The notes under the pieces: generated by a model | Database searches by the model: none | What the model was told of the DNA's origin: nothing | Seen by the model: the letters and a program-made list of their open reading frames with translations, nothing else | Part shown: in pieces, positions 1-64,000 of the stretch | How positions within the stretch are numbered: the stretch's first letter is position 1 | How the letters are laid out: each line of letters begins with the position of its first letter | Position numbers and translations under genes: made by a program | Origin: Mobula hypostoma | Taxonomy: Eukaryota | DNA: 64,000 nucleotides | NCBI RefSeq assembly: GCF_963921235.1 | Contig: NC_086108.1 | Coordinates: 48,424,001 to 48,488,000, forward strand | Direction: 5' to 3'

Positions 1-399
1 ACTGCACTTTTATCCTGCGGTAGTAAACTCAGCTTCTGGAGGATTACTTCAACTTCTGAGCTCAACACCACAAAATAAATGCTCAGCCGTCTTGAATGAG
101 CAACCCTCTGGCTCAGGAACATGTGTTTTGTTAGGACCAATGCCAACATGTGAGTCCTCTCTCCTTCAACATCCACATTCTCCATGCCCTGAGGGTATCT
201 CTGTGCATGTGAGGTGCTTAGAAGAAACCTAAGTTAGAAAATTATTAGGAACAATTGCAAAAATTCAAGACCCAACTTTTTGACTTCTTCCCTGGCACTT
301 CAAATGGTGACAGAAGGAGCTCAGTGCCAGAATCAGGGATATGGAAAATTGTTACTTCACAGCTATTTGCAGAAGCAGAATTATTATTGTCATTTTTTG

Positions 400-1343
400 T
401 TTGTTTTGCTTTTCCCTCTCCTTCCCTCTTCTATTCTCCACTCTGGCCTTGTACCTGTTCTCCTCCTTTGTCTCTCACCTCCCCCAAGTGCCCCTCTTCC
501 TTCCCTTTCTCCCACAGTCCACTCTCCTCTCCTATCAGATTCCTAGTTCACCAGCCCTTCAACCTTCCCAACCATCTGGTTTCACCTTTCACCTTCACGC
601 TAGTCCTCCTTCCCCTCCCCCATCTACTTATTCCAGTGTCTTCCTCCTTCCTTTCCAGAACTGAAGAAAGGTCTTGCCCTGAAACGTCGACTGTTTATTT
701 ATTTTCATAGATGCTGCCTGAACTGCTGAATTCCTCCAGCATTTTGTGTGTGTTGCTCTCTAGATTGCCACAAATGTATTTGATTGTACTGCTTCTACAA
801 ATGTACTGTGGAGAGCATTCTGACTGGCTGCATCATCATCTAGTGTGGGGTAGTAGGGGGTTTACCACACAAGATCGAAGTAAATTGCAGAGACTTGTAA
901 AATTAGTCAGTTCTCTCATGGCTACCAGCCTCTGTAGTATCTAAGACATCTTCAAGGAGCACTGTCTATCATTAAGGATTGCCACCACCCAGGGCATGCC
1001 CTCTTCACACTATTACCATCAGGTAGGAGGTACAGAAGCCTGAAGGCGCACAGTCAGTGATTCAGGAACAGCTTCTTCCCCTCTGCCATCTGCTTTCTAA
1101 AGGACATTGAACCCTGCGACACTACCTCACTACATTTTTATTTCTGTTATTTTGCTCTACTTGTTTTAATTTAACTATTTAATAGATATACATACATATA
1201 TACACACACACTTAATGTAACTTCATATTTATTTACCTTGTATTTCATTGTACTGCTGCTGTAAGGTTAACAAATTTCACGACATAAGCTGGTGATATTA
1301 AATCTGATTCTGATTTCCAGCATCTCCAGAATCTCTTGTGTTT
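400..1343 (+). mobile_element. Old Penelope-derived 3' fragment (degenerate hammerhead near 657-693), split by a nested Rex1/Babar-like LINE 3' fragment (about 766-1315)
   Basis: Pyrimidine-rich tract then ctgaagaaaggtcttgccctgaaacgtcgactg...atagatgctgcctg...tgtgtgttgc. The remaining tail gatttccagcatctccagaatctcttgtgttt resumes near 1311. The insert encodes Rex-like ..CGESILTGCI.. and ends attaaatctgattctgatt. Confidence 0.7.
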
Positions 1344-1982
1344 ATTGTCATTATTGTTTCCCCAGATGAGCGCACCTGATACTGCACATTCATGTGGTAC
1401 ATTTGAAGAACATCATTGACACTGGCATTCTTTTCTCAGCATTTTGAAGATATTAAATACTGCTAAGGAATGTCATCAGAGCATAAAATTATACACTGTG
1501 TGGTGCTTCTATTCCCATTAAAGCAGGTGTTGCTTTCTTTTTAAAGAACCATACCTGTGGTGGCCAGATGTCTCTCTAACTTTACCCAATGTGCCATGTA
1601 ATTCAGTACTGTCTGAAATTAGCTGCTCCCAACCATCGCAGGAGTTGATTTCACCCCTCCAGATTAAACTGGGTGAAATTAATCCAGCTCATAACTTTGT
1701 GTGAATGCATGTCTTTGTGTACACATTTATTATAATGTATGTTTTTGCCACTTTCAAGAGTAGATGATTGATCTTTCCCCAACGTAGTTTAATGTCAAAC
1801 TGTATCACGGCAAGAACTTCAATCATAAGTATCTCTGAACGTGCAAAAGGTGAGGCTCAAGGCACATTAATAGGCTTGCAATTCTTGGTCAGTTTTCAGT
1901 GCAGCTTTGTTATACTCAGTATTTGCCAGTGAAAAAACAATATAATTCTACATCATTCACAACTGTTCTATTTCTCATGCAG

Positions 1983-2114
1983 TCCCACCCAGAATTGAAG
2001 GCCTGGCAGAGGAAACAGTCAATGAGGTTATTAGCAATCCCGTCACTTTTGCCTGCGATGCAACTGGCATTCCTCCACCGATATTAACTTGGCAGAAGAA
2101 TGGGATGACCATTG
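1983..2114 (+). CDS. HMCN1: HMCN1 exon ([44 protein letters not shown])
   Basis: catgcag| acceptor, |gtaaga donor; phase 1 to 1. Confidence 0.92.
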
Positions 2115-5100
2115 GTAAGATACTGTGGCACTAAATATAGAACTCATACTTTTGCTTGTATTAAGATAGTCAGATATTGCCCCCTGGTGGTTAAATTGAA
2201 ATAATAGCATAAATTCAGCATTATTTTGAGGAAAAGAATTGTTTTTATTCCCAGCTATTGTTCTCTCTGTTTACTTACGAGGGGTGATTGATAAATTCGT
2301 GGCCTGAGGTAGAAGGAGGCAATTTTAGAAAACCTAACATATTTTTATTTTTCAACATAGTCCCCTCCTACATTTACACACTTAGTCCAGTGATCGTGGA
2401 GCATACGGATCCCTTTTTTATAGAAGTCGGCGTCTTGGACCTCCAGAAAGAGCTCCACAGCAGGGGTGATTGATAAGTTTGTGGCCTAACGTAGAAGGAG
2501 CTGTTATTAACTTCAGACCTTCTGCATAATCACTCAAAGAGTTGAACTGCACGTGCATGTAACGAGAGCTGTATAAATCATCTCCTTCTACCTTACGCCA
2601 CAAACTTATCAATCACCCCTGCTGTGGACCATCTATTGGAGGTCCAAGACACCAACTTCTACAAAGAAGGGATCCGTATGCTCCACGACTGCTGGACTAA
2701 GTGTGTAAATGTAGGAGGGGACTATGTTGAAAAATAAATGTGCTAGGTTTTCTAAAATTGACTCTTTCTACCTTAGGCCACGAACTTATCAATCACCCCT
2801 CATACATTTCTGCGTAGATGTCTTAGGCACATATACTGTATATAGCTAGGGTGCCTAAGACTTTTGCACAGTACTGTATTTGTCAACGTAGGGTGGAGAG
2901 CGAGTTTGTAAATCTGGTGTAAGTAAGGGATGTTGGGAATGACGAGGGTGAAGTGCCGCAGGAGGGGTGTGGGACAGTTGGCAGAGACGAAGTGCCAGGG
3001 CAGGGTCTGGCATGGGTGCAGACACACCCAGCCCTGAGACACCAGGCCAAGGTAATTTGATTCCAAACAATTGGGTTTATTGATCATTACAGGATGTCCC
3101 TCTGGTGCTTCACGCTTCCTCCCCTCTCCCTTCCCCTTTTCCCAAACATTATTGTCCTCTCCCTGCCCCCTTCCCACTCTCAATGCGCCGTAGAGACCCA
3201 TATCAGAATCAGTCACACATGTCATGAGATACGTTTTCTCATGCAGCAGCAGTACAGGGCAGTGCATAAAGGTAATACGGTACTGTGCAAAAGTCTTAGG
3301 CAACCCAGCTCCCTCTTTCTCTCTCTGTCTCTCTCTCCCACCCCCTCACTCTCCCCCTCTCTCTCTCTCCCCCCCTCTCTCTCCCCCCTCTCCCCCTCTC
3401 TCTCCCCCTCTCTCACCCCTCTCTCTCTCCCCCTCTCTCTCTCTCCCCTCTCCCCTCTCTCCCCCTCTCTCTCCCCTCTCTCTCTCCCCCTCTCTCTCCC
3501 CCCTCTCTCTCTCTCTCCCCCTCTCTTCCCTCTCTCTTCCCTCTCTCTCTCCCCCCTCTCTCTCCCTCTCTCTCTCCCCTCTCTCTCTCCCCCTCACTCT
3601 CCCCCTCTCTCCCCCTCTCCCCCCTCTCCCCCCTCCCCCTCTCCCCCTCTCCCCTCTCTCCCCCTCTCTCCCCCCTCTCCCCTCTCTCCCCCTCTCTCCC
3701 CCTCTCTCTCCCCCCTCTCCCCCTCTCCCCCACTCTCTCCCCACTCTCTCCCCCTCTCTCTCCCTCTCTCTCTCTCCCTCTCTCTCTCCTCCTCTCTGTC
3801 TCCCCCCTCTCTCTCTCCCCCACTCTCTCTCCCCCTCTCTCTCTCTCATATATGTATGTATGTGCCTAAGACTTTTGCAGAGTACTGTACTTCCAGTAGA
3901 CCCAGTGAATGTCAGCATACCACTGATTTTACTTTCTTTTGGAATGGTTAAAATAGCTTTTGTGTAAATCAGTGCTAAAGCGTGTAAGATTGTTTCTTTT
4001 GGCACAGTAATACTATACAATATAGGAAACAAAGTACATTTGAACACAGTTTTTAATTTTGACTTAAAGGATTCAGTTGCTGCACTATTACAACAAAAGC
4101 AGAATTGCTGCAAATTCTTGGCAGGTCAGGCAGTATAGGTGGAGGTAGAAAGCGAATTAATGCTTCAGGTCAAGGACCTTTTGTTAGAATTCAGGTAATG
4201 GTGCTGAATCCATAAAGATCTTCTGACTAATTTTAAAGTTACCTGAAACAAATTATGTTGGAAGGGGTCTTTCTATTGGTTTTGACAACCTTCTGTTTCC
4301 TTGGGATATGGTGGTACCTTAAGCACATGACATCTTATTGTGTGACAGCTGCACTTGCCTGCAGTTTGCAAATGTTATTTTAACTTGCCTTATTGGAGCT
4401 GAATTCCTTACAAACGTGAACTGCAGTCCCTATAATTGAATTCCCAGTGTGAGTGGCTCCAAGAATTGGAGTACAGTGCGCAGACAGGAGAAAGGAAATT
4501 GTTTGCCACAAACCACAGGTAAGTTTCTCTTGCAATGCTGGCAGCACCGTCTGGGAGATCTGTCAAGTGTTCCTGGAGATAGCCAGACCAACTGAAGAGT
4601 TGCCAATCCGCTTTAACTCTTCTCAAAGACGGAATAAAGATGTGCCCTTGATGAACTTCAATCAAACAGAATTTTGTTCTATTTCTCGCACATTGGAATA
4701 AAAATTTGTATTGAGAGTAACTTCATGATGAATATACCACCGTTATTAACCTGTAATATCGATCATCTCTTAGTGATTTCACATTTATGGTTGACCACAG
4801 CAATCAGTAAGTCACTCCACTCCTCCAAAAGGGAAAAGAAATGGGAATTGCTTGGGCTACTTAATTGTGACTCTGAATGCAGGAGTAGGCTACCTAGTTC
4901 CTCCAACCTTCTATGCCATTCAATTTGATCATCTACTTCAATACCACATTCCTGTTCATGACAAAACATCTCCTCATACAGCAGTTCCTCAGGAATCAGT
5001 CTGGTGAACCTTTGCTGCACTCTCTCATTAGCCCTCTCCACCGCTGCTGCCTACCCAGCCAAGTACTTCCAGAATTTTCCAGTTTTATTTGTTCACTGAA

Positions 5101-8100
5101 AAACAAAATGCTGATAAAGTAACAACACATCAATTACTTTAAAAATACATTTTGTAGAATAAATCGATCTTTAATTGGTTTGAGTAGCAATAGGCATTCA
5201 TATTACTGACATTTTATAAAGTTTTACATGCTGTAACATAAAATGTTCAGAATGAAATTCTTAATTACTTTTCATTTTGAACTAATTCTACCCTTTATAT
5301 GGTTTTTTAATTACTTCTTGGTTGATCTTGTATGGATAGCTTTCATATTTACAACAGCAACACTTTCTGAAAGTTAAGGTATTCTTCACAATGTACAATC
5401 ATCTAAGCTGGATTCAACTGGTAAGTGATTCAGCAGTTCAATCATCAATAAGCTAAATTCATATTTTTATTAAAGACCACTGCTGTAACTTGCCTCGTAC
5501 ACGGCTTCTCACTACGTCAGAGAGGAATGGAGGGAAATCATCCACTAACCGGAGAAACTCCGGATGCAACGTACCTCTCCTGTCCTTATTAAAGACTAAC
5601 AAATGAGGAGGCATTTACTCCTCTTCCAACTCTTTAATCAGAATCAACTGATTTTAAATGAATGCAAATTGTTTGAATTTTCATCTTTCTATTATCATTT
5701 AACCCTAAAATGGACAATGGCTTCTGACAAGAGTACCAGTAAAATAACTTTCTATTGTGTTTTTTTTTCCTTCAGAAAATGCAGAGTCCTTGGAGATGCA
5801 CATTCTTTCTGGGGGCAGCAAACTGCAGATTGCTCGGTCACAGCTTGCTGACAGTGGCTCCTACACCTGTGTGGCAAGAAATGTGGAGGGGATGGCTCAC
5901 AAAACCTACATCCTGACAATTCAAGGTGCGCAAAAGCCAAGAGTCTAACTACTTTTCCTGCAACATACATCAAAGTTGCTGGTGAACGCAGCAGGCCAAG
6001 CAGCATCTATAGGAAGAGGTGCAGTTGACGTTTCAGGCCGAGACCCTACGTCAGGACTAACTGAAGGAAGAGTGAGTAAGGGATTTGAAAGTTGGAGGGG
6101 GAGGGGGAGATCCAAAATGATAGGAGAAGACAGGAGGGGGAGGGATGGAGCCAAGAGCTGGACAGGTGATACGAGAGGATCATGGGACAGGAGGTACGAG
6201 AAGAAAGACAGGGGGGGGGTTGACCCAGAGGATGGGCAAGAGGTATATTCAGAGGGACAGAGGGAGAAAAAGGAGAGTGAGAGAAAGAATGTGTGCATAA
6301 AAATGAGTAACAGATGGGGTACGAGGGGGAGGTAGGGCCTTAGCGGAAGTTAGAGAAGTCGATGTTCATGCCATCAGGTTGGAGGCTACCCAGACAGAAT
6401 ATAAGGTGTTGTTCCTCCAACCTGAGTGTGGCTTCATCTCCACAGTAGAGGAGGCCGTGGACAGACATGTCAGAATGGGAATGGGATGTGGAATTAAAAT
6501 GTGTGGCCACTGGGAGATCCTGCTTTCTCTGGCGGACAGAGCGTAGATGTTGAGCAAAGCGGTCTCCCAGTCTGCGTCGGGTCTCACCAATATATAAAAG
6601 GCCACATCGGGAGCACCGGACACAGTATATCACCCCAGTCGACTCACAGGTGAAGTGATGCCTCACCTGGAAGGACTGTTTGGGGCCCTGAATGGTGGTA
6701 AGGGAGGAAGTGTAAGGGCATGTGTAGCACTTGTTCCGCTTACACGGATAAGTGCCAGGAGGGAGATCAGTGGGGAGGGATGGGGGGGACGAATGGACAA
6801 GGGAGTTGTGTAGGGAGCGATCCCTGCGGAATGCAGAGAGAGTGGGGGAGGGAAAGATGTGCTTAGTGGTGGGATCCCGTTGGAGGTGGCGGAAGTTAGG
6901 GAGAATAATATGTTGGACCCGGAGGCTGGTGGGGTGGTAGGTGAGGACCAGGGGAACCCTATTCCTAGTGGGGTGGTGGGAGGATGGAGTGAGAGCAGAT
7001 GTACGTGAAATGGGGGAGATACGTTTAAGAGCAGAGTTGATAGTGGAGGAAGGGAAGCCCCTTTCTTTAAAAAAGGAAGACATCTCCCTCATCCTAGAAT
7101 GAAAAGCCTCATCCTGAGAGCAGATGCGGCGGAGACGGAGGAATTGCGAGAAGGGGATGGCGTTTTTGCAAGAGACAGGGTGAGAAGAGGAATAGTCCAG
7201 ATAGCTGTGAGAGTCAGTAGGCTTATAGTAGACATCAGTGGATAAGCTGTCTCCAGAGACAGAGACAGAAAGATCTAGAAAGGGGAGGGAGGTGTTGGAA
7301 ATGGACCAGGTAAACTTGAGGGCAGGGTGAAAGTTGGAGGCAAAGTTAATAAAGTGAACGAGCTCTGTATGCGTGCAGGAAGCAGCGCCAATGCAGTCGT
7401 CGATGTAGCAAAGGAAAAGTGGGGGACAGATACCAGAATAGGCACGGAACATAGATTGTTCCACAAACCCAACAAAAAGGCAGGCATAGCTAGGACCCAT
7501 ACTGGTGCCCATAGCTACACCTTTAGTTTGGAGGTCTCAAAGCTCTACGCTTCTTTTTGGATTCCAGACCTAATCAGTTCCCCTCTACCACCACTCTGCT
7601 CCGTCCAGCGGAATTAGTTCTTACTCTTAAAAATTTCTCCTTTGGCTCCTCCCACTTCCTCCAAACTAAAGGTGTAGCTATGGGCACCCGTATGGGTCCT
7701 AGCTATGCCTGCCTTTTTGTTGGGTTTGTGGAACAATCTATGTTCCGTGCCTATTCTGGTATCTGTCCCCCACTTTTCCTTCGCTACATCGACGACTGCA
7801 TTGGCGCTGCTTCCTGCACGCATACAGAACTCGTTCACTTTATTAACTTCGCCTCCAACTTTCACCCTGCCCTCAAGTTTACCTGGTCCATTTCCGACAC
7901 CTCCCTCCCCTTTCTAGATCTTTCTGTCTCTGTCTCTGGAGACAGCTTATCCACTGATGTCTACTATAAGCCTACTGACTCTCACAGCTATCTGGACTAT
8001 TCCTCTTCTCAACCTGTCTCTTGCAAAAACGCCATCCCCTTCTCGCAATTCCTCCGTCTCCACCGCATCTGCTCTCAGGATGAGGCTTTTCATTCCAGGA

Positions 8101-11100
8101 CGAGGGAGATGTCTTCCTTTTTTAAAGAAAGGGGCTTCCCTTCCTCCACTATCAACTCTGCTCTTAAACGTATCTCCCCCATTTCACGTACATCTGCTCT
8201 CACTCCATCCTCCCACCACCCCACTAGGAATAGGGTTCCCCTGGTCCTCACCTACCACCCCACCAGCCTCCGGGTCCAACATATTATTCTCCGTAACTTC
8301 CGCCACCTCCAACGGGATCCCACCACTAAGCACATCTTTCCCTCCCCCACTCTCTCTGCATTCCGCAGGGATCGCTCCCCACACAACTCCCTTGTCCATT
8401 CGTCCCCCCCCATCCCTCCCCACTGATCTCCCTCCTGGCACTTATCCGTGTAAGCGGAACAAGTGCTACACATGCCCTTACACTTCCTCCCTTACCACCA
8501 TTCAGGGCCCCAAACAGTCCTTCCAGTGAGGCATCACTTCACCTGTGAGTCGACTGGGGTGATATACTGTGTCCGGTGCTCCCGATGTGGCCTTTTATAT
8601 ATTGGTGAGACCCGACGCAGACTGGGAGACCGCTTTGCTCAACATCTACGCTCTGTCCGCCAGAGAAAGCAGGATCTCCCAGTGGCCACACATTTTAATT
8701 CCATATCCCATTCCCATTCTGACATGTCTGTCCACGGCCTCCTCTACTGTGGAGATGAAGCCACACTCAGGTTGGAGGAACAACACCTTATATTCCGTCT
8801 GGGTAGCCTCCAACCTGATGGCATGAACATCGACTTCTCTAACTTCCGCTAAGGCCCCACCTCCCCCTTGTACCCCATCTGTTACTCATTTTTATGCACA
8901 CATTCTTTCTCTCACTCTCCTTTTTCTCCCTCTGTCCCTCTGAATATACCTCTTGCCCATCCTCTGGGTCAACCCCCCCCTCTTGTCTTTCTTCCCGGAC
9001 CTCCTGTCCCATGATCCTCTCATATCCCCTTTTGCCTATCACCTGTCCAGCTCTCGGCTCTATCCCTTCCCCTCCTGTCTTCTCCTATCATTTTGGATCT
9101 CCCCCTCCCCCTCCAACTTTCAAATCCCTTACTTACTCTTCCTTCAGTTAGTCCTGACGAAGGTTCTCGGCCTGAAACGTCGACTGCACCTCTTCCTATA
9201 GATGCTGCTTGGCCTGCTGCGTTCACCAGCAACTTTGATGTATGTTGCTTGAATTTCCAGCATCTGCAGAATTCCTGTTGTTTGCGTTATAACTACTTTT
9301 CCTTCTGCTTTGAGCTTATCATTAGATCATAATATCAGTCTGGTTGCTGTCATAATCAATTTGCTTAGTTTGTGTGCATAACGAGGAAGAACGAAACAAA
9401 GGCAATTGTATAGCAAGTGCAAGAGCGAAGAACATACGAGAACCCTTCACCAACTTTCACCCTCCCAATCCTTTTCATGTTAATGTTAATAATGATCACA
9501 TAGAACAGCATCAGATTTAATAAAAATTATGGTTAATTGAACTTGCTCATGACATACTCCTGGCACCTAATTTCGTCCAGTTACCTTTTATCTGTTCAAT
9601 CCAAACCAGACAGATAACAATCAAAAATTTTAAGATCAGGCTCTGTTTTCACTACGTTTGCAGCATCCTTTAAACCTCCACCTCACCCCTACCCCACTCT
9701 ACCTTGACTTTCTTAAACTTTGAGCTTAGTTTCTCTGAGGTTGCTTTCATTATGTAAGCTCTAACTTCATAAAGTCCTAAAGAATAACCACCTGCCCCCA
9801 CCATTCCTCAGAGTCCGGTTCAGGTTTAATATCACTGACACACAGTATGTTGTGGTATTTGTTGTTTAATGCATCGTAATGCTTCTTACCTCATTCTACA
9901 ACCTATGCACCTTCCAAATTATTTGCTCCTAGTTTTAAAAACCTCTCTGGAACTGGATCATCCTGACTCAGCATCCAAGCTCATCCCAGACTTTCATCTC
10001 TCACTGCACACTTTCCCCTCTCCATCCTCATTTCTGGTGTTTGCTTTGTAACAATCTTGATTAAATCTGCTGTTGCTCAGCATTTGCCTGGCTGCTTCTG
10101 TTAAAAATACTACACGGTAGAATGTAGGTGTTGATTCTGTAACTTTTCAAAAGAGGAATAATGCTACCTTGTTCTAGTCTAGATGTCTTTTCTCCTGAGA
10201 ATTCATTAATGTGACCATCTGAAGTAATAACAATGCTTAGGCAACAAAGGGAAAGAATCAGGGAACAATGACTTGACACACCTCAGTGGAGTAGGTACAA
10301 AAGAAGGAGATGTAATTATCCAAAGAACAGTTTGGTCCCTGAATCTCTCTAATTCATTCCAATTTATTCCAACACATTGAAAAACTGGAAAACTTGAGAA
10401 CATGAAGTAGTAGAAAGAAAATCTCCTACTGAACAGTTAAAAAGAAATGTAAACACGAGGAAATCTGCAGATGCTGGAAATTCAAGCGACACACACAAAA
10501 TGCTGGTGAACGCAGCAGGCCAGGCAGCATCTATGGGAAGAGGTACAGCCGACGTTTCAGGCCGAGAACCTTCATCAGGACTAACTGAAAGAAGAGATAG
10601 TGAGAGTTTCAGTTAGTCCAGACGAAGGGTCTTGGCCCAAAACGTCGACTGTACCCCTTCCTATAGATGCTGCCTGGTCTGCTGCATTCCACCAGTATTT
10701 TGTGTGTATTGCTTAAAAAGAAACATAGTGTTTTCCATAGCAAATACATTTATATTTGTTAAAAAAAACTAAAATCTGATGGCTCCCACATCCATAATTG
10801 AGGGACTTGAAGGGAAATTAGAAACAATTGGACTGAGTGCTTATTTGGAGTAAAAGCTGTAAATCAAATATGATAACAGAATAGAGCTAATGCTGATATT
10901 GCTTAGAACCCCAGGTCAAAGAAGTTTTGCAAAACATTGCATATCCTCCATGTATTTTCAAGATTATAGAGAGATTAGTGGGAAGGTTGGATCGATTGTT
11001 ACAATTTGTGAAAGTTTCAAATACCAGCTCGAAATAAAATAAACCAAGAATAATCAAGCAGATTCTTCCCACCAAGGAATTATAGACCTGTGCAGAACAT

Positions 11101-14100
11101 TGCAAGGTAATTGCTGTAGAATCGTAGTAAGTTCGGTCAAAGGGCAAATAAGAAACTTAATGTAAAAGAGAGAAACCTGAGGCTAAAATAAGAAGCAAAG
11201 TCCTTGAAGCTGCGGTGATGCATAAGGTATCCGGCACACTAACATTCCCTTTTTCTGAAAGCCACCGTAATTTCATAACTGTTTAGTTTTAGAGATGTGA
11301 TTGGAATTGATATTGTGATTGATAGCTCTGTACAGTTTTCCTGACTGCTGTGTTACAGTCCCTCCTAGTATTTCTGGTTCCGAGATGCCCAGTGAAGTCA
11401 GTGTTCTACAGGGTGAAAACGTGAAGCTGGTTTGTGCTGCAGATGGCATTCCCAGACCTTCAGTACAGTGGCTTAAAGACAGCAAACTTCTGAATGACAC
11501 TGACGATAAACGAATAAGGTAATTTAGAAATTTTAATCTTTTCAAAGTTGTAGAAGCAATTAGTAAATTCTTTCACCATGTTTTTCTTTGCAGACCATGT
11601 AATATTAATTGCCATATACAGACCGCAGACTCAACCAAATACTTATGTTTACTTATTTCTTATTTCCTTTCATCTCCATTCATTCTCAACCTTCATCATA
11701 ATCAGCAATGTCTGCACTTTGAGATGAAGAGCAATACTTCTCTCTTTACAGTCAGGTGCAGTAGCAAACATCCCCAATTGTGTAAGACACAGTAAGGGCA
11801 CTGAACAAGTTAAACCTTACTTGAAATCTACTCCAAAGGTTGACACAAGAATCTAAAAAAACAATTGCATAAGATCTGTGGCATATTCTATCTGTCGGTC
11901 TCAACAAGCCTAACAATGTGAAGTGAACAAACACTTAATTAGTTTCATGAAACACTAACCAAATCCATTTAACTTCAGATTGTCTTCACACTATTGCATA
12001 AGTGTCTTTTGTTGCAAGCCCCGGAGATAATAATGCTTTTCAACGATTCAAGATTCAAGATTCAAAAAACTTTATTGTCATTCTAACCATACATCAGCTC
12101 TGCAGGGCAGAATGAGACAGTGTTTCTCAGGGGCAGTGCAATCATAACATAACAAACGCAACACTAAATAATAAACATAACAATAAATAGTAAAACACAA
12201 CCTCCACATGTCAGTTAAAATCAAGTTGTAAGTGTCCAGTGCAAGTTAAAAGTGTCCAAAGCAGAGTCATGTAGAGCAGCTATTTAGCAGTCTGACTGCC
12301 TGTGGGAGGAAGCTGTTTAGTAGCCTTGTGGTTTTAGTTTTAATGCTCCTGTAACATTTGCCTGATGGCAGAAGAACAAACAGTTCATGGAGAGGGTGTG
12401 AGGGGTCTTTAATGATGTATCGAGTCTTCTGGAGGCATCGACTCTGAAAGAGGTCTTGGACAGAAAGTAGGGAGACCCCAATAACCTTCTCTGCTCCCCC
12501 AACCACCCTCTGCAAGGCTTTTCTGTCGACAACACTGCAGCTGGAGTATCAGGTTGTGATGCAAAAGGTCAGCACACTCTCAACCACACCTCTGTAGAAT
12601 GTAGTTAAGATGTTAGTGGGGAGTGATGCTTGTTTAAGCTTCCTCAGAAAGTGCAATCTCTGCTGGGCCCATTTCACAATCCCAGTGGTGTTCCTGGACC
12701 AGGTGAGATTGTCCGAGATCTGCACCCCAAGGAACTTGATATTTTCCACTCTCTCCACTCTCTCCACTGTGGAGCCGCTGATGCTGGGGGGTGTGTGCTC
12801 AGGCTGAGCCCGTCTGAAATCAACGATCATCTCCTTGGTTTTGCTGACATTAAGCATCAAGTTGTTATCACTGCACCAGCTCTCTAGGTGTTTGACCTCC
12901 TCCTTGTACATTGTTTCATCATTTTTGCTGATGAGCCCCACCACTGTGGTATCATCAGCAAATTTAATGATCAGGTTCTCCTTGAATCTGGCTGCACAGT
13001 CGTGTGTTAGCAGTGTAAACAGCAATGGGCTAAGCACACAGCCTTGTGGGGATCCAGTGTTCAGCGTGATGGAGTCAGAGATGTTCCTGCCAACACTGAC
13101 TGACTGTGGTCTCTCTGTCAAGAAATCCAGAATCCAGCGACACATGGTAGTGTTAAGGCCAAGCAGCGACAGTTTCTCCACTAGTCTCTGCTGGATGATG
13201 GTATTGAACGCTGAACTGAAATCAATGCACAGGATTCTTTTCAAATGTTAGTTGCAAACCTATTTTCCATATTTTCCTTGATGTGTAGTTTACAAATTAA
13301 TATAACTGCAATTACTAACAACAAATTCACCTGAGGCTTATCATTGAGTTGTAGATTTATTCACATAATCCACACAATCAGGCAATTCTTGTCCCTGATG
13401 TACTTTTAAAAATATTTCTCAATGGATTCTGAACAGTTTAGTCTTAGGTTAACCATTGTAGTGTATGTAGAGTTCTTGTGGCTATGCTCTCAATCTCCCG
13501 CCAAGTGTCACGCAGGTGATCAAAGCTGTTGTGAAAACAGCTGCCAAATAGCTTCCATTGCAGCAACTCCAGGAGAGGTCAGGCATGGCCATGGAGGGTA
13601 TTATATATTGTGTACTTCAATAAAGAAAAGTTTGTTGTTGTGATTTATATATAATGTGTGACTATGTTCCTCCAGAGTGAGTTCAAATGGCAGCACCCTC
13701 CACATTAATAGGACAATGACTACAGACATTGGCAAATACACTTGTGTGGCCAGCAACTCTGCTGGTGAGGAAGATCGAATTTTTAACCTCAATGTTTATG
13801 GTGAGTAATGTCAATGACGAGATGAAACTTATTTAAAGTTTACCGTTCTCTATTATGCTTTTAGTTTTTGCTATACAAAAAGTGGCAGAGACAGATTCTG
13901 CAAGATTCCTAGGTAGCTAAGTAGATAGTTCAATATTCAGATGAGCCAAAGTTCAGTGCCTGGTCTGAACTGATTTCACGGACGTCACCCAATGCAATCC
14001 GTGTGATGCTGAGTAGGTAATTCAGGATTCAGGTGAGCTGAAGTTCAGTGCCTGGTCTGAACTGAGATGACTGGAATGGAGGTGATGCTCTCATGATTTA

Positions 14101-17100
14101 GTTGTCCCCAGGTTACAAATGGAAAAAGTCAAAATGAAGTATTTCCATTTTTTCATTTTATTCACAAATATCATCAATTACTTCAAAGCAAGCAGCAACT
14201 GTTTTTATAGGCTACAGTATGCAACTACTGTTTATAGCAAAGCTATGGTGATAAATTCAATGTGAACATCTGACAATTTTGGCCAAGTTGTCACTTTCAT
14301 CAGGACATGGGACACACTCCTCTGTTTTCTCAACAATGCAAGGAACAATGTTAATCATGACCACAAGAAATACTGAAAAAGGGAACTAAATACAGTTTAT
14401 GAGTAAACGTTCATGTCTTGCTTCAGACATCAACTGAGAAACCACATACCGTGCAGTGGAATATCTTCAAGCACTGTAGAATTACTGTGTGGATCATAGG
14501 TTGAAGTTCTGAAGTAAAGTTTGAGCTTCATTAAGCCAAAGAGACCCTCAGCGGTATCTTGTTGCCAAGTTTCTGAAAAATCTCTACTCTCCAGTGATCT
14601 TTTCCACATCATGTGTCCATAAACTGGATCCGGCAGAGTTGCACACATAAAGTGCTGGAGGAACTCAGCAGGCCAGGCAGCATCTATGGAAACATAGAAA
14701 CATAGAAAATAGGTGCAGGAGTAGGCCATTCGGCCCTTCAAACCTGCACCGCCATTCAGTATGATCATGGCTGATCATCCAACTCAGAACCCTGTACCTG
14801 CCTTCTTTCCATACCCCCTGATCCCTTTAGCCACAAGGGCCATATCTAACTCCCTCTTAAATATAGCCAATGAACTGGCCTCAACTGTTTCCTGTGGCAG
14901 AGAATTCCACAGATTCACCACTCTCTGTGTGAAGAAGGTTTTCCTCATCTCGGTCCTAAAAGGCTTCCCCTTTATCCTCAAACTGTGACCCCCCCCCACC
15001 CCGTTCTGGACTTCCCCAACATCGGGGCCAATCTTCCTGCATCTAGCCTGTCCAATCCCTTTAGGATTTTATACATTTCAATAAGATCCCGCCTCAATCT
15101 TCTAAACTCCAGCGAGTATAAGCCTAGTCGATCCAGTCTTTCATCATATGAAAGTCCTGCCATCCCAGGAATCAATCTGGTGAACATTCTTTGTACTCCC
15201 TCTCTGGCAAGAATGTCTTTTCTCAGATTAGGGGACCAAAACTGCACACAATACTCCAGGTGTGGTCTCACCAAGGCCTTGTACAACTGCAGTAGTACCT
15301 CCCTGCTTCTGTACTCGAATCTTCTTGCTATGAATGCCAGCATACCAGTCGCCTTTTTCACCGCCTGCTGTACCTGCATGCCCACTTTCAATGACTGGTG
15401 TATAATGACACACAGGTCTCGTTGCACCTCCCCTTTTCCTAATTGACCACCATTCAGATAATAATCTGTTTTCCTGTTTTTGCCACCAAAGTGGATAACC
15501 TCACATTTATTCACATTAAATTGCATCTGCCATGAATTTGCCCACTCACCTAACCTATCCAAGTCACCCTGCATCCTCTTAGCATCCTCCTCACAGTTAA
15601 CACTGCCACCCAGCTTCGTGTCATCCACAAACTTGGAGATGCTGTATTTAATTCCCTCATTTAAGTCATTAATATACATTGTAAACAACTGGGGTCCCAG
15701 CACTGAGCCTCACAGTATCCCACTAGTCACCGCCTGCCATTCTGAAAAGGTTCCATTTATTCCCACTCTTTGCTTCCTGTCTGCCAACCAACTGTCTATC
15801 CATATCAATACCATACCCCCAATACCGTGTGCACACTAATCTCCTATGTGGGACCTTGTCAAAAGCCTTTTGAAAATCCAAATATACCACATCCACTGGT
15901 TCTCCCCTATCCACTCTACTAGTTACATCCTCAAAAAATTCTATGAGATTCGTCAGACATGATTTTCCTTTCACAAATCCATGCTGACTTTGTCCATTGA
16001 TTTCACTGCTTTCCAAAGGTGCTGTTATCATATCTTTGATAACTGACTCTAGCAGTTTCCCTGCCACCGATGTCAGGCTAACCGGTTTATAATTCCCCGG
16101 TTTCTCTCTCCCTCCTTTTTTAAAAAGCGGGGTTACATTAGCCACCCTCTAGTCCTCAGGAACTAGTCCAGAATCTAAAGAGTTTTGAAAAATTATCACT
16201 AATGCATCCACTATTTCTTGGGCTACTTCTTTAAGCACTCTGGGATGCAGACCATCTGGCCCTGGGGATTTATCTGCCTTTAATCCCTTCAATTTACCTA
16301 ACACCACTTCCCTACTAACATGTATTTCCCTCAGTTCCTCCATCTCACTGGACCCTCTGTCCCCTACTATTTCTGAAGATTATTTATGTCCTCCTTAGTG
16401 AAAACAGAACCAAAGTAGTTGTTCAATTGGTCTGCCATGTCCTTGTTCCCCATGAACAATTCACCTGTTTCTGACTGTAAGGGACCTACATTTGTCTTAA
16501 CCAATCTTTTTCTTTTCATATATCTATAAAAGCTTTTACAGTCAGTTTTTATGTTCCCTGCCAGCTTTCTCTCATAATCTTTTTTCCCTTTCCTTATTAA
16601 GCCCTTTGTCCTCCTCTGCTGGACTGAATTTCTCCCAATCCTCAGGTGAGCCGCTTTTTCTGGCTAATTTGTATGCTTCTTCTTTGGAATTGATACTATC
16701 CCTAATTTCCCTTGTCAGCCATGGGTTCACTACCTTCCCTGGTTTATTCTTTTGCCAAACTGGGAAAAGAGTAAACAGTTGACGTTTTGGGCTGAGACCC
16801 TTCCAAGTGAAATAGCTTGCCCAAATTCACTGACTTGGCTCACAACCAGGTCAACATTGAGTGAAGTACCAGGTCACCTCAACATCTAGAACATTAGAAG
16901 CTTCAGAAAAAGGAAGAATGAGAAATGAAACTAATGACCTGTTGAATTTAACTTGATGCATTTAAAGTACATCTGTGTCTTATTGTTTATTAATGTATCA
17001 TCATAAATTGTATTTAATTCTCTTTTTCAATATATCTTGTAACATTTTTAAGTTCTTTTATACCATTTATTCAACTAAAAACTTAGAGATATGGGAAATA

Positions 17101-20100
17101 ATTGTTTTAAAGTATAATTGTTAAAGTACGAGGCAGGGTTTCAATATGATCTATTTATATAGTAGTAAGTCACGATATCAACTAATAAATCAATGCCATT
17201 TCTTCTCCAGTTCCACCAGTCATTCACAGTAATCAGATGGGGAACCAGGAACTGACAACTATATTGGATAACTCTATTAATATTGAGTGTAAGGCTACTG
17301 GCTCCCCACCTCCACAGCTGAACTGGTTAAAGAACGGTCTTCCTCTTCCAATTTCATCTCAGATCCGGCTGCTCTCCGCTGGGAAAGTTCTGAGGTTAGT
17401 TTTCTGGAGGGCAATGACTTTTCATTGAATTTTTTTAATCTGAAGATTCAAAGCCCGTTTGGTGCAGGATACCCAAGGTTGTCAGAGGCCTAGGTTCTGC
17501 CACATCTGAACTTTTCAAGCCAGTCAGAAGGCTGAAGAGGTAATCCCGGGAAATCAGGACCAGAATTGATTTATTACCACTGACATATGTCGTGACCTTT
17601 GTTGTTTTGTGGCAGCAGTACAGTGCAAGACGTAAAATATTACCATAAATTACAATAAAAATAGAACAAATAAATAGTGCAAAAGGCCGATAGTGAGGTA
17701 CAGTTCATGGGTTCACAGACCGTTCAGATATCTGATGACAGAGGCGATGAAGCTGTTCTTAAAACATTGAGTGTGGGACTTCAGGCTCCTGTACCTCCTC
17801 CCTAATGGTTGTAATGTGAAAAGACCATGTCCACTATGGTTAATGATGGATGAAAGGTCCCTGAATTGGAGACAGTTCATTGAGGCTCGATTTACTCTGA
17901 GGATTCTGAAGACTGAGAGGTTACAAAGGCACTTTAGGAATCAGTAAGTGAGCACTGAGGTTACCTTCTGGACTTCCTACACTGGTACTCTGCAATCCAC
18001 TCAGGATGCCTTCTCAGGAATCAGAGCTATCATCGATGACATACCATGATGTGCTGCCGACAGTACTTCTGTACTGAAACCTGGCCAAGCAATGAATCAC
18101 TGACATGGCTTAGTATGGAGAGGCTGGCTGTGAGGACTACAAACTGCAGTTGGGTGGGCCCAGGTGAGCAGTTCGCCTGCTCAGCAATGAGATGTGGGGC
18201 ACGGGGCTACACTCCAAAGGATAGTTATTGCTGAGGACTGACAGCACCTACTCCATGTGTTGATGGTCTCCCCCCTCAGGCTGGGTGAGACTAGAACCAG
18301 TTGTCATAGGCTTTGAGTGAAGCTTAAACATTTAACTTTTAATTTGAGTCAGTAGTAAGAAAGGAAAATGCAATTTAAGCATTCATTGCAAGAGAACTAG
18401 AATAATAAAGCAAGGATGTAATGCTGAGGCTTATAAGGCATTGGTCAGACCACATTTGAAGTATTATAAGCCGTTCTGGGCACCATATTTAAGCTAGGAT
18501 GTGTTGGCATTGGAGAGGTTCCAGAGGAGATACACAAGAAAGATCCCAAGAATGAAAATGTTAATGTATGAGTTGTGTTTGATGACTCTGGGTCTGTACT
18601 CAGTGAGTTTAGTAGGATGAGGGGGACCTCATTGAAACCTTCCAAATATAGAAAGGCCTAGATAGAGTTTCCAGAGGGAGGATGCTTCTAATAGTGGAAG
18701 AGTCTAGAACCAGAAGACCCCACCTCAGAATAGAAGGATGTCCTTTTAAAACAGAGACAAGGAGGAATATTTTTATCCAGGTAGGATGTTGGGGTGAACC
18801 TGTAGATTTCATTTCCACAGACGGCTGTGGAGACCAAGTCACGAGGTATGTTTAAGGTGGAATTTGATAGGCAAGAGAATGGGGTTGAGAGTAGGGTTGC
18901 CAACTTTCTCACTCCCAAATAAGGGACAAAAGGTGGCATGCCACGGCGGTGTGGGTATGGTGCAGGCCCAGGATGAAGTGACTGAGGAGGCTGGCAGCTA
19001 GCAGATTTGTAAACATGGTAATTTTTTTCAAAAGAGAGAGAGAGAGAAAAAAACAACAACCCTGAGTAGGTAAACAAATCCAGTATATGAACCATATATA
19101 CATATCTTCAGTGTTATATACGAAATGTAACACCAAATTATAACAGAACATAATCTGACTACCAGTCAGACGTGAAATAACACCAAATAACCCTATCTGT
19201 ACGTGCCTATAGAGTAGACGTATAATCACTGCAAAAGAGGAAAAGAGGAAGGGACTCTCTAAGTCTACTTTTTCCATGGATATTTCTTGCTGCTCTTGAC
19301 TGATTCAAGCATTCCTTTGTCTTTTTGCACAGCCAGAGAGAAGTCCTTACATGACAAGTGACAGTTCACAGATATTTGAAGTTCATTTTTGATCAGCTCT
19401 GTGCTGCATCTGTTTCTTGAGTCTGACCAGTTCATGGTCATCAGAGAGAAGATCCTCTCTGCAAAGGCATTTGAGCCTGGCTCACTGAGGACAAATGAGA
19501 CAATCCTGAACATGTTGATCAAGTTGGCTTTCCCTATGTTTTGGAAAACTGCCACCCATTTCTCACTGGTGGATTTTGTGGTATCCTGTCTGGCTTTCTG
19601 TATTTCCTCCCGGCTAGCGCAAAACTCTTCATAGAGTTGGTCCACATTGACTGTCTCTGTCATTTTGAGGGCAGCCACCACCTGCTCCAGGTCAGTGAAG
19701 GAGAGCTCCTCATAGAGGCCGATTGGTTTCAGTTTCATCGTTACATTTACTGGTGAAAAAACAAACCACTTATCAATGTATGTAATGACAGAGTCATAGA
19801 ACTTCACAAAGTCCTGTTGCTGCTTGAACCTTTGTGCTGGCACTTGTTTGTCCATCAGCTGCTTGGTCTGGTATCCAGAAAAGCTGTCCTATTTCCGCTG
19901 AAGCATCTTCATTTTGAACTTTCGGACTTCCTAGTAAACATCTGTGATGCAGAGTTTTGTTTCCTCCAGCTTTTTTATGAGTTAGTCAAAAACACACCCC
20001 ATGTCGTGGAAAAAGCACAGATAAATTTTTGTAGCTCCAGTCTTTCTTCATCCTCAAAAATCCTCTTCAGTACCACAGGACAGGTCTCAAGGGACCTGAA

Positions 20101-23100
20101 GTATGATGTAAGAGTTGGCCAGCTTTGCAGGAGACGTTCGACAGCTAGATGAAGAGAGAGCCATCGTGTGCAAACATGACGCAGAATTTCACACCACTCA
20201 ATGTCAACAAAGGCAAAAAATGAATGCAGGTCCTCTCCTTGGGAAGCAGATATTGAGAAGTGGCTGTAGACCTTGAGAATAATTGTCTCAATATCCACTG
20301 ACAGCTGACCACAGGCGCGTTTGCAGGCCTGATGAGCTATGTGAGCTGAGCAATTAGCTTTCAGAATGCGATTGTTGGCCCTGCTCAGTAACCAGTAAAC
20401 TGAGTGTGGTTTTCCAAAGTTTACATTGGCTTTATCTGCTGCATAGGCTGTGATGTGTCTAATATCCAGTTCATACTTTTCCAGACAGCTCATCAGAGCT
20501 TGATGTATGCCATTTGCAGTTTCATAAAAGTTTCATACTGTCTTCATAAAAGTCAAGTAACTTACACTGCACTCCATCAGACAGAGAGAAATATCTCACG
20601 CACACTGGAAACATTTTTCTATCTCCCCTGTTTGAGGCATTGGTGCCAACTGAGAAATACGCGGGGTCCGTGGGCTCACCTTCTTCGGTCAGGGACAGAT
20701 CATCCATAATATCCCGCACAGTCTTTGGTCCTAAAACATTCATTGTAATCATCTCGGCTTTCGCTCTTCCCAAGTGCATCTTCTTCACAACATTTGAGTT
20801 GTTAAACAAAGCACCGTTGAGCTTAGCAAGACAGTAGGTGCTGTTGTAGCTGAGTCCGTTTTTAACCGTATGATACACATATGAGGCTTCACTTGCCGCG
20901 ATTTTGTCATTTTCCGCAGTAGATTTCACGAAGAATGCACCAATATTGTTTGCACCTTTAGCTAGTGTGGCCTTTTTGTGCAGTTGTGTGGAAGCATGCT
21001 GAGTTAGGTCATTCTCACTTCCATGGCCAATTGAGAATTCCCGACGGCATAAAGACTCGTCGACGTCGAGTCACCGCTGACGGGCTTAACCCACGTCGTT
21101 TTTCCTTCCCATTGCTTGTTACAGCTGCACAGTCTTTTCTTTTTTGGCGGTTTATCCATATTGGCTCATGCCAAACCAACCAAACAACACCGGACGTTAC
21201 TGAAACTTTTTGTTTTGACAGGAATTGGCAAAATATAGCACACAACTGATGCGCATAAGGGGACCTGTGATTGGATGACAGGTGAATCACTTGTGCGTGG
21301 CGTCAACAGCACATACAACACGCACACACGCTGTTGTATCAGATCTAGGATCTGTCTGTAAGCGTGCCCTCTGGTGATTACAGAGTAGTAGCAGTCAAAT
21401 ACTGGACAAGGGCGGTCCCGTATGGGACAAACCAGTTTAGCCCAATATACAGGATGTCCCGGCTAATACGGGACAGTTGGCAACCCTAGTTGAGAGGGAA
21501 AATAAATCAGCTGTAATCAAAGAGCAGAGCAGACCTGATGGGCCAACTGGCTTAATTCTGCTCTTGTTTCTTACAGCTTTATGGTCAAAGCTGTGGTACT
21601 CTATGACTACCAGATCCTACGATCTCCCTCATCACCTACTGATTGTAATGCCTCCCTCTTTCTTTGTCCAGTTGCCCTAGTCTAGAGAGTACCCTGCGGC
21701 CAGCTGTTTGTTCCCCAGTACTGGCCTGTACTCATCTCACCGTGCCAATCGACTGCAGCCACTAGCCCCACATCCCATCACCGAACAACTACATCACTCA
21801 CCACAGCTTAACTATGTCAACCCTGTGGTGTGACTCGTTACTGAGAGAGTGCAAGCAGAAGGTAGGCAGTTACTCCAGGAGTGCAGCACAACAGTAGGAA
21901 GGGCAAGGAGTCACACCAAGTACGTAGCCGAAGTTAATGCCAAGTTTCAGTGTTATGTACCTGTGCATGTATAACCTCAAGCACTGCAATAAATCAGCAC
22001 TCCAGGAGGCAGCACCAGACAGGGTGTCAGTGTAATGGCAGGCCCAGACCGTTCCACTGAAGTGCCATTTTGCATTCAAATAAAAGTGGAAACAGCTGGA
22101 TAGGTGTGGAGAGAAAGACAGCTCCTAGAGCATAAAGGAGGAGCGATACTGGTACAAAATGTCTGCCTAAACTGGAAATGATTCTCTCTATCTCCATTTG
22201 CCAAAAGATCTGAGTTTGCAATTCTGGTTTTATTTCAGGTTGAATATATAACCTAAGAATAATATTTGGGCTCAGAAGTCAAGTTTAATTGGAAGTCTTA
22301 GGTTAATCCATATCCTAAGGAACTCTTCACACTTGTTATTTCCTGATTTGAACTTGATAATTAGCTTAACTTAATTGACTTGAGCAACAATCAAGTATTC
22401 CCATTGGGGAGCTTGCATGAAAAGACGTGGGATAGACACCTGAGTCAGCAGCATCAATGGTAAAAATAGCCAAAAATGTAACCACAACAAATACCGTTGT
22501 CCCCAACCCCCAAATCCAGGTGAAGCTAGATAGTCAGAACTATTTATTATTATAAGGCAGGACACTGGGGCTGAGAGGAACATTGGATCAGCCATGATGA
22601 AATGGCAGAGCAGATTCGATGGGGCAAATGGCCTAATTCTGCTCCTTTACCTTATGGTTTTATGGTCTATCACTCTTTCACAGAATTGTGCGGGCCCAGG
22701 TGTCAGATGATGGGACGTACACTTGCGTGGCATCTAATCGAGCTGGTGTGGACAACAAGCATTACAACTTAATAGTGCATGGTGAGTTTACTAACAGGGA
22801 TCATGCATTACTTTACAGCATTCTCTTAGTCTGTAGTTTCTAAGCATATGTTGTGGAAAAGAGTTTATTTACATTGCAAATTTGAATCGTTGAACAGTTT
22901 CATTGGCACAGGAGACTGCTGTAAGGGTGAACAGCAATGAGGCCACAGGCAGTGATCCTGCATTATTGACTATTTATCACGTGGCAGCTGCTTTTCCCAT
23001 TGTGCAGAAAGGTCGCATCCTTTAACAGTCTTCTTCCCTTCCCTTGGGTTCCCCAGCACCCTGCCTTCTTGAAACTCTGGGCTCACCTGGACACCCAGGG

Positions 23101-26100
23101 ACTGCTGCCTAGGATTTATTTTATTGAACAAGGGTAATATCGTGTGTCTCATGGGTTGAATTTATTATGTGTGTGTATTTGATTTAGTGGGTATGGCAGA
23201 TCGATATGTGAACAGGGCAGCACAGTACGGACCCTTTGGCCCGTGATGTTGTGCCAGACATCAGTCTAACCATTCCCGCCGACACAGTCCGTAACTTTCC
23301 ATTTGTCTTTCATCCATGTGCCTAACCAAGACTCTCAAATGTCCCTAATATATCAGCTTCTACTACCATTCCTGGCAGTGCCTTCAAGGCACCCACAACT
23401 CTTTGTGTAAAGAAAACCCTACCTCTATGATATCTCCCCAAAACTTTCTTCCACTCACCTTAAAAGTATGTCCTCTGGTATTAGCCATGGCCATCCTGAG
23501 GAAGAGGCACTGGCTGTCCACTCTATTTATGAGCATGCGTATAAAGAACATGTTTGCAATGTTGAATGAGACAAGCAGGGATAAACTCCCGCACAGACTA
23601 CACATTCACCGTAACATACATCAAAGTTGCTGGTGAACGCAGCAGGCCAAGCAGCATGCTGCTTGGCCTGCTGCGTTCACCAGCAACTTTGATGTATGTT
23701 GCTTGAATTTCCAGCATCTGCAGAATTCCTGTTGTTTACACATTCACCGTAGTTATTGCATGAGCAGAGTCAAAACGATTCATTACTTTCCATTGTTTTC
23801 TTTGCCGAACGCAGTCCCTCCAAGGATGGATGGCGCTGGTAGCATCAAAGACCTCACGATAGTGAAGGGGAATCCAGCAGCCCTAACATGCATCACTGAT
23901 GGAATACCAATGCCAACATTAGCCTGGCTGAAAGAAACACAACCTCTTAAGCTGAGTCCTCACATGACAGTTGGAAACCAGGGAATGTCACTGCAGATTT
24001 CTGCAGCGGAGGTGGAAGACAGTGGAACATACACCTGTGTGGCTGTCAGTGAAGCTGGGGAGGTCAGCAAACACTTCAGCTTGAAAGTGCTTGGTAAGTC
24101 AGACATAACACACCACCACGAATGAAGGAAAGCTCTGGCAAATAAGTCTGGGCACTGGCCATGGGCAATTGATGGAGGCAGCCATCTCCTAGGCAGAGAG
24201 ACATCAGAAGTTTGTTCTACGGAAAAATCCCCATGGTCAGAGTTCACAGATATATCATTGATAGTTGCCATTGCATCATCTGCTGCTGCAGAAATGGCAA
24301 GTGGTAAATTTTGACACTAAAGCCAGTCACAGTGGTAAGACAATGCATGAAGATTAACTGGCCTACAGAGTGAAAAGTTAAAAACATATGACTAGTTTTA
24401 TTATCGGTTTTGATTTTTTAACTTATTTGTTTAAGAAACTTAGTTTCCATGCATTGGATCACTTGCTTCACTCTTTTACAGAATTTCAAGAAAACTCGTT
24501 TAAGTTTTATTTTATGGCATATTGCAGATCCACCTCATATTAATGGCTCTGATTTTGCGGAGGAAACCTCTGTGGTGGTGAACAATCCCTTAGAACTTCA
24601 GTGTGTTGCCACGGGCATCCCAGCTCCCAAATTGACCTGGATTAAGGATGGACGACCACTGCCTCAGACAGACACCATTCACGTTCTCCGTGGTGGCGAA
24701 GTGTTGAGAATAGAGAACGCTCAGGTGTGGTGCAAGCTCCTATGCAAATTGGCTCTTTCTCTGTAATAGTTGCAAACAGTGTGGAGACATGTGATGATTG
24801 CATATTTCATTGCAGGCTTTGCTTTAACACTAGAGCTTGCAGAAGGAATGCATTAATAGACCTGCTTTAAATAATCTTTATCACTGTAATTAAATAAGTT
24901 ATCGTCAAATGTTTTAGTGTTCACAGAGAGATACTAATACTATTTGCGCCATTGAGGAAATAAAACTTACAAATCCCGATAGTTTTTAAAATCCGGCATA
25001 TTAGATACTTCTGGAAATATTTCTGAAGGTCCAAAAAGGAGGTGCAATTATACACTGGTTTTCTCAGACACGATGTGTATTTTGGAAAGTCTTCCCAAAC
25101 AATGAGCTGCTCCATCAGCAGGAGGAGTATTCCCGCTTCTCAAACCACAGCCTACTGTCACATTGCCCTAGATGTCAGGCACAGTCCTCCTTCCACCCAT
25201 CTACTGTCAAATGGACCCCTTATCTCTTCCAGCGCACAGCACCGCTCCCCTAACCCCTGCCACACGATGTTAGGAAGCAGACTGTCTTCAGTAGCAGGAG
25301 TGGGTTTCACTTGGGGGAAGTGCCTAGTTAGGCGCAATATTTCAAGGTAGGGCTTTCCCCTGCTGGTGATCCCCATCTGAGAAGCACTGGGTGTGCCTGA
25401 GAAAAGGAAAATTTAATAGAACCCTTGAGGGCAAGACTGGAGAAAATTTGACGGAGGGCTAGAGACCAACAAAGGGAGGGGTCTGAGACCAAGTGATCAC
25501 TGGTATCTCTCTCCTCCTCCACTTTGTCTCTCCCGTCCTCTCTCCACTCCTCTCCCCCTCTCTCCCTCCTTTCTCTCTCTCCCTCCTTTCTCTCTCTCCC
25601 TCCTTTCTCTCTCTCCCTCCTTTCTCTCTCTCCCTCCTTTCTCTCTCTCCCTCTTTTCTCTCTTTCCCTCTCTCTCTCTCTCTTCTACATCTCTCCACAC
25701 CCCCTCTCTCTCGATCCAAACATTAAATATTCCTTTACCCACTCTATTTCTCCATTTCACCCCACCCCTCATCAATTATTCTCTCTGATCTGAGCCAGAC
25801 CTGCCCATGAAGATCCTTCCTCTTGTAATTCCCGTGCCTATATTCACTCCCACTGTTTCATTAGTAAGGAGCCTGGTGGGATAAAAAGCCATGTCCTGCT
25901 CCTACTCTCTGCTGTCTATGATTCTAAGGATAGGCCATGCCTTGTAGTGTGTAGTTCTCAGCCACATGGATATTGAACAGTTTATGGCAGGATGCAGGAT
26001 TTTTAAAGAATTGTTTTCTAAAACTGAAGTCCTCAAAAATGTAATGGTTTATACATTGGGTTTTATAACCTATGTGGTAGAATTGCTAATGTACCTCTGT

Positions 26101-27376
26101 GTCAATTTTTATTCAGGCACACAGAGGTTTCCTCATTATGTCTACAAGGTTCTCCAATAAAACTGGAAAGTAATGAAGTTTTATAAATCTGATAGTGACT
26201 GTTTCACAGAAGTGATGTGAGAATAAAGCTTATCACATCAATACTTTAGTCCGGCATTTCACTCCCCGTTATTGTTGCTATGATACAATAAACATAGAGC
26301 ATTACAGCATAGTACAGGCCCTTGAGCCCACAATGTTGTGTCGACCTTTTAACCTACTCGAAGATCTATCTCACTCTTCCCTCCTACATAGCTCACCATT
26401 TTTCTATCATCCATGTGCCAATGTAAAGGCCCTAACAATATTAAATAAATGTAGATTATTTTAAGGCTTTTGTGTTTTTTTTCCCCTATGGCAGGTGCAA
26501 GATACAGGCAGATACACTTGCCTGGCATCCAGTATAGCAGGAGATGATGACAGAGAATATTTGGTGAGGGTGCATGGTAAGTTAACAGAATACATGGACA
26601 TGCCGTAGAGATGGGCTGTTGACATTAGAATCTCTGATTAACTCATACAGCTTATTGTCTGTCCTTGTGGCATAAACTTTTGACTGAATTTCACTGTACA
26701 TCTGACCAGATCAATTTCCATCATGACAATGCAACTCAGAGACATTGACCCTTCATGGGTTTACCAAACACAGGAAACCTCATGCCAAATGGATATAACT
26801 GTGTCATTTTGATTAGCCATACATGATATTGGACTTAATTCACCACACCGGCAGAAAGAATTTAAGTAAAGAATGCGCGGTCGCTTGAACATTTAAGTCA
26901 GGATTTTCAACTTTGGCTTCCAGGTGTGGCAAGAAAGTTGGGACAGGGAGGGGAAAGGGAGGCATTTATATCAAATACAAAAGAGTGTTGCAGGTACTAG
27001 GGTACGTAGTGGATACAGAAGAGAGGAAACTGTGTGGACTAGGTTAAGGCTGGGGCACTGTACATTAAACAAAACATTGAAGATGATAGGGAAACACCAG
27101 ACAGGATTGTGTGAGGAATGTCAGGAAGAGGAGTCAGTAGAACATGTAGTTCTGAGTTGCAGGAAGTATGGGATACAGACAGAGATGATGAGAATTAATC
27201 TAAGGGATTTGGGGGTGCAGGAATTCACATTAAAAGGGTTGCTGGGCATAGGTGAGAGAGCACAGGTCAGGGTATTTTTAGCTTTCTTAAGGGGTACAGG
27301 GATTTTTATAGAATATGATGGATAAGCGGGAATAGGGTACTAGGGTGGCCAAAGATGGGAGGATAACATGTAGGTT

Positions 27377-27413
<37 letters not shown>

Positions 27414-30400
27414 TTGGGTGAAGGGATTTAGAATGTAAGTCTATTGCACACTCCGGAGCAGAAGGTAGCGGTAAGGCACCATTAAGCTGGGTGCCAACCG
27501 CCATAAAACAAGACGGAGAAGAAGAAGCAGAACTTTGGCTTCCAGAGGCTGGAGTAGATTGAGTCAGATTGCTGACATGGAAGTTCACTGTTTGCTAGTA
27601 CAGGTGGACTTGTCCCTCATCTGATTCATGCTTTTGAATCCTGCTAGATGTTGATCAGTGACTTTCACCAGCATTGAAATGTAAAGAAGTATCAAATATA
27701 TGGCTATACAATGTGATTCAGTGCTGGAGTTATACAGCATAGAGACAGGCCCTTTGCCAACCAAGCTGCCTACCTGAGCTACTCCTATCTGTCCATACTT
27801 GACCTAAATCTCTCTAAAACTTTTCTACCCATGCACCTGTCTAAATATCTGTTAAAATTTGTAATTCTACCCTTGTTTACTGCCTCCTTTGAGGATTTGT
27901 ATAATCTTTTTAAGTTCGTTCTAGTTCTTATTTAGAACACTACAGCACAGAAACAGGCCCTCTGGCTGACCTAGTCCTGATTCTACATCTGATAAATGCA
28001 TTGTAGACCAGCAGATGTGTGCTAGATGTATTTTGCATAGTTTGAGATTCTTGATATGACTACTTGTTACAATGCCCTCAAATGAGGAAAAAGAATTTCC
28101 AGCCAAAAATAACATTTGTCATTTGCTAATTTGAATATTGATACCCTTCTGTACATCTTTTGTGACACTGATTTTTTTTTTACAATATTCTAAAGGAAAA
28201 CTGTACAGATAAATTGAATTTGTTGGCAGATTCTGGGGAACTCTACGATTTGAGAACACTGCTATTGAGAGTTGTTCCAACATTTGAATAAATTGAAGAT
28301 CTTACAGGAGGTATATACCATCCTGTGTTTGGCCATGCTCTGAGCTGAACTTCTCTTCCTTCAGTGTCACCTGCAAGCTTAGGTTTCTGTGGAATACAAG
28401 CTGGGAAAGTCAATTGTGAAATCATTATTCTGATAGCATCCTACTTTATGTAATACCCCTAATATTTTACAAAAACTGAAGCAAATTGTATTTCTATGAG
28501 TACATGGGAATCTACTTAGACATTGTTGTTTGGTTTTATTTTTGTTGCTGTTGTACTTCTGATGCAGTTCCACCAAATATTGCTGGTCAAAGTGGACCAC
28601 AGGACTTGGCTGTGTTCAAGAATGGGCAGATAACCCTGGAGTGTAAATCTGATGCTGTACCACCTCCAACACTGTCTTGGCTAAAGGATGGCAAATCATT
28701 AAAGGTAGGAGCCAAATTCTGCAGCTGGATTTTGGGAGTCTTGAGAATAGACGAAATATAAACAGCAGTAGGCTATTGGGCTCTCCTGGCTCTCCTCACT
28801 ATGTTCAAGACTGAGATTGAAATAGTTTTATATACTCAAAGAATCAAGAGATCTAAGATCTTCAGTCTTGACCATCCTGAGTGGTCAAGCACTATCATCT
28901 CATATGTTAAGAATTCTATAGTTTCACTGTTTTCTGCATGGAGAAATCTCCACCCTGAATGGCTGGTCACTTATTCTGAGACTTGAATTCCTGGTTCTGT
29001 ATAGGAGACCCAGTCAGGTTAACCCTACCATGCTTCAGAATGATTTTGTCTGTTTCAATGACACCACCTTCTATTCTTCTAAACTCATGAAAATATAAGC
29101 CCAGTTGGTTCATTCCTACCCTGCGGTTCAGTTCTCCATTCCAACAATTAATCTAAAGAACCTTCAGGCAAATTTTGTTGTTGTTGAAATTAATATTTGC
29201 TATATTCCACAACGCCAGAACACACCCTAACATCCCTTCCTCTTGGCCACCCTGAACAGAAATAAATTTGTTCCAGGACACACCAGATTTTAAGGAGGAT
29301 CTAACAAGTAGGGCAGCAAAAATGCCCCCTTTTCAATTATCTGTCATATCCCCATGTGCATTTACATCTACGCTCTCATCCCTAATGCTACCTACAAGAC
29401 TCTAAGCAGAGATTGTTCCAGAAGTTTTACCAACAATCTTTAAAATGCAGCTTTATCATTTGTATGTCTGTTGCCTCCTTCCCTGCTGGCCGATTGCAGA
29501 TTAATCATGTTCTTATCTTCGCCTCTTCACTGCTAAAACTCAGCAGTGGCTGTCAGTGGTTACTCTCTGGTCAGGGGCACCAACAAGTTAACTATTTTCA
29601 AGCTCACAGGCAACAATTCATAGTCCATGCTGTGATCAAAATGTGACTGAATCTGGCAACTGGTCTCTCAGACCCTTTCATTGATGTATAGGAGGGTTGG
29701 GGTGATCTCTGTTTGAATGGCTGCAAGCACCTCACCCCTGACTGTCCACTCAATGGCTGGCCCAATCACTCACACAAAGCTCATTTGTGTTCACTCACCA
29801 TTCAGGCTGAGGTGTCTGCCTTCAGGCACTGTGTGTAATTTCTTCTCTTTCTCAGGTCTGCCACACCGTCGAAGTTGTGGAACCTGAAGTCTCTGCTGTA
29901 ACTCGGATTCCATCCCATCAATTTTCCCCAATATCTTTCTAATCTGATCTCTACAACTAATCATCTAGCCAGCCTTCATTACAGAGTTCAGTTTTTGTTA
30001 CACTGTAACTGCGCTGCTCACAGCTTGCTGTCACACTCTCTGTGTCCTCTACATCTGTGTTTGTTGTGGGTCTGCTTCTGTCAGCTGTGGTCAGATCTGA
30101 CACAGCTGGCTGGTGTTAGTCACTTGGGTTCCCTGCAATGACACTGTTAATGGGAACACTTATTTTTTTGCTCTGTTTGAGAGGCGACAAGAAGATGAGT
30201 CATATGATTTAACCTGAGTCCAGTGTTTCCCCGGGCTAGCTTGTCAGGTCTGCACACAAACGTGGTGTCATTTGTCAGAAGTACCACTTGTGGTCCTATC
30301 CATCTGGGAGAAAACCCTGCCTTTTCAGGCAGCTCTCTCACCATGACTTGGCCACCTGGCTGTGGGAGGACTATCCTCCCCCCCACCCCCCCAGCTTGCC

Positions 30401-33400
30401 CTGATCAGCAATATGTTATTGCTGTTTTCTCTGTCCCTCAATGCATTAAACTGATTACTATGGTCCTTCACATCTCCATATGGTCTTACTAATGTGGCTC
30501 CAGTAATTTCTTCCTCTTCAATTTCTGTCATTCATGTTCTTCTGTTGCTATCTTTGTCCATTGATCTGCACATTCACTCCCTTTCTGTATCTTACTCTCC
30601 CCTTTCTGGTGTGTCTTTACTTCAATTGCTGCTACCTCTGCAGGCAGCTGCACAACTTCCAACAGCTCTTCACTGTGTTTGGCCCCAACTCTTGGGAGCT
30701 CCTGACATGATTCACAATCATTGTTCCACCTCCTACCCCTGCTTGGGGCTGCTGTCTCTCTGTGAGTTGTGTTGACTGGTCTGTGGATCATAGACGTTCG
30801 CTGTTCCTGTCTTTTCCACTGTATTTCTCCCTTTCCCAAATCTAAGATAGCATCGATACTGATGACCCTGTGTCCACTACATATCACATTGCCACCCCCC
30901 CCCAATAAACCTCTTGTGTACATCGATGGATGACCACCACTGGCAATCAAAGCTGCCACTAGCCGTTTATCTGACCTGGATGCTGACTTCACCAGCTCTA
31001 TAATCTAGTCAGCAGTCAAATCGAAAAGAGGCCACTGCTGTTGGTTCTGCCTGCATTAGTGAGTGATTTTCACACCTTCTGCCCTTTCCAGGCCACTGCT
31101 TCCAGTTGTGACCTGAGAGACCACAGCTATAACAAATTATCTTCTTTACCTTTCCACGTCTATTCCTGCAGTTCCTTGCTAGGTGCCCAATTGCTAGCAC
31201 ACCAAGCAAGTCCCCTGACATCACAGCAGCTGCATCCATCGGACCCGCCTTATCACTTCTCTTCTCCCTCTGATGTATCTTCCCAGCCTGTAAGACCATA
31301 AGGTATAGGGGAAGAATTAGGCCATTTGGCCCATCGAGTCTGCTCTGCCGTTTCATCCTGGCTGATCCAGTTTTCCTCTCAGCACCAATCTCCTGCCTTC
31401 TCCCTGTATCCCTTCACACCCTGACCGACAAAGGATCTATCAACCTCCATCTTAAATATACATAACGACTTGGCCTCCACAGCTACCTGTGGCAAAGAAT
31501 TCCACAGATTCAGCACGCTCTGGCTAAACAAATTCCTCCTCATCTCCGTTCTAAAAGGACACCCCTCTGTTCCGAAGCTGTGTCCTCTGATCTTAGGTTC
31601 TCCCACCATAGGAAAAATCCTCTCCACCTCCACTCTATCAAGGCCTTTACCATTTGAAAGGTTTCAATGAGGTTACCCCTCGTTCTTCTGAATGCTAGTG
31701 AATGCAGGCCCAGAGACATCAAACACTCTTCATATGACAAGCCATTCAATTCTTTTGCTGGGTAGGTCGATCCCACCACTGTCGCCAAATGTAAAACTTC
31801 CTGGTGGGCTGAGCTCAGGCCTTCCTTCAACATTTTCAGGAAAACTTGTTCAACCCTCCCTGGATTATCCAACCATGAATAGTCCTCATACACTTGACAC
31901 TTACATTCTGCAAAATCTATGGCAGGCTTATCAGTTCTCTGATCCACTGACATTATTGTTCCCCAGTTACTCTTACCTCCTCCCAGTCCCTACCTCACAT
32001 TCCCCTAAAACAAGTGATATCTCTCTTCATTGCTGGAGTTCCCAGCAGTTGCCCATGTACCATCCTACACTCCCTGGCCCATACTGTACCACATATTCCT
32101 TGGGCATTTCACTTTTACCAACACATGTAAACCTTTGGGGTGCATCTGATGAATTTCAATCATTTCCTCGAGCTTGCACCAGAACTCTTGTTTTCCCGCA
32201 GATGACTTTAAGTGAGGGCAGCTCTAAAAAGGTTTGCTTCTCCCTGGGGGATATAGGGCTTATCAGGGTCAAGACTGCTGAGATCACTGACCACACAATG
32301 GGTCATGAATTGGGTATAACCTCTCCCTCAAATATCTTTACACTAATTCCCACACTACAAAAAATATAAATGATGGATAATAATTAAACAGTACATACTT
32401 AAAACCGCAGAATATCTACTCTGCAATCTGCCACCTGCCACTTGTGTGTATCTGAGCACATAATGCCTGTTGTATTCCTTTGCATTTAAAACTCTTACAC
32501 CAAGGTTACAGACTTATTGTGAAAAAACACACAAACACACTCACAAACGAGTCTGCTACTATAGTTCCCCAAACCCCACTGGTGTCCCATATATTATATC
32601 TACCAGTTCAGCTCTCTGCCGTATCCATGATACTTTGTGATCTCATAGCCATTGACCTGAACAGATCTAATCATGGTTGCTAATCTTAAAAATACTCACC
32701 CATGTAGACTGCTGAGATTGCTGGCCACACAATGCAGAACAAGCATATCCCAGATGAGCCCCCAAATGCTGTGACTGTCAATGAAAGCCACCAGAGAGAC
32801 ATGCAGCTTGTAAGATAAAAGTCTTTCTTCAGCACACACAAGCTGACAGCATTTGGAGTGACTCTGGAGAGAGGATCCCTGACCCAATATTAATCACAAT
32901 TTTGTATGCTAAGGATCAAAGGTAACAGCAGGATAATTTATCTAGTTACAATGCATTCATAATGCTTTCTTTGAATTACATAAAATTTTCAAACACCTAG
33001 CTCTTCACACCAACACTCCAGATACCCAAAGTCAATGTTAATCACTGCTGACTCTGAGCTGCATTCATACATATGCAGACATCTCAGGTCAATGAGCTAC
33101 TTCCTGGTTTGCATTCAACCCCAGTCTGCAGCTCCAGGAAGACCATTGTTCTGAGCAGTATTTTAAATTCAATTTTGGGTGCTACTGATCACTTCAAGAT
33201 TTTGTGCTGTTTTTTGTTCCCTAAGGCTACATCCACACTAGACCGGATAATTTTGAAAAACAATAGGCGTCCACACCAGGCATTTTTTTAAAATACCTCC
33301 GTCTACATTAGAACGAATATTTTGGGCAAATCTCCCCCTAATGGGCATGCGCAGGATACACAGAAAACAAGTGAAGAGGAAACAGTATACTTGGTGCACG

Positions 33401-36400
33401 TTTGTGCAGTTACAGACTAGAAAAACTTAAAAGGAAATTGCCACACAAAAGACTTGGTGCGTGTTTGTCCAGTTACAGACTAGAAAAACTTAAAAGGAAA
33501 TTGCCAAACGAAAGACTTGGTGAACATTTAGTCATAGTCAAAGTCATAGTCATACTTTATTGATCCCGAGGGAAATTGGGTTTCGCTACAGTTGCACCAA
33601 CCAAAAATAGAGTATAAATATAGCAATATAAAACCATAAATAATTAAATAATAATATGTAAATTATGCCAGGAAATAAGTCCAGGACCAGCCTATTGGCT
33701 CAGGGTGTCTGACCCTCCAAGGGAGGAGTTGTAAAGTTTGATGGCCACAGGCAGGAATGACTTCCTATGATGCTCAGTGTTGCATCTCGGTGGAATGAGT
33801 TTGTTCAGAAACATTTCCTACAACCATAGTCTCTTCACCAATGAAAGGGATGACAGCTACAACTAAATGCAATAAGGCTTGTTACTGGGCAAAAGTGAAA
33901 TATGCTGTTATCTCATTTGTTTGCCTTTACTTTTGCCATGTCTCTGTATTATTTTGCTGTATTTAACATGTGCAATAAAACAAGTTACTGGGCAAAAGTG
34001 ACAATTGCATCTATTGAATGTTTGCACAAGCAATACATTAATAAAGCACCTTGTTAAATGTATAAAACATGTCTGCATCAGTGTTATCTTGTATTTCCAT
34101 ACAATGTTACATTAGACGGTTACACATCTATTGTCAGATATTGTCGTTGTGGTGTTGGAGGTTGCGTTCAAGAAAACAATGAAATGTCGCGCTGCCGTCA
34201 CCATCTGTTCCGGCACGTCATGACAGCGGTTTTAAAAATAGCTGGTTACCCCGTACACACTACACCAGATATTAGGCATTTTCAGATTTATTCACTCTAG
34301 AGAGCATTTCTGAAAAACTCTGTTTTTGGGGGAGGAAAACGCCGTTTCAGTGAGGATGGAGGGTCAGAACGAAGAGAAAAAGCTTCGGTTACAGATTTTT
34401 CCGGTCTAATGTGGATGTAGCCTAACGTGCGTCTTGCCATAGCAGCTGCAAAGCTAACGCTTCATTACTTCAATCTGCAGGCCACCCCTCGTATTCGTAT
34501 CCTGTCTAGTGGGAGGTACCTTCAGATTAATAATGCGGAGCTTGGCGATGCAGCTGGATACATCTGCGTCGCGAGCAACGTTGCAGGGAAAATGACAAGA
34601 GAGTTCACTGTAGCAGTGAACGGTGAGTATATGCATTCAAATCTTTCCCAGCTTCCTACAATACAGCAATTATCAGCACAATTTGTAATCATGGAAGAGG
34701 TAGATAGAATTATGAAATTCGACTGCGATTGTAAAAGATTCATTGGAAAGACAATAAGAGTACTGGCTTGAGATTTAGCTTAACAAGAAATTGAACCTAT
34801 TGCATCATCAGAATCCAAAAGTCATTTCTTAAGGTTGGCAGTGCTAAAGCAATATTTTGAGAAATTCCAAATGGTCTGCACCAAGTTTTATGTATGTTCT
34901 TTCTCATGATGCCGAGAGAACGCCTACCATAACTGCAAAGCTGACACCCATTTGGCATAATTTTCTGAATGGTAAAATCAAATAATTTATGTGTATAAAG
35001 AGTTAAAATGAATTTTAAAGGTGCAGGAACTCTGTTTTATACAAAACGTATGATAAATAAAAGGCACTTTAAAAAAAAGGATTTTAATTGTTTACAAATG
35101 TGCCTTTAAACATGCTGAACTGGTGCTGATACTCTGTTGCTTTTAACATGCAGTTGCTCCGACCATCGAAGGTCCGCAGATGGTGACTGCCCACGTGAAC
35201 CAACCAGTACTGCTCAAATGTGTTGTGAATGGGTTACCAGTTCCCCAAGTTACCTGGAGAAAGGACGGTGCCATTCTTTCAGCAAGCAACCTGAGGTCGG
35301 GAACCATTGCTTATGTAGCATTTGTTCTTTTTTATGTGATGGGGATGGTTTCCAGGGAAATGCTGAGCAAATATTTTTTATAGTTTCAGACACTTTTTTT
35401 GCTTCCTTGTATAGCTCTGTTAAATAATAAGGCACTTCAGGAATCATTTGCAGCTTTTCCCTGTCAGTCAGTCCTTGGTAGGCATGCTTTTATACCTTGT
35501 GGCCTCTGCTCCCGGCCTATCTGGAAGGCACTGGTCAAACAGAGTGCAGTTCTGTTTCCTGTCTCACTCTAAAGAAAGGATTATTAAGAGCCAAACTAAT
35601 CCAAACCACAAAGAGACTGAATTATTAATCCTGTGAGGATTACAGTCAATAACACCAGAACATAAGGAATAGGAGCAGGAGTAAGCCATCTGGCCCGTCA
35701 AGCCTGTTCTGCCATTGAATAAGATCGTGGCTGATCTGGCAAATGGACTCATCTTCACCTACCTGCCTTTTCCCCATAACCCTTAATTCACCTACTATGC
35801 AAAAATCTATCCCACCTTTTCTTTTAACATCAGACAAATGCTTGATACACATGCCATTCCCTTCCCCAGTATGTAAACAGAAGCTTTAGGCTTCCCTTAA
35901 TGTATCAGCCTCTCCCAGGACCCCTGACAGTGTGTCCCAGGCACTTCCCACTCTCTTTGTATCACAGCAGTCTATTTAGTGTGACCACAATCCTTATTCC
36001 TTGTAGCTACTTTGTATGATCTATTGGATTGCAAAGTTACTGGAGAAAGAAGTGTCAATTGCATTGGTGTGGGTGTGGAATTGTTCCTAGTTTCCACTGC
36101 CCACAACAATGTTGGTTAGACCCAGAGAGAGTATGTATTAACTAACAGTTACCTTTACTGATTTAGTTAGGAGCTAAATTCAGTTTTGTTAAAAGCAAGA
36201 ATGCACTTCATACAATGTTAAATGTCTGTGTGCATGCCCACTAGGTTTCTCTAACACTCCTTGAGAATAAAAAGGCTAATGTCCAGGAAGTGAAGTTCAC
36301 GTTACCCAGACATCCCTCAGTCCCTGCAACTTCGACATACAAAATGCTTTATTCTTATCCCCTTTTCTTATCAGTTTGATTTTGATTTCATTGTTTCTGA

Positions 36401-39400
36401 TTTATCTAGCTAGTTTATGTCAACCCTTCATTGGATCTGACCCAAGGCTACTTTAGCTCATTAATCTTCCACCAAAGGAGAATTTGTGCCTTATGTCACC
36501 TTTTTCTCTCCCAGAGCCAGACCCATTCAAATCAGTTCTGGCCGCCTCAAGCCAGTTGCTGAGCTCAGGTTACTTTAGTGCACAGATAGCTCTTTTCAGC
36601 TCTACTCACCTGGCCAACAGAATTACACGAAGGCCAGGCCGTATACGGTGACATAATTACTCCCTGAAAGACTGTGACCAAACTAATTAGCTTTTAGTAA
36701 CAACTGTGATATCAAGCTTTTTTCCAGATTTGTAACAATACAATTTAACTTGTCAAATTCTTAATCCACTATGATGGGATTTGAGCCTGGCCCTTCCGAA
36801 ATGATAGCTGAGACTTTTGGATTACCATTTGGGAGGCACGACCATGTTCCTGCCATCCACAGCCCATTGCCTCTACTTAAATGCTCACATCGTGTTGAAA
36901 ACCACCTGCTTAAATCTATATCCTGCTAGTCTTTTGTACATCTAGCTGGACAGCAGTTGTTAACCAAAGACCTTATGTGGGATTGTAAACTCTGCAAAAT
37001 GTTAAACCAGAAAATGCACAGTTGCTGCTGCAATCTACAAGTAACTAATTGGTCCTGAAGCACAGGTACTAATGAAAAGACAAAAGAGAAGCCCTATTTA
37101 GATGCACTTCCTGTTTCTTTTTTTTAAACCAGGTATTCCTTCTCAGAGGATGGTTCATTGCATATTGGCTCAGCTCAAGTAACAGATACAGGCCGTTATC
37201 TATGTATGGCAACCAATGCAGCAGGAACAGCTCGTAAGAGAATTGATGTACAGATCTATGGTAAATGCATTTCAAATCATTGGCATAAATTGCTGATAGC
37301 ATCTTGGATCCTATCTGATTTGCTGTTAAAGGTCTTGAACCTATGCACAGGGAGGTTTCACTTTCAAAATAGAAGGCTGCTTCTTTTAAAAACGCAAACA
37401 ACAGGAATTCTGCAGATGCTGGAAATTCAAGCAACACACATCAAAGTTGCTGGTGAACGCAGCAGGCCAGGCAGCATCTCTAGGAAGAGGTACAGTTGAC
37501 GTTTCAGGCCGAGACCCTTCGTCAGGACTAACTGAAGGAAGAGTGAGTAAGGGATTTGAAAGTTGGAGGGGGAGGGGCAGATCCAAAATGATAGGAGAAG
37601 ACAGGAGGGGGAGGGATGGAGCCAAGAGCTGGACAGGTGATTGGCAAAAGGGATATGAGAGGATCATGGGACAGGAGGTCTGGGAAGAAAGACAAGGTGG
37701 GAGGGGAACCCAGAGGATGGGCAAAGGGTATATTCAGAGGGACAGAGGGAGAAAAGGGAGAGTGCGAGAAAGAATGTGTGTATATAAATAAATAACAGAT
37801 GGGGTACGAGGGGGAGGTGGGCATTAGCGGAAGTTAGAGAAGTCGATGTTCATGCCATCAGGTTGGAGGCTACCCAGACGGAATATAAGGTGTTGTTCCT
37901 CCAACCTGAGTGTGGCTTCATCTTTACAGTAGAGGAGGCCGTGGATAGACATGTCAGAATGGGAATGGGATGTGGAATTAAAATGTGTGGCCGCTCTGTC
38001 CGCCAGAGAAAGCAGGATCTCCCAGTGGCCACACATTTTAATTCCATATCCCATTCCCATTCTGACATGTCTATCCACGGCCTCCTCTACTGTAAAGATG
38101 AAGCCACACTCAGGTTGGAGGAACAACACCTTATATTCCGTCTGGGTAGCCTCCAACCTGATGGCATGAACATCGACTTCTCTAACCCGCTAATGCCCCA
38201 CCTCCCCCTCGTACCCCATCTGTTATTTATTTATATACACACATTCTTTCTCGCACTCTCCCTTTTCTCCCTCTGTCCCTCTGAATATACCCCTTGCCCA
38301 TCCTCTGGGTTCCCCCCTCCTTGTCTTTCTTCCCGGACCTCCTGTCCCATGATCCTCTCGTATCCCTTTTGTCAATCACCTGTCCAGCTCTTGGCTCTAT
38401 CCCTCCCCCTCCTGTCTTCTCCTATCATTTTGGATCTCCCCCTCCCCCTCCAACTTTCAAATCCCTTACTCACTCTTCCTTCAGTTAGTCCTGACGAAGG
38501 GTCTCGGCCTGAAACGTTGACTGTACCTCTTCCTAGAGATGCCGCCTGGCCGGCTGCGTTCACAGGCTGCTTCTTTTGAAGTCACATCAGCTATAAGTGT
38601 CTTCAGTTAAGTTATTTTATTAGAGTTACAGCTTGGAACAAGTCCTAATGGACCTTTGAGCTGCACCAGCCAACAACCCACCGATTTAATCGTAGGCTGA
38701 TCACGGGACAATTTGCAATGCCTGATTAGCTTACTAACCGGTAAATCTTTTGATTGTGGGAGGAAACTGGAGCACCCTGGGAAAAACCCATGCACACATA
38801 GGAAGGAACGTACAAACTCACTTACAGAGGACGCCGGAACTGCGCTCTGAACTCCAACGCCCCGAGCTGCTGTGCGAACCACTAAACCACTGTGACACCC
38901 CATTGTAAAATCAGTTGATAATGTGAGGCAGAATCCCATGCAATGCACATTTTATTTTATCTTTGTCTGCTTTTAGATTAACATAGAAATGCTAAAAATA
39001 GGAGCAGGAATAGAGCATTTGTCCCCCAGCACTGCTCTGTCATCTCAATACCACATTTCTGCTCTCACAGGGAAGATCAACTTCTGTATTTTGTACTAGA
39101 ACAGGCTGAGGAATCTCAGGAGACCTGCTACTTTCCAAATAATTGTAAACAATTAAAAACATTGGGAAGAATTTTTCACATGAGCAAATAAACTTTACTT
39201 CTTGAATAGAATGAGTTTCCTAAGCCCCTTAATTGCAATACCACCCTTATCATGTGTATTTCTTTGTTAAATTTGATTTTTGTTCATCAGGCACTTCAGA
39301 CCCATTTACGAATGATGCTTCATTTTCTGGCACATAGTTTACACTGTTCCTATAAAAGGTCACTAAGATGAAAGGTTATCATTTTTCTCTCTCCACAAAT

Positions 39401-42400
39401 GTTACTTGAGCTGAATCGTCTATTTTCAGTTTGGATGTGCACCACATAATGTGTCTCCAGCTAATTACCTTCTCTTACTTTCAATGCACCAACCACCACT
39501 GCTCAAAAGAAGCAGAAGATATGGTATTTAATATGTCCTGCTCACTTCCAGTACAGGATGTACTGTCTATGTTAAATTGCTATCGCATTTCTTATCAGTA
39601 ATGTTTCGTTATTAGAACTAAGCAACCTTTACAGATTGTTATCTATCTGTGCAAATGAGCCACACAGTTCCATTGAAGCATTCATTGTATTATTAAACAG
39701 CTCCGTTTGTCCAAGTCAGTTTTCCATGATTTCTTCCAGTTCCTCCATCCATTGCTCCTGGCCTCAACAATATCACCATTCTAGTCAATGTGCAGACCAC
39801 TCTGGCTTGCGAAGCTTCTGGTATCCCAAAGCCAACAGTCAGCTGGAAGAAAAATGGACGCCTACTCAGCACTGATCAGAATCAGAATATGTACAGGTGA
39901 TTATACCTCGTGGTCCTGAAAATAATGATTTATAATTTATAAAATCATGGAATCATAAGAAACAGTCACAGGCCCTTCAGCTCACTACACCCATCCAACC
40001 ACCTATCTATAATCCAGCATTTCATCTAGAACTTACAGTGCCTTGCTGTTTCAATGCTCATCGAAGTACTTTATGAATGTGTGAGAGCACCTGCCTTACC
40101 CATCCACTCAGGTAGTGCGTTTCATATTCCAGCATCCTGGGTGAAAAGATTCTTCCAAAGATCCCTTGAAAATGTTGTTGTCTGGTTTCAGATAATCCTG
40201 CTGTGGTGAAATCCTGCTTCCTATCTACAGTATGTCCCCCATTCCTTTCATATCTCTTTTCATCCTCCTCTGCTCCAGGAGAAACAAACTCAGCCAATCC
40301 AGTCTCTTTTCAGAAGCTTCAAAGTGTCTCAAAGAACTCAGCAACTTCTCAGAAAGGCAATGACGATAAATTTGCCCTTGTTTGATTGACTGTTTTTTAT
40401 TATTTTCACATCGGTCCTTACACTCGTAAGACAAAATAATCATTTGCTGAACTGAATCTGAATCAGAATCAGGTTTAATATCACTGGCATATGTTGTGAA
40501 ATTTGTTGTTTTGCAGCAATTGAAATACATAATTTATTTTTATATGTCCTTATCATAATTTATAATTTTTATTACTAACTAGTGCAAAAAGAGATGGAAA
40601 AATTGAAGTAGTGTTCATGAGTTCATTGTCCATTCAGAAGTCGGATGGTGGGTGGTAAGAAACTGTTCCTGAAACTGGAAGTTTATACTAAAGAAGAGGT
40701 GACAGGTAATAAGTGAAGCCAGGTGAGGGCGAAGGTAGGTGTTGGGGCGGGGGGGGGGGTAATAAAGTGAGAAGCTGAAGAAGGAGGAATCTGATAGAGT
40801 AGAGTGGACCATGGGAGAAACAGGAGGAGGAGAAACACCATAGGCAGGTAATAGGCATATGAGGAGAGGAGAAGGGGTAAGAGGGAACCAGAATGGTGAT
40901 TCAGTGTTACTGTCTTCAGGTTGGAGGATACCCTTGAACATCCTGACAGAATAATCATCAATTTCTCCAGTGAATGGTACTTTATTCCCTTCCCCCTTCA
41001 TTCATTCTCTATTGTTGCTCCCCTCTTACCTCTTCTCTTCTTGTCACCTGCCCATCACCTCCGTCCAGTACCCCTCCTCCTTCCCTTTTCCCCATGGTCA
41101 CTCTCCTCTCCTATCCTCCTCCTTCAGCCCTTTACCTTTTCCACCTATCACCGACCAGCTTTTCATTTCATCCTCCCCTCCGCCATTCGTCTACCTTCCC
41201 TCTCACCTGGCTTTACCTATCACCTGCCAGCTTGTACTCCTTCCCCTCTCCCCACCTTCTTATTCTGGGTTCCTTCCCCTTCCTTTCCAGTCCTGATGAA
41301 GAGTCTCAGCCTGAAATGTTGTTTGTTTATTCCTCTCCATAGATGCTGCCTGACCTGCTGAGTTCCTCCAACATGTTGTATGTGTTACCCTTGATTTCCA
41401 GCAGCTGAAGACTCTTTTGTGTTTACTCTGTGAAAAATTCTGTCCTTTTGTTAATGCAGTAAGAAAAAAATGCTATATTACTTCATTATATAAAAAATGC
41501 TATATGATATCACAGCGGTGCTCAGTCAGACCAGACTGGATAGCTTGTTTAGTAAGGCTTTATGGGCAGAACTGAAGAATAAGAAAGGTATGACCACATT
41601 AATAGGATTGTATATAGACCACCCAACAGTTCATGGGATTTAATGGAACAAATGTGTAGAGAGATGGCAGACTGTTGCAAGAAGCCTTATGTGATAGTAG
41701 GTGATTTGAGCTTTCCACATACTGACTGGGAATGGAATACTGTAAAAGAACTGGATGGGAAAAAGTTTGTCAAATGTGTTCAGGTAAGTTTCTTTAATCA
41801 GTACATAGAGAAAGAAAAGCAGATATAAATAAGATTAAAAGGGCGCAGAGAAAATTTACAAGTATGTTGCCAGGACTTGAGGACCTGAGTTATAGGAAAG
41901 GTTGAATAGGTTAGAACATTACTCCTAGAATGTAGAAGATTTAGGGGAGATTTGATGGAGGTATACAAAATTATGAGGAGTACAGGAAAGGTAAATAAAG
42001 CAGGCTTTTTCCACAGAGGTTGGATGAGACTACAACTAGGCCTAGGCTACCCATCTTTCCTGATTGAAGGAGGATTCAGTTAGGCAGTGGACCAAAACAA
42101 TGTGATAAAAGAAAACATTTATCATGAGTTAACTATTTTAATATCTTTGCATTAGACTGCTTTCCTCTGGTTCACTTGTAATCATCTCACCCACTGTGGA
42201 AGACACGGCACGTTATGAGTGCAAAGTCTCGAACCATGCTGGAGAAGATCAAAAAGCCATCCAGCTTACTGTACAAGGTGGGTATTATCAAGTTAAGTTG
42301 CAGCTGATTTTTCACTTTGAGAGCATGATACTTACAGCTTCATCCTGTTTAATGCATGCTTTTGTGCTTTATTTTAACACAGCTGACAACCTATTTACTT

Positions 42401-45400
42401 TTAATAACTAGAGTAGTTGCGGGTTAATTGCAACACATCAGGATTAGAACATTTTGGCACAGTTAAGCCGCTGCCATAATTGGTCGAAGTCTCATGGAAA
42501 CAGTTAAAATGGTATAAAAGGACAAACTGAGTAGTAAATTATGTATTAAATTAAATAATGGAACAAATTAGAACACTACCAATAGTACTACAGTATAAAA
42601 CTGTGTATTAGTGCCTAATAGTAATCAATAGAAGAATTCATCCCTAATGCACAATGAGCAAAATCATTACGGACACCAAGTGCAGATAATGGATTGACTT
42701 CATACAATGTTACCAATGACTGCATTCTCCAAATACTCACTTTAATTGTAACATTCAGCATGACTGTTGATGCCTTCAAATTTTTTATAGTTCCTAACTT
42801 GTTGAAGTAGTGAAATCATTTAATTTTCACTCCTGGACGATTCTGGTATCTCCAAGCCTGAATGTTTGAAAGGACAGTGAGAAAAACAGTTCTGAATTGT
42901 CTTGCTGCTTATTCCTCGTCAACTGTCACTGACAAAAAAAATCACTTTTTTAATGCACAATACACACATTACTGATGCCATTAAACAACTGATCACTCTA
43001 AGTGCAGTGTAGCATCTAACAGCCACAGAAGAGCACGTGACTGGTGCTAGTTAGAACTTATACGGCAACAGTCTCCAGTGGCAAAGTGTCCCAAATAAAT
43101 GAAAGGAATCCCTGCAATTTTCTCAATTAGTTTTTGTCCTTTAAGAGTTGTCCCAAATAAGTGACTGCTCCAATTAGCCAATGGCCAATTAAGTGGAATC
43201 CACTGTATTACCCATAGTAATATTAATGGAACCACAATTTATTAAAGTAAGTTAGTCAATTCTTTACTCTGAAAAAAATATATTGTGAGTTTTGATATCA
43301 ATCCAGATGTACATGAAGGGGGAATGGCCACTCTCCACTTCCCTTCACAAATACTGCTGAATTTATATTCCTCTGTACACTCATGTATCAGGTCACATCA
43401 CCTGTTGCATAAAATATGCAGAGTCCCATTGATACAAATAACCTCTCAGTATGGAATTCCATCTGTTGCTATTGGAATCATTTACCTCAGTTAATAACTT
43501 GCTGCGATTTAATGTTTATTGCTATACTTAGAAAAATGGTTGGTTAATTAGACCATAAAACCAAAAGATAGAGCTGCAGAATCGAAGCGGCTCTGCTATT
43601 TCATCATGGCTGTTCCAATTTTCCTCTCAGCCCCAATCTCCTGCCTTCTCCCTGTATCCCTTCATGCCCTGACCAATCAAGGATCTATCAACTTCTGCCT
43701 TAAATATACATAAAGACTTGGCCTCCACCTCTGCCTGTGGCAAATAATTCCACAGATTCAACACTCTCTGGCTAAGGAAATTCCTCCTCATCTCCGTTAT
43801 AAAAGGACACCCCTCTATTTTAAGGGTGCGGACCTAGACTCTCCCACCATAGGAAACATCCTCACCACATCCACTCAATCAAAGCCTTTCACTATTCCAA
43901 AAATGCTGGTGAACGCAGCAGGCCAGGCAGCATCCATAGGAAGAGGTACAGTCGACATTTTGGGCGAGACCCTTCGTCAGGACTAACAAATTTCCTCATG
44001 TTTGCCTTTCACTATTCAATAGGTTTCAATGAGGTTACCCCTCGTTCTTCTGAATTTTAGTGAATACAGGCCCAGAGCCATCAAACACTCTTCATATGAC
44101 AAGACATTCAATCATGAAATCATTTTCATGAACCTCCTTTGAACCCTCTCCAGTTTCAGCACATCCTTTCTAAGATAAGAAGCCCAGACCTGCTCACAAT
44201 ACTCCAAGCGAGGCCTCACCAGTGCTTTATAAAGTTGCAACATTATATCCTGTCTTTTATATTCTAGTCCTCTTGAAATGAATGCTAACATTGCATTTGC
44301 CTTTCTCACCACAGACTCAATGTGCAAATTAACCTCTAGGGAAGCATGCACAAGGACTCCCAAGTCCCTTTGGACCTCAGTATTTTGAATTTTCACTTCA
44401 TTTAGAAAATAGTCAAACCTTTCTTTTCTCCTACCAAGGTGCATGACCATACACTTCCCGACAGTGTATTCCATCCGACATTTCTTTGCCCATTCTCCTA
44501 ATCTGTCTAAGTCCTTTTGTAGAAAAATAAGTACATTCCCCTCCACCTCTCTTCATATTGTCTGCAACTTTTACAACAAAGCCATCAATTCCGTTATCCG
44601 AATCACTGCCATACAACATAAAAAGAATTGGTCCCAACATATACCCCTGTGGAACACCAGTATTCACCAGCAGCCAGCCAGAAAGGGCTCCCTTTATTCC
44701 TTCTCTTTGCCTCCTGCCAATCAGGCACTGCTTTATCCATGCAAGAAACTTCCTTGTAATGCCTCATATATGGCACCTTATCAAAGGCCTTCTGAAAATC
44801 CAAGTACGTTACATCAACTGATTCTCCTTTGTCTATCCTGCTTGTTATTTCTTCAAAGAATTCCAACAAATTTGTCAGGCAAGATTTTCCCTTAAGGAAA
44901 TCATGCTGACTATGGCCTAATTTATCATGTGCCTCCAAGTACCCTGAGACCTCATCCTTAATAATCGACTCCAATATCTTCCCAACCATTGAGGTCAGAC
45001 TAACTGGCCCATTGTTTCCTTTCTTCTGACTTTCTCCCTTCTTGAAAAGTGGAGTGACATTTGCAATTTTCCTGTCTTCTGGAACCATTGCAGAATCTAA
45101 TGATTCTTGAAAGATCATTACCGATGTCTCCATGATCTCTTCAGCCACCTCTTTCACAACTCTGGGGTGTACACCATCTGGTCCAGGTGACTTATCTACC
45201 TCCAAATCTTTCAATTTCCCAAGAACCTTCTCTCTAATTATGGTAACTTCACACACATGCCCGCTGACTCCTGGAACTTCCACCATACTGCTAATGTTTT
45301 TCACAGTGAAAACTGATGAAAAATACTTATTCAGTTTGTCCACCATTTCATTGTCCCTCATTACTACCTCTCCAGCACCTTTCTTCAGCAGTCCAATATC

Positions 45401-48400
45401 CACTCTCGCTTCTCTTTTACACTTTATGTATCTGAAGAAACTTTTGGTATCCTCTTTAATATTATTGGCTAGCTTACTTCTGTATTTCATCTTTGCCATC
45501 TTAATACTTTTCTAGTTGCCTTCTGTTGATTTTAAAAGCTTCACAATCGTCTAACTCTCCACTAGTTTTTGTGCTATTATATGCCCTCTCTTTGGCTTTT
45601 ATGTTGGCTTTGACATCTCCTGCTAACCACAGTTGTGTCATCTTTGCTTTGGATTACGTCTTCCTCTTTGGGATGTATATATCTTGTGCTTTCCAAATTC
45701 CTTCCAGAATTCCAGCTATTGCTGCTCTGTCATCGTCCCTGCCCATGTTATTTTCCAATTAATTTTGGCCAATTCCTCTCTCATGCCTCTGTAAATCCCT
45801 TTATTCCACTCTAATACTGATACATCTGACTTTAGCTTCTCCTTCTCAGGTTTCAGGGTGAATTCGATCATATTATGATCACTTGCTCTAAGGATTCTTT
45901 TACCTTAAGCTCCCTAATCAGTTCCGGTTCATTGCACAACACCCAATCCAAAATAACTGATCTCTAGTGGGCTCAACCATGAGCTGCTCTAAAAAGCCAT
46001 CTCGTAGGCATTCTAGAAATTGCCTCTCCTGTAATCCAACACCAACCTGATTTTCCCAATCTACCTGCATATTAAAGTACATGACCATTGTAACATTGTC
46101 CTTTTGGCATGTATTTTCTATCTCCCATTGTAACTTGTAGGCCATATCCTTACTACTGTTTGGAGGTTTGTATACAACTCCTACCAGGGTCTTTTCACCC
46201 TTGCAGTTCCTTAGCTTTGACCGCAATGATTCAACACCTTCTGGCCTTATGTCACCTGTTTCTTATGATTTGATCTCATATTTTACCATAGGGTAACGCC
46301 ATACCCTCTGCCTTCCTGCCTATTCTTTTGATACAATGTATACCCTTGGATATTAAGCTCCCAGCTATAATCTTTCAGCCACCTACAACATCATACCTGC
46401 CAATTTGGAACTGTGCTGCAGGTTCATCTACCTTATTCCATAATCTGCACATATTGAAATACACCTTCAGTCCTGTATTCAACCTTTTCAATTTTGTCCG
46501 CCTTTTACATTGCGACATATTCTGTTGACTACAATGTTGCCCTATCAACAGCCTCCCCTCACTACACATTGCCTCTGTTTGTAAACCAGCTAGCTCATCA
46601 TCAGCACTATTATCGGCCTTTCATATGATACTTATTGCATTGAAATATAGGCAGCTCAGGACACTGGTCACACCATGCTCAACCTTTTGATTCCTAACTC
46701 TACCTGAGGTCTTGCCAATATCTACCTCCACAACCTCTTCATTAACTGTTCTGGCGCTGTGGTTCCCATCCCCCTGCAACTCTAGTTTAAACCCCACCGT
46801 GCAGCATTAACAAACCTTCCCGCTAGAATATTGACCCCCTCCAGTTCAGGTGCAAGCCGCCCTTTCTGTACAGGTCCCACCTTCCTGGAACAATCCAAAT
46901 ATCTTATGCCTTCCCTCCTACACCAACTCCTTAGCTATGTATTAAACTGTATTAGTTGGTTTAAAATGTGGATGGGAATAAAAAGACATCTGTAACTGTG
47001 TGTGTATGTGTCTTTGATTGTGTTAGTTCATGTGCATTTTTCAGGTTAAGATCATCTCCATTCCAACTCATGGGTAACTGCCACACTCATGTTCAAGTAA
47101 AAACTGAAAAATTAGTGTTGAGTGGTTTTTGTTTGGAAGTTGGGTTCATTAATATCAAAGCTACTTATTTTTCCTACCAATAAAATGCCTCTTGACAAGA
47201 GTGCCAGTTGTTCTTCTTGTGTTTGATTGATTCAGCTCAAGTAGAACTATTGGCCCTAAGGATCATCAGAGTCTCTTTTCCACCCATCTGAGATATTTAT
47301 CAGGAGTGCTGTTTACTCAGGGCCCTTGCCACTGTCCATGATCCTTCCCATCCATTCAACAATCTCTTTGATCCTCTACTATCAGACAGGAGGTATGATA
47401 GCATTAAGACAAGGACTTTTAGAATGAAGAAACAGCTGCTTCCCCTGGGCTGAGAGGACTGCTGAACTCCCAGCCACCACCCAGATCTTATCACATATGA
47501 GGCGGCAGAAGTATTATACTGTTTGTTTTTTAACTTGTGTAGTAAATGCACCTTATTATTTCTTAATTTAATGTTGGCAATATTACTTTGTATTGCATGT
47601 GTGAATTATATGTACTGTATTGTGCACCTTGGTCCGGAGGAGCATTGGTTCGCTTGGCAGTATACATGTGTACAGTTGAATGTCAATAAACTGAACTTGA
47701 ACTTTCTGTTTAGTTCCTCCTTCAATTGCTGATGAGGCGACTGATTTGTTGGTAACACGGTTGACACCAGCTGTTATTACTTGCACTGCCTCTGGTGTCC
47801 CAGAACCAAGGATTCACTGGACCAAAGATGGGGTCAGGCTGCCAGCACAAGGAGAAGGCTATCTCATTCTCTCCACAGGTAATAGTGTGAACAGATTCCT
47901 TGAAGTTCTGGAAATTATGGAGGGGTACAATACCTGAAAGATAGAGAAAAGTAAGCTTCTATATATAAGAACTGATAATCTGCCAGAATAAAAATAAGAA
48001 TCCATTCTTTGTTTGCCAAGAAGCTGCAATGTTGTACCTGCTGCTTGATGGTAGTAATGAGAAGAGGGCATGTCCTGGATGTGAGGGTCTTTCTGCCTTT
48101 TTGAGGCACTGCCTCTTGAAGATGTCTTCATGGTGGGGAGGCTCGTGCCGGTGACAGAGCTGGTTGAGTCTACAAACTTCTGAAGCCTCTTATCATTCTG
48201 TGCATTGGCGCCTCCATACCAGGGGATGATGCAACCAGTCAGAGTGCTGTCCACAGTACATCTGTTCAAATTTGCCTTTGGTGACATACCACATCTTCTC
48301 AAACTCCTAATGAAGTGTAGCTGCTGGCGTGCCTTCATTGTGATTACATGAACATGGTGGGCCCAGGGTAGATCCTCTGCAATGCTGATATCCAGAAACT

Positions 48401-51400
48401 TGAAGCTGTTCATCCTTTCCACCACTGACCTTTCAGTGAGGATTGGTGCAGCTCCCCTGACTTCCCCTGTTTGAAGTCTACAATCAGTTTTTGCTGACAA
48501 TGAATTCAAGGTTAATATTGCGATACCACTGGGAATGAGCTATCAGCCAATATTAAGCATAAAGTTTATACATGGAGAATATATTGATTGGCTACATCAT
48601 AACCTAGTATGGAAACACCAAGGCTTTTGAATGGAAGATCATATAAATTGAGCATGCGGAATACTAAGGACATTAAGGATATTTTCCTATATAAAGACAC
48701 ACCGCAGAGATTAAGTCAGCCTGCAAGTAAAAATATATTTTCATTGACTTTAAATTTTAAGGAAGATTTTATCCATTTTAATTATTTTGTTACTTTTCTG
48801 ATTACTTTAACATGTAGGCACCTTTTGGCTTGTGACAGATCTTTATTATTGTACAACAAGTAAACTATAAATATATTATTATTGTACAGTTAGCTTTTCT
48901 TTCACCACAACTTCTTGTTAATTCAGGAACAATTGAGATCAGTGCTGCCCAGCTCAATCACACAGGAAGATACACATGTATTGCAAAGAATGCTGCTGGC
49001 TCTGCACGTAGGCAAGTCAATCTCCGTGTGCAAGGTAGGTAGTTATATTTACACAATTTTATTTCCATGATCAGGAATTAAAACACCATTCATTGTGAAG
49101 TAAATTACTTTTGTTTTCATCACTATTCCTTCCCAATATCACAGTCATGCCAATTTACTCAATCATTCAAGGGACTATTTAATCAGTTGTATAAGAATCT
49201 CCAGTCACCGGGAGTTTATTGCATTGCTTTTCTTTGTTGGATTGCATAATTTTGAAATCAAACATATTGTAAGCATATAGCTCTTCAAGAAAGAACAACT
49301 ATTTGCAACTCCAGTTGGTTTTAGACTGAGCTAATAGTCACATTTCAGAACACTCTCTACTTTTACTTACTCTTAGGACTCTTAACTTTGGCCTTAGTTT
49401 TATCTACTATTGAAAAGTAGGTTTAACTTGTTCAACCAAATTCTGGCCATCATACCTCCTCCCAGTCTGGAAGCGAGATTGTCAGAGATACTCTCACCCA
49501 GGTTCTTACTCATACAGTCTCAATCAGCGCTTATGTTTCATGGCTTTCAATAGGTACAAGTTGAAATTTCAAATCCTCATCCTAGCCTTCAAATCTGTAT
49601 GTGATATCACTCCTGGCCTTTTTTTCAGTAACCTCTAGCTTTACAAACCTTGTAGATATTTGTGCTCCTCCAAATCTGATCTCCAGATCAAACCCACCAT
49701 TGGCAGCTTTACTCTGAGCTGCCAACACTTTGGAATTCTCTGTGAAACTGCTCCCCTATCCATCTTTCCTCCTTTTAAGATTCTCCTTGAGAGGTGATCT
49801 TAATGAAACACACAAGACTCCTGCTGACATGAAAGGATAAATATCAAAATGTTGTCACAATTGAGGAACTCAAACAATGGGACATAGTTAGAAGATTAGT
49901 CGTTGGTCATTTAAAAACTGAGGTGTGGAGGAATTTGTTCTTGCAGAGCATGAAGAACCTCTGGAATTCTCTACCCTGGAGGTTTGAAGAGGCTAGATCT
50001 TTTAGGATATGTAAAAGAGAAGTAGATAAAATTTTGAACAGTCAGGGAAGAGAGGCTGATGGGGAACTGACACAAAGGAGACATGTGAGTACAGGGCAGG
50101 CCTGAGGGGCCAAAACACCTCTGCATACTGCTGTATTCTTATGTTCTGAAGTTTTATATCCATCTTATTTCCCTGTCCAGTTGCTTCACTCCAATGGCTT
50201 TCGATTTCTTTACACTTCCCAGTACCATTTCATTTATTTTATATTTCTTTGTTGCATTTAGACTAATTACGTTTTTCTGCACAGTTGACTAGATAATTTT
50301 TTCTCCTTCCTCAGTCAAAAGTTTTCCCTCTCCTATGAAGCACACAGCTGAACTCCCCCCTCTGATCCCAGCTCTCATCCGTGCCGGATCTTTACCATCC
50401 CCTCCGACCTTCAACTGTCTGAGGCAGAACGCTCTGTCCTCAGTAAGGGCCTCACTTTTGTCCCCCTTCGCCCACACCTCAGCGAGTTCCGTGTTCGCCA
50501 TGATGCGGAACTCTTCTTCTGCCGTCTCCGTCTCCAAGCCTACTTCTTGGCAAGGACTCTTCCACCCCCACCGATGATCCCTTCTCCCGCCTTCAACCCT
50601 CCTCCTCTTCATGGACACCCCTACTCTGGTCTTCTGCCTGCCCTGGATCTCTTTATTGCTAACTGCGAACGGGACATCAACCGTCTCGACTTCACCACAC
50701 CTTGTTCCAATTCCAACCTCACTCCTTCCGAACACTCTGCTCTCCACTCCCTCCGCACTAATCCTAACCTTATTATTAAACCCGCCGATAAAGGGGGTGC
50801 TGTTGTAGTCTGGCGCACTGACCTCTACCTTGCCGAGACACAGCGACAACTCACAGATACCTCCTCTTATTTGCCCCTCGATCGTGACCCCACTAAGGAG
50901 CACTAGGCCATTGTCTCCCACACCATCGCCGACTTTATCCGCCCAGGGGATCTCCCACCCTCTGCTACCAACCTTATAGTTCCCACACCTCGCACTTCCT
51001 GTTTCTACCTCCCACCCAAGATCCACAAACCTGCCTGTCCTGGCAGACCTATTGTCTCAGCTTGCTCCTGCCCCACCAAACTCGTTTCTGCATACCTCGA
51101 CACGGTTTTATCCCCCCTTGTTCAATCCCTTCCTACCTATGTTTGTGACACTTCTCACACTCTTAAACTTTTCGATGATTTTAAGTTCCCTGGCCCCCAC
51201 CGCTTTATTTTCATCATAGATGTCCAGTCCTTATATACTTCCATCCCCCATCAGGAAGGTCTCAAACCTCTCCGCTTCTTTTTGGATTCCAGACCTAATC
51301 AGTTCCCCTCTACCACCACTCTGCTCCATCTAGTGGAATTAGTCCTTACTCTTAATAATTTCTCCTTTGGCTCCTCCCACTTCCTCCAAACTAAAGGTGT

Positions 51401-54400
51401 AGCTATGGGCACCCGCATGGGTCTGAGCTATGCCTGCCTTTTTGTTGGCTTTGTGGAACAATCTATGTTCCATGCCTATTCTGGTATCTGTCCCCCACTT
51501 TTCCTTCGCTACATCGACGACTGCATTGGCGCTGCTTCCTGCACGCATGCAGAGCTCGTTGACTTTATTAACTTTGCCTCCAACTTTCACCCTGCCCTCA
51601 AGTTTACCTGGTCCATTTCCGACACCTCCCTCCCCTTTCTAGATCTTTCTGTCTCTATCTCTGGAGACAGCTTATCTACTGATGTCTGCTATAAGCCTAC
51701 TGACTCTCACAGCTTTCTGGACTATGCCTCTTCTCACCCTATCTCTTGCAAAAATGCCATCCCCTTCTCGCAATTCCTCCGTCTCCGCCGCATCTGTTCT
51801 CAGGATCAGGCTTTTCATTCCAGGACGAGGGAGATGTCCTCCTTTTTTAAAGAAAGGGGCTTCCCTTCCTCCACCATCAATTCTGCCCTCAAACGCATCT
51901 CCCCCATTTCACACACATCTGCTCTCACTCCATCCTCCCGCCACCCCACTAGGAATAGGGTTCCCCTGGTCCTCACCTACCACCCCACCAGCCTCCAGGT
52001 CCAACATATTATTCTCCGTAACTTCCGCCACCTCCAACGAGATCCCACCACTAAGCACATCTTTCCCTCCCCATCGATTGGGGAGCTTTCCACAGATTGC
52101 TCCCTACGCGACTCCTTTGTCCATTCGTCCCCCCCATCCCTCCCCATCGATCTCCCTCCTGGCACTTATCCTTGTAAGCAGAATAAGTGCTACACATGCC
52201 CTTACACTTCCTCCCTTACCACCATTCAGGGCCCCAGACAATCCTTCCAGGTGAGGCGACACTTCACCTGTGAGTCGGCTGGGGTGATATACTGCATCCG
52301 GTGCTCCCGATGTGGCCTTCTATATATTGGCGAGACCCGACGTAGACTGGGAGATAGTTTTGCTGAACACCTACGGTCTGTCCACCAGAGAAAGCAGGAT
52401 CTCCCAGTGGCCACACAATTTAATTCCACATCCCATTCCCATTCTGACATGTCTATCCACGGCCTCCTCTACTGTAAAGATGAAGCCACACTCAGGTTGG
52501 AGGAACAACACCTTATATTCCATCTGGGTAGCCTTCAACCTGATGCCATGAACATTGACTTCTCTAACTTCAGCTAATGCCCCACCTCTCCCTCCTACCC
52601 CATCCATTATTTATATACACACACGTTCTTTCTCTCACTCTCCTTTTTCTCCTTCTGTCCCTCTGACTATACCCCTTGCCCATCCTCTGGGATCCCCCCC
52701 CCCACTTTTCCTTCTCCCTGGGCCTCCTGTCCCATGATCCTCTCATATCCCTTTTGCCAATCACCTGTCCAGCTCTTGGCTCCATCCCTCCCCCTCCTGT
52801 CTTCTCCTATCATTTTGGATCTCCCCCTCCCCCTCCCACTTTCAAATCTCTTACTCACTCTTCCTTCAGTTAGTCCTGACGAAGGGTCTCGGCCTGAAAC
52901 ATCGATTGTACCTCTTCCTAGAGATGCTGCCTAGCCTGCTGCGTTCACCAGCAACTTTGATGTGTGTAGCTAAACTTTGGGTCAGCTACAGATTTCTCGA
53001 TCGTGCCCCCTGCATATACCTCTCCCCACAATAAAAGTCAAGAGACTAGTTTTGAGACCTGTAGAACCCACTGGTAACAATCCTCCGGTCACAAAAGCAC
53101 AACTCAACCACTATCCTAAGCAGAGTTTGAATCCAATTTCCCATGAATCCTATGCATTTCAACTTTTTTGCCCACTCTGCCATGCTGACCTTAGTCAAAA
53201 ACTTCACTGAAATCCGTTTGACCTACTACAGTCATTCCTCTCATCAACTCTACTTCTTACTTTCTGAAAAAAAATCAGTCAAGTTGGTCTTTATTCTCTG
53301 GAGCACAGGTGAATGAGGGGAAATCATATTGAGGTATACAAAATTATGGGGGTTATAGGAAGGGTAAATGTTTGCAGGTTAAGTAGAACTGGAATTAGAA
53401 AGCATAGGTTTAGGGTGAAAAGTGAAATGTATAAGGGAAATATGATGGGGAGCTTCTTCACTCAGAGGATTGTGTGAGGATGGAACAAGCTGTCAGCATA
53501 AGTGATAGATGTGAGGTTAATTGTAATATTTAAGAGAAGTTTGGGTAGGTACATGGACGAGAGGGTTATGGAGGGATATGATCCAGTTGCAGATAGAGGA
53601 AACTAGGCAGAAGACCAGGCTGGCATGGAGTAGATTCAAGTACGTTTATTATCAAGGAACGTAAAAATTATACAACCTTGAGATTTGCTTGCTCACAGGT
53701 AGCCACAGAGCAAGAAACACAAAAACATAGAAACATAGAAACATAGAAACATAGAAAATAGGTGCAGGAGTAGGCCATTCGGCCCTTCGAGCCTGCACCG
53801 CCATTTATTATGATCATGGCTGATCATCCAACTCAGAACCCAGCCTTCCCTCCATACCCCCTGACCCCTGTAGCCACAAGGGCCATATCTAACTTCCTTT
53901 TAAACATAGCTAATGAACTGGCCTCAACAGTTTGCTGTGGCAGAGAATTCCACAGATTCACCACTCTCTGTGTGAAGAAGTTTTTCCTAACCTCGGTCCT
54001 AAAAGGCTTCCCCTCTATCCTCAAACTGTGACCCCTCGTTCTAGACCTCCCCAACATCGGGAACAATCTTCCCGCATCTAGCCTGTCCAATCCCTTTAGG
54101 ATCTTATACGTTTCAATCAGATCCCCCCTCAATCTTCTAAATTCCAACGAGTACAAGCCCAGTTCATCCAGTCTTTCTTCATATGAAAGACCTGCCATCC
54201 CAGGAATCAATCTGTTGAACCTTCTTTGTACTCCCTCTATGGCAAAGATGTCTTTCCTCAGATTAGGGGACCAAAACTGCACACAATACTCCAGGTGTGG
54301 TCTCACCAAGGCCTTGTACAACTGCAGTAGTACCTCCCTGCTCCTGTACTCGAATCCTCTCGCTATAAATGCCAGCATACCATTCGCCTTTTTCACCGCC

Positions 54401-57400
54401 TGCTGTACCTGCATGCCCACTTTCAATGACTGGTGTATAATGACACACAGGTCTCGTTGCACCTCCCCTTTTCCTAATCGGCCACCATTCAGATAATAAT
54501 CTGTTTTCCTATTTTTGCCACCAAAGTGGATAACTTCACATTTATCCACATTAAATTGCATCTGCCATGAGTTTGCCCACTCACCCAACCTATCCAAGTC
54601 ACCCTGCATCCTCTTAGCATCCTCCTCACTGCTAACACTGCCACCCAGCTTTGTGTCATCCGCAAACTTGGAGATGCTGCATTTAATTCCCTCGTCCAAG
54701 TCATTAATATATATTGTAAACAACTGGGGTCCCAGCACTGAGCCTTGCGGTACCCCACTAGTCACCGCCTGCCATTCTGAAAAGGTCCCGTTTATTCCCA
54801 CTCTTTGCTTCCTGTCTGCTAACCAATTCTCCACCCACACCAATACCTTACCCCCAATACCGTGTGCTTTAAGTTTGCACACTAATCTCCTGTGTGGGAC
54901 CTTGTCAAAAGCCTTTTGAAAATCCAAATATACCACATCCACTGGTTCTCCCCTATCCACTCTACTAGTTACATCCTCAAAAAATTCTATGAGATTCGTC
55001 AGACATGATTTTCCTTTCACAAATCCATGCTGACTTTGTCCGATCATTTCACCGCTTTCCAAATGTGCTGTTATCACATCCTTGATAACTGACTCCAGCA
55101 GTTTCCCCACCACCGACGTTAGGCTAACCGGCCTATAATTCCCCGGTTTCTCTCTCCCTCCTTTTTTAAAAAGTGGGGTTACATTAGCCACCCTCCAATC
55201 CTCAGGAACTAGTCCAGAATCTAACGAGTTTTGAAAAATTATCACTAATGCATCCACTATTTCTTGGGCCACTTCCTTAAGCACTCTGGGATGCAGACCA
55301 TCTGGCCCTGGGGATTTATCTGCCTTCAATCCCTTCAATTTACCTAACACCACTTCCCTACTAACATGTATTTCGCTCAGTTCCTCCATCTCACTGGACC
55401 CTCTGTCCCTTACTATTTCTGGAAGATTATTTATGTCCTCCTTAGTGAAGACAGAACCAAAGTAATTATTCAATTGGTCTGCCATGTCCTTGCTCCCCAT
55501 AATCAATTCACCTGTTTCTGTTTGCAGGGGACCTACATTTGTCTTTATCAGTTTTTTCCTTTTTACATATCTATAAAAGCTTTTACAGTCCGTTTTTATG
55601 TTCTCTGCCAGTTTTCTCTCATAATCTTTTTTCCCCTTCCTAATTAAGCCCTTTGTCCTCCTCTGCTGAACTCTGAATTTCTCCCAGTCCTCAGGTGAGC
55701 CACTTTCTCTGGCTAATTTGTATGCTACTTCTTTGGAATTGATACTATCCCTAATTTCTCTTGTCAGCCACGGGTGCACTACCTTCCTTGATTTATTCTT
55801 TTGCCAAACTGGGATGAACAATTGTTGTAGTTCATCCATGCAACCTTTAAATGCCTGCCATTGCATATCCACCATCAATCCTTGAAGTGTCATTTGCCAG
55901 TCTATCTTAGCTAATTCACGTCTCATACCTTCAAAGTTACCCCTCTTTAAGTTCAGAACCTTTGTTTCTGAATTAACTACATCACTCTCCATGTTAATGA
56001 AGAATTCCACCATATTATGGTCACTCTTACCCAAGGGGCCTCTCACAACAAGATCGCTAATTAACCCTTCCTCATTGCTCAAAACCCAGTCCAGAATAGC
56101 CTGCTCTCTAGTCGGTTCCTCGACATGTTGGTTCAAAAAACCATCCCGCATACATTCCAAGAAATCCTCTTCCTCAGCACCTTTACCAATTTGGTTCACC
56201 CAGTCTACATGTAGATTGAAGTCACCCATTATAACTGCTGTTCCTTTATTGCACACATTTCTAATTTCCTGTTTAATACCATCTCCGACCTCACTACTAC
56301 TGTTAGGTGGCCTGTACACAACTCCCACCAGCGTCTTCTGCCCCTTAGTGTTACGCAGCTCTACCCATATCGATTCCACATCTTCCCGGCTTATGTCCTT
56401 CCTTTCTATTGCGTTAATCTCTTTTTTAACCAGCAACGCCACCCCACCTCCCCTTCCTTCATGTCTATTCCTCCTGAATATTGAATATCCCTGAACGTTG
56501 AGCTCCCATCCCTGGTCACCCTGGAGCCATGTCTCTGTGATCCCAACTATATCATAATCATTAATAACAATCTGCACTTTCAATTCATCCACCTTATTAC
56601 GAATGCTCCTTGCATTGACACATAAAGCCTTCAGGCGCTCTTTTACAACTCTCTTAGCCCTTTTTAATGCTTGCCCTGGATTTGTCGGCCTGCCACTTTT
56701 ACTTTTCCCCTTTGTACTTTTTGCTTCTACACTCACTTTACACCCCTCTGTCTCTCTGCACTGGTTCCCATCCCTCTGTTGTGATCTAACCTCCTCACAC
56801 CTAGCCGCTTTAATTTGATTCCCACCCCCCAACCATTCTAGTTTAAAGAATCCAATTAAAAAAAAAAGTAAAAACAAAAATAAAGGACCACAACACTCAA
56901 TGCGCAAGAGACAAAGAAATACGAGCCATGCAAACAATTGAGGCAAACAACAGCATTCTGAACCAAGAATGAGTCCTCAGATCCACAGCCCAGAGCAGCT
57001 CCAAAGCCTCACTTATCAGCTCATCATATTAGCGATGAAATGGAAGAAAAGCCTGCATCTGAGCAGTGGCAGTCTGTGACTTTGGTCAGACATGACCTTC
57101 CCTGAACAAAATAACGTAGCCTGTCCTCAATTAATCTATTTTTTCCTAAATTAATGTTTACTGTTGTGCAGAATACATTCTGATAATTAAACAAGCAGAT
57201 TGAATCAAATTTCTTAGTTTATCCCTTCCCCTACAGTTTCTTCTCTTCTTTGTTTTAGCTGATTGAGATGTATTTCATTCAAAACTAGAAGCTTATCCAC
57301 TTTTCCCGATGCTAATCCCAGTAATACTTTCTCTTTTTAAGGCATTATCTGTCCAATATTTCACACTCTTTCTCCTTATCTACAGCATTGGTATTATCCA

Positions 57401-60400
57401 TATCTTTTGTAAAGACAGCTGCTAAGTATTAGTTAATGATTATAAGATCAGAGAAACACACAGCACAGAAACTGACTCTTTCAGTCACAACACTTGTACT
57501 GGTCATGGTGGCCATCTGTATTAGGCCTGTAACCCCTTATATCTGTCCTATCTAAGTACCTGTCCGAACACCTTACTGAACTTACCTTTTTGATTGCTAA
57601 CAAGCCATGCATGTTAAGTTCTTATCTTTTACACACTTACAGAGTCTTTTTTTTACCTATTTTATTTTTACAGGCCTTCCCCTTATCCTTATAGTCTCTG
57701 GGCTTTCTGCTGCATTAAATTGGAATTAGGTTCTTGGTATCTGCACAAATATTCCTTTCACCCTACAAGATTTGTTCACTAAAACTAAATCTGGAATTGA
57801 CACCCAGCTACTTTGTTGAATGTGCAAAAGAAATTGTCATAAATGCAATTCTGGAAATCTGTGTCCTCTATCATTTACACTGGTTATATCTCCGTTAATA
57901 TTGGAATGACTGAATTCACCCACATATTGCTACTGTAGTGTACCAGATTTGTACTTCTATTTTCCCAATACACTCTCAACAGTCTATTTCCCTTATTTTG
58001 ATTCTTTAGTTCAACCCATCTTATTTTATTTAATGATCCTTGTAAAATATTATTCCATCTGACAGATTGTTTCTTGAATTAATATGGCTGCTGTCTCATT
58101 TCTTACTCCTCTGTGTCACATGAGAACCCTGTAGCCAGGAATTTTAAGCTTCCAGCCCCTTAAGTTTGTAAATCCCACACCAACAGGTTCAATGACAACT
58201 CCTCTTCAACCATTTTGTTGTTGAGCCAACTGGTAAAACCTTTTCACTACAGTTTAGCAACACTTTGACCATTTTGCATTAAAATCGGCTTTGTTTTGTT
58301 TTATTCTGATTGTGTTTTATTGTGTATAATTTATGCTTACTCTATGTTTTTCTTGTGAATGATGCTTATATATGCCATGTGCCTGTAATGCTGTGCAGAG
58401 TAAGTTTTTCTCTTCACCTGTGCATACATGTGCTTGTGTATTGGACAATAAACTTGACTTTGTAATTACTGGGCGACTTTGTAATTAGTGAGCCAAAGGG
58501 TCTGTATGACTTTATAAAGTACTCAACATAATATGCAAAATTCATAAAACGTTTTGGGCATTCGACAGCACTTAAAGTCTTGCTCAGAAGGACCGCAAGC
58601 TTGTTTGAATCCACACTTCCTTTCCAAGCCATTGATCCATGACATCAGTGCCCTCATTAATGGCCACCAGAGTGTACGGCAGGCTTTATCATTTCCGTGG
58701 CATTTCAATGATAACCTCATGGCTATGCTATCATAATCTGATTTTGAAATGCACCAGGATAGCCTTGGCATTCCATTTACCTTGAGGGAGAACATAAACT
58801 ATGGTTCTATACAAATTGACAGCAATTTCCAAAACTCTGAATCACAAACTTGATTGACTTGATCTGCAATTAGAACAAATATAGTTTGGAGTGGAAAGTA
58901 CTGAGAAGCACTAGAACAGACTTGTGCTCTTTATCTTGGCTTTGAAGTTTAAACATTGAAAATGAGTGACCTTACTTTTTGATTGGTTGCAAGTTTTATG
59001 GTTCTTTATCAATGTGATTCAATTTTACATCTAGAACCTCCTGTGATTCAACCTCAGCCCAGCACTCTGGAGGTGATTCTGAATAATCCTATTACTCTTC
59101 CATGTGAGGCAACTGGAAACCCAAACCCCACAATTACATGGCAGAAAGAAGGCATTAGTATTGACACCACAGGTAAAGTAGTCATCATCATTTCTTAATT
59201 CCAAATAAAACTTTGAAGTTTACTAAATTCTGAAAGTAGTAAGGCTATTGAAATCATCAGGCAAATAATTCACTTCATTTCTATATCCTTACTTTGAACT
59301 ACCATGAATTAGTAACATTTCTTCATAAAAATTGAATGGACATCTACTATCCTTCACAAAATGCGGGACGAACTCAGCAGGCCAGGCAGCATCTATGGAA
59401 AAGAGTGGACGGTTGATGTTTTGAGCTGAGACCTTTCATCAGGCTGAAGAGTCTCTGCCCAAAATGTCGACTGTTTACTCTTTTCCATAGATGCTGCCTG
59501 GCTTTAAGAGTTCCTCCAGCATTTTGTGTGTGTTGCATGGATTTCCGGCATCTGCAGATTTTCTCTTGTTTGAATTATTATCATTGCTTAGCATGATTTC
59601 ATCCAGTGGTTCTTAAGGTAATATTTTGTCTTTGCAGTAGGAGCTTACACTGTCCTACTCAATGGAGGTCTTCAGATTGCACGAGCTGCAGTGAAAGACA
59701 CTGGGACGTACATGTGTGTTGCACAGAACCCATCTGGCACAGCGCTGGGAAAGATTAGGCTGAGAGTGCAGGGTAAGTTGCTCTGTAAATTCTGAACTCT
59801 TAACATTGAGCCAAATGACAGGTAATCTTGTCATTCACTTTAATAATTTTTGTAACACACTATAAGACAGTAATCTTTTCTCAGCTGCTCACGTTTGCAA
59901 CAGGCCAGTAATTGAATTACCACCAGTTGTGAAGAAGGCCTGAGTCACAATTTCTAGCAGAAGACCAGGATTCATTATTCCATTGTGAAATACCTTTTAC
60001 TGAGAAATAAAAGTTGTCTTTGGCCTAACAGCAGACTCTACAATACCCTTCCCTTCCAACAATTTACTCTGTGACCTGGACCCCATGTATACGCAGGATT
60101 ACTTTAGGTTCAATCTACCTGCAGCCGTATAAGGCATAGCTTGCGGTCACAGGGCTGGTCACCTGGGCTGACAACAGTGTTCCTCTCGCAGTGCAGTAAA
60201 CCTGCTGGCCTTAAGCAATGACCAGTGCAGCTTCTCCTTTGATTTAACAACAAACCTTGCCAAACTTCCGCTCTCACACCAGGACTGAATCAACAGACAC
60301 GAGCTCTGTTTTCCTTTCCTGCTGGTATCTCTGTCAGCTATCTGGTACAATTTCCAACGTATCAAAATGTTATGATTTCTGAATTCCAGGTGGTCAGATG

Positions 60401-61459
60401 CAACTTCTGGAATTACAGTAGGGTTAGTTTAAAATGGAATTTTGTTTGGTAGGGAAATACCAAGTGAATAACAAATTCAGAAAACAATGGCATTGCCAAA
60501 GGGAAAATTCAAACATCAAAGCTTATCTGCTTCTGTTATTGAAACCACCTAATCATAGTTTAACATGAAATACCTTGTGTAAACAAACAAGTTCTTCTGA
60601 CACAGCTGCAGTAATTGCTGATGATTTGTAAGATAATCACTTCCTACAATGGAACCTATTTCATTCCTATACTGCCAATAATGTACTGTACTTGTGGATA
60701 GTTAACAAGCACACAGGGCAACGTAACCTTCTGCTTCTCTCCATCTCTACCCGCAACTTGGACGTTCACAGCCCTTTGCTCTCTTGAAGCTTACAGAGAT
60801 AGTATACCCTGGTTAATTTGTGGAATTGTCTGCACAACCTGTCTCTTCCGCATAGCAATCTAGTCTCATTAGTACAGTCACAGAGATGTAGAAACAGCCG
60901 CTTCATCTAGCTGAATCTGCCTGAACACCAGTCACCTAAGTACACTAATCCTACATTAATCCTGCTTCCTACCGTCAGAATCAGCTTTATTACTCACTGC
61001 AATTTTGAAGGATGCTTGGGGATCTCACTGAAGCCTACTAAGTGTTGAAAATACTAGGTAGGGTGGATGTAGAGAAGATGTTTCCTATGTTGGGGGTATA
61101 CATAACTAGAGGGCACGGCCTCAGAATGAGGGACAACCTTTTAGGACAGAGGTACAGAGGAATTTCTGTAGTCAGAGAGTAGTGAATCTGTGGAATGTTC
61201 TGCCAGTCCGTGGTGGAGGCCAATTCCGTGGGTAAATTTAAGATGGAAGTTATTAGTTTCCTGATTGGTCCGGGCATCAAAGGTTATGGCGAGAAGGCAG
61301 GTGTATGCGGTTGAATGGGATCCAGGATCAGCCGTGATGGAATGGTGGAGCAGACTCGATGGGCTGAATGGCCTAATTCTGCTCCTATGTCTTATGGTCT
61401 TTTGATCTTAGCACTGACATATGTTATGAAATTTGTTGTTTTGCAGCAGCAGTACATTG

Positions 61460-61501
<42 letters not shown>

Positions 61502-63735
61502 CATTCAGAATTCTGATGGCAGAGGAGATCAAGCTGTTCCTAAGATGTTGGTCCCCATATTCCTCACATGATTCTACCACTTTACTGCACACTTGGGTGG
61601 TCTTACAATAAACAATTAGCACTTTGGATGTGAGAGGAAGCTGAAACATGTAGGGAGAAAGCTTTTGTGATGACAGAACAAGATGTAGACTTCACACAAA
61701 CAGCACCTGAGGTCAAGATTGAACCTGCGTCTCTGCCAGCTGCACCACTCTGCTGTCCTGAAGTAGTTAGCAACCCTTCCTCCTGGTATTACTGGATATG
61801 GGTCAGTGTCTGTCAAGGACTATTAAGTAAATGGTTTGTGCCAGCCCATTTAATGCTCTGCTTCTGGACAGTGACTGAGGGAGTGGTAACACTGAGGCCA
61901 GTGTGGTGGAGTACGCGAGTTGGACTCATTGGGTCACAGGAAGAGTGGCCATTCTGGGAGTCATGAAGATGCGGAATTGGCTGTCACTGATGGGTTCGTG
62001 CTAAGGAGAAAGGGGGGACTGGGGCAGAGTTTAAATCAATGGTTACAGATGGGAACAGTGAGGTTTGCAGTTTGACCTCGGACTGATCGCCAAGGATTGA
62101 TAGGTGAGGTTGTCAAGATGGATTAGGTCTGCAGATGGTGGGTGTCAGATGCTTTTAGTAGATAGGCAGGGTTAGACAATGATCAGGAGTTTGACTGGGG
62201 GGCTGGGTGGAAGATCTAAAGGAGAACCAGAAAAGCAGATGACATAACCTAGTTATTTGCAACTACCTTATTAAGACTTGCTCAGGCTGATCTCCTTTAA
62301 CGCATAATGAAGTAGGTCTCATTGGCCTTGTGAAATCCTGCTGCTAGGTAACATGTTTTTGATGTTGTCCCATGATTGCTTCTTAATTAACACTGTCTTC
62401 ACCATAAGTTTTGGAGGAATATATAATGCAATGCCTAAGTATTTATTAATCTGCTTAGATGTACCTTTGACTAAGTTACTTTCCTTTTGAAGTGCCTCCA
62501 GTCATAATGGCACACCCAACAAACTATGTTGTTACTTTGGATAAACCCGTCACTATGGTATGTGAGGCCAAGGGTTACCCAAATCCCGAAGTCACCTGGA
62601 ACAAAGATGGACATCCTGTTTCCGAGAGCATTCGCCAGAGGATCCTCAGCACAGGAGCCCTCCAGATTGCCTTTGCCCAACCCCAGGACACTGGTCGATA
62701 CACCTGTACAGCAGCCAACTCTGCAGGTTCCAGCAGTTCAGTCATGGTTTTAACGGTTCACAGTAAGTGTTACGTTACCTATGTCAACATCCTCATCTTT
62801 AAGATCAGTTGGATTTCTTTAACTGCATGCTCCTCCTGTCGGTGCTTGTAACAGAGTTACCAAGAGGTCTTTGAAGTAATCGCCGGAAGCACACCAATCA
62901 AAAGCTCCTAACTTTAAAATTACTTTTGTTGTAACAGTAAGAATGTTAATTCTTCTCCTGACTCAAACTAAAGTCAAATGTACACTGTACTTTTTCCAGC
63001 ATTGTTCAGCTAGTCTGCATTTCCCAGACTCTACAATGGACTTAAGATTTTTACCCCATCTGATCGACAGAGTATTTGAAATGCATAAGTAGATTGCCAA
63101 ACACTGGGGAAATTAGTCTAATGGTGAAACCTCATTCTGATTCGACTGCAGATCCCCCATCCTAGTTGATCGGATCTATCTGACTAGCACAGCATGTGCT
63201 AGCTCAGCTCTAGGGTAACAGAGATTAAATGAACAGAAGTTCTCAGCCATGAGGTTGAGAGAGAGGTAATCACTTGCACAAAAGCCAGAAAGAAACTTAT
63301 CAAGTGTCAAGTTATCAATCATCTACTAGAAAGTGATATGCATTTTCATCTCCTAACTACACTCTCATTCCATAGGGTTCATAGTGTACTGTAGACAGAC
63401 TATGAACTGGGAAAAATGTTGTTTATGGAATAGAGTCACAAAAGTTGGAAAGGAGATATCAGTGTGTATGAAGGTTTTGGACAAGTCTTTGTCTCATGAT
63501 GCTCCCAGTGTGAAGTTACGATTTACACAATCTTCCTTTTACAGTTCCACCATCCATGCACACCTCTGCCACTGAGTTTGTGGCGATTGAGCAGTCTCAG
63601 ATAATAATTCCTTGCAGCGCTGATGGTGTACCTGAGCCAGCACTGACCTGGCAGAAAGATGGCAAAATCTTGCAGAACAAATTAGGAAAATATAAATTAT
63701 TGCCGTCAGGAGAGCTCCTTGTGGAAAATGCGGTG
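1983..63735 (+). CDS. HMCN1: Hemicentin-1, internal portion (21 exons, about 11.5 Ig I-set domains); gene extends beyond both window edges
   Basis: 21 AG/GT-bounded exons with compatible phases join into 3242 nt of stop-free frame. The frame has repeated VPP..C..G.P.P...W.K.G....L.I......D.G.Y.C.A.N.AG Ig motifs in the same order as the vertebrate HMCN1 sequence as I recall it (e.g. [40 protein letters not shown]). Confidence 0.95.
2278..2802. mobile_element. Mariner-derived MITE with long inverted arms and internally duplicated TIRs
   Basis: ta|cgaggggtgattgataa ... ttatcaatcacccctca|ta. Right arm reads [32 protein letters not shown], a mariner transposase C-terminus; the left arm is its reverse complement. 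Confidence 0.85.
2805..2876. mobile_element. Tiny Tc1-type MITE
   Basis: degenerate left TIR ...gtcttaggcac and right TIR gtgcctaagacttttgcacagtactg|ta. Confidence 0.65.
3278..3887. mobile_element. Tc1-type MITE (same family) containing an expanded CT tract
   Basis: ta|cggtactgtgcaaaagtcttaggca ... tgcctaagacttttgcagagtactg|ta. Confidence 0.75.
3310..3847. repeat. Long imperfect (CT)n/(CCCCT)n polypyrimidine tract
   Basis: directly visible low-complexity sequence. Confidence 0.97.
5776..5925 (+). CDS. HMCN1: HMCN1 exon ([50 protein letters not shown])
   Basis: polypyrimidine tract + ttcag| acceptor, |gtgcgc donor; phase 1 to 1. Confidence 0.92.
6340..7512 (-). pseudogene. Penelope-like RT/GIY-YIG ORF, 5'-truncated (inverted arm)
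   Basis: 390-aa ORF with YIDD and GIY-YIG motifs. Confidence 0.9.
7557..8852 (+). pseudogene. Penelope-like RT/GIY-YIG ORF, 5'-truncated and frameshifted (direct arm)
   Basis: ORF pieces 7557-8426, 7957-8529 and 8463-8852 together match the inverted-arm protein. Confidence 0.9.
9150..9185 (+). ncRNA. Minimal type-I hammerhead ribozyme motif in the Penelope 3' repeat
   Basis: agtc-CUGACGA-aggttctcggcct-GAAA-cGUC^gact; stem I agtc/gact, stem II agg/cct. Confidence 0.75.
10452..10712. mobile_element. Short fold-back Penelope-derived element with two opposed hammerhead motifs
   Basis: inverted arms about 10480-10590 and 10607-10712; 15-bp TSD TTAAAAAGAAA(TG/CA)TA. Confidence 0.85.
11359..11518 (+). 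CDS. HMCN1: HMCN1 exon ([54 protein letters not shown])
   Basis: ttacag| acceptor, |gtaatt donor; phase 1 to 2. Confidence 0.92.
12044..13236 (-). mobile_element. 5'-truncated Rex1/Babar-like LINE
   Basis: RT fragment ([28 protein letters not shown]) at 12549-13244; (GATTCAA)n tail on + strand at 12045-12065; possible 8-bp TSD CTTTTCAA. Confidence 0.85.
13676..13800 (+). CDS. HMCN1: HMCN1 exon ([41 protein letters not shown])
   Basis: ctccag| acceptor, |gtgagt donor; phase 2 to 1; not in the ORF track. Confidence 0.92.
14692..16763 (-). mobile_element. 5'-truncated CR1 LINE with frameshifts, nested in a Penelope-derived fragment (14642-14691 and 16764-16804)
   Basis: RT fragments ([35 protein letters not shown]); (CATAGAAA)n tail; near-identical to the copy at 53.7-56.8 kb. 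Confidence 0.92.
17211..17394 (+). CDS. HMCN1: HMCN1 exon ([62 protein letters not shown])
   Basis: ttctccag| acceptor, |gttagt donor; phase 1 to 2. Confidence 0.92.
17560..17850 (-). mobile_element. Rex1/L2-like LINE or SINE 3' remnant
   Basis: tttattaccactgacatatgtcgtga...gcagcagtacagtgca block also found at 1240-1310 (reverse), 9815-9870, 40452-40680 and 61405-61550. Confidence 0.6.
18345..21585 (+). mobile_element. Old CR1 3' fragment interrupted by the hAT transposon
   Basis: CR1-like sequence (ggcattggtcagaccacatttg...) runs to 18891 and resumes at 21489 to the cttatggtc-like tail. Confidence 0.7.
18892..21488 (-). mobile_element. Full-length decayed hAT DNA transposon (Blackjack/Tip100-like termini)
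   Basis: 14-bp TIR TAGGGTTGCCAACT; perfect 8-bp TSD GTTGAGAG (18884-18891, 21489-21496); subterminal GGGAC/GTCCC motifs; transposase fragments 19265-21170 with TRWLS and C-terminal [13 protein letters not shown] motifs. Confidence 0.93.
22684..22781 (+). CDS. HMCN1: HMCN1 exon ([32 protein letters not shown])
   Basis: ttcacag| acceptor, |gtgagt donor; phase 2 to 1. Confidence 0.92.
23205..23530 (-). mobile_element. CR1-type 3' remnant
   Basis: reverse strand reads ..[13 protein letters not shown].., typical CR1 C-terminus plus tail. Confidence 0.6.
23613..23737. mobile_element. Miniature Penelope 3'-end insertion containing a perfect 88-bp palindrome
   Basis: 23613-23656 is the exact reverse complement of 23657-23700; TSD TACACATTCACCGTA at 23599-23613 and 23737-23751 (13-15 bp, ends ambiguous). 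Confidence 0.92.
23815..24093 (+). CDS. HMCN1: HMCN1 exon, whole Ig domain ([19 protein letters not shown]...[14 protein letters not shown])
   Basis: acgcag| acceptor, |gtaagt donor; phase 1 to 1. Confidence 0.92.
24528..24724 (+). CDS. HMCN1: HMCN1 exon ([26 protein letters not shown]...[11 protein letters not shown])
   Basis: ttgcag| acceptor, |gtgtgg donor; phase 1 to 0. Confidence 0.9.
25505..25712. repeat. CT-rich tandem/low-complexity repeat (tctctctccctcctt-like units)
   Basis: directly visible. Confidence 0.92.
26495..26576 (+). CDS. HMCN1: HMCN1 exon ([27 protein letters not shown])
   Basis: ggcag| acceptor after T-rich tract, |gtaagt donor; phase 0 to 1. Confidence 0.92.
26924..27530 (+). 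mobile_element. 5'-truncated I/Nimb-clade-like LINE 3' end
   Basis: ..[25 protein letters not shown] (CCHC motif); 3' UTR stem-loop and (GAA)n tail; perfect 15-bp TSD AACTTTGGCTTCCAG (26909-26923, 27531-27545). Confidence 0.85.
27378..27412. repeat. (GT)n microsatellite in the LINE 3' UTR
   Basis: directly visible. Confidence 0.97.
28568..28704 (+). CDS. HMCN1: HMCN1 exon ([46 protein letters not shown])
   Basis: atgcag| acceptor, |gtagga donor; phase 1 to 0. Confidence 0.92.
29230..32700 (-). mobile_element. Highly decayed ERV/LTR-retroelement remnant (gag zinc knuckles, integrase C-terminal module); boundaries uncertain
   Basis: GHLARNC and [14 protein letters not shown] knuckles (31009-31290); capsid-like [11 protein letters not shown] (31753-31953); GQVMVR...[14 protein letters not shown] (30147-30386). 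Confidence 0.6.
31294..31752 (-). mobile_element. CR1 3' fragment inserted into the ERV-like gag
   Basis: RGHS...[21 protein letters not shown]; (ccataag) tail at 31294-31310. Confidence 0.85.
33225..34422. mobile_element. Non-autonomous PIF/Harbinger DNA transposon
   Basis: taa|GGCTACATCCACACTAGACCGGA ... TCCGGTCTAATGTGGATGTAGCC|taa, 3-bp TAA TSD; contains an about 62-bp tandem duplication (33387-33527) and a nested LINE 3' end with (AGTCAT)n tail (33528-33800). Confidence 0.88.
34481..34622 (+). CDS. HMCN1: HMCN1 exon ([47 protein letters not shown])
   Basis: ctgcag| acceptor, |gtgagt donor; phase 0 to 1. Confidence 0.93.
35154..35295 (+). CDS. HMCN1: HMCN1 exon ([48 protein letters not shown])
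   Basis: atgcag| acceptor, |gtcggg donor; phase 1 to 2. Confidence 0.9.
35658..35815 (-). mobile_element. CR1/SINE 3' tail remnant
   Basis: agaacataaggaataggagcaggagtaagccat... matches the other CR1 tails in the window. Confidence 0.7.
37133..37260 (+). CDS. HMCN1: HMCN1 exon ([42 protein letters not shown])
   Basis: aaccag| acceptor after poly-T, |gtaaat donor; phase 2 to 1. Confidence 0.92.
37388..38563. mobile_element. Second palindromic Penelope insertion (GIY-YIG end + 3' repeat in both orientations)
   Basis: minus arm 37388-37992, plus arm 37992-38563; 14-bp TSD AGGCTGCTTCTTTT at 37374-37387 and 38564-38577. Confidence 0.93.
38487..38522 (+). ncRNA. Minimal hammerhead ribozyme motif (mirror copy on - strand at about 37494-37529)
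   Basis: agtc-CUGACGA-agggtctcggcct-GAAA-cGUU^gact. Confidence 0.7.
38610..38900 (-). mobile_element. tRNA-derived V-SINE
   Basis: reverse strand: tRNA-like head (cagtggtttagtggtt...gttccgg), V-domain gcatgggtttttcccagggtgctccagtttcctcccaca, A-rich tail. Confidence 0.75.
39740..39896 (+). CDS. HMCN1: HMCN1 exon ([53 protein letters not shown])
   Basis: ttcttccag| acceptor, |gtgatt donor; phase 1 to 2. Confidence 0.92.
40696..41424. mobile_element. Older diverged fold-back Penelope-derived element
   Basis: purine-rich arm 40696-40896 is the diverged reverse complement of part of 41010-41230; hammerhead-like agtcctgatgaagagtctcagcctgaaa near 41290-41316; ends gatttccagcagctgaagactcttttgtgttt. 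Confidence 0.7.
41510..42040 (+). mobile_element. Deleted CR1 remnant (EN piece joined to RT C-terminal piece)
   Basis: [27 protein letters not shown], then a C-terminal CR1-like segment. Confidence 0.65.
42156..42277 (+). CDS. HMCN1: HMCN1 exon ([40 protein letters not shown])
   Basis: cattag| acceptor, |gtgggt donor; phase 2 to 1. Confidence 0.92.
42411..43205. mobile_element. Tigger/pogo-like non-autonomous DNA transposon remnant
   Basis: right end ccaattaagtggaatccactg|ta with repeated gtcccaaataa subterminal motifs; degenerate left end after TA. Confidence 0.5.
43552..46895 (-). mobile_element. Decayed CR1 LINE retaining the ORF1 end (SGNH-like GGLHLNW...GLN*) and the ORF2 EN-RT span
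   Basis: ORF fragments 46375-46569, 45918-46226, 44603-45499, 44431-44667 and 44112-44546 match CR1 EN/RT; tail near 43552. Confidence 0.9.
43898..44003. mobile_element. 106-bp Penelope-derived insertion inside the CR1 (inverted hammerhead-bearing arm + extreme 3' end)
   Basis: 14-bp TSD GCCTTTCACTATTC at 43884-43897 and 44004-44017. Confidence 0.88.
47300..47704 (+). mobile_element. Rex1-like LINE 3' end abutting an HMCN1 acceptor
   Basis: ..[36 protein letters not shown].. then caataaactgaacttgaactt tail. Confidence 0.7.
47714..47878 (+). CDS. HMCN1: HMCN1 exon ([55 protein letters not shown])
   Basis: gtttag| acceptor, |gtaata donor; phase 1 to 1. Confidence 0.92.
48040..48530 (-). mobile_element. 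Rex1-like LINE RT C-terminal remnant
   Basis: [42 protein letters not shown]. Confidence 0.75.
48927..49034 (+). CDS. HMCN1: HMCN1 exon ([36 protein letters not shown])
   Basis: attcag| acceptor, |gtaggt donor; phase 1 to 1. Confidence 0.92.
49540..50150 (+). mobile_element. Old L2-like remnant (49540-49760) followed by a CR1 3' remnant (49790-50150)
   Basis: gaaatttcaaatcctcatcctagccttcaaa ([13 protein letters not shown]); [17 protein letters not shown]. Confidence 0.55.
50370..52968 (+). mobile_element. Longest Penelope-like (Neptune-like) copy, without an inverted arm
   Basis: N-terminal [13 protein letters not shown] (50547-50906, premature stop); 431-aa RT + GIY-YIG ORF 51282-52577; 3' repeat with hammerhead at 52872-52907. 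Confidence 0.92.
53290..53635 (+). mobile_element. Old CR1 3' remnant
   Basis: tattctctggag...ttcttcactcagagg...tggaacaagctg. Confidence 0.65.
53723..56847 (-). mobile_element. Young CR1 LINE, truncated at the ORF1/ORF2 junction, with intact ORF2
   Basis: (CATAGAAA)4 tail; uninterrupted EN + RT frame; inserted into another repeat (53635-53722 and 56848-57010). Confidence 0.95.
53833..56847 (-). CDS. CR1 ORF2 (APE endonuclease + reverse transcriptase), about 1000 aa open frame
   Basis: NARSI, ITETW, GGGVA, YRPP, MGDFN, SDH (EN); [25 protein letters not shown] (RT). The first 33 aa of the ORF-track protein come from flanking DNA. Confidence 0.92.
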   Translation of the reverse strand, partial: FKLEWLGGGNQIKAARCEEVRSQQRDGNQCRETEGCKVSVEAKSTKGKSKSGRPTNPGQALKRAKRVVKERLKALCVNARSIRNKVDELKVQIVINDYDIVGITETWLQGDQGWELNVQGYSIFRRNRHEGRGGGVALLVKKEINAIERKDISREDVESIWVELRNTKGQKTLVGVVYRPPNSSSEVGDGIKQEIRNVCNKGTAVIMGDFNLHVDWVNQIGKGAEEEDFLECMRDGFLNQHVEEPTREQAILDWVLSNEEGLISDLVVRGPLGKSDHNMVEFFINMESDVVNSETKVLNLKRGNFEGMRRELAKIDWQMTLQGLMVDMQWQAFKGCMDELQQLFIPVWQKNKSRKVVHPWLTREIRDSINSKEVAYKLARESGSPEDWEKFRVQQRRTKGLIRKGKKDYERKLAENIKTDCKSFYRYVKRKKLIKTNVGPLQTETGELIMGSKDMADQLNNYFGSVFTKEDINNLPEIVRDRGSSEMEELSEIHVSREVVLGKLKGLKADKSPGPDGLHPRVLKEVAQEIVDALVIIFQNSLDSGLVPEDWRVANVTPLFKKGGREKPGNYRPVSLTSVVGKLLESVIKDVITAHLESGEMIGQSQHGFVKGKSCLTNLIEFFEDVTSRVDRGEPVDVVYLDFQKAFDKVPHRRLVCKLKAHGIGGKVLVWVENWLADRKQRVGINGTFSEWQAVTSGVPQGSVLGPQLFTIYINDLDEGIKCSISKFADDTKLGGSVSSEEDAKRMQGDLDRLGEWANSWQMQFNVDKCEVIHFGGKNRKTDYYLNGGRLGKGEVQRDLCVIIHQSLKVGMQVQQAVKKANGMLAFIARGFEYRSREVLLQLYKALVRPHLEYCVQFWSPNLRKDIFAIEGVQRRFNRLIPGMAGLSYEERLDELGLYSLEFRRLRGDLIETYKILKGLDRLDAGRLFPMLGRSRTRGHSLRIEGKPFRTEVRKNFFTQRVVNLWNSLPQQTVEASSLAMFKRKLDMALVATGVRGYGGKAGF
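58170..58460 (+). mobile_element. Rex1/L2-like 3' remnant
   Basis: cacaccaacaggttcaatgacaactcc...caataaacttgacttt. Confidence 0.55.
59035..59172 (+). CDS. HMCN1: HMCN1 exon ([46 protein letters not shown])
   Basis: atctag| acceptor, |gtaaag donor; phase 1 to 1. Confidence 0.92.
59355..59572. mobile_element. Short diverged fold-back Penelope-derived element with two degenerate hammerheads
   Basis: ccaggcagcatctatggaaaagagt ... actcttttccatagatgctgcctgg inverted pair, then the 3' end gcatctgcagattttctcttgttt. Confidence 0.8.
59638..59772 (+). CDS. HMCN1: HMCN1 exon ([45 protein letters not shown])
   Basis: tttgcag| acceptor (tandem CAGTAG; alternative start 59641), |gtaagt donor; phase 1 to 1. 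Confidence 0.9.
61020..61400 (+). mobile_element. CR1 3' fragment
   Basis: [13 protein letters not shown]...RVVNLWN; ends cctatgtcttatggtctt. Confidence 0.8.
61610..61770 (-). mobile_element. Degenerate V-SINE
   Basis: reverse strand: tRNA B-box-like ggttcaatc and V-domain-like cagcttcctctcacatccaaag. Confidence 0.55.
62493..62762 (+). CDS. HMCN1: HMCN1 exon, whole Ig domain ([28 protein letters not shown]...[11 protein letters not shown])
   Basis: ttttgaag| acceptor, |gtaagt donor; phase 1 to 1. Confidence 0.92.
63545..63735 (+). CDS. HMCN1: HMCN1 exon ([40 protein letters not shown]...ELLVENAV)
   Basis: ttttacag| acceptor, |gtaagt donor; phase 1 to 0. Confidence 0.92.
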
Positions 63736-64000
63736 GTAAGTAAGAAAAGTCTTGCCTTTTATCATGGAATGTGGAATGATGCTTATGGTTCTATGAGATT
63801 GTTTAGATGAGCACATGTACTTTAATGCACCTATTTATTTTAGGATGCATAGGGAATTGAGGGATGTGGGAATCAAGAGGGAAAATGGATTGAGGTACAG
63901 AATCAGCCATGATAGGATTGAATGTTGGAGCAATCCCTGAGGTCAGCAAGACAACACCCATTTCCGTTTCTTTTGCTTTTTACTGGTTATAACCGGTACA

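Follow-up and report, generated by a model that had tools for sequence, protein, structure and literature searches.

Inverted, 5′-truncated copies with a 30-40 bp tail have already been described for Penelope-like elements (PLEs) in PMC3846280, PMC8557442 and PMC2377424, and the architecture that we report here is therefore not new. The available parts of this literature ascribe to endonuclease-bearing (EN+) PLEs the same traits that we find, namely 5′ truncation, pLTR tandems, a head-to-head inverted copy, a tail at one end, a target-site duplication (TSD) and a hammerhead in the pLTR. Those parts report single Adineta copies with TSDs of 8-10 bp and term PLE TSDs variable, whereas here they measure 13-15 bp; they call the tail optional or often placed at one end, with no counts, whereas here one end of each kind occurs in 46-47 of 47 copies; and they give no symmetric target motif, whereas here the motif is AA-N6-[13-14]-N6-TT. 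The models put forward, self-priming in PMC3846280 and EN-mediated tail resolution in PMC8557442, are contradicted here by the arm lengths for most pairs. A literature search on PLEs did not find the mixed-end pairing, TSDs of 13-15 bp, a symmetric target, alleles shared between arms or the reach of the tail-less arm.

According to the available text of PMC11167929, the protein of Anolis carolinensis Poseidon (PAc) cleaves and extends both strands in vitro, begins at two positions on the RNA that mark the limits of the tail, with no difference in start site between the strands, and is predicted to form a dimer. Later integration steps were left unvalidated there, and the available text of the paper and of its three supplements holds nothing on TSDs, stagger or inverted products. 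Like the family studied here, PAc has two 3′ end classes one tail length apart, uses both strands, favors AT-rich targets and does not use the hammerhead cut site as its 5′ end. It belongs to another clade by its linker. Its tail lies at least 111 nt inside the ORF and it prefers ATT at the cut, whereas here the tail is in frame upstream of a Met that aligns with the starts of homologues, and TT lies 7-8 nt away. By analogy, this biochemistry (both strands, two starts, predicted dimer) would agree with double priming in the present family, while the equal start sites on the two strands neither show nor exclude one-of-each pairing per molecule.

In LINE-1 twin priming both target strands prime cDNA on the element RNA, and the products are joined by microhomology into an inversion within one TSD; the second cDNA starts at a variable internal upstream site and the parts do not overlap. 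Here, in contrast, both starts lie within ~40 nt of the same end and the overlap is near-total, yielding a palindrome.

The element and its copies in the window

The window, a stretch of 64,000 nucleotides of Mobula hypostoma DNA, holds 12 copies of the family, seven of them inverted. Coordinates and strands are as follows.

5946-5959 and 9290-9303: TSD of the 5960 copy, 14 bp, exact repeat
5960-7534, minus strand: inverted tail-less arm, reference unit 1889-3475, with the C-terminal half of RT, the EN domain (GIY-YIG Pfam match below the curated cut-off) and the 3′ UTR
7532-9289, plus strand: sense tail arm, unit 1763-3511
9150-9185, plus strand: minimal hammerhead motif of the pLTR, in the order stem I, CUGANGA, stem II, GAAA, stem I
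38487 (plus), 52872 (plus) and 10582 (minus): further hammerhead motifs from the pattern scan
10437-10727: two-armed copy of an older subfamily; tail arm 10452-10609 (minus), tail-less arm 10608-10712 (plus)
10437-10451 and 10713-10727: TSD of the 10452 copy, 13 of 15 bases matching, 11 exact
23599-23751: smallest young two-armed copy; tail-less arm 23614-23657 (minus), tail arm 23656-23736 (plus)
23599-23613 and 23737-23751: TSD of the 23613 copy, 15 bp maximal, one base shared with the element
37374-38577: two-armed copy; tail arm 37388-37995 (minus), tail-less arm 37992-38563 (plus)
37374-37387 and 38564-38577: TSD of the 37388 copy, 14 bp, exact repeat
40696-41424: old copy with inverted arms that are 72-83% alike, the left one without pLTR
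43884-44017: two-armed copy; tail-less arm 43898-43987 (minus), 16-nt tail stub 43988-44003 (plus)
43884-43897 and 44004-44017: TSD of the 43898 copy, 14 bp, exact repeat
50353-52971, plus strand: long single-armed copy of the same family, tail-less end
59355-59572: old two-armed copy; tail-less arm at the left (minus), tail arm at the right (plus), arms 79% alike
641-757, plus strand: old single-armed 3′ end belonging to a related subfamily
14642-14702, minus strand: old single-armed 3′ end fragment
16763-16803 and 1311-1343: further single-armed copies, the latter a tail fragment

The preliminary description had listed seven insertions of one architecture, five of them with TSDs. The arms are indeed inverted copies with both 3′ ends outward, and in four of five cases the TSD is an exact repeat where it had been placed; the two mismatches in that of the 10452 copy (TG versus CA) look like one decayed CpG. 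The shared architecture holds for most of the seven and only partly for 40696-41424, at whose boundaries we looked for a TSD and found none. At 59355-59572, said to have no clear TSD, the inverted pair is present and the best TSD is degenerate (8/10). The five single-armed copies listed above had been absent from that description. In the 5960-9289 copy the arms overlap by 3 nt at the central junction and are 1.7% apart; both arms of the 23613 copy start at unit 3429; the tail-less arm of the 37388 copy extends 32 nt further 5′ than its tail arm; and the second arm of 43898-44003, just 16 nt long, corresponds to the tail in the older subfamily of 10452 type. No TSD was found for 50353-52971, whose broken ORF includes 50907-52577 with RT, Cys linker and GIY-YIG EN.

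Judged by its sequence, the element is a GIY-YIG PLE with a Neptune-type linker, a type common to Nematis. A single ORF has RT followed by a C-terminal GIY-YIG endonuclease, with Pfam profile matches to RVT_1 (E=5e-5) and GIY-YIG (E=5e-4) that each fall short of the curated cut-off. The RT motif YIDD and the GIY-YIG-like VIYC..LYIGET are kept in seven of the eight proteins aligned; in the remaining one that part is truncated or gapped. A CxxC lying between GIY and YIG is likewise present in 7/8, and both His residues of the CCHH in 6/8 (the second is Gln in the window copy at 50907 and His in those at 6340 and 8454). Between RT and EN the window copies and homologues carry C-x4-C-x2-C, in agreement with the CX2-5CxxC linker that, in the part of PMC8557442 available, defines Neptune and Nematis. 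The family thus resembles the Neptune clade in its C-terminal GIY-YIG EN with CCHH and in its linker; the placement is made by the linker, and Nematis fits equally.

The pLTR-tail continues straight into the 5′ region of the ORF in L111, L115, L116, L120 and block C18, and L116 has a 660-aa open frame that runs from the pLTR into RT. Copies are 5′-truncated, and partial tandems form pLTRs in L121, L122, L123 and block C18. A pattern scan (core and stems) detected a minimal hammerhead motif, a putative ribozyme, in the pLTR of four window copies, while an Rfam scan of the window gave no match at the gathering score. Naiad/Chlamys elements (N-terminal EN, no canonical hammerhead) were ruled out by the C-terminal EN and the hammerhead motif. 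Ribozyme cleavage was rejected as the source of 5′ ends: 23/133 arm starts lie at unit 3368-3383 and none at 3400-3419, with the inferred cut after 3408. The predicted fold of the pLTR-tail-ORF junction was no more stable than shuffles (z=-0.6), so that a special start-site hairpin is unsupported.

Mixed ends, duplication lengths and target preference

Most scored copies were chosen by similarity to the window copies, and those cut by a locus edge were left out (49/235 clusters), so that long insertions are under-sampled. The 47 inverted copies have the optional one-sided 30-40 bp tail and the inverted 5′-truncated copy of EN+ PLEs, their 3′ ends falling into two classes that lie 33-47 nt apart in 37/39 measured pairs (median ~38 nt). 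Among the 47 young two-armed copies, 46 combine a tail end with a tail-less end. In the sole exception the tail arm is split by a later 2-kb insert and a 14-bp TSD surrounds a tail and a tail-less end, and it re-reads as a pair of the same kind. Without the tail-biased search 29 of 30 pairs were mixed, versus 50% expected from the 22 tail-less and 26 tail ends of single-armed copies (p=2.5e-8).

TSD scores reached at least 10 in 44/47 young two-armed copies, against a maximum of 9 among 150 shuffled flank pairs. Far from being random, TSD lengths are narrow, at 13-15 bp in 38/44 two-armed copies versus 9-16 bp with a mode of 13 in single-armed ones (n=42; p=1e-5), and TSDs are AT-rich (68% AT vs 58%). 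The target preference is symmetric: T occurs at +7 in 114/166 flanks (69%) and at +8 in 109/166 (66%), with a background of 29%, on both sides and in two-armed and single-armed copies alike, and 15 held-out copies had T in 20/30 at each of the two positions. It is a preference, with AA at -8/-7 in one and TT at +7/+8 in two of the five window sites. The distance from AA to TT has its peak at 27-28 nt, corresponding to a stagger of 13-14 nt. Both this peak and that of the TSDs bear out the double priming with a stagger of about 14 nt that had been suggested from the window, though a single fixed stagger of 12, 13 or 14 fails to give the TSD histogram and a 13/14 mix fits better. In 18 single-armed copies with short TSDs the T peak is fixed 19-22 from the primed nick and smeared from the other end. 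An enrichment of C just outside the TSD was set aside, since the maximal-TSD rule itself produces it.

Origin of the two arms

Arms of one pair differ by 0-6%. They are 2.3% apart versus a family median of 4.1%, and in 37/38 pairs the arms are closer to each other than that median, where the preliminary description would have been contradicted by arms no closer than the family. At diagnostic positions they disagree in 54/752 cases (7.2%), versus 31% for other copies and a background of 1.1%, and rare alleles are common to both arms in 34/196 cases versus 0.5% expected. Such sharing shows that both arms stem from one source locus, but not that they stem from one molecule, and it could likewise result from arm-to-arm conversion. 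Of 36 pairs compared for 5′ reach, 23 have the longer tail-less arm, 8 have the longer tail arm and 5 are equal (p=0.011), with the same direction in the three larger search sets. Overlap at the central junction is modest (mean 1.5 vs 0.58 nt; 22/36 junctions resolved). An arm-length correlation (rho 0.54) was rejected since the search sets differ in length, and the long tail-end microhomologies of the first search set proved to be a search bias, the excess without that set being small (1.2 vs 0.74 nt).

What the copies display directly is the architecture, the TSD lengths, the mixed ends, the AA..TT preference, the shared source alleles and the mostly non-nested arms. From these we consider double priming probable, and it is also backed by the finding that in most pairs neither arm could have templated the other. 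The fuller reading, in which two 5′-truncated copies stand head to head in one 13-15 bp TSD, one end ~38 nt short of the tail, after a symmetric complex nicked the strands 13-14 nt apart and primed both, seems to us reasonably likely. That both start sites lie on the same RNA comes close to an even call, leaning slightly against.

In this model the RT-EN protein, probably a dimer, would bind RNA at the pLTR-ORF junction, and each EN half would read TT 7-8 nt 3′ of its own nick, leaving 3′ overhangs of 13-14 nt. One 3′-OH would start from the tail-less site and its partner from the tail site, with a little base pairing; with the sites on one RNA, as the model has it, the cDNA that starts upstream would lead and usually run further. 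The two cDNA 3′ ends would then be united by end joining, with 0-6 nt of overlap or short fillers. If only one nick were primed, the other overhang would be trimmed, giving the commoner single-armed copy with its shorter TSD.

Double priming may instead draw each arm from a separate RNA, brought by two RNPs, usually of one active source locus, with an asymmetric complex fixing the start sites. The 7.2% disagreement above the 1.1% background, together with L058 and L122, whose arms differ at several subfamily sites, indicates that some arms may derive from separate RNAs or have undergone conversion afterwards, and few active source loci per cell would likewise give shared alleles. However, much of this disagreement is accounted for by a small number of recurrently mutating sites of the pyrimidine-rich 3′ UTR, and two independent RNPs offer no simple cause for 46/47 mixed pairs or for the usually longer tail-less arm. 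We regard this version as unlikely.

A tail-primed cDNA that folds back, primes itself and is copied toward its own start, the EN resolving the hairpin ~38 nt short, would explain one-of-each ends and near-identical arms together. It fits the 8/36 pairs with a longer tail arm and the 5 equal ones (e.g. 5960 and 23613), and palindromic junctions occur in some of the short pairs. Yet it needs the tail-less arm to be nested in the tail arm, while the tail is on the tail arm alone and, in 23 of 31 unequal pairs, the tail-less arm extends beyond the tail arm on the 5′ side (by at least 25 nt in 20), which excludes a self-copying hairpin for those pairs. A later deletion in the tail arm as the source of the extra 5′ sequence is disfavored by the clean junctions, and tail-less ends are also found alone, with TSDs, in single-armed copies. 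As an account of the family, self-copying is thus improbable.

With terminal inverted repeats and a TSD the short copies resemble MITEs, but a MITE-like non-autonomous DNA transposon, for which fixed internal structure and symmetric termini are expected, or an origin by another insertion or by recombination next to an earlier copy, is very improbable: all 36 simple pairs have different combinations of arm breakpoints and share no central junction, the 86 scored sites are all at distinct targets, and a single TSD encloses two asymmetric ends whose arms share rare alleles. Long inverted repeats are a known artefact class, and we give almost no credence to an assembly or library artefact from fold-back chimeric reads, as the arms differ, are asymmetric and are enclosed by TSDs, and contigs of three other public runs stop at the same two places, near 23701-23704 and 23737-23741; over 23300-24200, four sequencing runs gave no contig spanning the 23613 insertion and no empty site.

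Frequency and implications of the inverted copies

Inverted structures are not rare. In 320 kb of unselected genome 15/44 insertions were two-armed (34%, 95% CI 20-50%), and the expectation of hairpins throughout the genome was borne out at ~47 per Mb (95% CI 26-77, seven blocks). To call two-armed integration the normal mode, as had been done, is however an overstatement, single-armed copies being about twice as common (29 vs 15).

For PLEs at large we tentatively suggest, with some doubt, that a symmetric dimer, reading AA-N6-[13-14]-N6-TT, cuts the two strands simultaneously and loads its two RT sites at the two tail ends of one RNA, so that a leading and a trailing polymerase each copy the transcript once. 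If true, the tail would reflect, as a footprint, how far apart the two active sites lie, and the inverted structures, long without an explanation, would be the direct product of integration by a symmetric dimer. The data of this family contradict the idea of a self-copied hairpin for most pairs, and its high copy number makes the completion of PLE integration and the inverted ends with a one-sided tail directly testable in numbers: nicks 13-14 nt apart, a TT at a distance of 7-8 nt from either nick, a single start site for each nick and arms of the same source. Extrapolation from the 320 kb suggests ~10^5 inverted repeats (90,000-270,000) in the genome, many of them intronic, and hairpins in such numbers would give the host much double-stranded RNA and many DNA hairpins.

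The element copies of the window and their host gene

The window sits within a gene having immunoglobulin I-set exons (domain match; genome 3.48 Gb), which we take to be hemicentin-like. The GIY-YIG Penelope-like element (PLE) studied here has a unit of ~3.5 kb, and in protein comparison its nearest named relatives are found in rays (76-91%) and sharks (60-67%), those of marine invertebrates standing at ~45-52%, which makes a ray the probable host. Full-length copies outside the window are partial tandems, in which the pLTR and tail continue into the 5′ region of the ORF; the tail shares the reading frame of the ORF, and the Met aligned to the starts of the homologues lies 27 codons downstream of the pLTR ATG. 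In the ORF of one genomic locus (L116), residues 196-310 form a Pro/Ser-rich region of ~115 residues that separates the N-terminal domain from the RT and is covered to 70% by 0 of 39 aligned homologues.

The preliminary description listed seven insertions, starting at 5960, 10452, 23613, 37388, 40696, 43898 and 59355. Inverted arms with outward 3′ ends were seen at 5960, 10452, 23613, 37388 and 59355, and four of the TSDs proved exact; that of the 10452 copy is present, but with 13 of 15 bases matching. The 43898 copy does possess a second arm, though merely a 16-nt stub from the tail of an older subfamily, and the arms of the 40696 copy are 72-83% alike, but its left arm has no pLTR and a TSD is absent. 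Five single-armed pieces were missing from that list. Three two-armed insertions (near 5926-5960, 37261-37388 and 23737-23814) lie ~35-130 nt from host exon boundaries, and the 3.3-kb hairpin begins ~34 nt past a likely GT donor. Other features of the window are:

2270-2803, separate palindromic non-Penelope element, arms 2344-2503 and 2579-2738 90% complementary
3200-3950, long (CT)n-rich simple repeat giving spurious ORFs
19265-21070 (-), broken frames, hAT-type transposase likeness by eye
53833-56976 (-), open frame of 1047 aa from an endonuclease-RT LINE resembling CR1/L2 by eye
14978-16148 and 44112-45511, decayed relatives of this LINE

The 2270-2803 element is probably a MITE, with ends that we consider similar to mariner-type terminal repeats. 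The minimal hammerhead pattern (excerpts of PMC4209133) occurs four times within the window, in the pLTR, by pattern scan; an Rfam scan of the window did not detect it.

Frequency and end pairing of two-armed copies

Our sample included 141 sequences: the window, seven unselected genome blocks (320 kb in total) and 133 loci picked by similarity to the window copies. Of 235 clusters, 49 were excluded as cut by an edge, 68 as below 88% identity and three as lacking a 3′ end. The 115 that were kept comprised 47 two-armed copies (two 5′-truncated copies head to head), 61 single-armed copies and seven with an irregular second end, which were omitted from the pairing counts. Automatic calling in the unselected blocks gave 14 two-armed copies and 33 single matches. 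After three corrections by hand (one missed pair, one internal tandem pLTR and one arm of a pair) there were 15 two-armed and 29 single-armed copies, so that 34% were two-armed (95% CI 20-50%), at ~47 per Mb. The two-armed insertion is a major outcome, though not the main one, and its designation as the normal integration mode of the family was not borne out. Some single-armed copies may conceal very short second arms, as at 43898.

Two kinds of 3′ end were found, a tail end and a tail-less end, separated by 33-47 nt in 37/39 pairs, and contigs of three other public runs terminate at the same two places, near 23701-23704 and 23737-23741 of the window. The two were combined in 46 of the 47 two-armed copies; one of these 46 (in L058) is a composite of two neighbors with no TSD. 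In the sole exception a 2,025-nt insert, bearing direct terminal repeats of 235 nt, interrupts the tail arm; re-read without it, the copy has one tail and one tail-less outer end inside a TSD of 14 bp. This insert, at L040 (G000:C2:50040035-50042252), has terminal repeats 94% alike. Outside the tail-biased search, single-armed copies carried 26 tail and 22 tail-less ends; as both are used near equally, independence would give 50% mixed pairs, whereas 29/30 were mixed even before the exception was re-read (p=2.5e-8). Among 16 simple cases of the tail-biased set there were no tail-tail pairs (p=6e-4).

Target duplications and target site

A TSD score of at least 10 was reached by 44 of the 47 two-armed copies, against a maximum of 9 among 150 shuffled pairs. 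As proposed earlier, their lengths are not random: 38/44 fall at 13-15 bp (11 bp, one copy; 12, one; 13, 11; 14, 17; 15, 10; 16, three; 19, one). The maximal-repeat rule lengthens TSDs by chance bases. Single-armed copies scored at least 9 in 42/61 (null maximum 8 over 73 draws), with lengths of 9-16 bp, mode 13, differing from the two-armed ones at p=1e-5.

Counting outward from the TSD edges of 83 sites, T was found at +7 in 114/166 and at +8 in 109/166 flanks (background 29%), on both sides and in two-armed and single copies alike, while T at +10 to +13, +15 and +16 was at baseline. In a held-out set of 15 copies, mostly older, T occurred in 20/30 at each of the two positions (p=2e-5). The motif reflects a preference; most of the five window sites carry it only in part. 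The fixed stagger of ~14 nt suggested in the preliminary description agrees with the AA-to-TT span, which peaks at 27 and 28 nt (2+6+13 or 14+6), but no single stagger reproduces the TSD histogram. In 18 single-armed copies with a TSD of at most 12 bp, a small sample, the far T peak is constant from the primed nick and blurred from the unprimed end, a pattern that a fixed cut geometry with trimming of the unused overhang would produce.

Origin of the two arms

The arms of a copy are closer to each other than to the family, as had been anticipated: in the 38 pairs whose arms overlap by 60 nt or more they are 2.3% apart on average versus a family median of 4.1%, and lower in 37/38. They are as near as the closest other copy in only 10 of the 38, and hence there is no sign of wholesale homogenization. 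At diagnostic positions the arms disagree in 54/752 cases versus 31% for other copies, and 34/196 rare alleles are common to both, where 0.5% is expected. Copying of both from a single template is nevertheless weakened by this 7.2% disagreement, which exceeds the 1.1% background, and by L058 and L122, whose arms are unlike at several subfamily sites. In L058 (954-2363 and 7577-8289) a two-armed copy, whose arms differ in their pLTR subfamily alleles, seems partly duplicated 6 kb off, next to another two-armed copy.

In 36 simple pairs the 5′ reach of the arms was compared: it is greater for the tail-less arm in 23 and for the tail arm in eight, with five ties (p=0.011); in 20 the tail-less arm extends more than 25 nt past the tail arm. 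In the 23 pairs with the longer tail-less arm, both arms hold sequence absent from the other and neither was copied from the other, in support of the double priming proposed earlier. Most likely both were reverse-transcribed from RNA, and the length bias fits, short of proof, two polymerases moving along one RNA, one behind the other. LINE-1 twin priming serves as a comparison system.

Central junctions were resolved in 22/36 pairs; 16 have overlaps of 0-6 nt (mean 1.5 vs. 0.58 by chance) and six have fillers of 1-22 nt. Microhomology at the target 3′ ends is slight (1.2 vs. 0.74 nt). Arm 5′ ends cluster just before the hammerhead, off its inferred cut (23/133 at unit positions 3368-3383, a count inflated through the tail-biased search), and this pile-up may be the RNA 5′ end. 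At the central junction of one two-armed copy (L086:1741-2382) a 160-nt EN-coding piece stands in ~5 tandem repeats, and smaller re-copied pieces are present in L150, L161, L170 and L179, which suggests template jumps prior to joining. Three insertions (L004, L087 and L128) consist of four to six pieces, with tandem and inverted segments mixed, and those of L004 and L128 each lie inside one TSD.

The two-armed shape is real, common and already described for the Penelope-like class. Excerpts of PMC3846280 present an inverted pLTR, a tail and TSDs of 8-10 bp and propose self-priming; those of PMC8557442 present an inverted copy with the tail often on one end, propose EN-resolution and define the linker. 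PMC11167929 reports that both strands are cleaved and extended, that two start sites bound the tail and that a dimer is predicted; its text and text supplements contain nothing on TSDs, stagger or inverted products. In the part of the PLE literature covered by our search (including excerpts of PMC2377424, PMC8969392, PMC9977147, PMC12910113 and bioRxiv 10.64898/2026.07.22.740005), no PLE is described as having obligately mixed end pairs, a stagger fixed at 13-14 nt or a symmetric target; this coverage was partial and does not establish that such reports are absent from print. The measured rules favor a concerted nicking of both strands in which both start sites are primed, and they render the question of PLE integration directly testable.

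Follow-up and report, generated by a model that had tools for sequence, protein, structure and literature searches.

A palindromic Penelope-like element inside a single target site duplication in Mobula hypostoma, and how it may have inserted

One locus in the genome of Mobula hypostoma raises the question of how two near-identical pieces of a retroelement came to lie head-to-head, with their 3' ends facing outward, inside a single target site duplication (TSD). The locus lies in a stretch of 64,000 nucleotides (contig NC_086108.1, positions 48,424,001 to 48,488,000 of the forward strand; hereafter the window), and the insert, 3,330 bp at 5960-9289, consists of two arms, each a 5'-truncated piece of a Penelope-like element (PLE), between exact 14-bp repeats (Table 1). 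It is very probably a real structure, the product of one event, and an instance of a known PLE layout. The original prediction, made from the letters of this stretch, implied that such an arrangement is rare. That implication has to be given up: the passages of Craig et al. 2021 (PMC8557442) and Arkhipova et al. 2013 (PMC3846280) that deal with unit structure describe an adjacent inverted 5'-truncated copy and a one-sided tail of 30-40 nt as frequent or typical in PLEs, and the layout is found five times within these 64 kb. The focal object is thus of little weight in itself, being a dead copy with a documented PLE layout, and what it offers is a modest mechanistic clue.

The anatomy of the insert follows the original prediction closely. 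In a blastn comparison, 5960-7534 on the minus strand and 7658-9248 on the plus strand are 97.2% identical, with four gap openings, and a repeat search gives an arm separation of 123 nt, matching the near-perfect reverse complements some 123 bp apart that had been described. The spacer is ordinary element sequence that runs on into the right arm (7532-9249 matches 51257-52971, in a longer copy of the family, at 92.2%). The AGG at which the arms had been proposed to join is indeed common to both, and on either side of it the neighbouring bases are not those that the element normally has there; before the AGG, the 50-53 kb copy reads CAGGA and the left arm TTTGG. The predicted TSD word, TAACTACTTTTCCT, is present at 5946-5959 and 9290-9303 and nowhere else in the window, and among 3,000 random pairs of 40-nt segments just one pair had a common exact word of at least 14 nt and three a word of at least 11 nt. 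One TSD surrounds the unit, none lies inside it, and the layout recurs in all five exact-TSD units of the window, all of which agrees with the single insertion event first suggested. The ends of the unit are asymmetric, the last ~40 nt being present in the right arm only.

Table 1. Positions within the window of the focal unit, its parts and related features
Feature	Position	Strand	Remarks
Host exon, part of Ig I-set domain	5776..5925	+	Pfam I-set E 1.5e-6; AG and GT borders
Left TSD	5946..5959		14 bp; identical at 9290-9303
Left arm	5960..7534	-	tail-less, 5'-truncated PLE; corresponds to 7658-9248 of right arm
AGG microhomology at central junction	7532..7534		common to both arms
Right arm	7532..9289	+	tailed, 5'-truncated PLE; RT C-terminal part, CX4CxxC linker, GIY-YIG, 3' UTR
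Spacer	7535..7657	+	123 bp unpaired; RT region; extra 5' reach of right arm
Putative minimal type I hammerhead-like motif	9150..9184	+	read by eye, against description in PMC6765202
Predicted RNA stem-loop	9227..9250	+	tail-less arms end in or beside it
Tail	9249..9289	+	39-41 nt, one end only; absent from left arm
Right TSD	9290..9303		exact partner of 5946-5959
U2	10437..10723		265-bp two-arm insert, other subfamily; 11-bp TSD; tail on left arm
U3	23599..23751		123-bp perfect mini-palindrome; 15-bp TSD; tail on right arm
U4	37374..38577		1,176-bp two-arm insert; 14-bp TSD; tail on left arm
U5	43884..44017		106-bp insert; 14-bp TSD; ~90-nt tail-less arm and ~17-nt tail-only arm
Longer, older family copy	50352..52971	+	reference/outgroup; 3' end tail-less

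The focal arms retain the reverse transcriptase (RT) only in the part starting at about GVAMG. They share 92% identity with the copy at 50-53 kb, in which the motifs ADKG, DVQSLYT, GVAMG and RYIDD can be read (50.3-52.6 kb) and Pfam RVT_1 is matched at E 5.2e-5, below its cut-off. An open frame of 398 aa in the left arm (6340-7536) has RYIDD altered to CYIDD and a GIY-YIG match that is below cut-off (E 5.2e-4). In the right arm the GIY-YIG domain scores 23.3 bits against a cut-off of 22.6, with two CCHH cysteines between GIY and YIG and the histidines later; together with the RT motifs, this domain bears out the Penelope identity first proposed. Such cysteines are described in the relevant parts of PMC8557442 as a feature of endonuclease-bearing PLEs, and a CX2-5CxxC linker between RT and endonuclease as a property of Neptune and Nematis that is absent in Penelope and Poseidon. 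The linker here is of the CX2-5CxxC type (the left arm reads CKRNKCYTC and the 51-kb copy CKQNKCYTC), and its presence speaks against the Penelope/Poseidon clade; by its motifs, the family is an endonuclease-bearing PLE with a Neptune/Nematis-type linker. A DNA transposon with terminal inverted repeats is ruled out, since the repeats are RT and endonuclease coding sequence and the ends are asymmetric. An active element is ruled out as well. Both arms are without the RT front and carry lesions, in the right arm two one-base frameshifts near 8404 and 8525, and to judge by these frames they are broken, dead copies. A PDB search with a 556-aa ORF gave no match at E ≤ 1. Full-length PLE copies are known to lie in partial tandem with a direct pseudo-LTR; within the 64-kb window no recognisable 5' end was seen in any copy, and around the 50-53 kb copy no TSD, left border or inverted partner was seen, the best 8-mers being at chance level.

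Four further exact-TSD units in the window, with inserts of 106 to 1,176 bp, have the layout of the focal unit (U1). The right arm of U3 is identical to the focal right arm at 82 of 82 positions. In U4, blastn matches 37995-37391 to element positions 8681-9288 and 37992-38563 to element positions 8649-9226, the tail-less arm extending beyond the tailed one by 32 nt on the 5' side. The two arms of U5 have no sequence in common; its 17-mer agrees with the U2 tail at 15 of 17 positions, and five of its seven non-self matches in the window at 13/17 or better are tails. The tail is one-sided in 5/5 of the exact-TSD units, an outcome with a probability of ~0.03 if each end chose its start independently at even odds, in a count that omits the loci without an exact TSD (59356-59575, 40.7-41.4 kb, 14642-14692 with 16763-16803, 559-757, 1313-1343 and the 50-53 kb copy). 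Among these other loci, 59356-59575 has two arms, a right-hand tail and a best TSD match of 8/10; 40.7-41.4 kb is an old copy, probably with two arms; 14642-14692 and 16763-16803 are one locus split by a LINE; a single arm is seen at 559-757 and a tail alone at 1313-1343.

These units invite comparison with the canonical PLE unit, as set out in passages of Craig et al. 2021 (PMC8557442) and for Pen2a_Av in PMC3846280. There, as here, an inverted 5'-truncated neighbour stands head-to-head at the 5' end, inverted repeats flank the whole unit inside one TSD, and a tail of 30-40 bp is found at one end only. The focal unit differs in that both arms (1.58 and 1.76 kb) are truncated within RT and nearly equal in length, so that nearly all of it is palindrome and a direct pseudo-LTR upstream is missing. 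Its TSD is also longer, at 14 bp, than the 8-10 bp of the rotifer PLE examples given in the same two papers. Unlike those of Neptune/Nematis-type PLEs, the targets in this window are no microsatellites, and the TSDs of the exact-TSD units are 57-91% AT.

The 3' end calls for one correction. The left end was predicted to start about 40 nt inside the complete terminus of the right arm, and this stands; the terminus itself had been placed too early, for two bases (TA) stand between ...TTTGCGT and the right TSD. Because of this TA, the left arm ends 39-41 nt before the element terminus. A tail of that length agrees with the published PLE tail of 30-40 bp, which makes the offset between the two ends an ordinary PLE feature. 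Across U1 to U5 the tail-less ends fall at element positions 9248, 9248, 9245, 9226 and ~9238. The stem-loop at this place is a prediction only, none of six 3'-end folds (z -0.78 to +0.48; 9195-9289, z -0.55) being better than shuffles. A minimal hammerhead ribozyme in the terminal repeat is a feature of endonuclease-bearing PLEs. The putative hammerhead-like motif upstream comprises a stem I of AGTC/GACT, CTGACGA, a stem II, GAAAC and a palindromic ACGT, with a putative cut after GTC. In the left arm this motif is altered in core and stem, at the positions equivalent to 9160 and 9182. None of the four Rfam matches in 5900-11000 was a hammerhead; all lay far below the gathering score and are explained by the palindromes. 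Scans for the tail pattern found no loci in metagenome contigs and none in viral contigs.

The arm alignment contains 26 substitutions in 1,574 columns (1.65%) and four gap events, including the loss of 14 nt from the left arm. With the 51-kb copy as outgroup (7.9% from each focal arm), 12 substitutions are private to the left arm and 14 to the right. In 111 columns the arms agree with each other and differ from the 51-kb copy, and THTEL, SVSVSG, FAQHL and CGDEATL, the variants from which a common source had been predicted, are found in both arms and are absent from the 50.9-52.6 kb ORF. Transitions account for 20 of the 26 differences, and 10 are of CpG type, though CpG makes up just 90 of 1,591 positions. 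The alleles common to both arms are mostly missing from the family contigs of run X1, that is, rare in the family: at 7824, 7836, 8171 and 8640 the other letter has ~99.7%, 94%, 98% and 97% of the depth summed over the contigs listed, which are part of the whole, such depths being no copy numbers. Since the differences are evenly split and CpG-rich, and rare alleles are common to the arms, the pattern fits one source followed by separate ageing in place. Inverted arms can undergo gene conversion, and the common rare alleles could also have arisen in that way. A comparison over 515 common columns gives 15 differences between the two arms of U1, 12 between those of U4 and 27-30 between arms of different units, and a five-sequence tree splits the U1 and U4 arms by unit with a bootstrap of 100.

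Related genomes bear on the history of the site. In a 926-nt contig of organism B the alignment begins exactly at 9290, with 389 unaligned letters before it; in a contig of organism F it begins at 9292, and a contig of organism A runs from 9265 across the right junction. Matches that start at the TSD without element sequence indicate that the site is likely empty in organisms B and F, as had been expected of relatives. The flank differs from organism B at 20 of 997 letters (2.0%), just above the arm divergence, which is what an insertion after the split from B would give. Run X14 (organism E) leaves the flank uncovered and is thus uninformative on the site.

How, then, might such units form? 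The route that we consider rather probable is that both 3' ends of the cut target primed reverse transcription on element RNA. The GIY-YIG endonuclease would make a cut with a 14-nt stagger; one target end would start at an outer site on the RNA and so acquire the tail, and the other at an inner site in the stem-loop. Synthesis of the two cDNAs would break off early, at 7532 and 7658 of the element; annealing of the cDNA 3' ends at AGG/CCT, followed by fill-in and ligation, would give the palindrome and the TSD, after which the arms would age separately. The parts of Frangieh et al. 2024 (PMC11167929) that concern PAc (Poseidon of Anolis carolinensis) report that the protein of this lizard PLE acts on both strands in vitro, cutting each and extending it, that a dimer is predicted, and that two RNA start sites, one tail apart, bound the tail. 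The focal ends likewise lie one tail apart near a predicted stem-loop, 3' of a putative hammerhead-like motif. That said, PAc belongs to the Poseidon clade whereas the focal element has a Neptune/Nematis-type linker. According to the main text of the PAc study, top and bottom strands did not apparently differ in where synthesis started; it contains neither a model of head-to-head products nor a coupling of tail and no tail.

The two-ended priming of the original prediction is the leading mechanism by virtue of PMC11167929, in the parts just cited, and of U4 and U5, but not by virtue of the focal unit that prompted it. By itself, that unit fits a fold-back equally well, its tailed arm being the longer and AGG serving either route: a tail-primed cDNA would fold at AGG/CCT, extend itself, stop or be cut ~40 nt short, and join the second target end. 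A variant of this has been published, in that the relevant passages of Arkhipova et al. 2013 (PMC3846280) trace palindromic junctions to self-priming, with an antisense strand as template. The fold-back accounts for same-source alleles and for a one-sided tail in 5/5 units without extra assumptions, and the longer tailed arm of U1 and the perfect palindrome of U3 suit it; we nonetheless hold it to be rather unlikely. The ends without a tail lie close together at a second site, and in vitro work identifies this as an RNA start site (PMC11167929). In U4 and U5 neither arm copies the other, because the tail-less arm of U4 is the longer at the centre and the arms of U5 do not overlap, and these two units lean towards two primers. 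A fold-back can be reconciled with both given later arm loss, by deletions at the hairpin centre. Two separate events, in which a second copy inserted beside or into the first and gene conversion later made the arms alike, are improbable. Such conversion is possible between inverted arms, and PLEs are reported, in passages of PMC6765202, to insert into or beside existing PLE copies; however, a single TSD encloses the whole unit with none inside, the geometry is fixed in 5/5 exact-TSD units, those of 106 and 123 bp included, and, with the site likely empty in organism B, a flank divergence of 2.0% allows hardly any time in addition to the 1.65% that separates the arms. Least probable is an artefact, in which mis-assembly or a chimeric fold-back read produced the palindrome. 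The arms of a chimera would be identical, and these differ at 26 sites and four indels that are private in the ratio 12/14 and CpG-enriched; the flanks are different sequences with only the TSD in common, the ends differ by a tail as in published PLEs, and the right junction is present on a run X1 contig that is 2/595 letters off the window. On the other side, the outside data for the focal site are contigs rather than long reads, with part of the pieces listed, and neither the central nor the left junction was seen among the pieces listed; assemblies are known to have difficulty with structures of this kind (PMC8557442).

In L1 twin priming, the second primer lands internally, and the cDNAs are joined through a microhomology within a single TSD. 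Ostertag and Kazazian reportedly described in 2001 how both 3' ends of the target serve as primers on the RNA in this process. The two-primer route proposed here resembles it in the two priming 3' ends, the microhomology join and the one TSD. An L1-type inversion does not describe the focal unit: the inverted L1 piece comes from another part of the RNA, whereas the two focal arms are copies of one 1.6-kb stretch at the 3' end (element 7658-9248), with no poly(A).

On the two-primer route, a tail that is one-sided in 5/5 exact-TSD units means that the two ends must be coupled, which counts against that route in that the PAc study offers no such coupling. A tentative possibility, which we put forward with less confidence than two-ended priming itself, is that PLE integration is obligately two-ended on a single RNA, the RTs of a dimer working at the inner and the outer site and the outer one displacing the first cDNA. 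If true, one step would yield one-sided tails, same-source arms and head-to-head palindromes, by a retrotransposition route distinct from that of L1 or R2 and readable from many such units in this genome. Such a model was not found stated in the literature searched, in so far as those sources were accessible, and older PLE papers may hold it; records on Penelope with twin priming offered nothing on PLE mechanism in their titles and opening abstract lines, and PMC9977147 and bioRxiv 10.64898/2026.07.22.740005 held no relevant passage. Passages of PMC8557442 and PMC3846280 call the formation of inverted units and one-sided tails in PLEs open, and the units of this window are therefore useful as a small natural test bed, in which the identity of the longer arm and the overlap between arms separate two primers from a fold-back.

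The insertion may also matter to its host. The TSD begins 20 nt past the last base of the Ig I-set exon, and the focal unit would thus lie 20 nt inside an intron of a + strand Ig-repeat gene. Because a palindromic unit sits in an intron, the host pre-mRNA would carry ~1.6 kb of double-stranded RNA beside a splice donor, which would be a likely target of editing or small-RNA processing.

A self-comparison of the window with blastn recovered two inverted arms, 5960-7534 on the minus strand and 7658-9248, at 97.2% identity, and a repeat search placed them 123 nt apart. The layout of the original prediction for 5946-9303 is borne out, including a 3-nt overlap and a 14-bp target-site duplication (TSD) around the 3,330-bp insert. 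The match between 7532-9249 and 51257-52971, in a longer family copy, runs without a break, so the spacer is element sequence that extends the right arm. The arms share AGG at 7532-7534. The window contains the 14-mer TAACTACTTTTCCT twice, starting at 5946 and again at 9290; in a control with 3,000 random pairings of 40-nt segments, 1 pair had a word of at least 14 nt in common. The right arm terminates in ...TTTGCGTTA, and the left-arm end falls 39-41 nt short of that terminus, lacking what is here called the tail.

Penelope-like units and neighbouring features (window positions)
Feature	Position	Strand	Description
Focal TSDs	5946-5959, 9290-9303		
Focal left arm	5960-7534	-	tail-less
Focal spacer	7535-7657		
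Focal right arm	7532-9289	+	tail at 9249-9289
U2	10448-10712		outward-facing two-arm insert, exact 11-bp TSD
U3	23614-23736 (with TSDs 23599-23751)		outward-facing two-arm insert, exact 15-bp TSD
U4	37388-38563		outward-facing two-arm insert, exact 14-bp TSD
U5	43898-44003 (with TSDs 43884-44017)		outward-facing two-arm insert, exact 14-bp TSD
51-kb copy	50352-52971	+	longest family copy, 3' end at tail-less site
Ig-domain exons	5776-5925, ~23.8-24.1 kb, 24.5-24.7 kb, 34.5 kb, 37.1-37.3 kb, 62.5-62.8 kb	+	Pfam I-set matches in four
Young LINE	53833-56976	-	uninterrupted 1,047-aa frame, endonuclease and RT domains
Related LINE copies	~15.0-16.6 kb, 44.1-46.3 kb		
Older-subfamily PLE 3' end	14642-14692, 16763-16803	-	interrupted by the LINE copy at 15-16.7 kb
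Inverted repeat	2344-2738		unrelated; 160-nt arms, 90%, 75-nt spacer
Transposase-like frames	19265-21070	-	broken; resemble DNA-transposon transposase

Pfam places a GIY-YIG domain slightly above cut-off in the right arm and below it in the left, and gives a weak RVT_1 match in the longer copy (50.9-52.6 kb), where DKG, DVQSLYT, GVAMG, RYIDD, a CX4CxxC linker and IYCxRC..YIGET can be read. By the sequence features described by Craig et al. 2021 (PMC8557442), the family is classed as an endonuclease-bearing Penelope-like element (PLE) of the Neptune/Nematis rather than the Penelope/Poseidon type. A candidate minimal hammerhead-like motif was picked out by eye at 9150-9184 against the description in PMC6765202; Rfam reported no hammerhead there. 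Both focal arms begin within RT and carry lesions, CYIDD in the left and two one-base frameshifts in the right. In several copies one frame stays open across the 3' UTR, hammerhead and tail (9015-9289, 37386-37733 on the minus strand, 37788-38579 and 52578-52934), which may mean that, as in other PLEs, the terminal repeat contains the start of the ORF, or may be a by-product of C/T-rich composition. Neither an inverted tailed partner nor a TSD was found left of the 51-kb copy, which may be a later-truncated copy or a one-armed insertion.

Aligned over 1,574 columns, the arms show 26 differences plus 4 indels. With the 51-kb copy as reference, the left arm has 12 changes of its own and the right arm 14, and the two have 111 in common. 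Transitions account for 20 of the 26 differences and CpG-type changes for 10, CpG making up 90 of 1,591 positions. Identical arms would be expected from a read folded back on itself or from a collapsed assembly, so this divergence counts against an artefact, which we consider very improbable. Over 515 common columns the arms differ at 15 positions within the focal unit and 12 within U4, against 27-30 between units, in agreement with the earlier proposal that both arms derive from the same source. Two separate events followed by gene conversion between the arms seem improbable.

Contigs from 4 of 22 sequencing runs were compared with 7500-10300. The family is highly abundant, with 301,708 matching records in X1, a run of organism A, and summed X1 depth, which is not copy number, climbs about 15-fold toward the 3' end. 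Among the variant rows listed (40 of 642), the letter common to both arms at 7824, 7836, 8171 and 8640 is absent from about 94-99.7% of X1 depth. One X1 contig matches 9265-9859 with 2 differences and so places the right junction in organism A, with just 25 letters on the element side and from a run that may be kin of the assembly source; the central and left junctions were absent among the contig pieces listed. The original prediction expected an empty site in a related species, and the alignments go part of the way: a 926-nt contig of organism B begins to align exactly at 9290, behind 389 unaligned letters, and one of organism F begins at 9292 and continues unaligned. From these starts we infer that both behave as empty sites at the focal insertion. 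Organism B has 20 differences over 997 letters of flank, slightly above the 1.65% inter-arm difference; X14, a run of organism E, has no cover over the flank.

All five units with exact TSDs in the window (focal and U2-U5) have a tail on a single arm, a count that omits six further family fragments without exact TSDs; the clearest of these, 59356-59575, has the same polarity. Tail-less ends lie at positions 9226-9248 in right-arm numbering, inside or next to a predicted stem-loop whose folding is not better than that of shuffled sequences. U3 is a 123-bp perfect mini-palindrome, identical to the focal right arm at 82 of 82 positions, and therefore looks like a very short product of the same source lineage. 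By blastn, the tail-less arm of U4 covers element positions 8649-9226 and the tailed arm 8681-9288, so that each has sequence absent from the other. The 106-bp insert of U5, the most informative unit for mechanism, joins about 9147-9238 of the element to some 17 nt of tail (15/17 against the U2 tail; elsewhere in the window it has 7 matches of 13/17 or better, 5 of them to tails), and its arms thus have no sequence in common.

The focal structure is real, and its layout is one already described for PLE insertions, here in a further host. PMC3846280 shows units of this layout within a single TSD, names head-to-head as the commonest orientation, and proposes that an antisense template is used for self-priming; the focal unit is a large, tidy example. 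PMC11167929 reports that a lizard PLE protein, predicted to dimerize, cuts and extends both target strands and uses two adjacent RNA start sites whose spacing equals the tail length; the two strands did not evidently differ in the start site used.

Two-ended priming, as originally proposed, is the explanation we favor, with some reserve. A staggered cut of 14 nt would leave two 3' ends that each begin cDNA, one from the outer site and the other from the inner, and the truncated cDNAs would join by annealing at AGG/CCT. The focal unit alone would look the same had a single cDNA turned at AGG/CCT and copied itself, and support for two-ended priming comes instead from U4 and U5: with each U4 arm holding sequence the other lacks, and no overlap in U5, neither arm looks like a copy of its partner. 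Later deletion of the hairpin center could reconcile both units with a fold-back, which we regard as a less likely but serious alternative. The strictly one-sided tails mean that simple two-ended priming needs coupling between the ends, and the likeness of the strands in vitro (PMC11167929) also counts against the simple form. One candidate is that both primings take place on a single RNA and that the outer one displaces the cDNA begun at the inner site; this would explain the coupling, the shared alleles and why either arm can be longer.

The focal unit begins 20 nt past an exon coding part of an Ig I-set domain, with more Ig exons downstream on the plus strand; these exons are part of a single large host gene that is probably hemicentin-1. 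Three of the insertions, the focal one, U3 and U4, have an exon no more than about 100 nt away. Among neighboring repeats, we take the young LINE to be CR1-like and the transposase-like frames to be hAT-like, and the short inverted repeat is possibly a DNA-transposon remnant.

Follow-up and report, generated by a model that had tools for sequence, protein, structure and literature searches.

The 36-nt motif at 9150-9185 of the Mobula hypostoma DNA analysed here (the window, 64,000 nt in all) is best explained as the minimal type-I hammerhead of a Neptune-type Penelope-like element (PLE) present in many copies. Its copies in the introns of a hemicentin gene would then be passengers of truncated insertions, likely inert, and the prediction is that they leave the pre-mRNA uncut. 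We give this reading a probability of about 0.85. Read directly from the window, the plus strand at 9150-9185 is AGTC CTGACGA A GGTTCTCGGCCT GAAA CG TC GACT, and with C17 at 9181 the predicted cut falls at 9181/9182, in agreement with the position proposed in an earlier sequence-only reading of this DNA.

We searched the window with a strict core pattern, CTGANGAN{8,24}GAAACNTH, and obtained six matches (661+, 9154+, 10551-, 37498-, 38491+ and 52876+), where 100 shuffles gave 0.14 +/- 0.35 with a maximum of 1. A 36-nt scan allowing up to 14 mismatches detected 13 hammerhead-like copies, 7 on the plus and 6 on the minus strand (Table 1), and recovered every copy position listed in the sequence-only reading to within 1-2 nt. 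The core (CUGANGA, GAAA, U16.1 and H17) is complete in 7 of the 12 tabulated copies, which score 12/12, and the copy at 43949 lacks G12. Helix I of 4-5 bp combined with a palindromic 15.2-16.2 was found at 9150, 38487 and 10547; the first helix I pair is lost at 37494 and 6023, and the palindrome fails at 52872. The sequence-only reading had ascribed to the sense copies 9150, 38487 and 52872 one pattern with a GUH triplet (AUC at 52872), a helix III reduced to the self-complementary ACGU and a flanking GACT arm. The ACGU is indeed present at 9150 and 38487; the triplet at 38487 is GUU, and 52872 reads ACAU, which breaks the palindrome, and GATT in the arm. Copy 9150 carries at 9164 a T that disrupts its usual helix II register; this is a minority letter, G accounting for ~97% of the depth in contigs of the sequencing runs.

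Table 1. Coordinates of the host gene, the element parts and the hammerhead-like copies in the window.
Feature	Position	Strand	Details
Host gene, 21 exon-like segments	1985-63735	+	colinear with residues 1-1079 of a hemicentin-1-like protein
pLTR, pyrimidine-rich, from GIY-YIG stop codon (8852) to hammerhead	8853-9149	+	predicted acceptor-like end CTTCCTTCAG, AG at 9146-9147
Minimal type-I hammerhead motif	9150-9185	+	helix I AGTC/GACT; core CUGACGA 9154-9160; extra A 9161; helix II region 9162-9173, U at 11.1; GAAA 9174-9177; CG palindrome 9178-9179; U16.1 = 9180; C17 = 9181
3' pLTR part and ~35-nt tail	9186-9288	+	most 3' ends near 9244-9253 or 9283-9290
Plus-strand copies (start positions)	657, 9150, 10615, 38487, 41289, 52872, 59437	+	mismatch scan
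Minus-strand copies (start positions)	6023, 10547, 16777, 37494, 43949, 59411	-	mismatch scan
Insertion A, two 5'-truncated Neptune-type PLE copies	5955-9288		inverted, 3' ends outward
Insertion A, hammerheads	6023-6058; 9150-9185	-; +	A9>U in 6023-6058; tail on right arm only
Insertion A, 14-bp TSD	5946-5959; 9290-9303		begins ~30 nt after host donor site
Insertion B, short inverted pair	10451-10717		11-bp TSD
Insertion B, hammerheads	10547-10582; 10615-10650	-; +	core intact; U4>A, G12>A
Insertion C, palindromic PLE end without hammerhead	23613-23737		15-bp TSD
Insertion D, inverted pair of PLE 3' ends with endonuclease remnants	37391-38563		14-bp TSD
Insertion D, hammerheads	37494-37529; 38487-38522	-; +	first helix I pair broken; GUU triplet
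Longest PLE copy, 5'-truncated	50352-52971	+	frameshifted RT, Cys linker and GIY-YIG ORF 50352-52577
Longest PLE copy, hammerhead	52872-52907	+	ACAU, palindrome broken; after pLTR
Solo short PLE end	43898-43987	-	dead hammerhead (G12>A, 1-nt deletion); 14-bp TSD candidate
Older second-family copy	657-692	+	core letters intact, two core-proximal helix I pairs broken
Older second-family copy	41289-41324	+	core letters intact, helices I and II degenerate
Older second-family inverted pair	59355-59578		dead copies 59411-59446 (-) and 59437-59472 (+)
Second-family fragment	16777-16812	-	without CUGANGA half, G12>A

Counted from the stop codon of the PLE ORF, the motif core begins 302 nt downstream in the copy at 9150 (core at 9154) and 299 nt downstream in that at 52872 (core at 52876). 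In the window this ORF matches RT (E 5e-5) and GIY-YIG (E 5e-4) below Pfam's cut-off, whereas among 25 aligned relatives RVT_1 was detected in 23 and GIY-YIG in 20, pointing to a single ORF with RT followed by a C-terminal GIY-YIG endonuclease (EN). Ahead of the endonuclease sits a CX4CX2C linker (CKQNKCYTC at residue 423, plus a stretch of 15 letters), and the Cys linker is present in 107 of 111 relatives that bear the EN CxxC. A CX2-5CxxC linker between RT and EN is described as a mark of Neptune-type elements (PMC8557442, PMC3846280). The element thus appears to be an EN+ PLE of Neptune type, a classification set by domain order and Cys linker rather than by an RT tree. Screening 8,000 candidates gave 1,246 relatives, of which the best that bear a name come from Mobula and Hypanus, with up to 91% identity, and the family is very abundant, with ~96,000 and ~101,000 contigs mapped in two DNA runs. 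Mapped contigs terminate at 9283-9288 into AT-rich flanks. Inverted, 5'-truncated copies with a tail at a single end and a short TSD were found in the window; an inverted pLTR with a one-sided tail has been described for PLEs (PMC8557442), and such ends have been tied to two RT start sites (PMC11167929). The hairpin downstream of the motif (9196-9288) is no more stable than shuffled sequence (z -0.34).

Several observations concern the surroundings of the motif and the annotation of the element. Before 9150 (9120-9149), 38487 and 52872 we see a branch-point-like CTTAC or CTCAC, a pyrimidine tract and a CAG 2 nt before helix I, an acceptor-like end that recalls the D. virilis Penelope intron, which ends at helix I (PMC4209133). 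A putative cryptic exon from the acceptor before 9150 to the GT at 9240 would be 92 nt long and out of frame. The peptide read through the motif is present in two Mobula gene models, one of which (P0184) starts it at the acceptor-predicted residue. The open frame through the hammerhead (a peptide of 11 letters) is a doubtful candidate for the N-terminus of the PLE protein: the second family described below has this frame closed, it was not seen in 120 PLE relatives screened, and the position of the ATG relative to the motif is inconsistent in six relatives. Two further NCBI ray models, P0002 and P0003, named as divergent protein kinase domain 1C and chitinase domain-containing 1 isoforms, consist mostly of the ORF of this PLE and their host-protein names are likely misannotations.

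To place the motif in other elements we used the best 80 of at least 505 confirmed metagenome PLE relatives, with 37-59% protein identity. Among the 27 loci that reach the C-terminus with at least 400 nt behind it, the motif occurs 96-139 nt past the ORF match in sense in 10 and in antisense in none; it was found in none of 100 shuffles. Fifteen aligned motifs from relatives gave a covariation score of 0.886 against 0.213 when shuffled, a score that is partly built in because these motifs were chosen for pairing. A rescan by sequence only, in which stem pairing is no requirement, sidesteps this bias: an A followed by G10.1-C11.1 was found in 26 of 34 distinct core matches, and in those 26 helix II pairs in 24 and helix I in 22, against none in the remaining 8. 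At 15.2-16.2 the rescanned core matches carry CG in 20 cases and GC in one. The loci L038:126-160 and L058:2191 are relatives with GC, still palindromic, or GG at these positions; the GG is non-palindromic and stands in both inverted copies. The exact 30-letter motif had no match in the metagenome contigs.

The sequence-only reading had proposed an Infernal or RNAmotif search for hammerheads. An Rfam scan of the window up to E 10 returned 11 matches, with a hammerhead among none; the Rfam hammerhead models expect helix III. With a covariance model built from the 15 motifs of metagenome PLE relatives only, 9 of the 13 window copies were recovered at E < 0.02, two more at E 0.46 and 0.68 and one at 4.7, and 59437 was missed; the 11 best matches of this model in the window are family copies, every one. 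Could the motif be a chance match within a repeat, with no ribozyme ancestry? The silence of Rfam would fit, as would the predicted fold, in which the hammerhead helices do not dominate (pair probability of helices I and II <=0.03 in 196 nt of local context). We nevertheless see almost no chance of this, given the same motif in the same place and on the same strand of relatives at 37-59% protein identity, its covarying stems, and the recovery of ray copies by a model trained on those relatives. The earlier identification of a minimal type-I PLE hammerhead is borne out, as are a monomer that offers no usable helix III and a dimer-type architecture. The motif sits in the pLTR in sense to the element, is conserved with covarying stems across relatives, and has persisted in active elements over long times.

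A second ray family points to the same unit. In two DNA runs its contigs join the reference at 9150 and leave it at 9186, which are the hammerhead borders. The majority letters of the two families agree at 11 of 11 core positions, 33 of 36 over the whole motif, 8 of 14 in the next 14 nt and 37 of 44 over 9200-9245, suggesting that the conservation excess of the motif over the distal flank is modest. An upstream identity of 5/30 between the families was set aside, several copies being truncated there.

How did the copies arrive? Insertions A, B, C and D are each inverted pairs whose 3' ends point outward. We found TSDs at five of the nine insertions examined, including the 14-bp candidate at 43898-43987, and none at the other four. 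The longest copy (50352-52971) yielded neither an inverted arm nor a TSD when these were looked for, and a full-length upstream junction of pLTR and ORF is absent from the window. Insertion C is a 125-bp palindrome that shares 82 identical nt with 9202-9283. It sits ~75 nt upstream of an exon acceptor and is the source of a below-threshold mir-2 match in Rfam. Insertion A is a nested inverted repeat of 3.3 kb with arms of 753 and 455 nt at 99%, predicted to form long double-stranded RNA in the pre-mRNA; its inner arms are more alike than its hammerhead ends (96%). Over 8830-9300 the run X10, which we guess to be RNA, shows 12 A>G and 2 G>A places, the DNA run X4 7 and 9, and X17 7 and 3; the counts of X10 and X17 could be due to editing or to copy choice. 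Other repeats share the window. Adjoining the longest PLE copy is a stop-free frame of 1047 aa (53833-56976, minus strand) with an APE endonuclease and RT, which we take to be a CR1-type LINE, and pieces related to it lie at 14738-16625, 31333-31750 and 43581-45511; the broken frames at 19265-21070 (minus strand) resemble a hAT-type transposase remnant.

The short units of 90-270 bp had been likened in the sequence-only reading to non-autonomous, ribozyme-bearing retroelements, and part of this holds: several are independent, TSD-flanked insertions without an ORF. A separate retrozyme- or SINE-like family that copies itself via hammerhead-processed RNA could also explain why depth over 9150-9260, measured by contig mapping, exceeds the depth over the upstream pLTR about two- to threefold, and one chondrichthyan genome is reported to contain tandem retrozymes with hammerheads (bioRxiv 2026.07.22.740005). 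Such an origin is unlikely in our view. In reference coordinates the units have scattered 5' ends (9128, 9143, 9147, 9153, 9159, 9193 and 9202), and the cleavage site, 9182, is the start of none of the 15 pieces aligned. Insertion C has no hammerhead. None of the 13 tandem-repeat rows in the window is a head-to-tail array of the unit, so that the two or more head-to-tail hammerhead units that define non-LTR retrozymes are not seen here, and neighbouring copies on the same strand lie at least 1.4 kb apart, not in tandem. The 3' ends and inverted arms of the units match those of long PLE copies, and 5' truncation together with the second family would also yield the depth excess. Truncated PLE copies are the best explanation of the short units.

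None of the 13 window copies combines G10.1-C11.1 with G12, eight having TG and five CA at 11.1-12, whereas G10.1-C11.1 is invariant in the 15 aligned relatives and present in 26 of the 27 core matches with the extra A. All 13 copies have lost the CpG at 11.1-12, against 28 of 52 cells kept at the other four CpGs (Fisher 3e-4, on copies that are not independent); the loss at 11.1-12 exceeds the decay expected from the other four. C11.1 is the earlier state of the family because the CA copies retain it. The loss is seen on both strands, and protection of the hemicentin gene is therefore no explanation. In the youngest subfamily all five copies, from three insertions, carry TG, with 16 of 20 other CpG cells kept, and on the simplest reading U11.1 seems to be this subfamily's own state.

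A G-U or A-U pair at 10.1-11.1 lowers hammerhead activity. The youngest subfamily may accordingly move with an attenuated or re-registered hammerhead, either as G10.1-U11.1 or as A10.1-U11.1 with the extra A absorbed, and catalysis would then be weakened or unneeded for its spread. We advance this tentatively, as somewhat short of an even bet; it is compatible with copies that are inert passengers. In its favour are the retention of the other CpGs beside a uniform TG, the invariance of the pair in relatives, the 82-nt identity between insertions A and C, which suggests recent activity, and a report that hammerhead mutants of the Anolis element are unimpaired in insertion in vitro (PMC11167929). 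It is weakened by the small number of independent insertions, three, and by the older copies, which lost this CpG too (3 TG, 5 CA), so that 11.1-12 may instead be a deamination hot spot. In an overlay of contigs from four runs, in which mapping favours reference-like contigs, the 40 variant rows examined of 88 include neither a core letter nor 9173. The overlay shows no point where many molecules start or stop, an observation that has no bearing on cleavage. The portions of the literature consulted gave no measured rate for substitutions at 10.1-11.1.

We then asked what the copies could do to the host transcript. The host gene appears to be hemicentin-1-like, with Ig-domain exons colinear on the plus strand; one exon has 63-68% identity to hemicentin-type matches against 35-47% to ROBO and DSCAM. 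Of the hammerhead copies, 12 of 13 lie between exon-like segments and 657 precedes the first. Because these segments run on the plus strand, the plus copies are sense to the pre-mRNA, as the sequence-only reading had stated. It had further suggested that sense copies could cleave HMCN1 introns unless sequestered by a fold-back partner arm. With 13 copies stemming from about nine insertions, tests for strand bias or for a better-kept core have little power, and within that limit neither was seen: copies number 7 in sense and 6 in antisense (5 and 2 for intact cores), so that sense copies are not depleted. The eight family-1 copies have changes in 4 of 88 core cells against 18 of 360 in the downstream flank, and pooled with four older copies the figures are 9/132 and 37/540 (p = 1). 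A core kept better than its flank specifically on the sense strand, as expected of a host-regulatory element, is not seen in this small sample; the lack of an excess of core over flank among copies was one half of what the sequence-only reading held would speak against its own claim.

Five sense copies keep all 12 core letters, and 9150 and 38487 also keep ACGU and helix I; the GUU triplet apart, 38487 is the best-kept sense copy. Among the other sense copies and 9150, both core-proximal helix I pairs are lost at 657 and core letters at 10615 and 59437, the stems are degenerate at 41289, 52872 has a C-A mismatch in helix III and 9150 the minority helix II change. Antisense arms of 217 and 261 nt lie upstream of 9150 and 38487 in the same intron and are transcribed earlier. 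The fold-back duplex over 38 nt is predicted at -66.9 (9150) and -75.3 kcal/mol (38487), and the homodimer hammerheads at -12.7 (9150), -10.9 (38487) and +2.2 kcal/mol (52872). Dimer energies alone do not show inactivity, because for the inferred undecayed motif the active dimer is also disfavoured in folding (-16.7 against -25.8 for two free monomers). Sequestration by a fold-back arm fits 9150 and 38487 but not 52872, which has no arm in its own intron and a broken palindrome. Partners lie in other introns, the three copies lying 29 and 14 kb apart in different introns.

Live ribozymes could still cut hemicentin pre-mRNA if they acted before the fold-back arm captured them, either with PLE protein as a helper or by forming pairs in trans with further PLE-derived RNAs. 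The intact sense cores speak for this, as do partners that could be common in so abundant a family and the protein-assisted cleavage demonstrated for the Anolis element (PMC11167929). We hold it to be very unlikely, since the antisense arms are transcribed before the sense copy, helix III of 52872 is mismatched, sense copies are not depleted, G10.1-C11.1 or G12 is missing in every copy, and splicing survives slow intronic hammerheads (Dye 2006 and Fong 2009, as recounted in PMC2995048). In published work a PLE hammerhead was inactive as a monomer and weak as a dimer in vitro (PMC4209133), and that of the Anolis PLE needed protein in order to cut, with no RNA-seq ends falling at its site (PMC11167929). 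A genome survey reports depletion of retrozymes in Xenopus introns (bioRxiv 2026.07.22.740005), which by analogy hints at some cost of genic copies. One may go further and imagine that, with half-hammerheads so dense in ray introns (13 in 64 kb), trans double hammerheads nick pre-mRNAs genome-wide and so select the attenuated U11.1 subfamily as the tolerated one, a speculation with long odds against it. The local copies likely do not work as ribozymes on the host transcript, as far as sequence and folding models can tell.

Our preferred reading is thus a PLE hammerhead carried passively into introns. By analogy with published PLE work, the motif of the parent element would work only as a double hammerhead, in which two copies trade helix I strands and the ACGU palindrome of one pairs with that of the other, probably aided by PLE protein, and which would cut tandem PLE transcripts after C17. 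Reverse transcription likely begins ~65-105 nt downstream of the motif, and hence even very short abortive insertions would carry the hammerhead. Such a start would account for the 90-270 bp units, the two 3' end classes, the inverted arms and the TSDs of 11-15 bp. Once inserted, the CpG-rich motif would decay about as fast as its flank, whichever its orientation. Should the youngest subfamily really have spread with U11.1, it would provide a natural experiment on whether an efficient ribozyme is required for PLE mobility, of modest weight for the wider question of PLE hammerhead function. Cutting of pre-mRNA by intronic copies would give a common repeat a genome-wide influence on ray splicing, but the evidence points away from this.

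Hammerheads in amniote introns, named HH9 and HH10, are canonical and active as monomers. Like the ray copies they are intronic and sense to the pre-mRNA (PMC6765202), but they are conserved host loci whereas the ray copies are decaying repeats in both orientations with no helix III. The non-LTR retrozymes of animals (Li, Clavereau, Pollet, bioRxiv 10.64898/2026.07.22.740005) resemble the ray units in being short and non-coding with a type-I hammerhead; they are related to PLE pLTRs and one chondrichthyan genome carries them. They differ in being tandem, with two or more consecutive hammerhead units, where the ray units stand alone or in inverted arrangement and begin at ragged 5' ends. In the element PAc of Anolis carolinensis (Frangieh et al. 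2024, PMC11167929), as in the ray element, the hammerhead lies close to the pLTR end, the 3' ends fall into two classes with a tail between them, and the insertion flanks are AT-rich. PAc, however, is a Poseidon element in which the hammerhead overlaps the start of the ORF, whereas the ray element, known here from sequence, has the Neptune-type Cys linker.

The closest likeness is to the minimal hammerheads (min-HHR) that Cervera and De la Pena described in 2014 in the pLTRs of metazoan PLEs, including Neptune elements of fishes (PMC4209133). A search for a paper on chondrichthyan PLE hammerheads found none, a weak negative because its results were swamped by other shark work, and one of the two supplementary files of PMC4209133 lacks the terms shark, Callorhinchus, Leucoraja and Chondrichthyes. 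Like the ray motif, the min-HHR of PMC4209133 are type-I, have no helix III beyond a palindromic 15.2-16.2, carry a nucleotide after A9 and a helix I of 4-5 bp, lie in the pLTR and are mostly solo copies of truncated elements; opposite-strand pairs 100-700 bp apart are described there too, as in the ray window. The ray motif differs in its helix II of 3-4 bp and in that its 13 copies lack G10.1-C11.1, a pair called highly conserved in PMC4209133; its combination with G12 is typical of min-HHR and stands outside the catalytic boxes of the published descriptor. The motif class has been known since 2014; our work adds to it a ray Neptune-type family, which changes little for the class as then described.

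Follow-up and report, generated by a model that had tools for sequence, protein, structure and literature searches.

The two-ORF LINEs SART1 and L1 are described as reaching ORF2 by termination-reinitiation: in SART1 of Bombyx, the two ORFs are joined by a UAAUG stop-start sequence (PMC3708506), and in L1 any sense codon is tolerated at the ORF2 start, making AUG dispensable (PMC1965478). Translation of ORF2 instead requires a -1 frameshift in TRE5-A and TRE3-A of Dictyostelium, non-LTR retrotransposons of the L1 group (PMC5911963). Signals for -1 frameshifting follow the pattern X_XXY_YYZ and usually include a 3' structure (PMC3542737). Among the heptamers most prone to shifting on mammalian ribosomes are U_UUA_AAC, G_GGA_AAC, and A_AAA_AAC, the first of which is the IBV frameshift site; one umbravirus frameshift site depends on a nearby stop codon (PMC5009743). 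In the chicken genome no interspersed repeat is more abundant than CR1, with over 410,000 fragments (PMC11835228), and CR1 is widespread in other animals too. The accessible portions of Metcalfe and Casane 2014 (PMC4120745) make no mention of frameshifting or overlap in CR1, and CR1 does not occur in those of the Atkins 2016 review. Within the parts of the literature covered, to which the original chicken, turtle, and amphioxus descriptions of CR1 do not belong, the translation route of CR1 ORF2 is not addressed and we found no proposal of -1 frameshifting for these elements. In the original papers the ORFs are reportedly close together or overlapping, and frameshifting may already have been raised there, in which case the novelty of what we propose would be lower.

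Here we describe an ORF1/ORF2 junction found in a 64,000-nucleotide stretch of DNA (the window), which is animal DNA rich in retroelements. The element in question, copy A, lies on the minus strand at about 53713-56848 and, judged by the ORF1, ORF2, and tail sequences, is a CR1-type LINE. An earlier note on this DNA had proposed that ORF2 is made as an ORF1-ORF2 fusion by -1 frameshifting. Comparative evidence from related sequences, comprising the frame arrangement, phase-specific heptamers, the point at which the frame opens, and the ends of ORF1, supports this proposal, and we give a probability of about 0.85 to the reading that, in CR1-type LINEs with such a junction, ORF2 is translated as a fusion to ORF1 through programmed -1 ribosomal frameshifting.

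The slippery heptamer of copy A, U_UUA_AAC (56841..56847, minus strand), is followed directly by a zero-frame UAG stop (56838..56840, minus strand) that is homologous to the ORF1 stops of a second window copy (copy B) and of a related locus, L003. The earlier note had called UUUAAAC a canonical -1 site, and rightly so: it fits X_XXY_YYZ (PMC3542737) and is named as shift-prone in PMC5009743. The combined 10-mer T TTA AAC TAG is present where the earlier note had placed it, at 56847-56838 of the minus strand, with a second instance at 46791-46782. These two sites (56838-56847 and 46782-46791), both CR1 junctions, are its only exact matches in the window, against 0.25 expected, and at least two matches arose in 2 of 100 shuffles.

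Read in the -1 frame, the junction continues as TTT AAA CTA GAA TGG, as had been claimed, and stays open down to the ORF2 stop at 53833. The resulting intact ORF2 (53833..56847, minus strand) comprises 1004 codons counted from the heptamer and encodes an AP-like endonuclease (aa 91-280) and a reverse transcriptase (aa 564-781; Pfam PF03372, PF14529, PF00078), with no protease domain among its Pfam matches. Among named relatives, the one nearest to the endonuclease is a gene model of the stingray Hypanus sabinus, with 58% identity over that domain, which makes a cartilaginous fish the likely source of the DNA. An AUG-less linker of 71 codons, open in the -1 frame, extends from the heptamer to the endonuclease (56635..56847, minus strand). 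The first ATG of this frame is codon 207 (56229), in keeping with the assertion that no Met precedes AVIMGDFN. In the endonuclease alignment it falls downstream of the invariant Asn (codon 78) and Glu (codon 105), so that a start at codon 207 would delete both. An ATG at 56836, right after the ORF1 stop, was considered as an ORF2 start and rejected: it is out of frame, and the reading frame it opens ends after 8 codons (56810..56836, minus strand). Stop-start coupling of the SART1 type is absent, as this ATG is out of frame in copy A and missing from copy B.

The 3' end of copy A is that of its clade. CR1-clade LINEs are marked by a 3' stem-loop and a terminal octamer microsatellite, and copy A has both: its 3' UTR (53713..53832, minus strand) contains a predicted stem-loop (z -1.5) and ends in the octamer repeat (TTTCTATG)n, with period 8 and 6.2 copies at 53713-53761.

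The observation of the earlier note holds, with one correction. Heptamer, stop, and ORF2 frame are all in place, but ORF1 itself is gone from copy A, removed by a 5' truncation at the heptamer. Upstream of 56848 we found an unrelated flank and no ORF1 similarity; the frame relationship is therefore directly visible in copy B only. The truncation point lies at 56845..56848 (minus strand), where CTTT is probably a microhomology shared by the element and its flank. The window contains no further copy of this flank from which a target-site duplication could be read. Four public sequencing runs were compared over 56500-56960, with the small-share runs X19-X22 left out, and indicate that the copy A family is highly repeated. 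Contigs from two other runs, representing other copies, match up to 56848 and none beyond, and none of the four runs lists a variant at 5% or more over 56808-56848, so the heptamer is element-encoded. A flank origin for its TTT, which we had considered, is excluded by the same contig matches. Within the family the linker varies, for example by a 27-nt indel that preserves the frame and, in a subfamily, by an ATG at codon 38 (25%, 95%, 0%, and 3% of depth across the four runs). A possible TGA variant at 56797 accounts for 11%, 50%, 0%, and 4% of depth, with incomplete phasing; in run X11, which may be RNA and was analyzed as contigs, this change equals one at 56799 in depth and contig count, and the 56799 change makes the codon Arg.

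Copy B retains what copy A lost by truncation, a vertebrate CR1-type SGNH-esterase ORF1, here as a degenerate C-terminal remnant ending ...RWGLN and a stop (46785..46958, minus strand). It was detected by tblastn with the esterase-ORF1 protein P0298 (E 1.2e-5) and with ORF1 profile A5 (E 2.4e-4). The U_UUA_AAC heptamer and UAG of copy B (46782..46791, minus strand) are in frame with this remnant, and the -1 frame (46624..46791, minus strand) provides 56 open, ATG-free codons, the last segment of which resembles the first endonuclease strand (E 0.009-0.17 for the segment alone). Next come another linker and a degenerate ORF2 that belongs to a different CR1 family (43639..46623, minus strand); copy B may thus be chimeric or nested.

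We collected relatives using an alignment of 11 endonuclease domains as the query. The best 80 of 216 confirmed metagenome loci were fetched, chosen by endonuclease alone without regard to the junction, and 44 of these 80 were kept (36 were dropped); in each of the 44 the start of the endonuclease is present, ORF2 is closed at its 5' end, and an ORF of at least 150 codons lies upstream. ORF2 overlaps ORF1 in the -1 frame in 42 of these 44 two-ORF relatives, is in frame in 2, and is never in the +1 frame; like all counts over relatives given here, these include kin sequences and are thus non-independent. A second set consisted of 14 contigs from a genome collection, evidently animal-type LINE DNA inside prokaryote assemblies. 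Thirteen were examined and four were informative, with ORF2 in the -1 frame in two, in frame in one, and in the +1 frame in one; one of the two -1 contigs, L089, is without a canonical heptamer. Two scans of viral contigs found no relatives. In a quick tree built from the endonuclease only, the window copy clusters with the relatives and separately from five proteins that are more distant. U_UUA_AAC sites are scattered over this tree, with at least five changes forced by its starred branches.

Overlaps were compared in 41 non-redundant loci, after removal of one near-duplicate, using X_XXY_YYZ as given in PMC3542737 as the definition of a strict site. In the correct phase, 23 of 1429 overlap positions carry a strict site, one each in 23 of the 41 loci, compared with 4 and 5 of 1388 in the two wrong phases and a background of 15/6068 in ORF1 bodies and 46/11799 in ORF2 bodies. 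Allowing tolerated first triplets brings the loci with a correct-phase site to 36 of 41, and a list of tolerated heptamers picked after seeing the data covers 40 of 41. The opening of the -1 frame coincides with these sites. Upstream of the endonuclease it is open for a median of 54 codons (24-116) against 5.7 expected from the 11.5% stop density of the ORF2 frame inside ORF1; it opens a median of 5 codons before the candidate site, leaving an open stretch from site to endonuclease with a median of 47 codons (range 23-100). When the count is restricted to positions at which a -1 stop could arise by synonymous change, the 30 codons upstream of the site contain 134 stops versus 132 expected, and the dual-coded part after the site contains 0 versus 71, a value that is zero partly by construction.

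The spelling of the codons at the site is also distinctive. Glu-Asn is written G_GAA_AAC, which is not a strict consensus heptamer, in 16/18 cases within overlaps versus 3/55 in ORF1 bodies. The corresponding figures are 4/6 versus 0/43 for Leu-Asn as U_UUA_AAC, 4/10 versus 0/16 for Phe-Leu as U_UUU_UUA, and, for Lys-Asn in a fixed slippery spelling, 8/16 at the site versus 4/64. On this sequence evidence the constraint at the site is one on nucleotides. Three of the recurring sites, U_UUA_AAC, G_GGA_AAC, and A_AAA_AAC, are those named as highly shift-prone in PMC5009743. Phase, opening point, and codon spelling are most simply read as showing the heptamer to be the place where ribosomes move into the ORF2 frame. 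The comparison of many junctions for heptamer conservation and frame that the earlier note had suggested comes out mostly in favor of its proposal, with the -1 arrangement in 42/44, phase-specific heptamers, and conservation at the nucleotide level.

Further evidence comes from the C-termini of ORF1. In 16 esterase-type junctions, which include both window copies and several chosen by the heptamer itself, the site is U_UUA_AAC in 10 and U_UUU_UUA in 6, located at the ORF1 end or at most 10 codons from it. Amniote-type ORF1 homologues end in LN in 87 of 120 cases, and the remainder are mostly truncated or frameshifted. More broadly, 134 of 150 esterase-ORF1 cluster representatives reach the C-terminus; LN is terminal in 72 of these and lies within 12 residues of the end in 16, FL lies there in 32, and 14 have neither. 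LN or FL at or near the end therefore characterizes 120/134, against a chance of 6% per 14 residues, and 43/57 once similar tails are collapsed. Profile A5 itself contained LN, making a slight search bias possible. A search for natural single-ORF fusions returned 19 long proteins, all of them bird gene models; these seem to switch from frame to frame or to be joined to exons of the host, and so provide no evidence either way on whether a fusion is viable. The -1 reading of the heptamer, FKL, is found in 11 of the 19, all from one stork, and in ten it is followed by the same long open linker.

As to a downstream stimulator, the earlier note had pointed to a G-rich motif about 9-10 nt downstream in both copies, and in each it does start 10 nt after the heptamer. 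With at most one mismatch, the motif has three matches in the window versus 0.08 expected, the third lying further down the copy A linker. A G-rich octamer positioned 12 nt after the heptamer is a candidate 3' stimulator: GGGGUGGG in copy A (56821..56828, minus strand) and GGGAUGGG in copy B (46765..46772, minus strand). The octamer pattern G.G.U(A/G)G(G/A) starts exactly 12 nt after the heptamer at 22/49 sites, whereas no other offset has it more than once. Seventeen of these sites belong to the G_G(A/G)A_AAC group, in which the octamer also encodes Val-Val-Gly of ORF1; the other five, including both window copies, follow U_UUA_AAC and lie beyond the ORF1 end. The pattern was defined post hoc and could reflect a Gly-rich linker.

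Folding of the region downstream of the heptamer, another suggestion of the earlier note, gave a stable structure in neither window copy (z +0.65 and -0.18) under models that do not extend to pseudoknots. A consensus fold of 18 G_G(A/G)A_AAC loci likewise has 0 consensus pairs. Hairpins 5-12 nt after the site are predicted in the esterase-type loci L002, L004, L006, L012, L020, and L062 (z -2.5 to -6.3), and the mean fold z at the stimulator position is -0.7 over 45 sites versus -0.05 to -0.5 at control offsets. Copy A, L003, and L060 each have a predicted two-tier G-quadruplex; copy B has none. By analogy with the umbravirus site, the stop codon adjacent to the heptamer may itself aid frameshifting.

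From the observed sequence anatomy, frame, phase-specific heptamers, and -1 opening point, we infer a slip, with its efficiency and pause signal, along the following lines. Most ribosomes would translate ORF1 through UUA AAC and halt at the next codon, UAG, releasing an ORF1 protein that ends in Leu-Asn. A minority would slip back one base on U_UUA_AAC, re-pair on UUU AAA, and avoid the stop, then read a linker of 50-90 codons followed by the endonuclease and reverse transcriptase. The output would be much ORF1p and little polymerase, like retroviral Gag versus Gag-Pol. The pause signal could be the hairpin 5-12 nt downstream in several invertebrate-type relatives; in the window copies, the candidates are the adjacent stop codon and the G-rich octamer 12 nt downstream.

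The principal competing route is termination at the ORF1 UAG with restart on a nearby AUG or near-cognate codon, yielding free ORF2p. This is a mechanism described for other LINEs (SART1, PMC3708506; L1, PMC1965478), and codons that could serve it exist. In all four vertebrate-type junctions for which DNA was available, those of copies A and B, L003, and L060, codon 5 or 6 is UUG or AUG, with L003 bearing an in-frame AUG at codon 5; several stork gene models have an AUG about 10 residues before the endonuclease; and in 9/41 loci, read by eye, the ORF1 stop overlaps the first endonuclease codon, which is UUG or CUG in 4. However, in the other 5 of these loci the codon is CUA or UUA, codon 5 encodes Ser in most stork elements, and none of the possible start codons keeps its position across the loci. 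The earlier note had held that an in-frame ATG before the endonuclease in the consensus ORF2 would speak against frameshifting; such an ATG is present in some subfamilies, but it is unconserved and missing from both window copies. Reinitiation also leaves unexplained the -1 overlap, the phase-specific heptamers and their fixation at the codon level, and an ORF2 frame that is open for 23-100 codons between heptamer and endonuclease, often upstream of the ORF1 stop. We regard it as improbable. A combination, in which frameshifting is ancestral and some subfamilies add free ORF2p from an acquired in-frame AUG, is somewhat easier to entertain, though still unlikely, and it is compatible and overlaps with the main frameshift reading. 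The codon-38 AUG that reaches 95% of depth in one run fits this idea, as does an in-frame AUG before the invariant endonuclease Asn in 17/41 relatives (24/41 have none). Yet the positions of these AUGs vary widely, between -95 and +3 codons from where the endonuclease starts, as expected of ordinary Met codons in a linker, and most AUG-bearing loci also keep a slippery site.

Two further explanations are both very improbable in our estimation. The frames might be joined in RNA, either by splicing, given that AACUAG|G resembles a 3' splice site, or by transcriptional slippage on U/A runs. UAG does follow the heptamer in 7/10 U_UUA_AAC sites, and the bird gene models join ORF1 to the FKL frame, apparently via predicted introns; the other three sites, however, have UGA, UUG, or UUA, the G_GAA_AAC and A_AAA_AAC classes are without an acceptor, and the runs available for slippage are just 3-6 nt. 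Spliced or slipped RNA would moreover return to DNA, and the contigs, in which rare forms could be missed, show neither a joint nor an indel at the heptamer. Alternatively, Leu-Asn might simply be the end of the esterase fold, or a chance feature, with the heptamer as a by-product. LN does follow the last esterase helix in many ORF1s, and the LN in the search profile may have biased the search slightly. But LN stays terminal when 7-14 residues are inserted ahead of it and is exchanged for FL in the same alignment column, the codons fixed there are rare ones (TTA makes up 17% of Leu codons in these ORF1s), and an unrelated ORF1 type bears different slippery heptamers.

Returning to frameshifting as the preferred reading, we tentatively extend it to a broader proposal, which we hold with considerably less confidence: that -1 frameshifting is the ancestral polymerase route of the CR1 clade and that in vertebrates it is driven by an unstructured G-rich octamer rather than a hairpin. 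Such a route would span invertebrates to sharks and birds and would have been kept through exchanges of ORF1 by changing slippery sites, drawn from U_UUA_AAC, U_UUU_UUA, G_GGA_AAC, G_GAA_AAC, and A_AAA_AAC. The octamer, a type of stimulator absent from the literature passages covered, might be bound by a protein, for example ORF1p, and the active replicase would be an ORF1-endonuclease-reverse transcriptase fusion.

If CR1 does frameshift, the Gag-Pol strategy of retroviruses, and not L1-type reinitiation, operates in a major LINE clade, and the CR1 replicase would be an ORF1-ORF2 fusion. This would change the design of CR1 ribonucleoproteins, of thinking on cis-preference, and of engineered assays, as well as the annotation of ORF2, and it would offer many natural, divergent -1 sites, some without predicted structure, for testing in short reporters. 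What would be new here is the placement of a known recoding mechanism in a LINE clade for which we found no such account, apparently at clade-wide scale and partly without a structured stimulator.

Compared with described systems, the window copies are closest to CR1 subgroup 7 with ORF1 type IVB (Metcalfe and Casane 2014, PMC4120745), with which they share the esterase ORF1, seen here as a remnant, the endonuclease-reverse transcriptase ORF2, the octamer-repeat tail, and 5' truncation; the junction signal is an addition to that description. L1 and SART1 share with CR1 a two-ORF LINE RNA and a low ORF2 output, which for CR1 is a proposal. However, the L1 ORFs are non-overlapping and those of SART1 meet in a stop-start, whereas the CR1 frames overlap at a slippery site and have no conserved start codon. 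TRE5-A and TRE3-A belong to a different clade and a different host, and we liken them to CR1 by their stated -1 requirement alone (PMC5911963). The retroviral gag-pol and coronavirus ORF1a/1b junctions (PMC3542737, PMC5009743) have the same class of heptamer, the same -1 layout, and the same logic of a rare polymerase fusion. Unlike these viruses, the system proposed here resides in a LINE, and in the window copies it is without a predicted hairpin; moreover, ORF2 has no protease domain, so the CR1 fusion may stay uncleaved.

The linker of copy A, the minus-strand CR1-type LINE with an intact ORF2, carries a second G-rich junction motif, GAGGGATGGGAACC (56763-56776, minus strand), whose start reads GGGG in most copies of this element's family as represented in contigs from the sequencing runs. 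This second motif is possibly a relic of an older junction. The family also varies by insertion. A 27-nt insertion at 56656, within the linker, preserves the reading frame and was recovered in a contig from one public sequencing run (X10) and as loose ends in the other three runs, and a 4-nt insertion at 56538, found in run X5, marks a broken subfamily.

In copy B, the second minus-strand CR1 junction in the window, the first endonuclease start ends abruptly at 46623 and is followed by a second linker and endonuclease (46623-46206, minus strand). Because two endonuclease starts thus seem to stand in tandem, the arrangement suggests that copy B is a chimeric or nested CR1.

Additional elements occupy other parts of the window. 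These include a truncated relative of copy A (14686-16784, minus strand; 92% identity) that lacks its 5' part and, with it, the junction, and several near-identical reverse transcriptase elements with a C-terminal GIY-YIG-like region (5960-9288, 37391-38563 and 50352-52971), which are arranged as inverted or head-to-head pairs and which we take to be Penelope-like. Broken open frames at 19265-21070 (minus strand) presumably resemble a hAT-type DNA transposase. A further open frame (23637-24125, plus strand) contains an immunoglobulin-like repeat and probably belongs to a host gene, for example hemicentin, as one of its exons.

Animal-type LINE sequence also surfaced in prokaryotic records. LINE-type endonucleases are present on 14 contigs from bacterial and archaeal assemblies (L081-L094), including one from an Aeromonas isolate (L081) with 58% identity to the endonuclease in the window; these contigs probably represent host contamination. 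A protein recorded as a Klebsiella pneumoniae SGNH/GDSL hydrolase (P0136) is a vertebrate-type CR1 ORF1 with the C-terminus RALN, and is therefore probably a contaminant record.

Junction arrangements differ among the relatives. The most frequent heptamer, G_GAA_AAC (15 of 41 loci among non-redundant relatives, in a group spanning L007-L056), falls outside the strict consensus for slippery sites, and within this group it interchanges with G_GGA_AAC at one same position. One relative (L087:1100) has ORF2 in a +1 arrangement, with 125 codons lacking AUG that reach into the endonuclease. In four others, two of them near-identical (L086 and L088), ORF1 and ORF2 share a frame and are separated by a single UGA (L048:1379, L086:353, L088:1230 and L032:793). 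Stop-codon readthrough may replace frameshifting in these elements, such that the fusion would be made here too. The stop lies in a UGA-C context (UGA CUA G or UGA CAA) in three of the four, a context described as leaky in PMC3542737.
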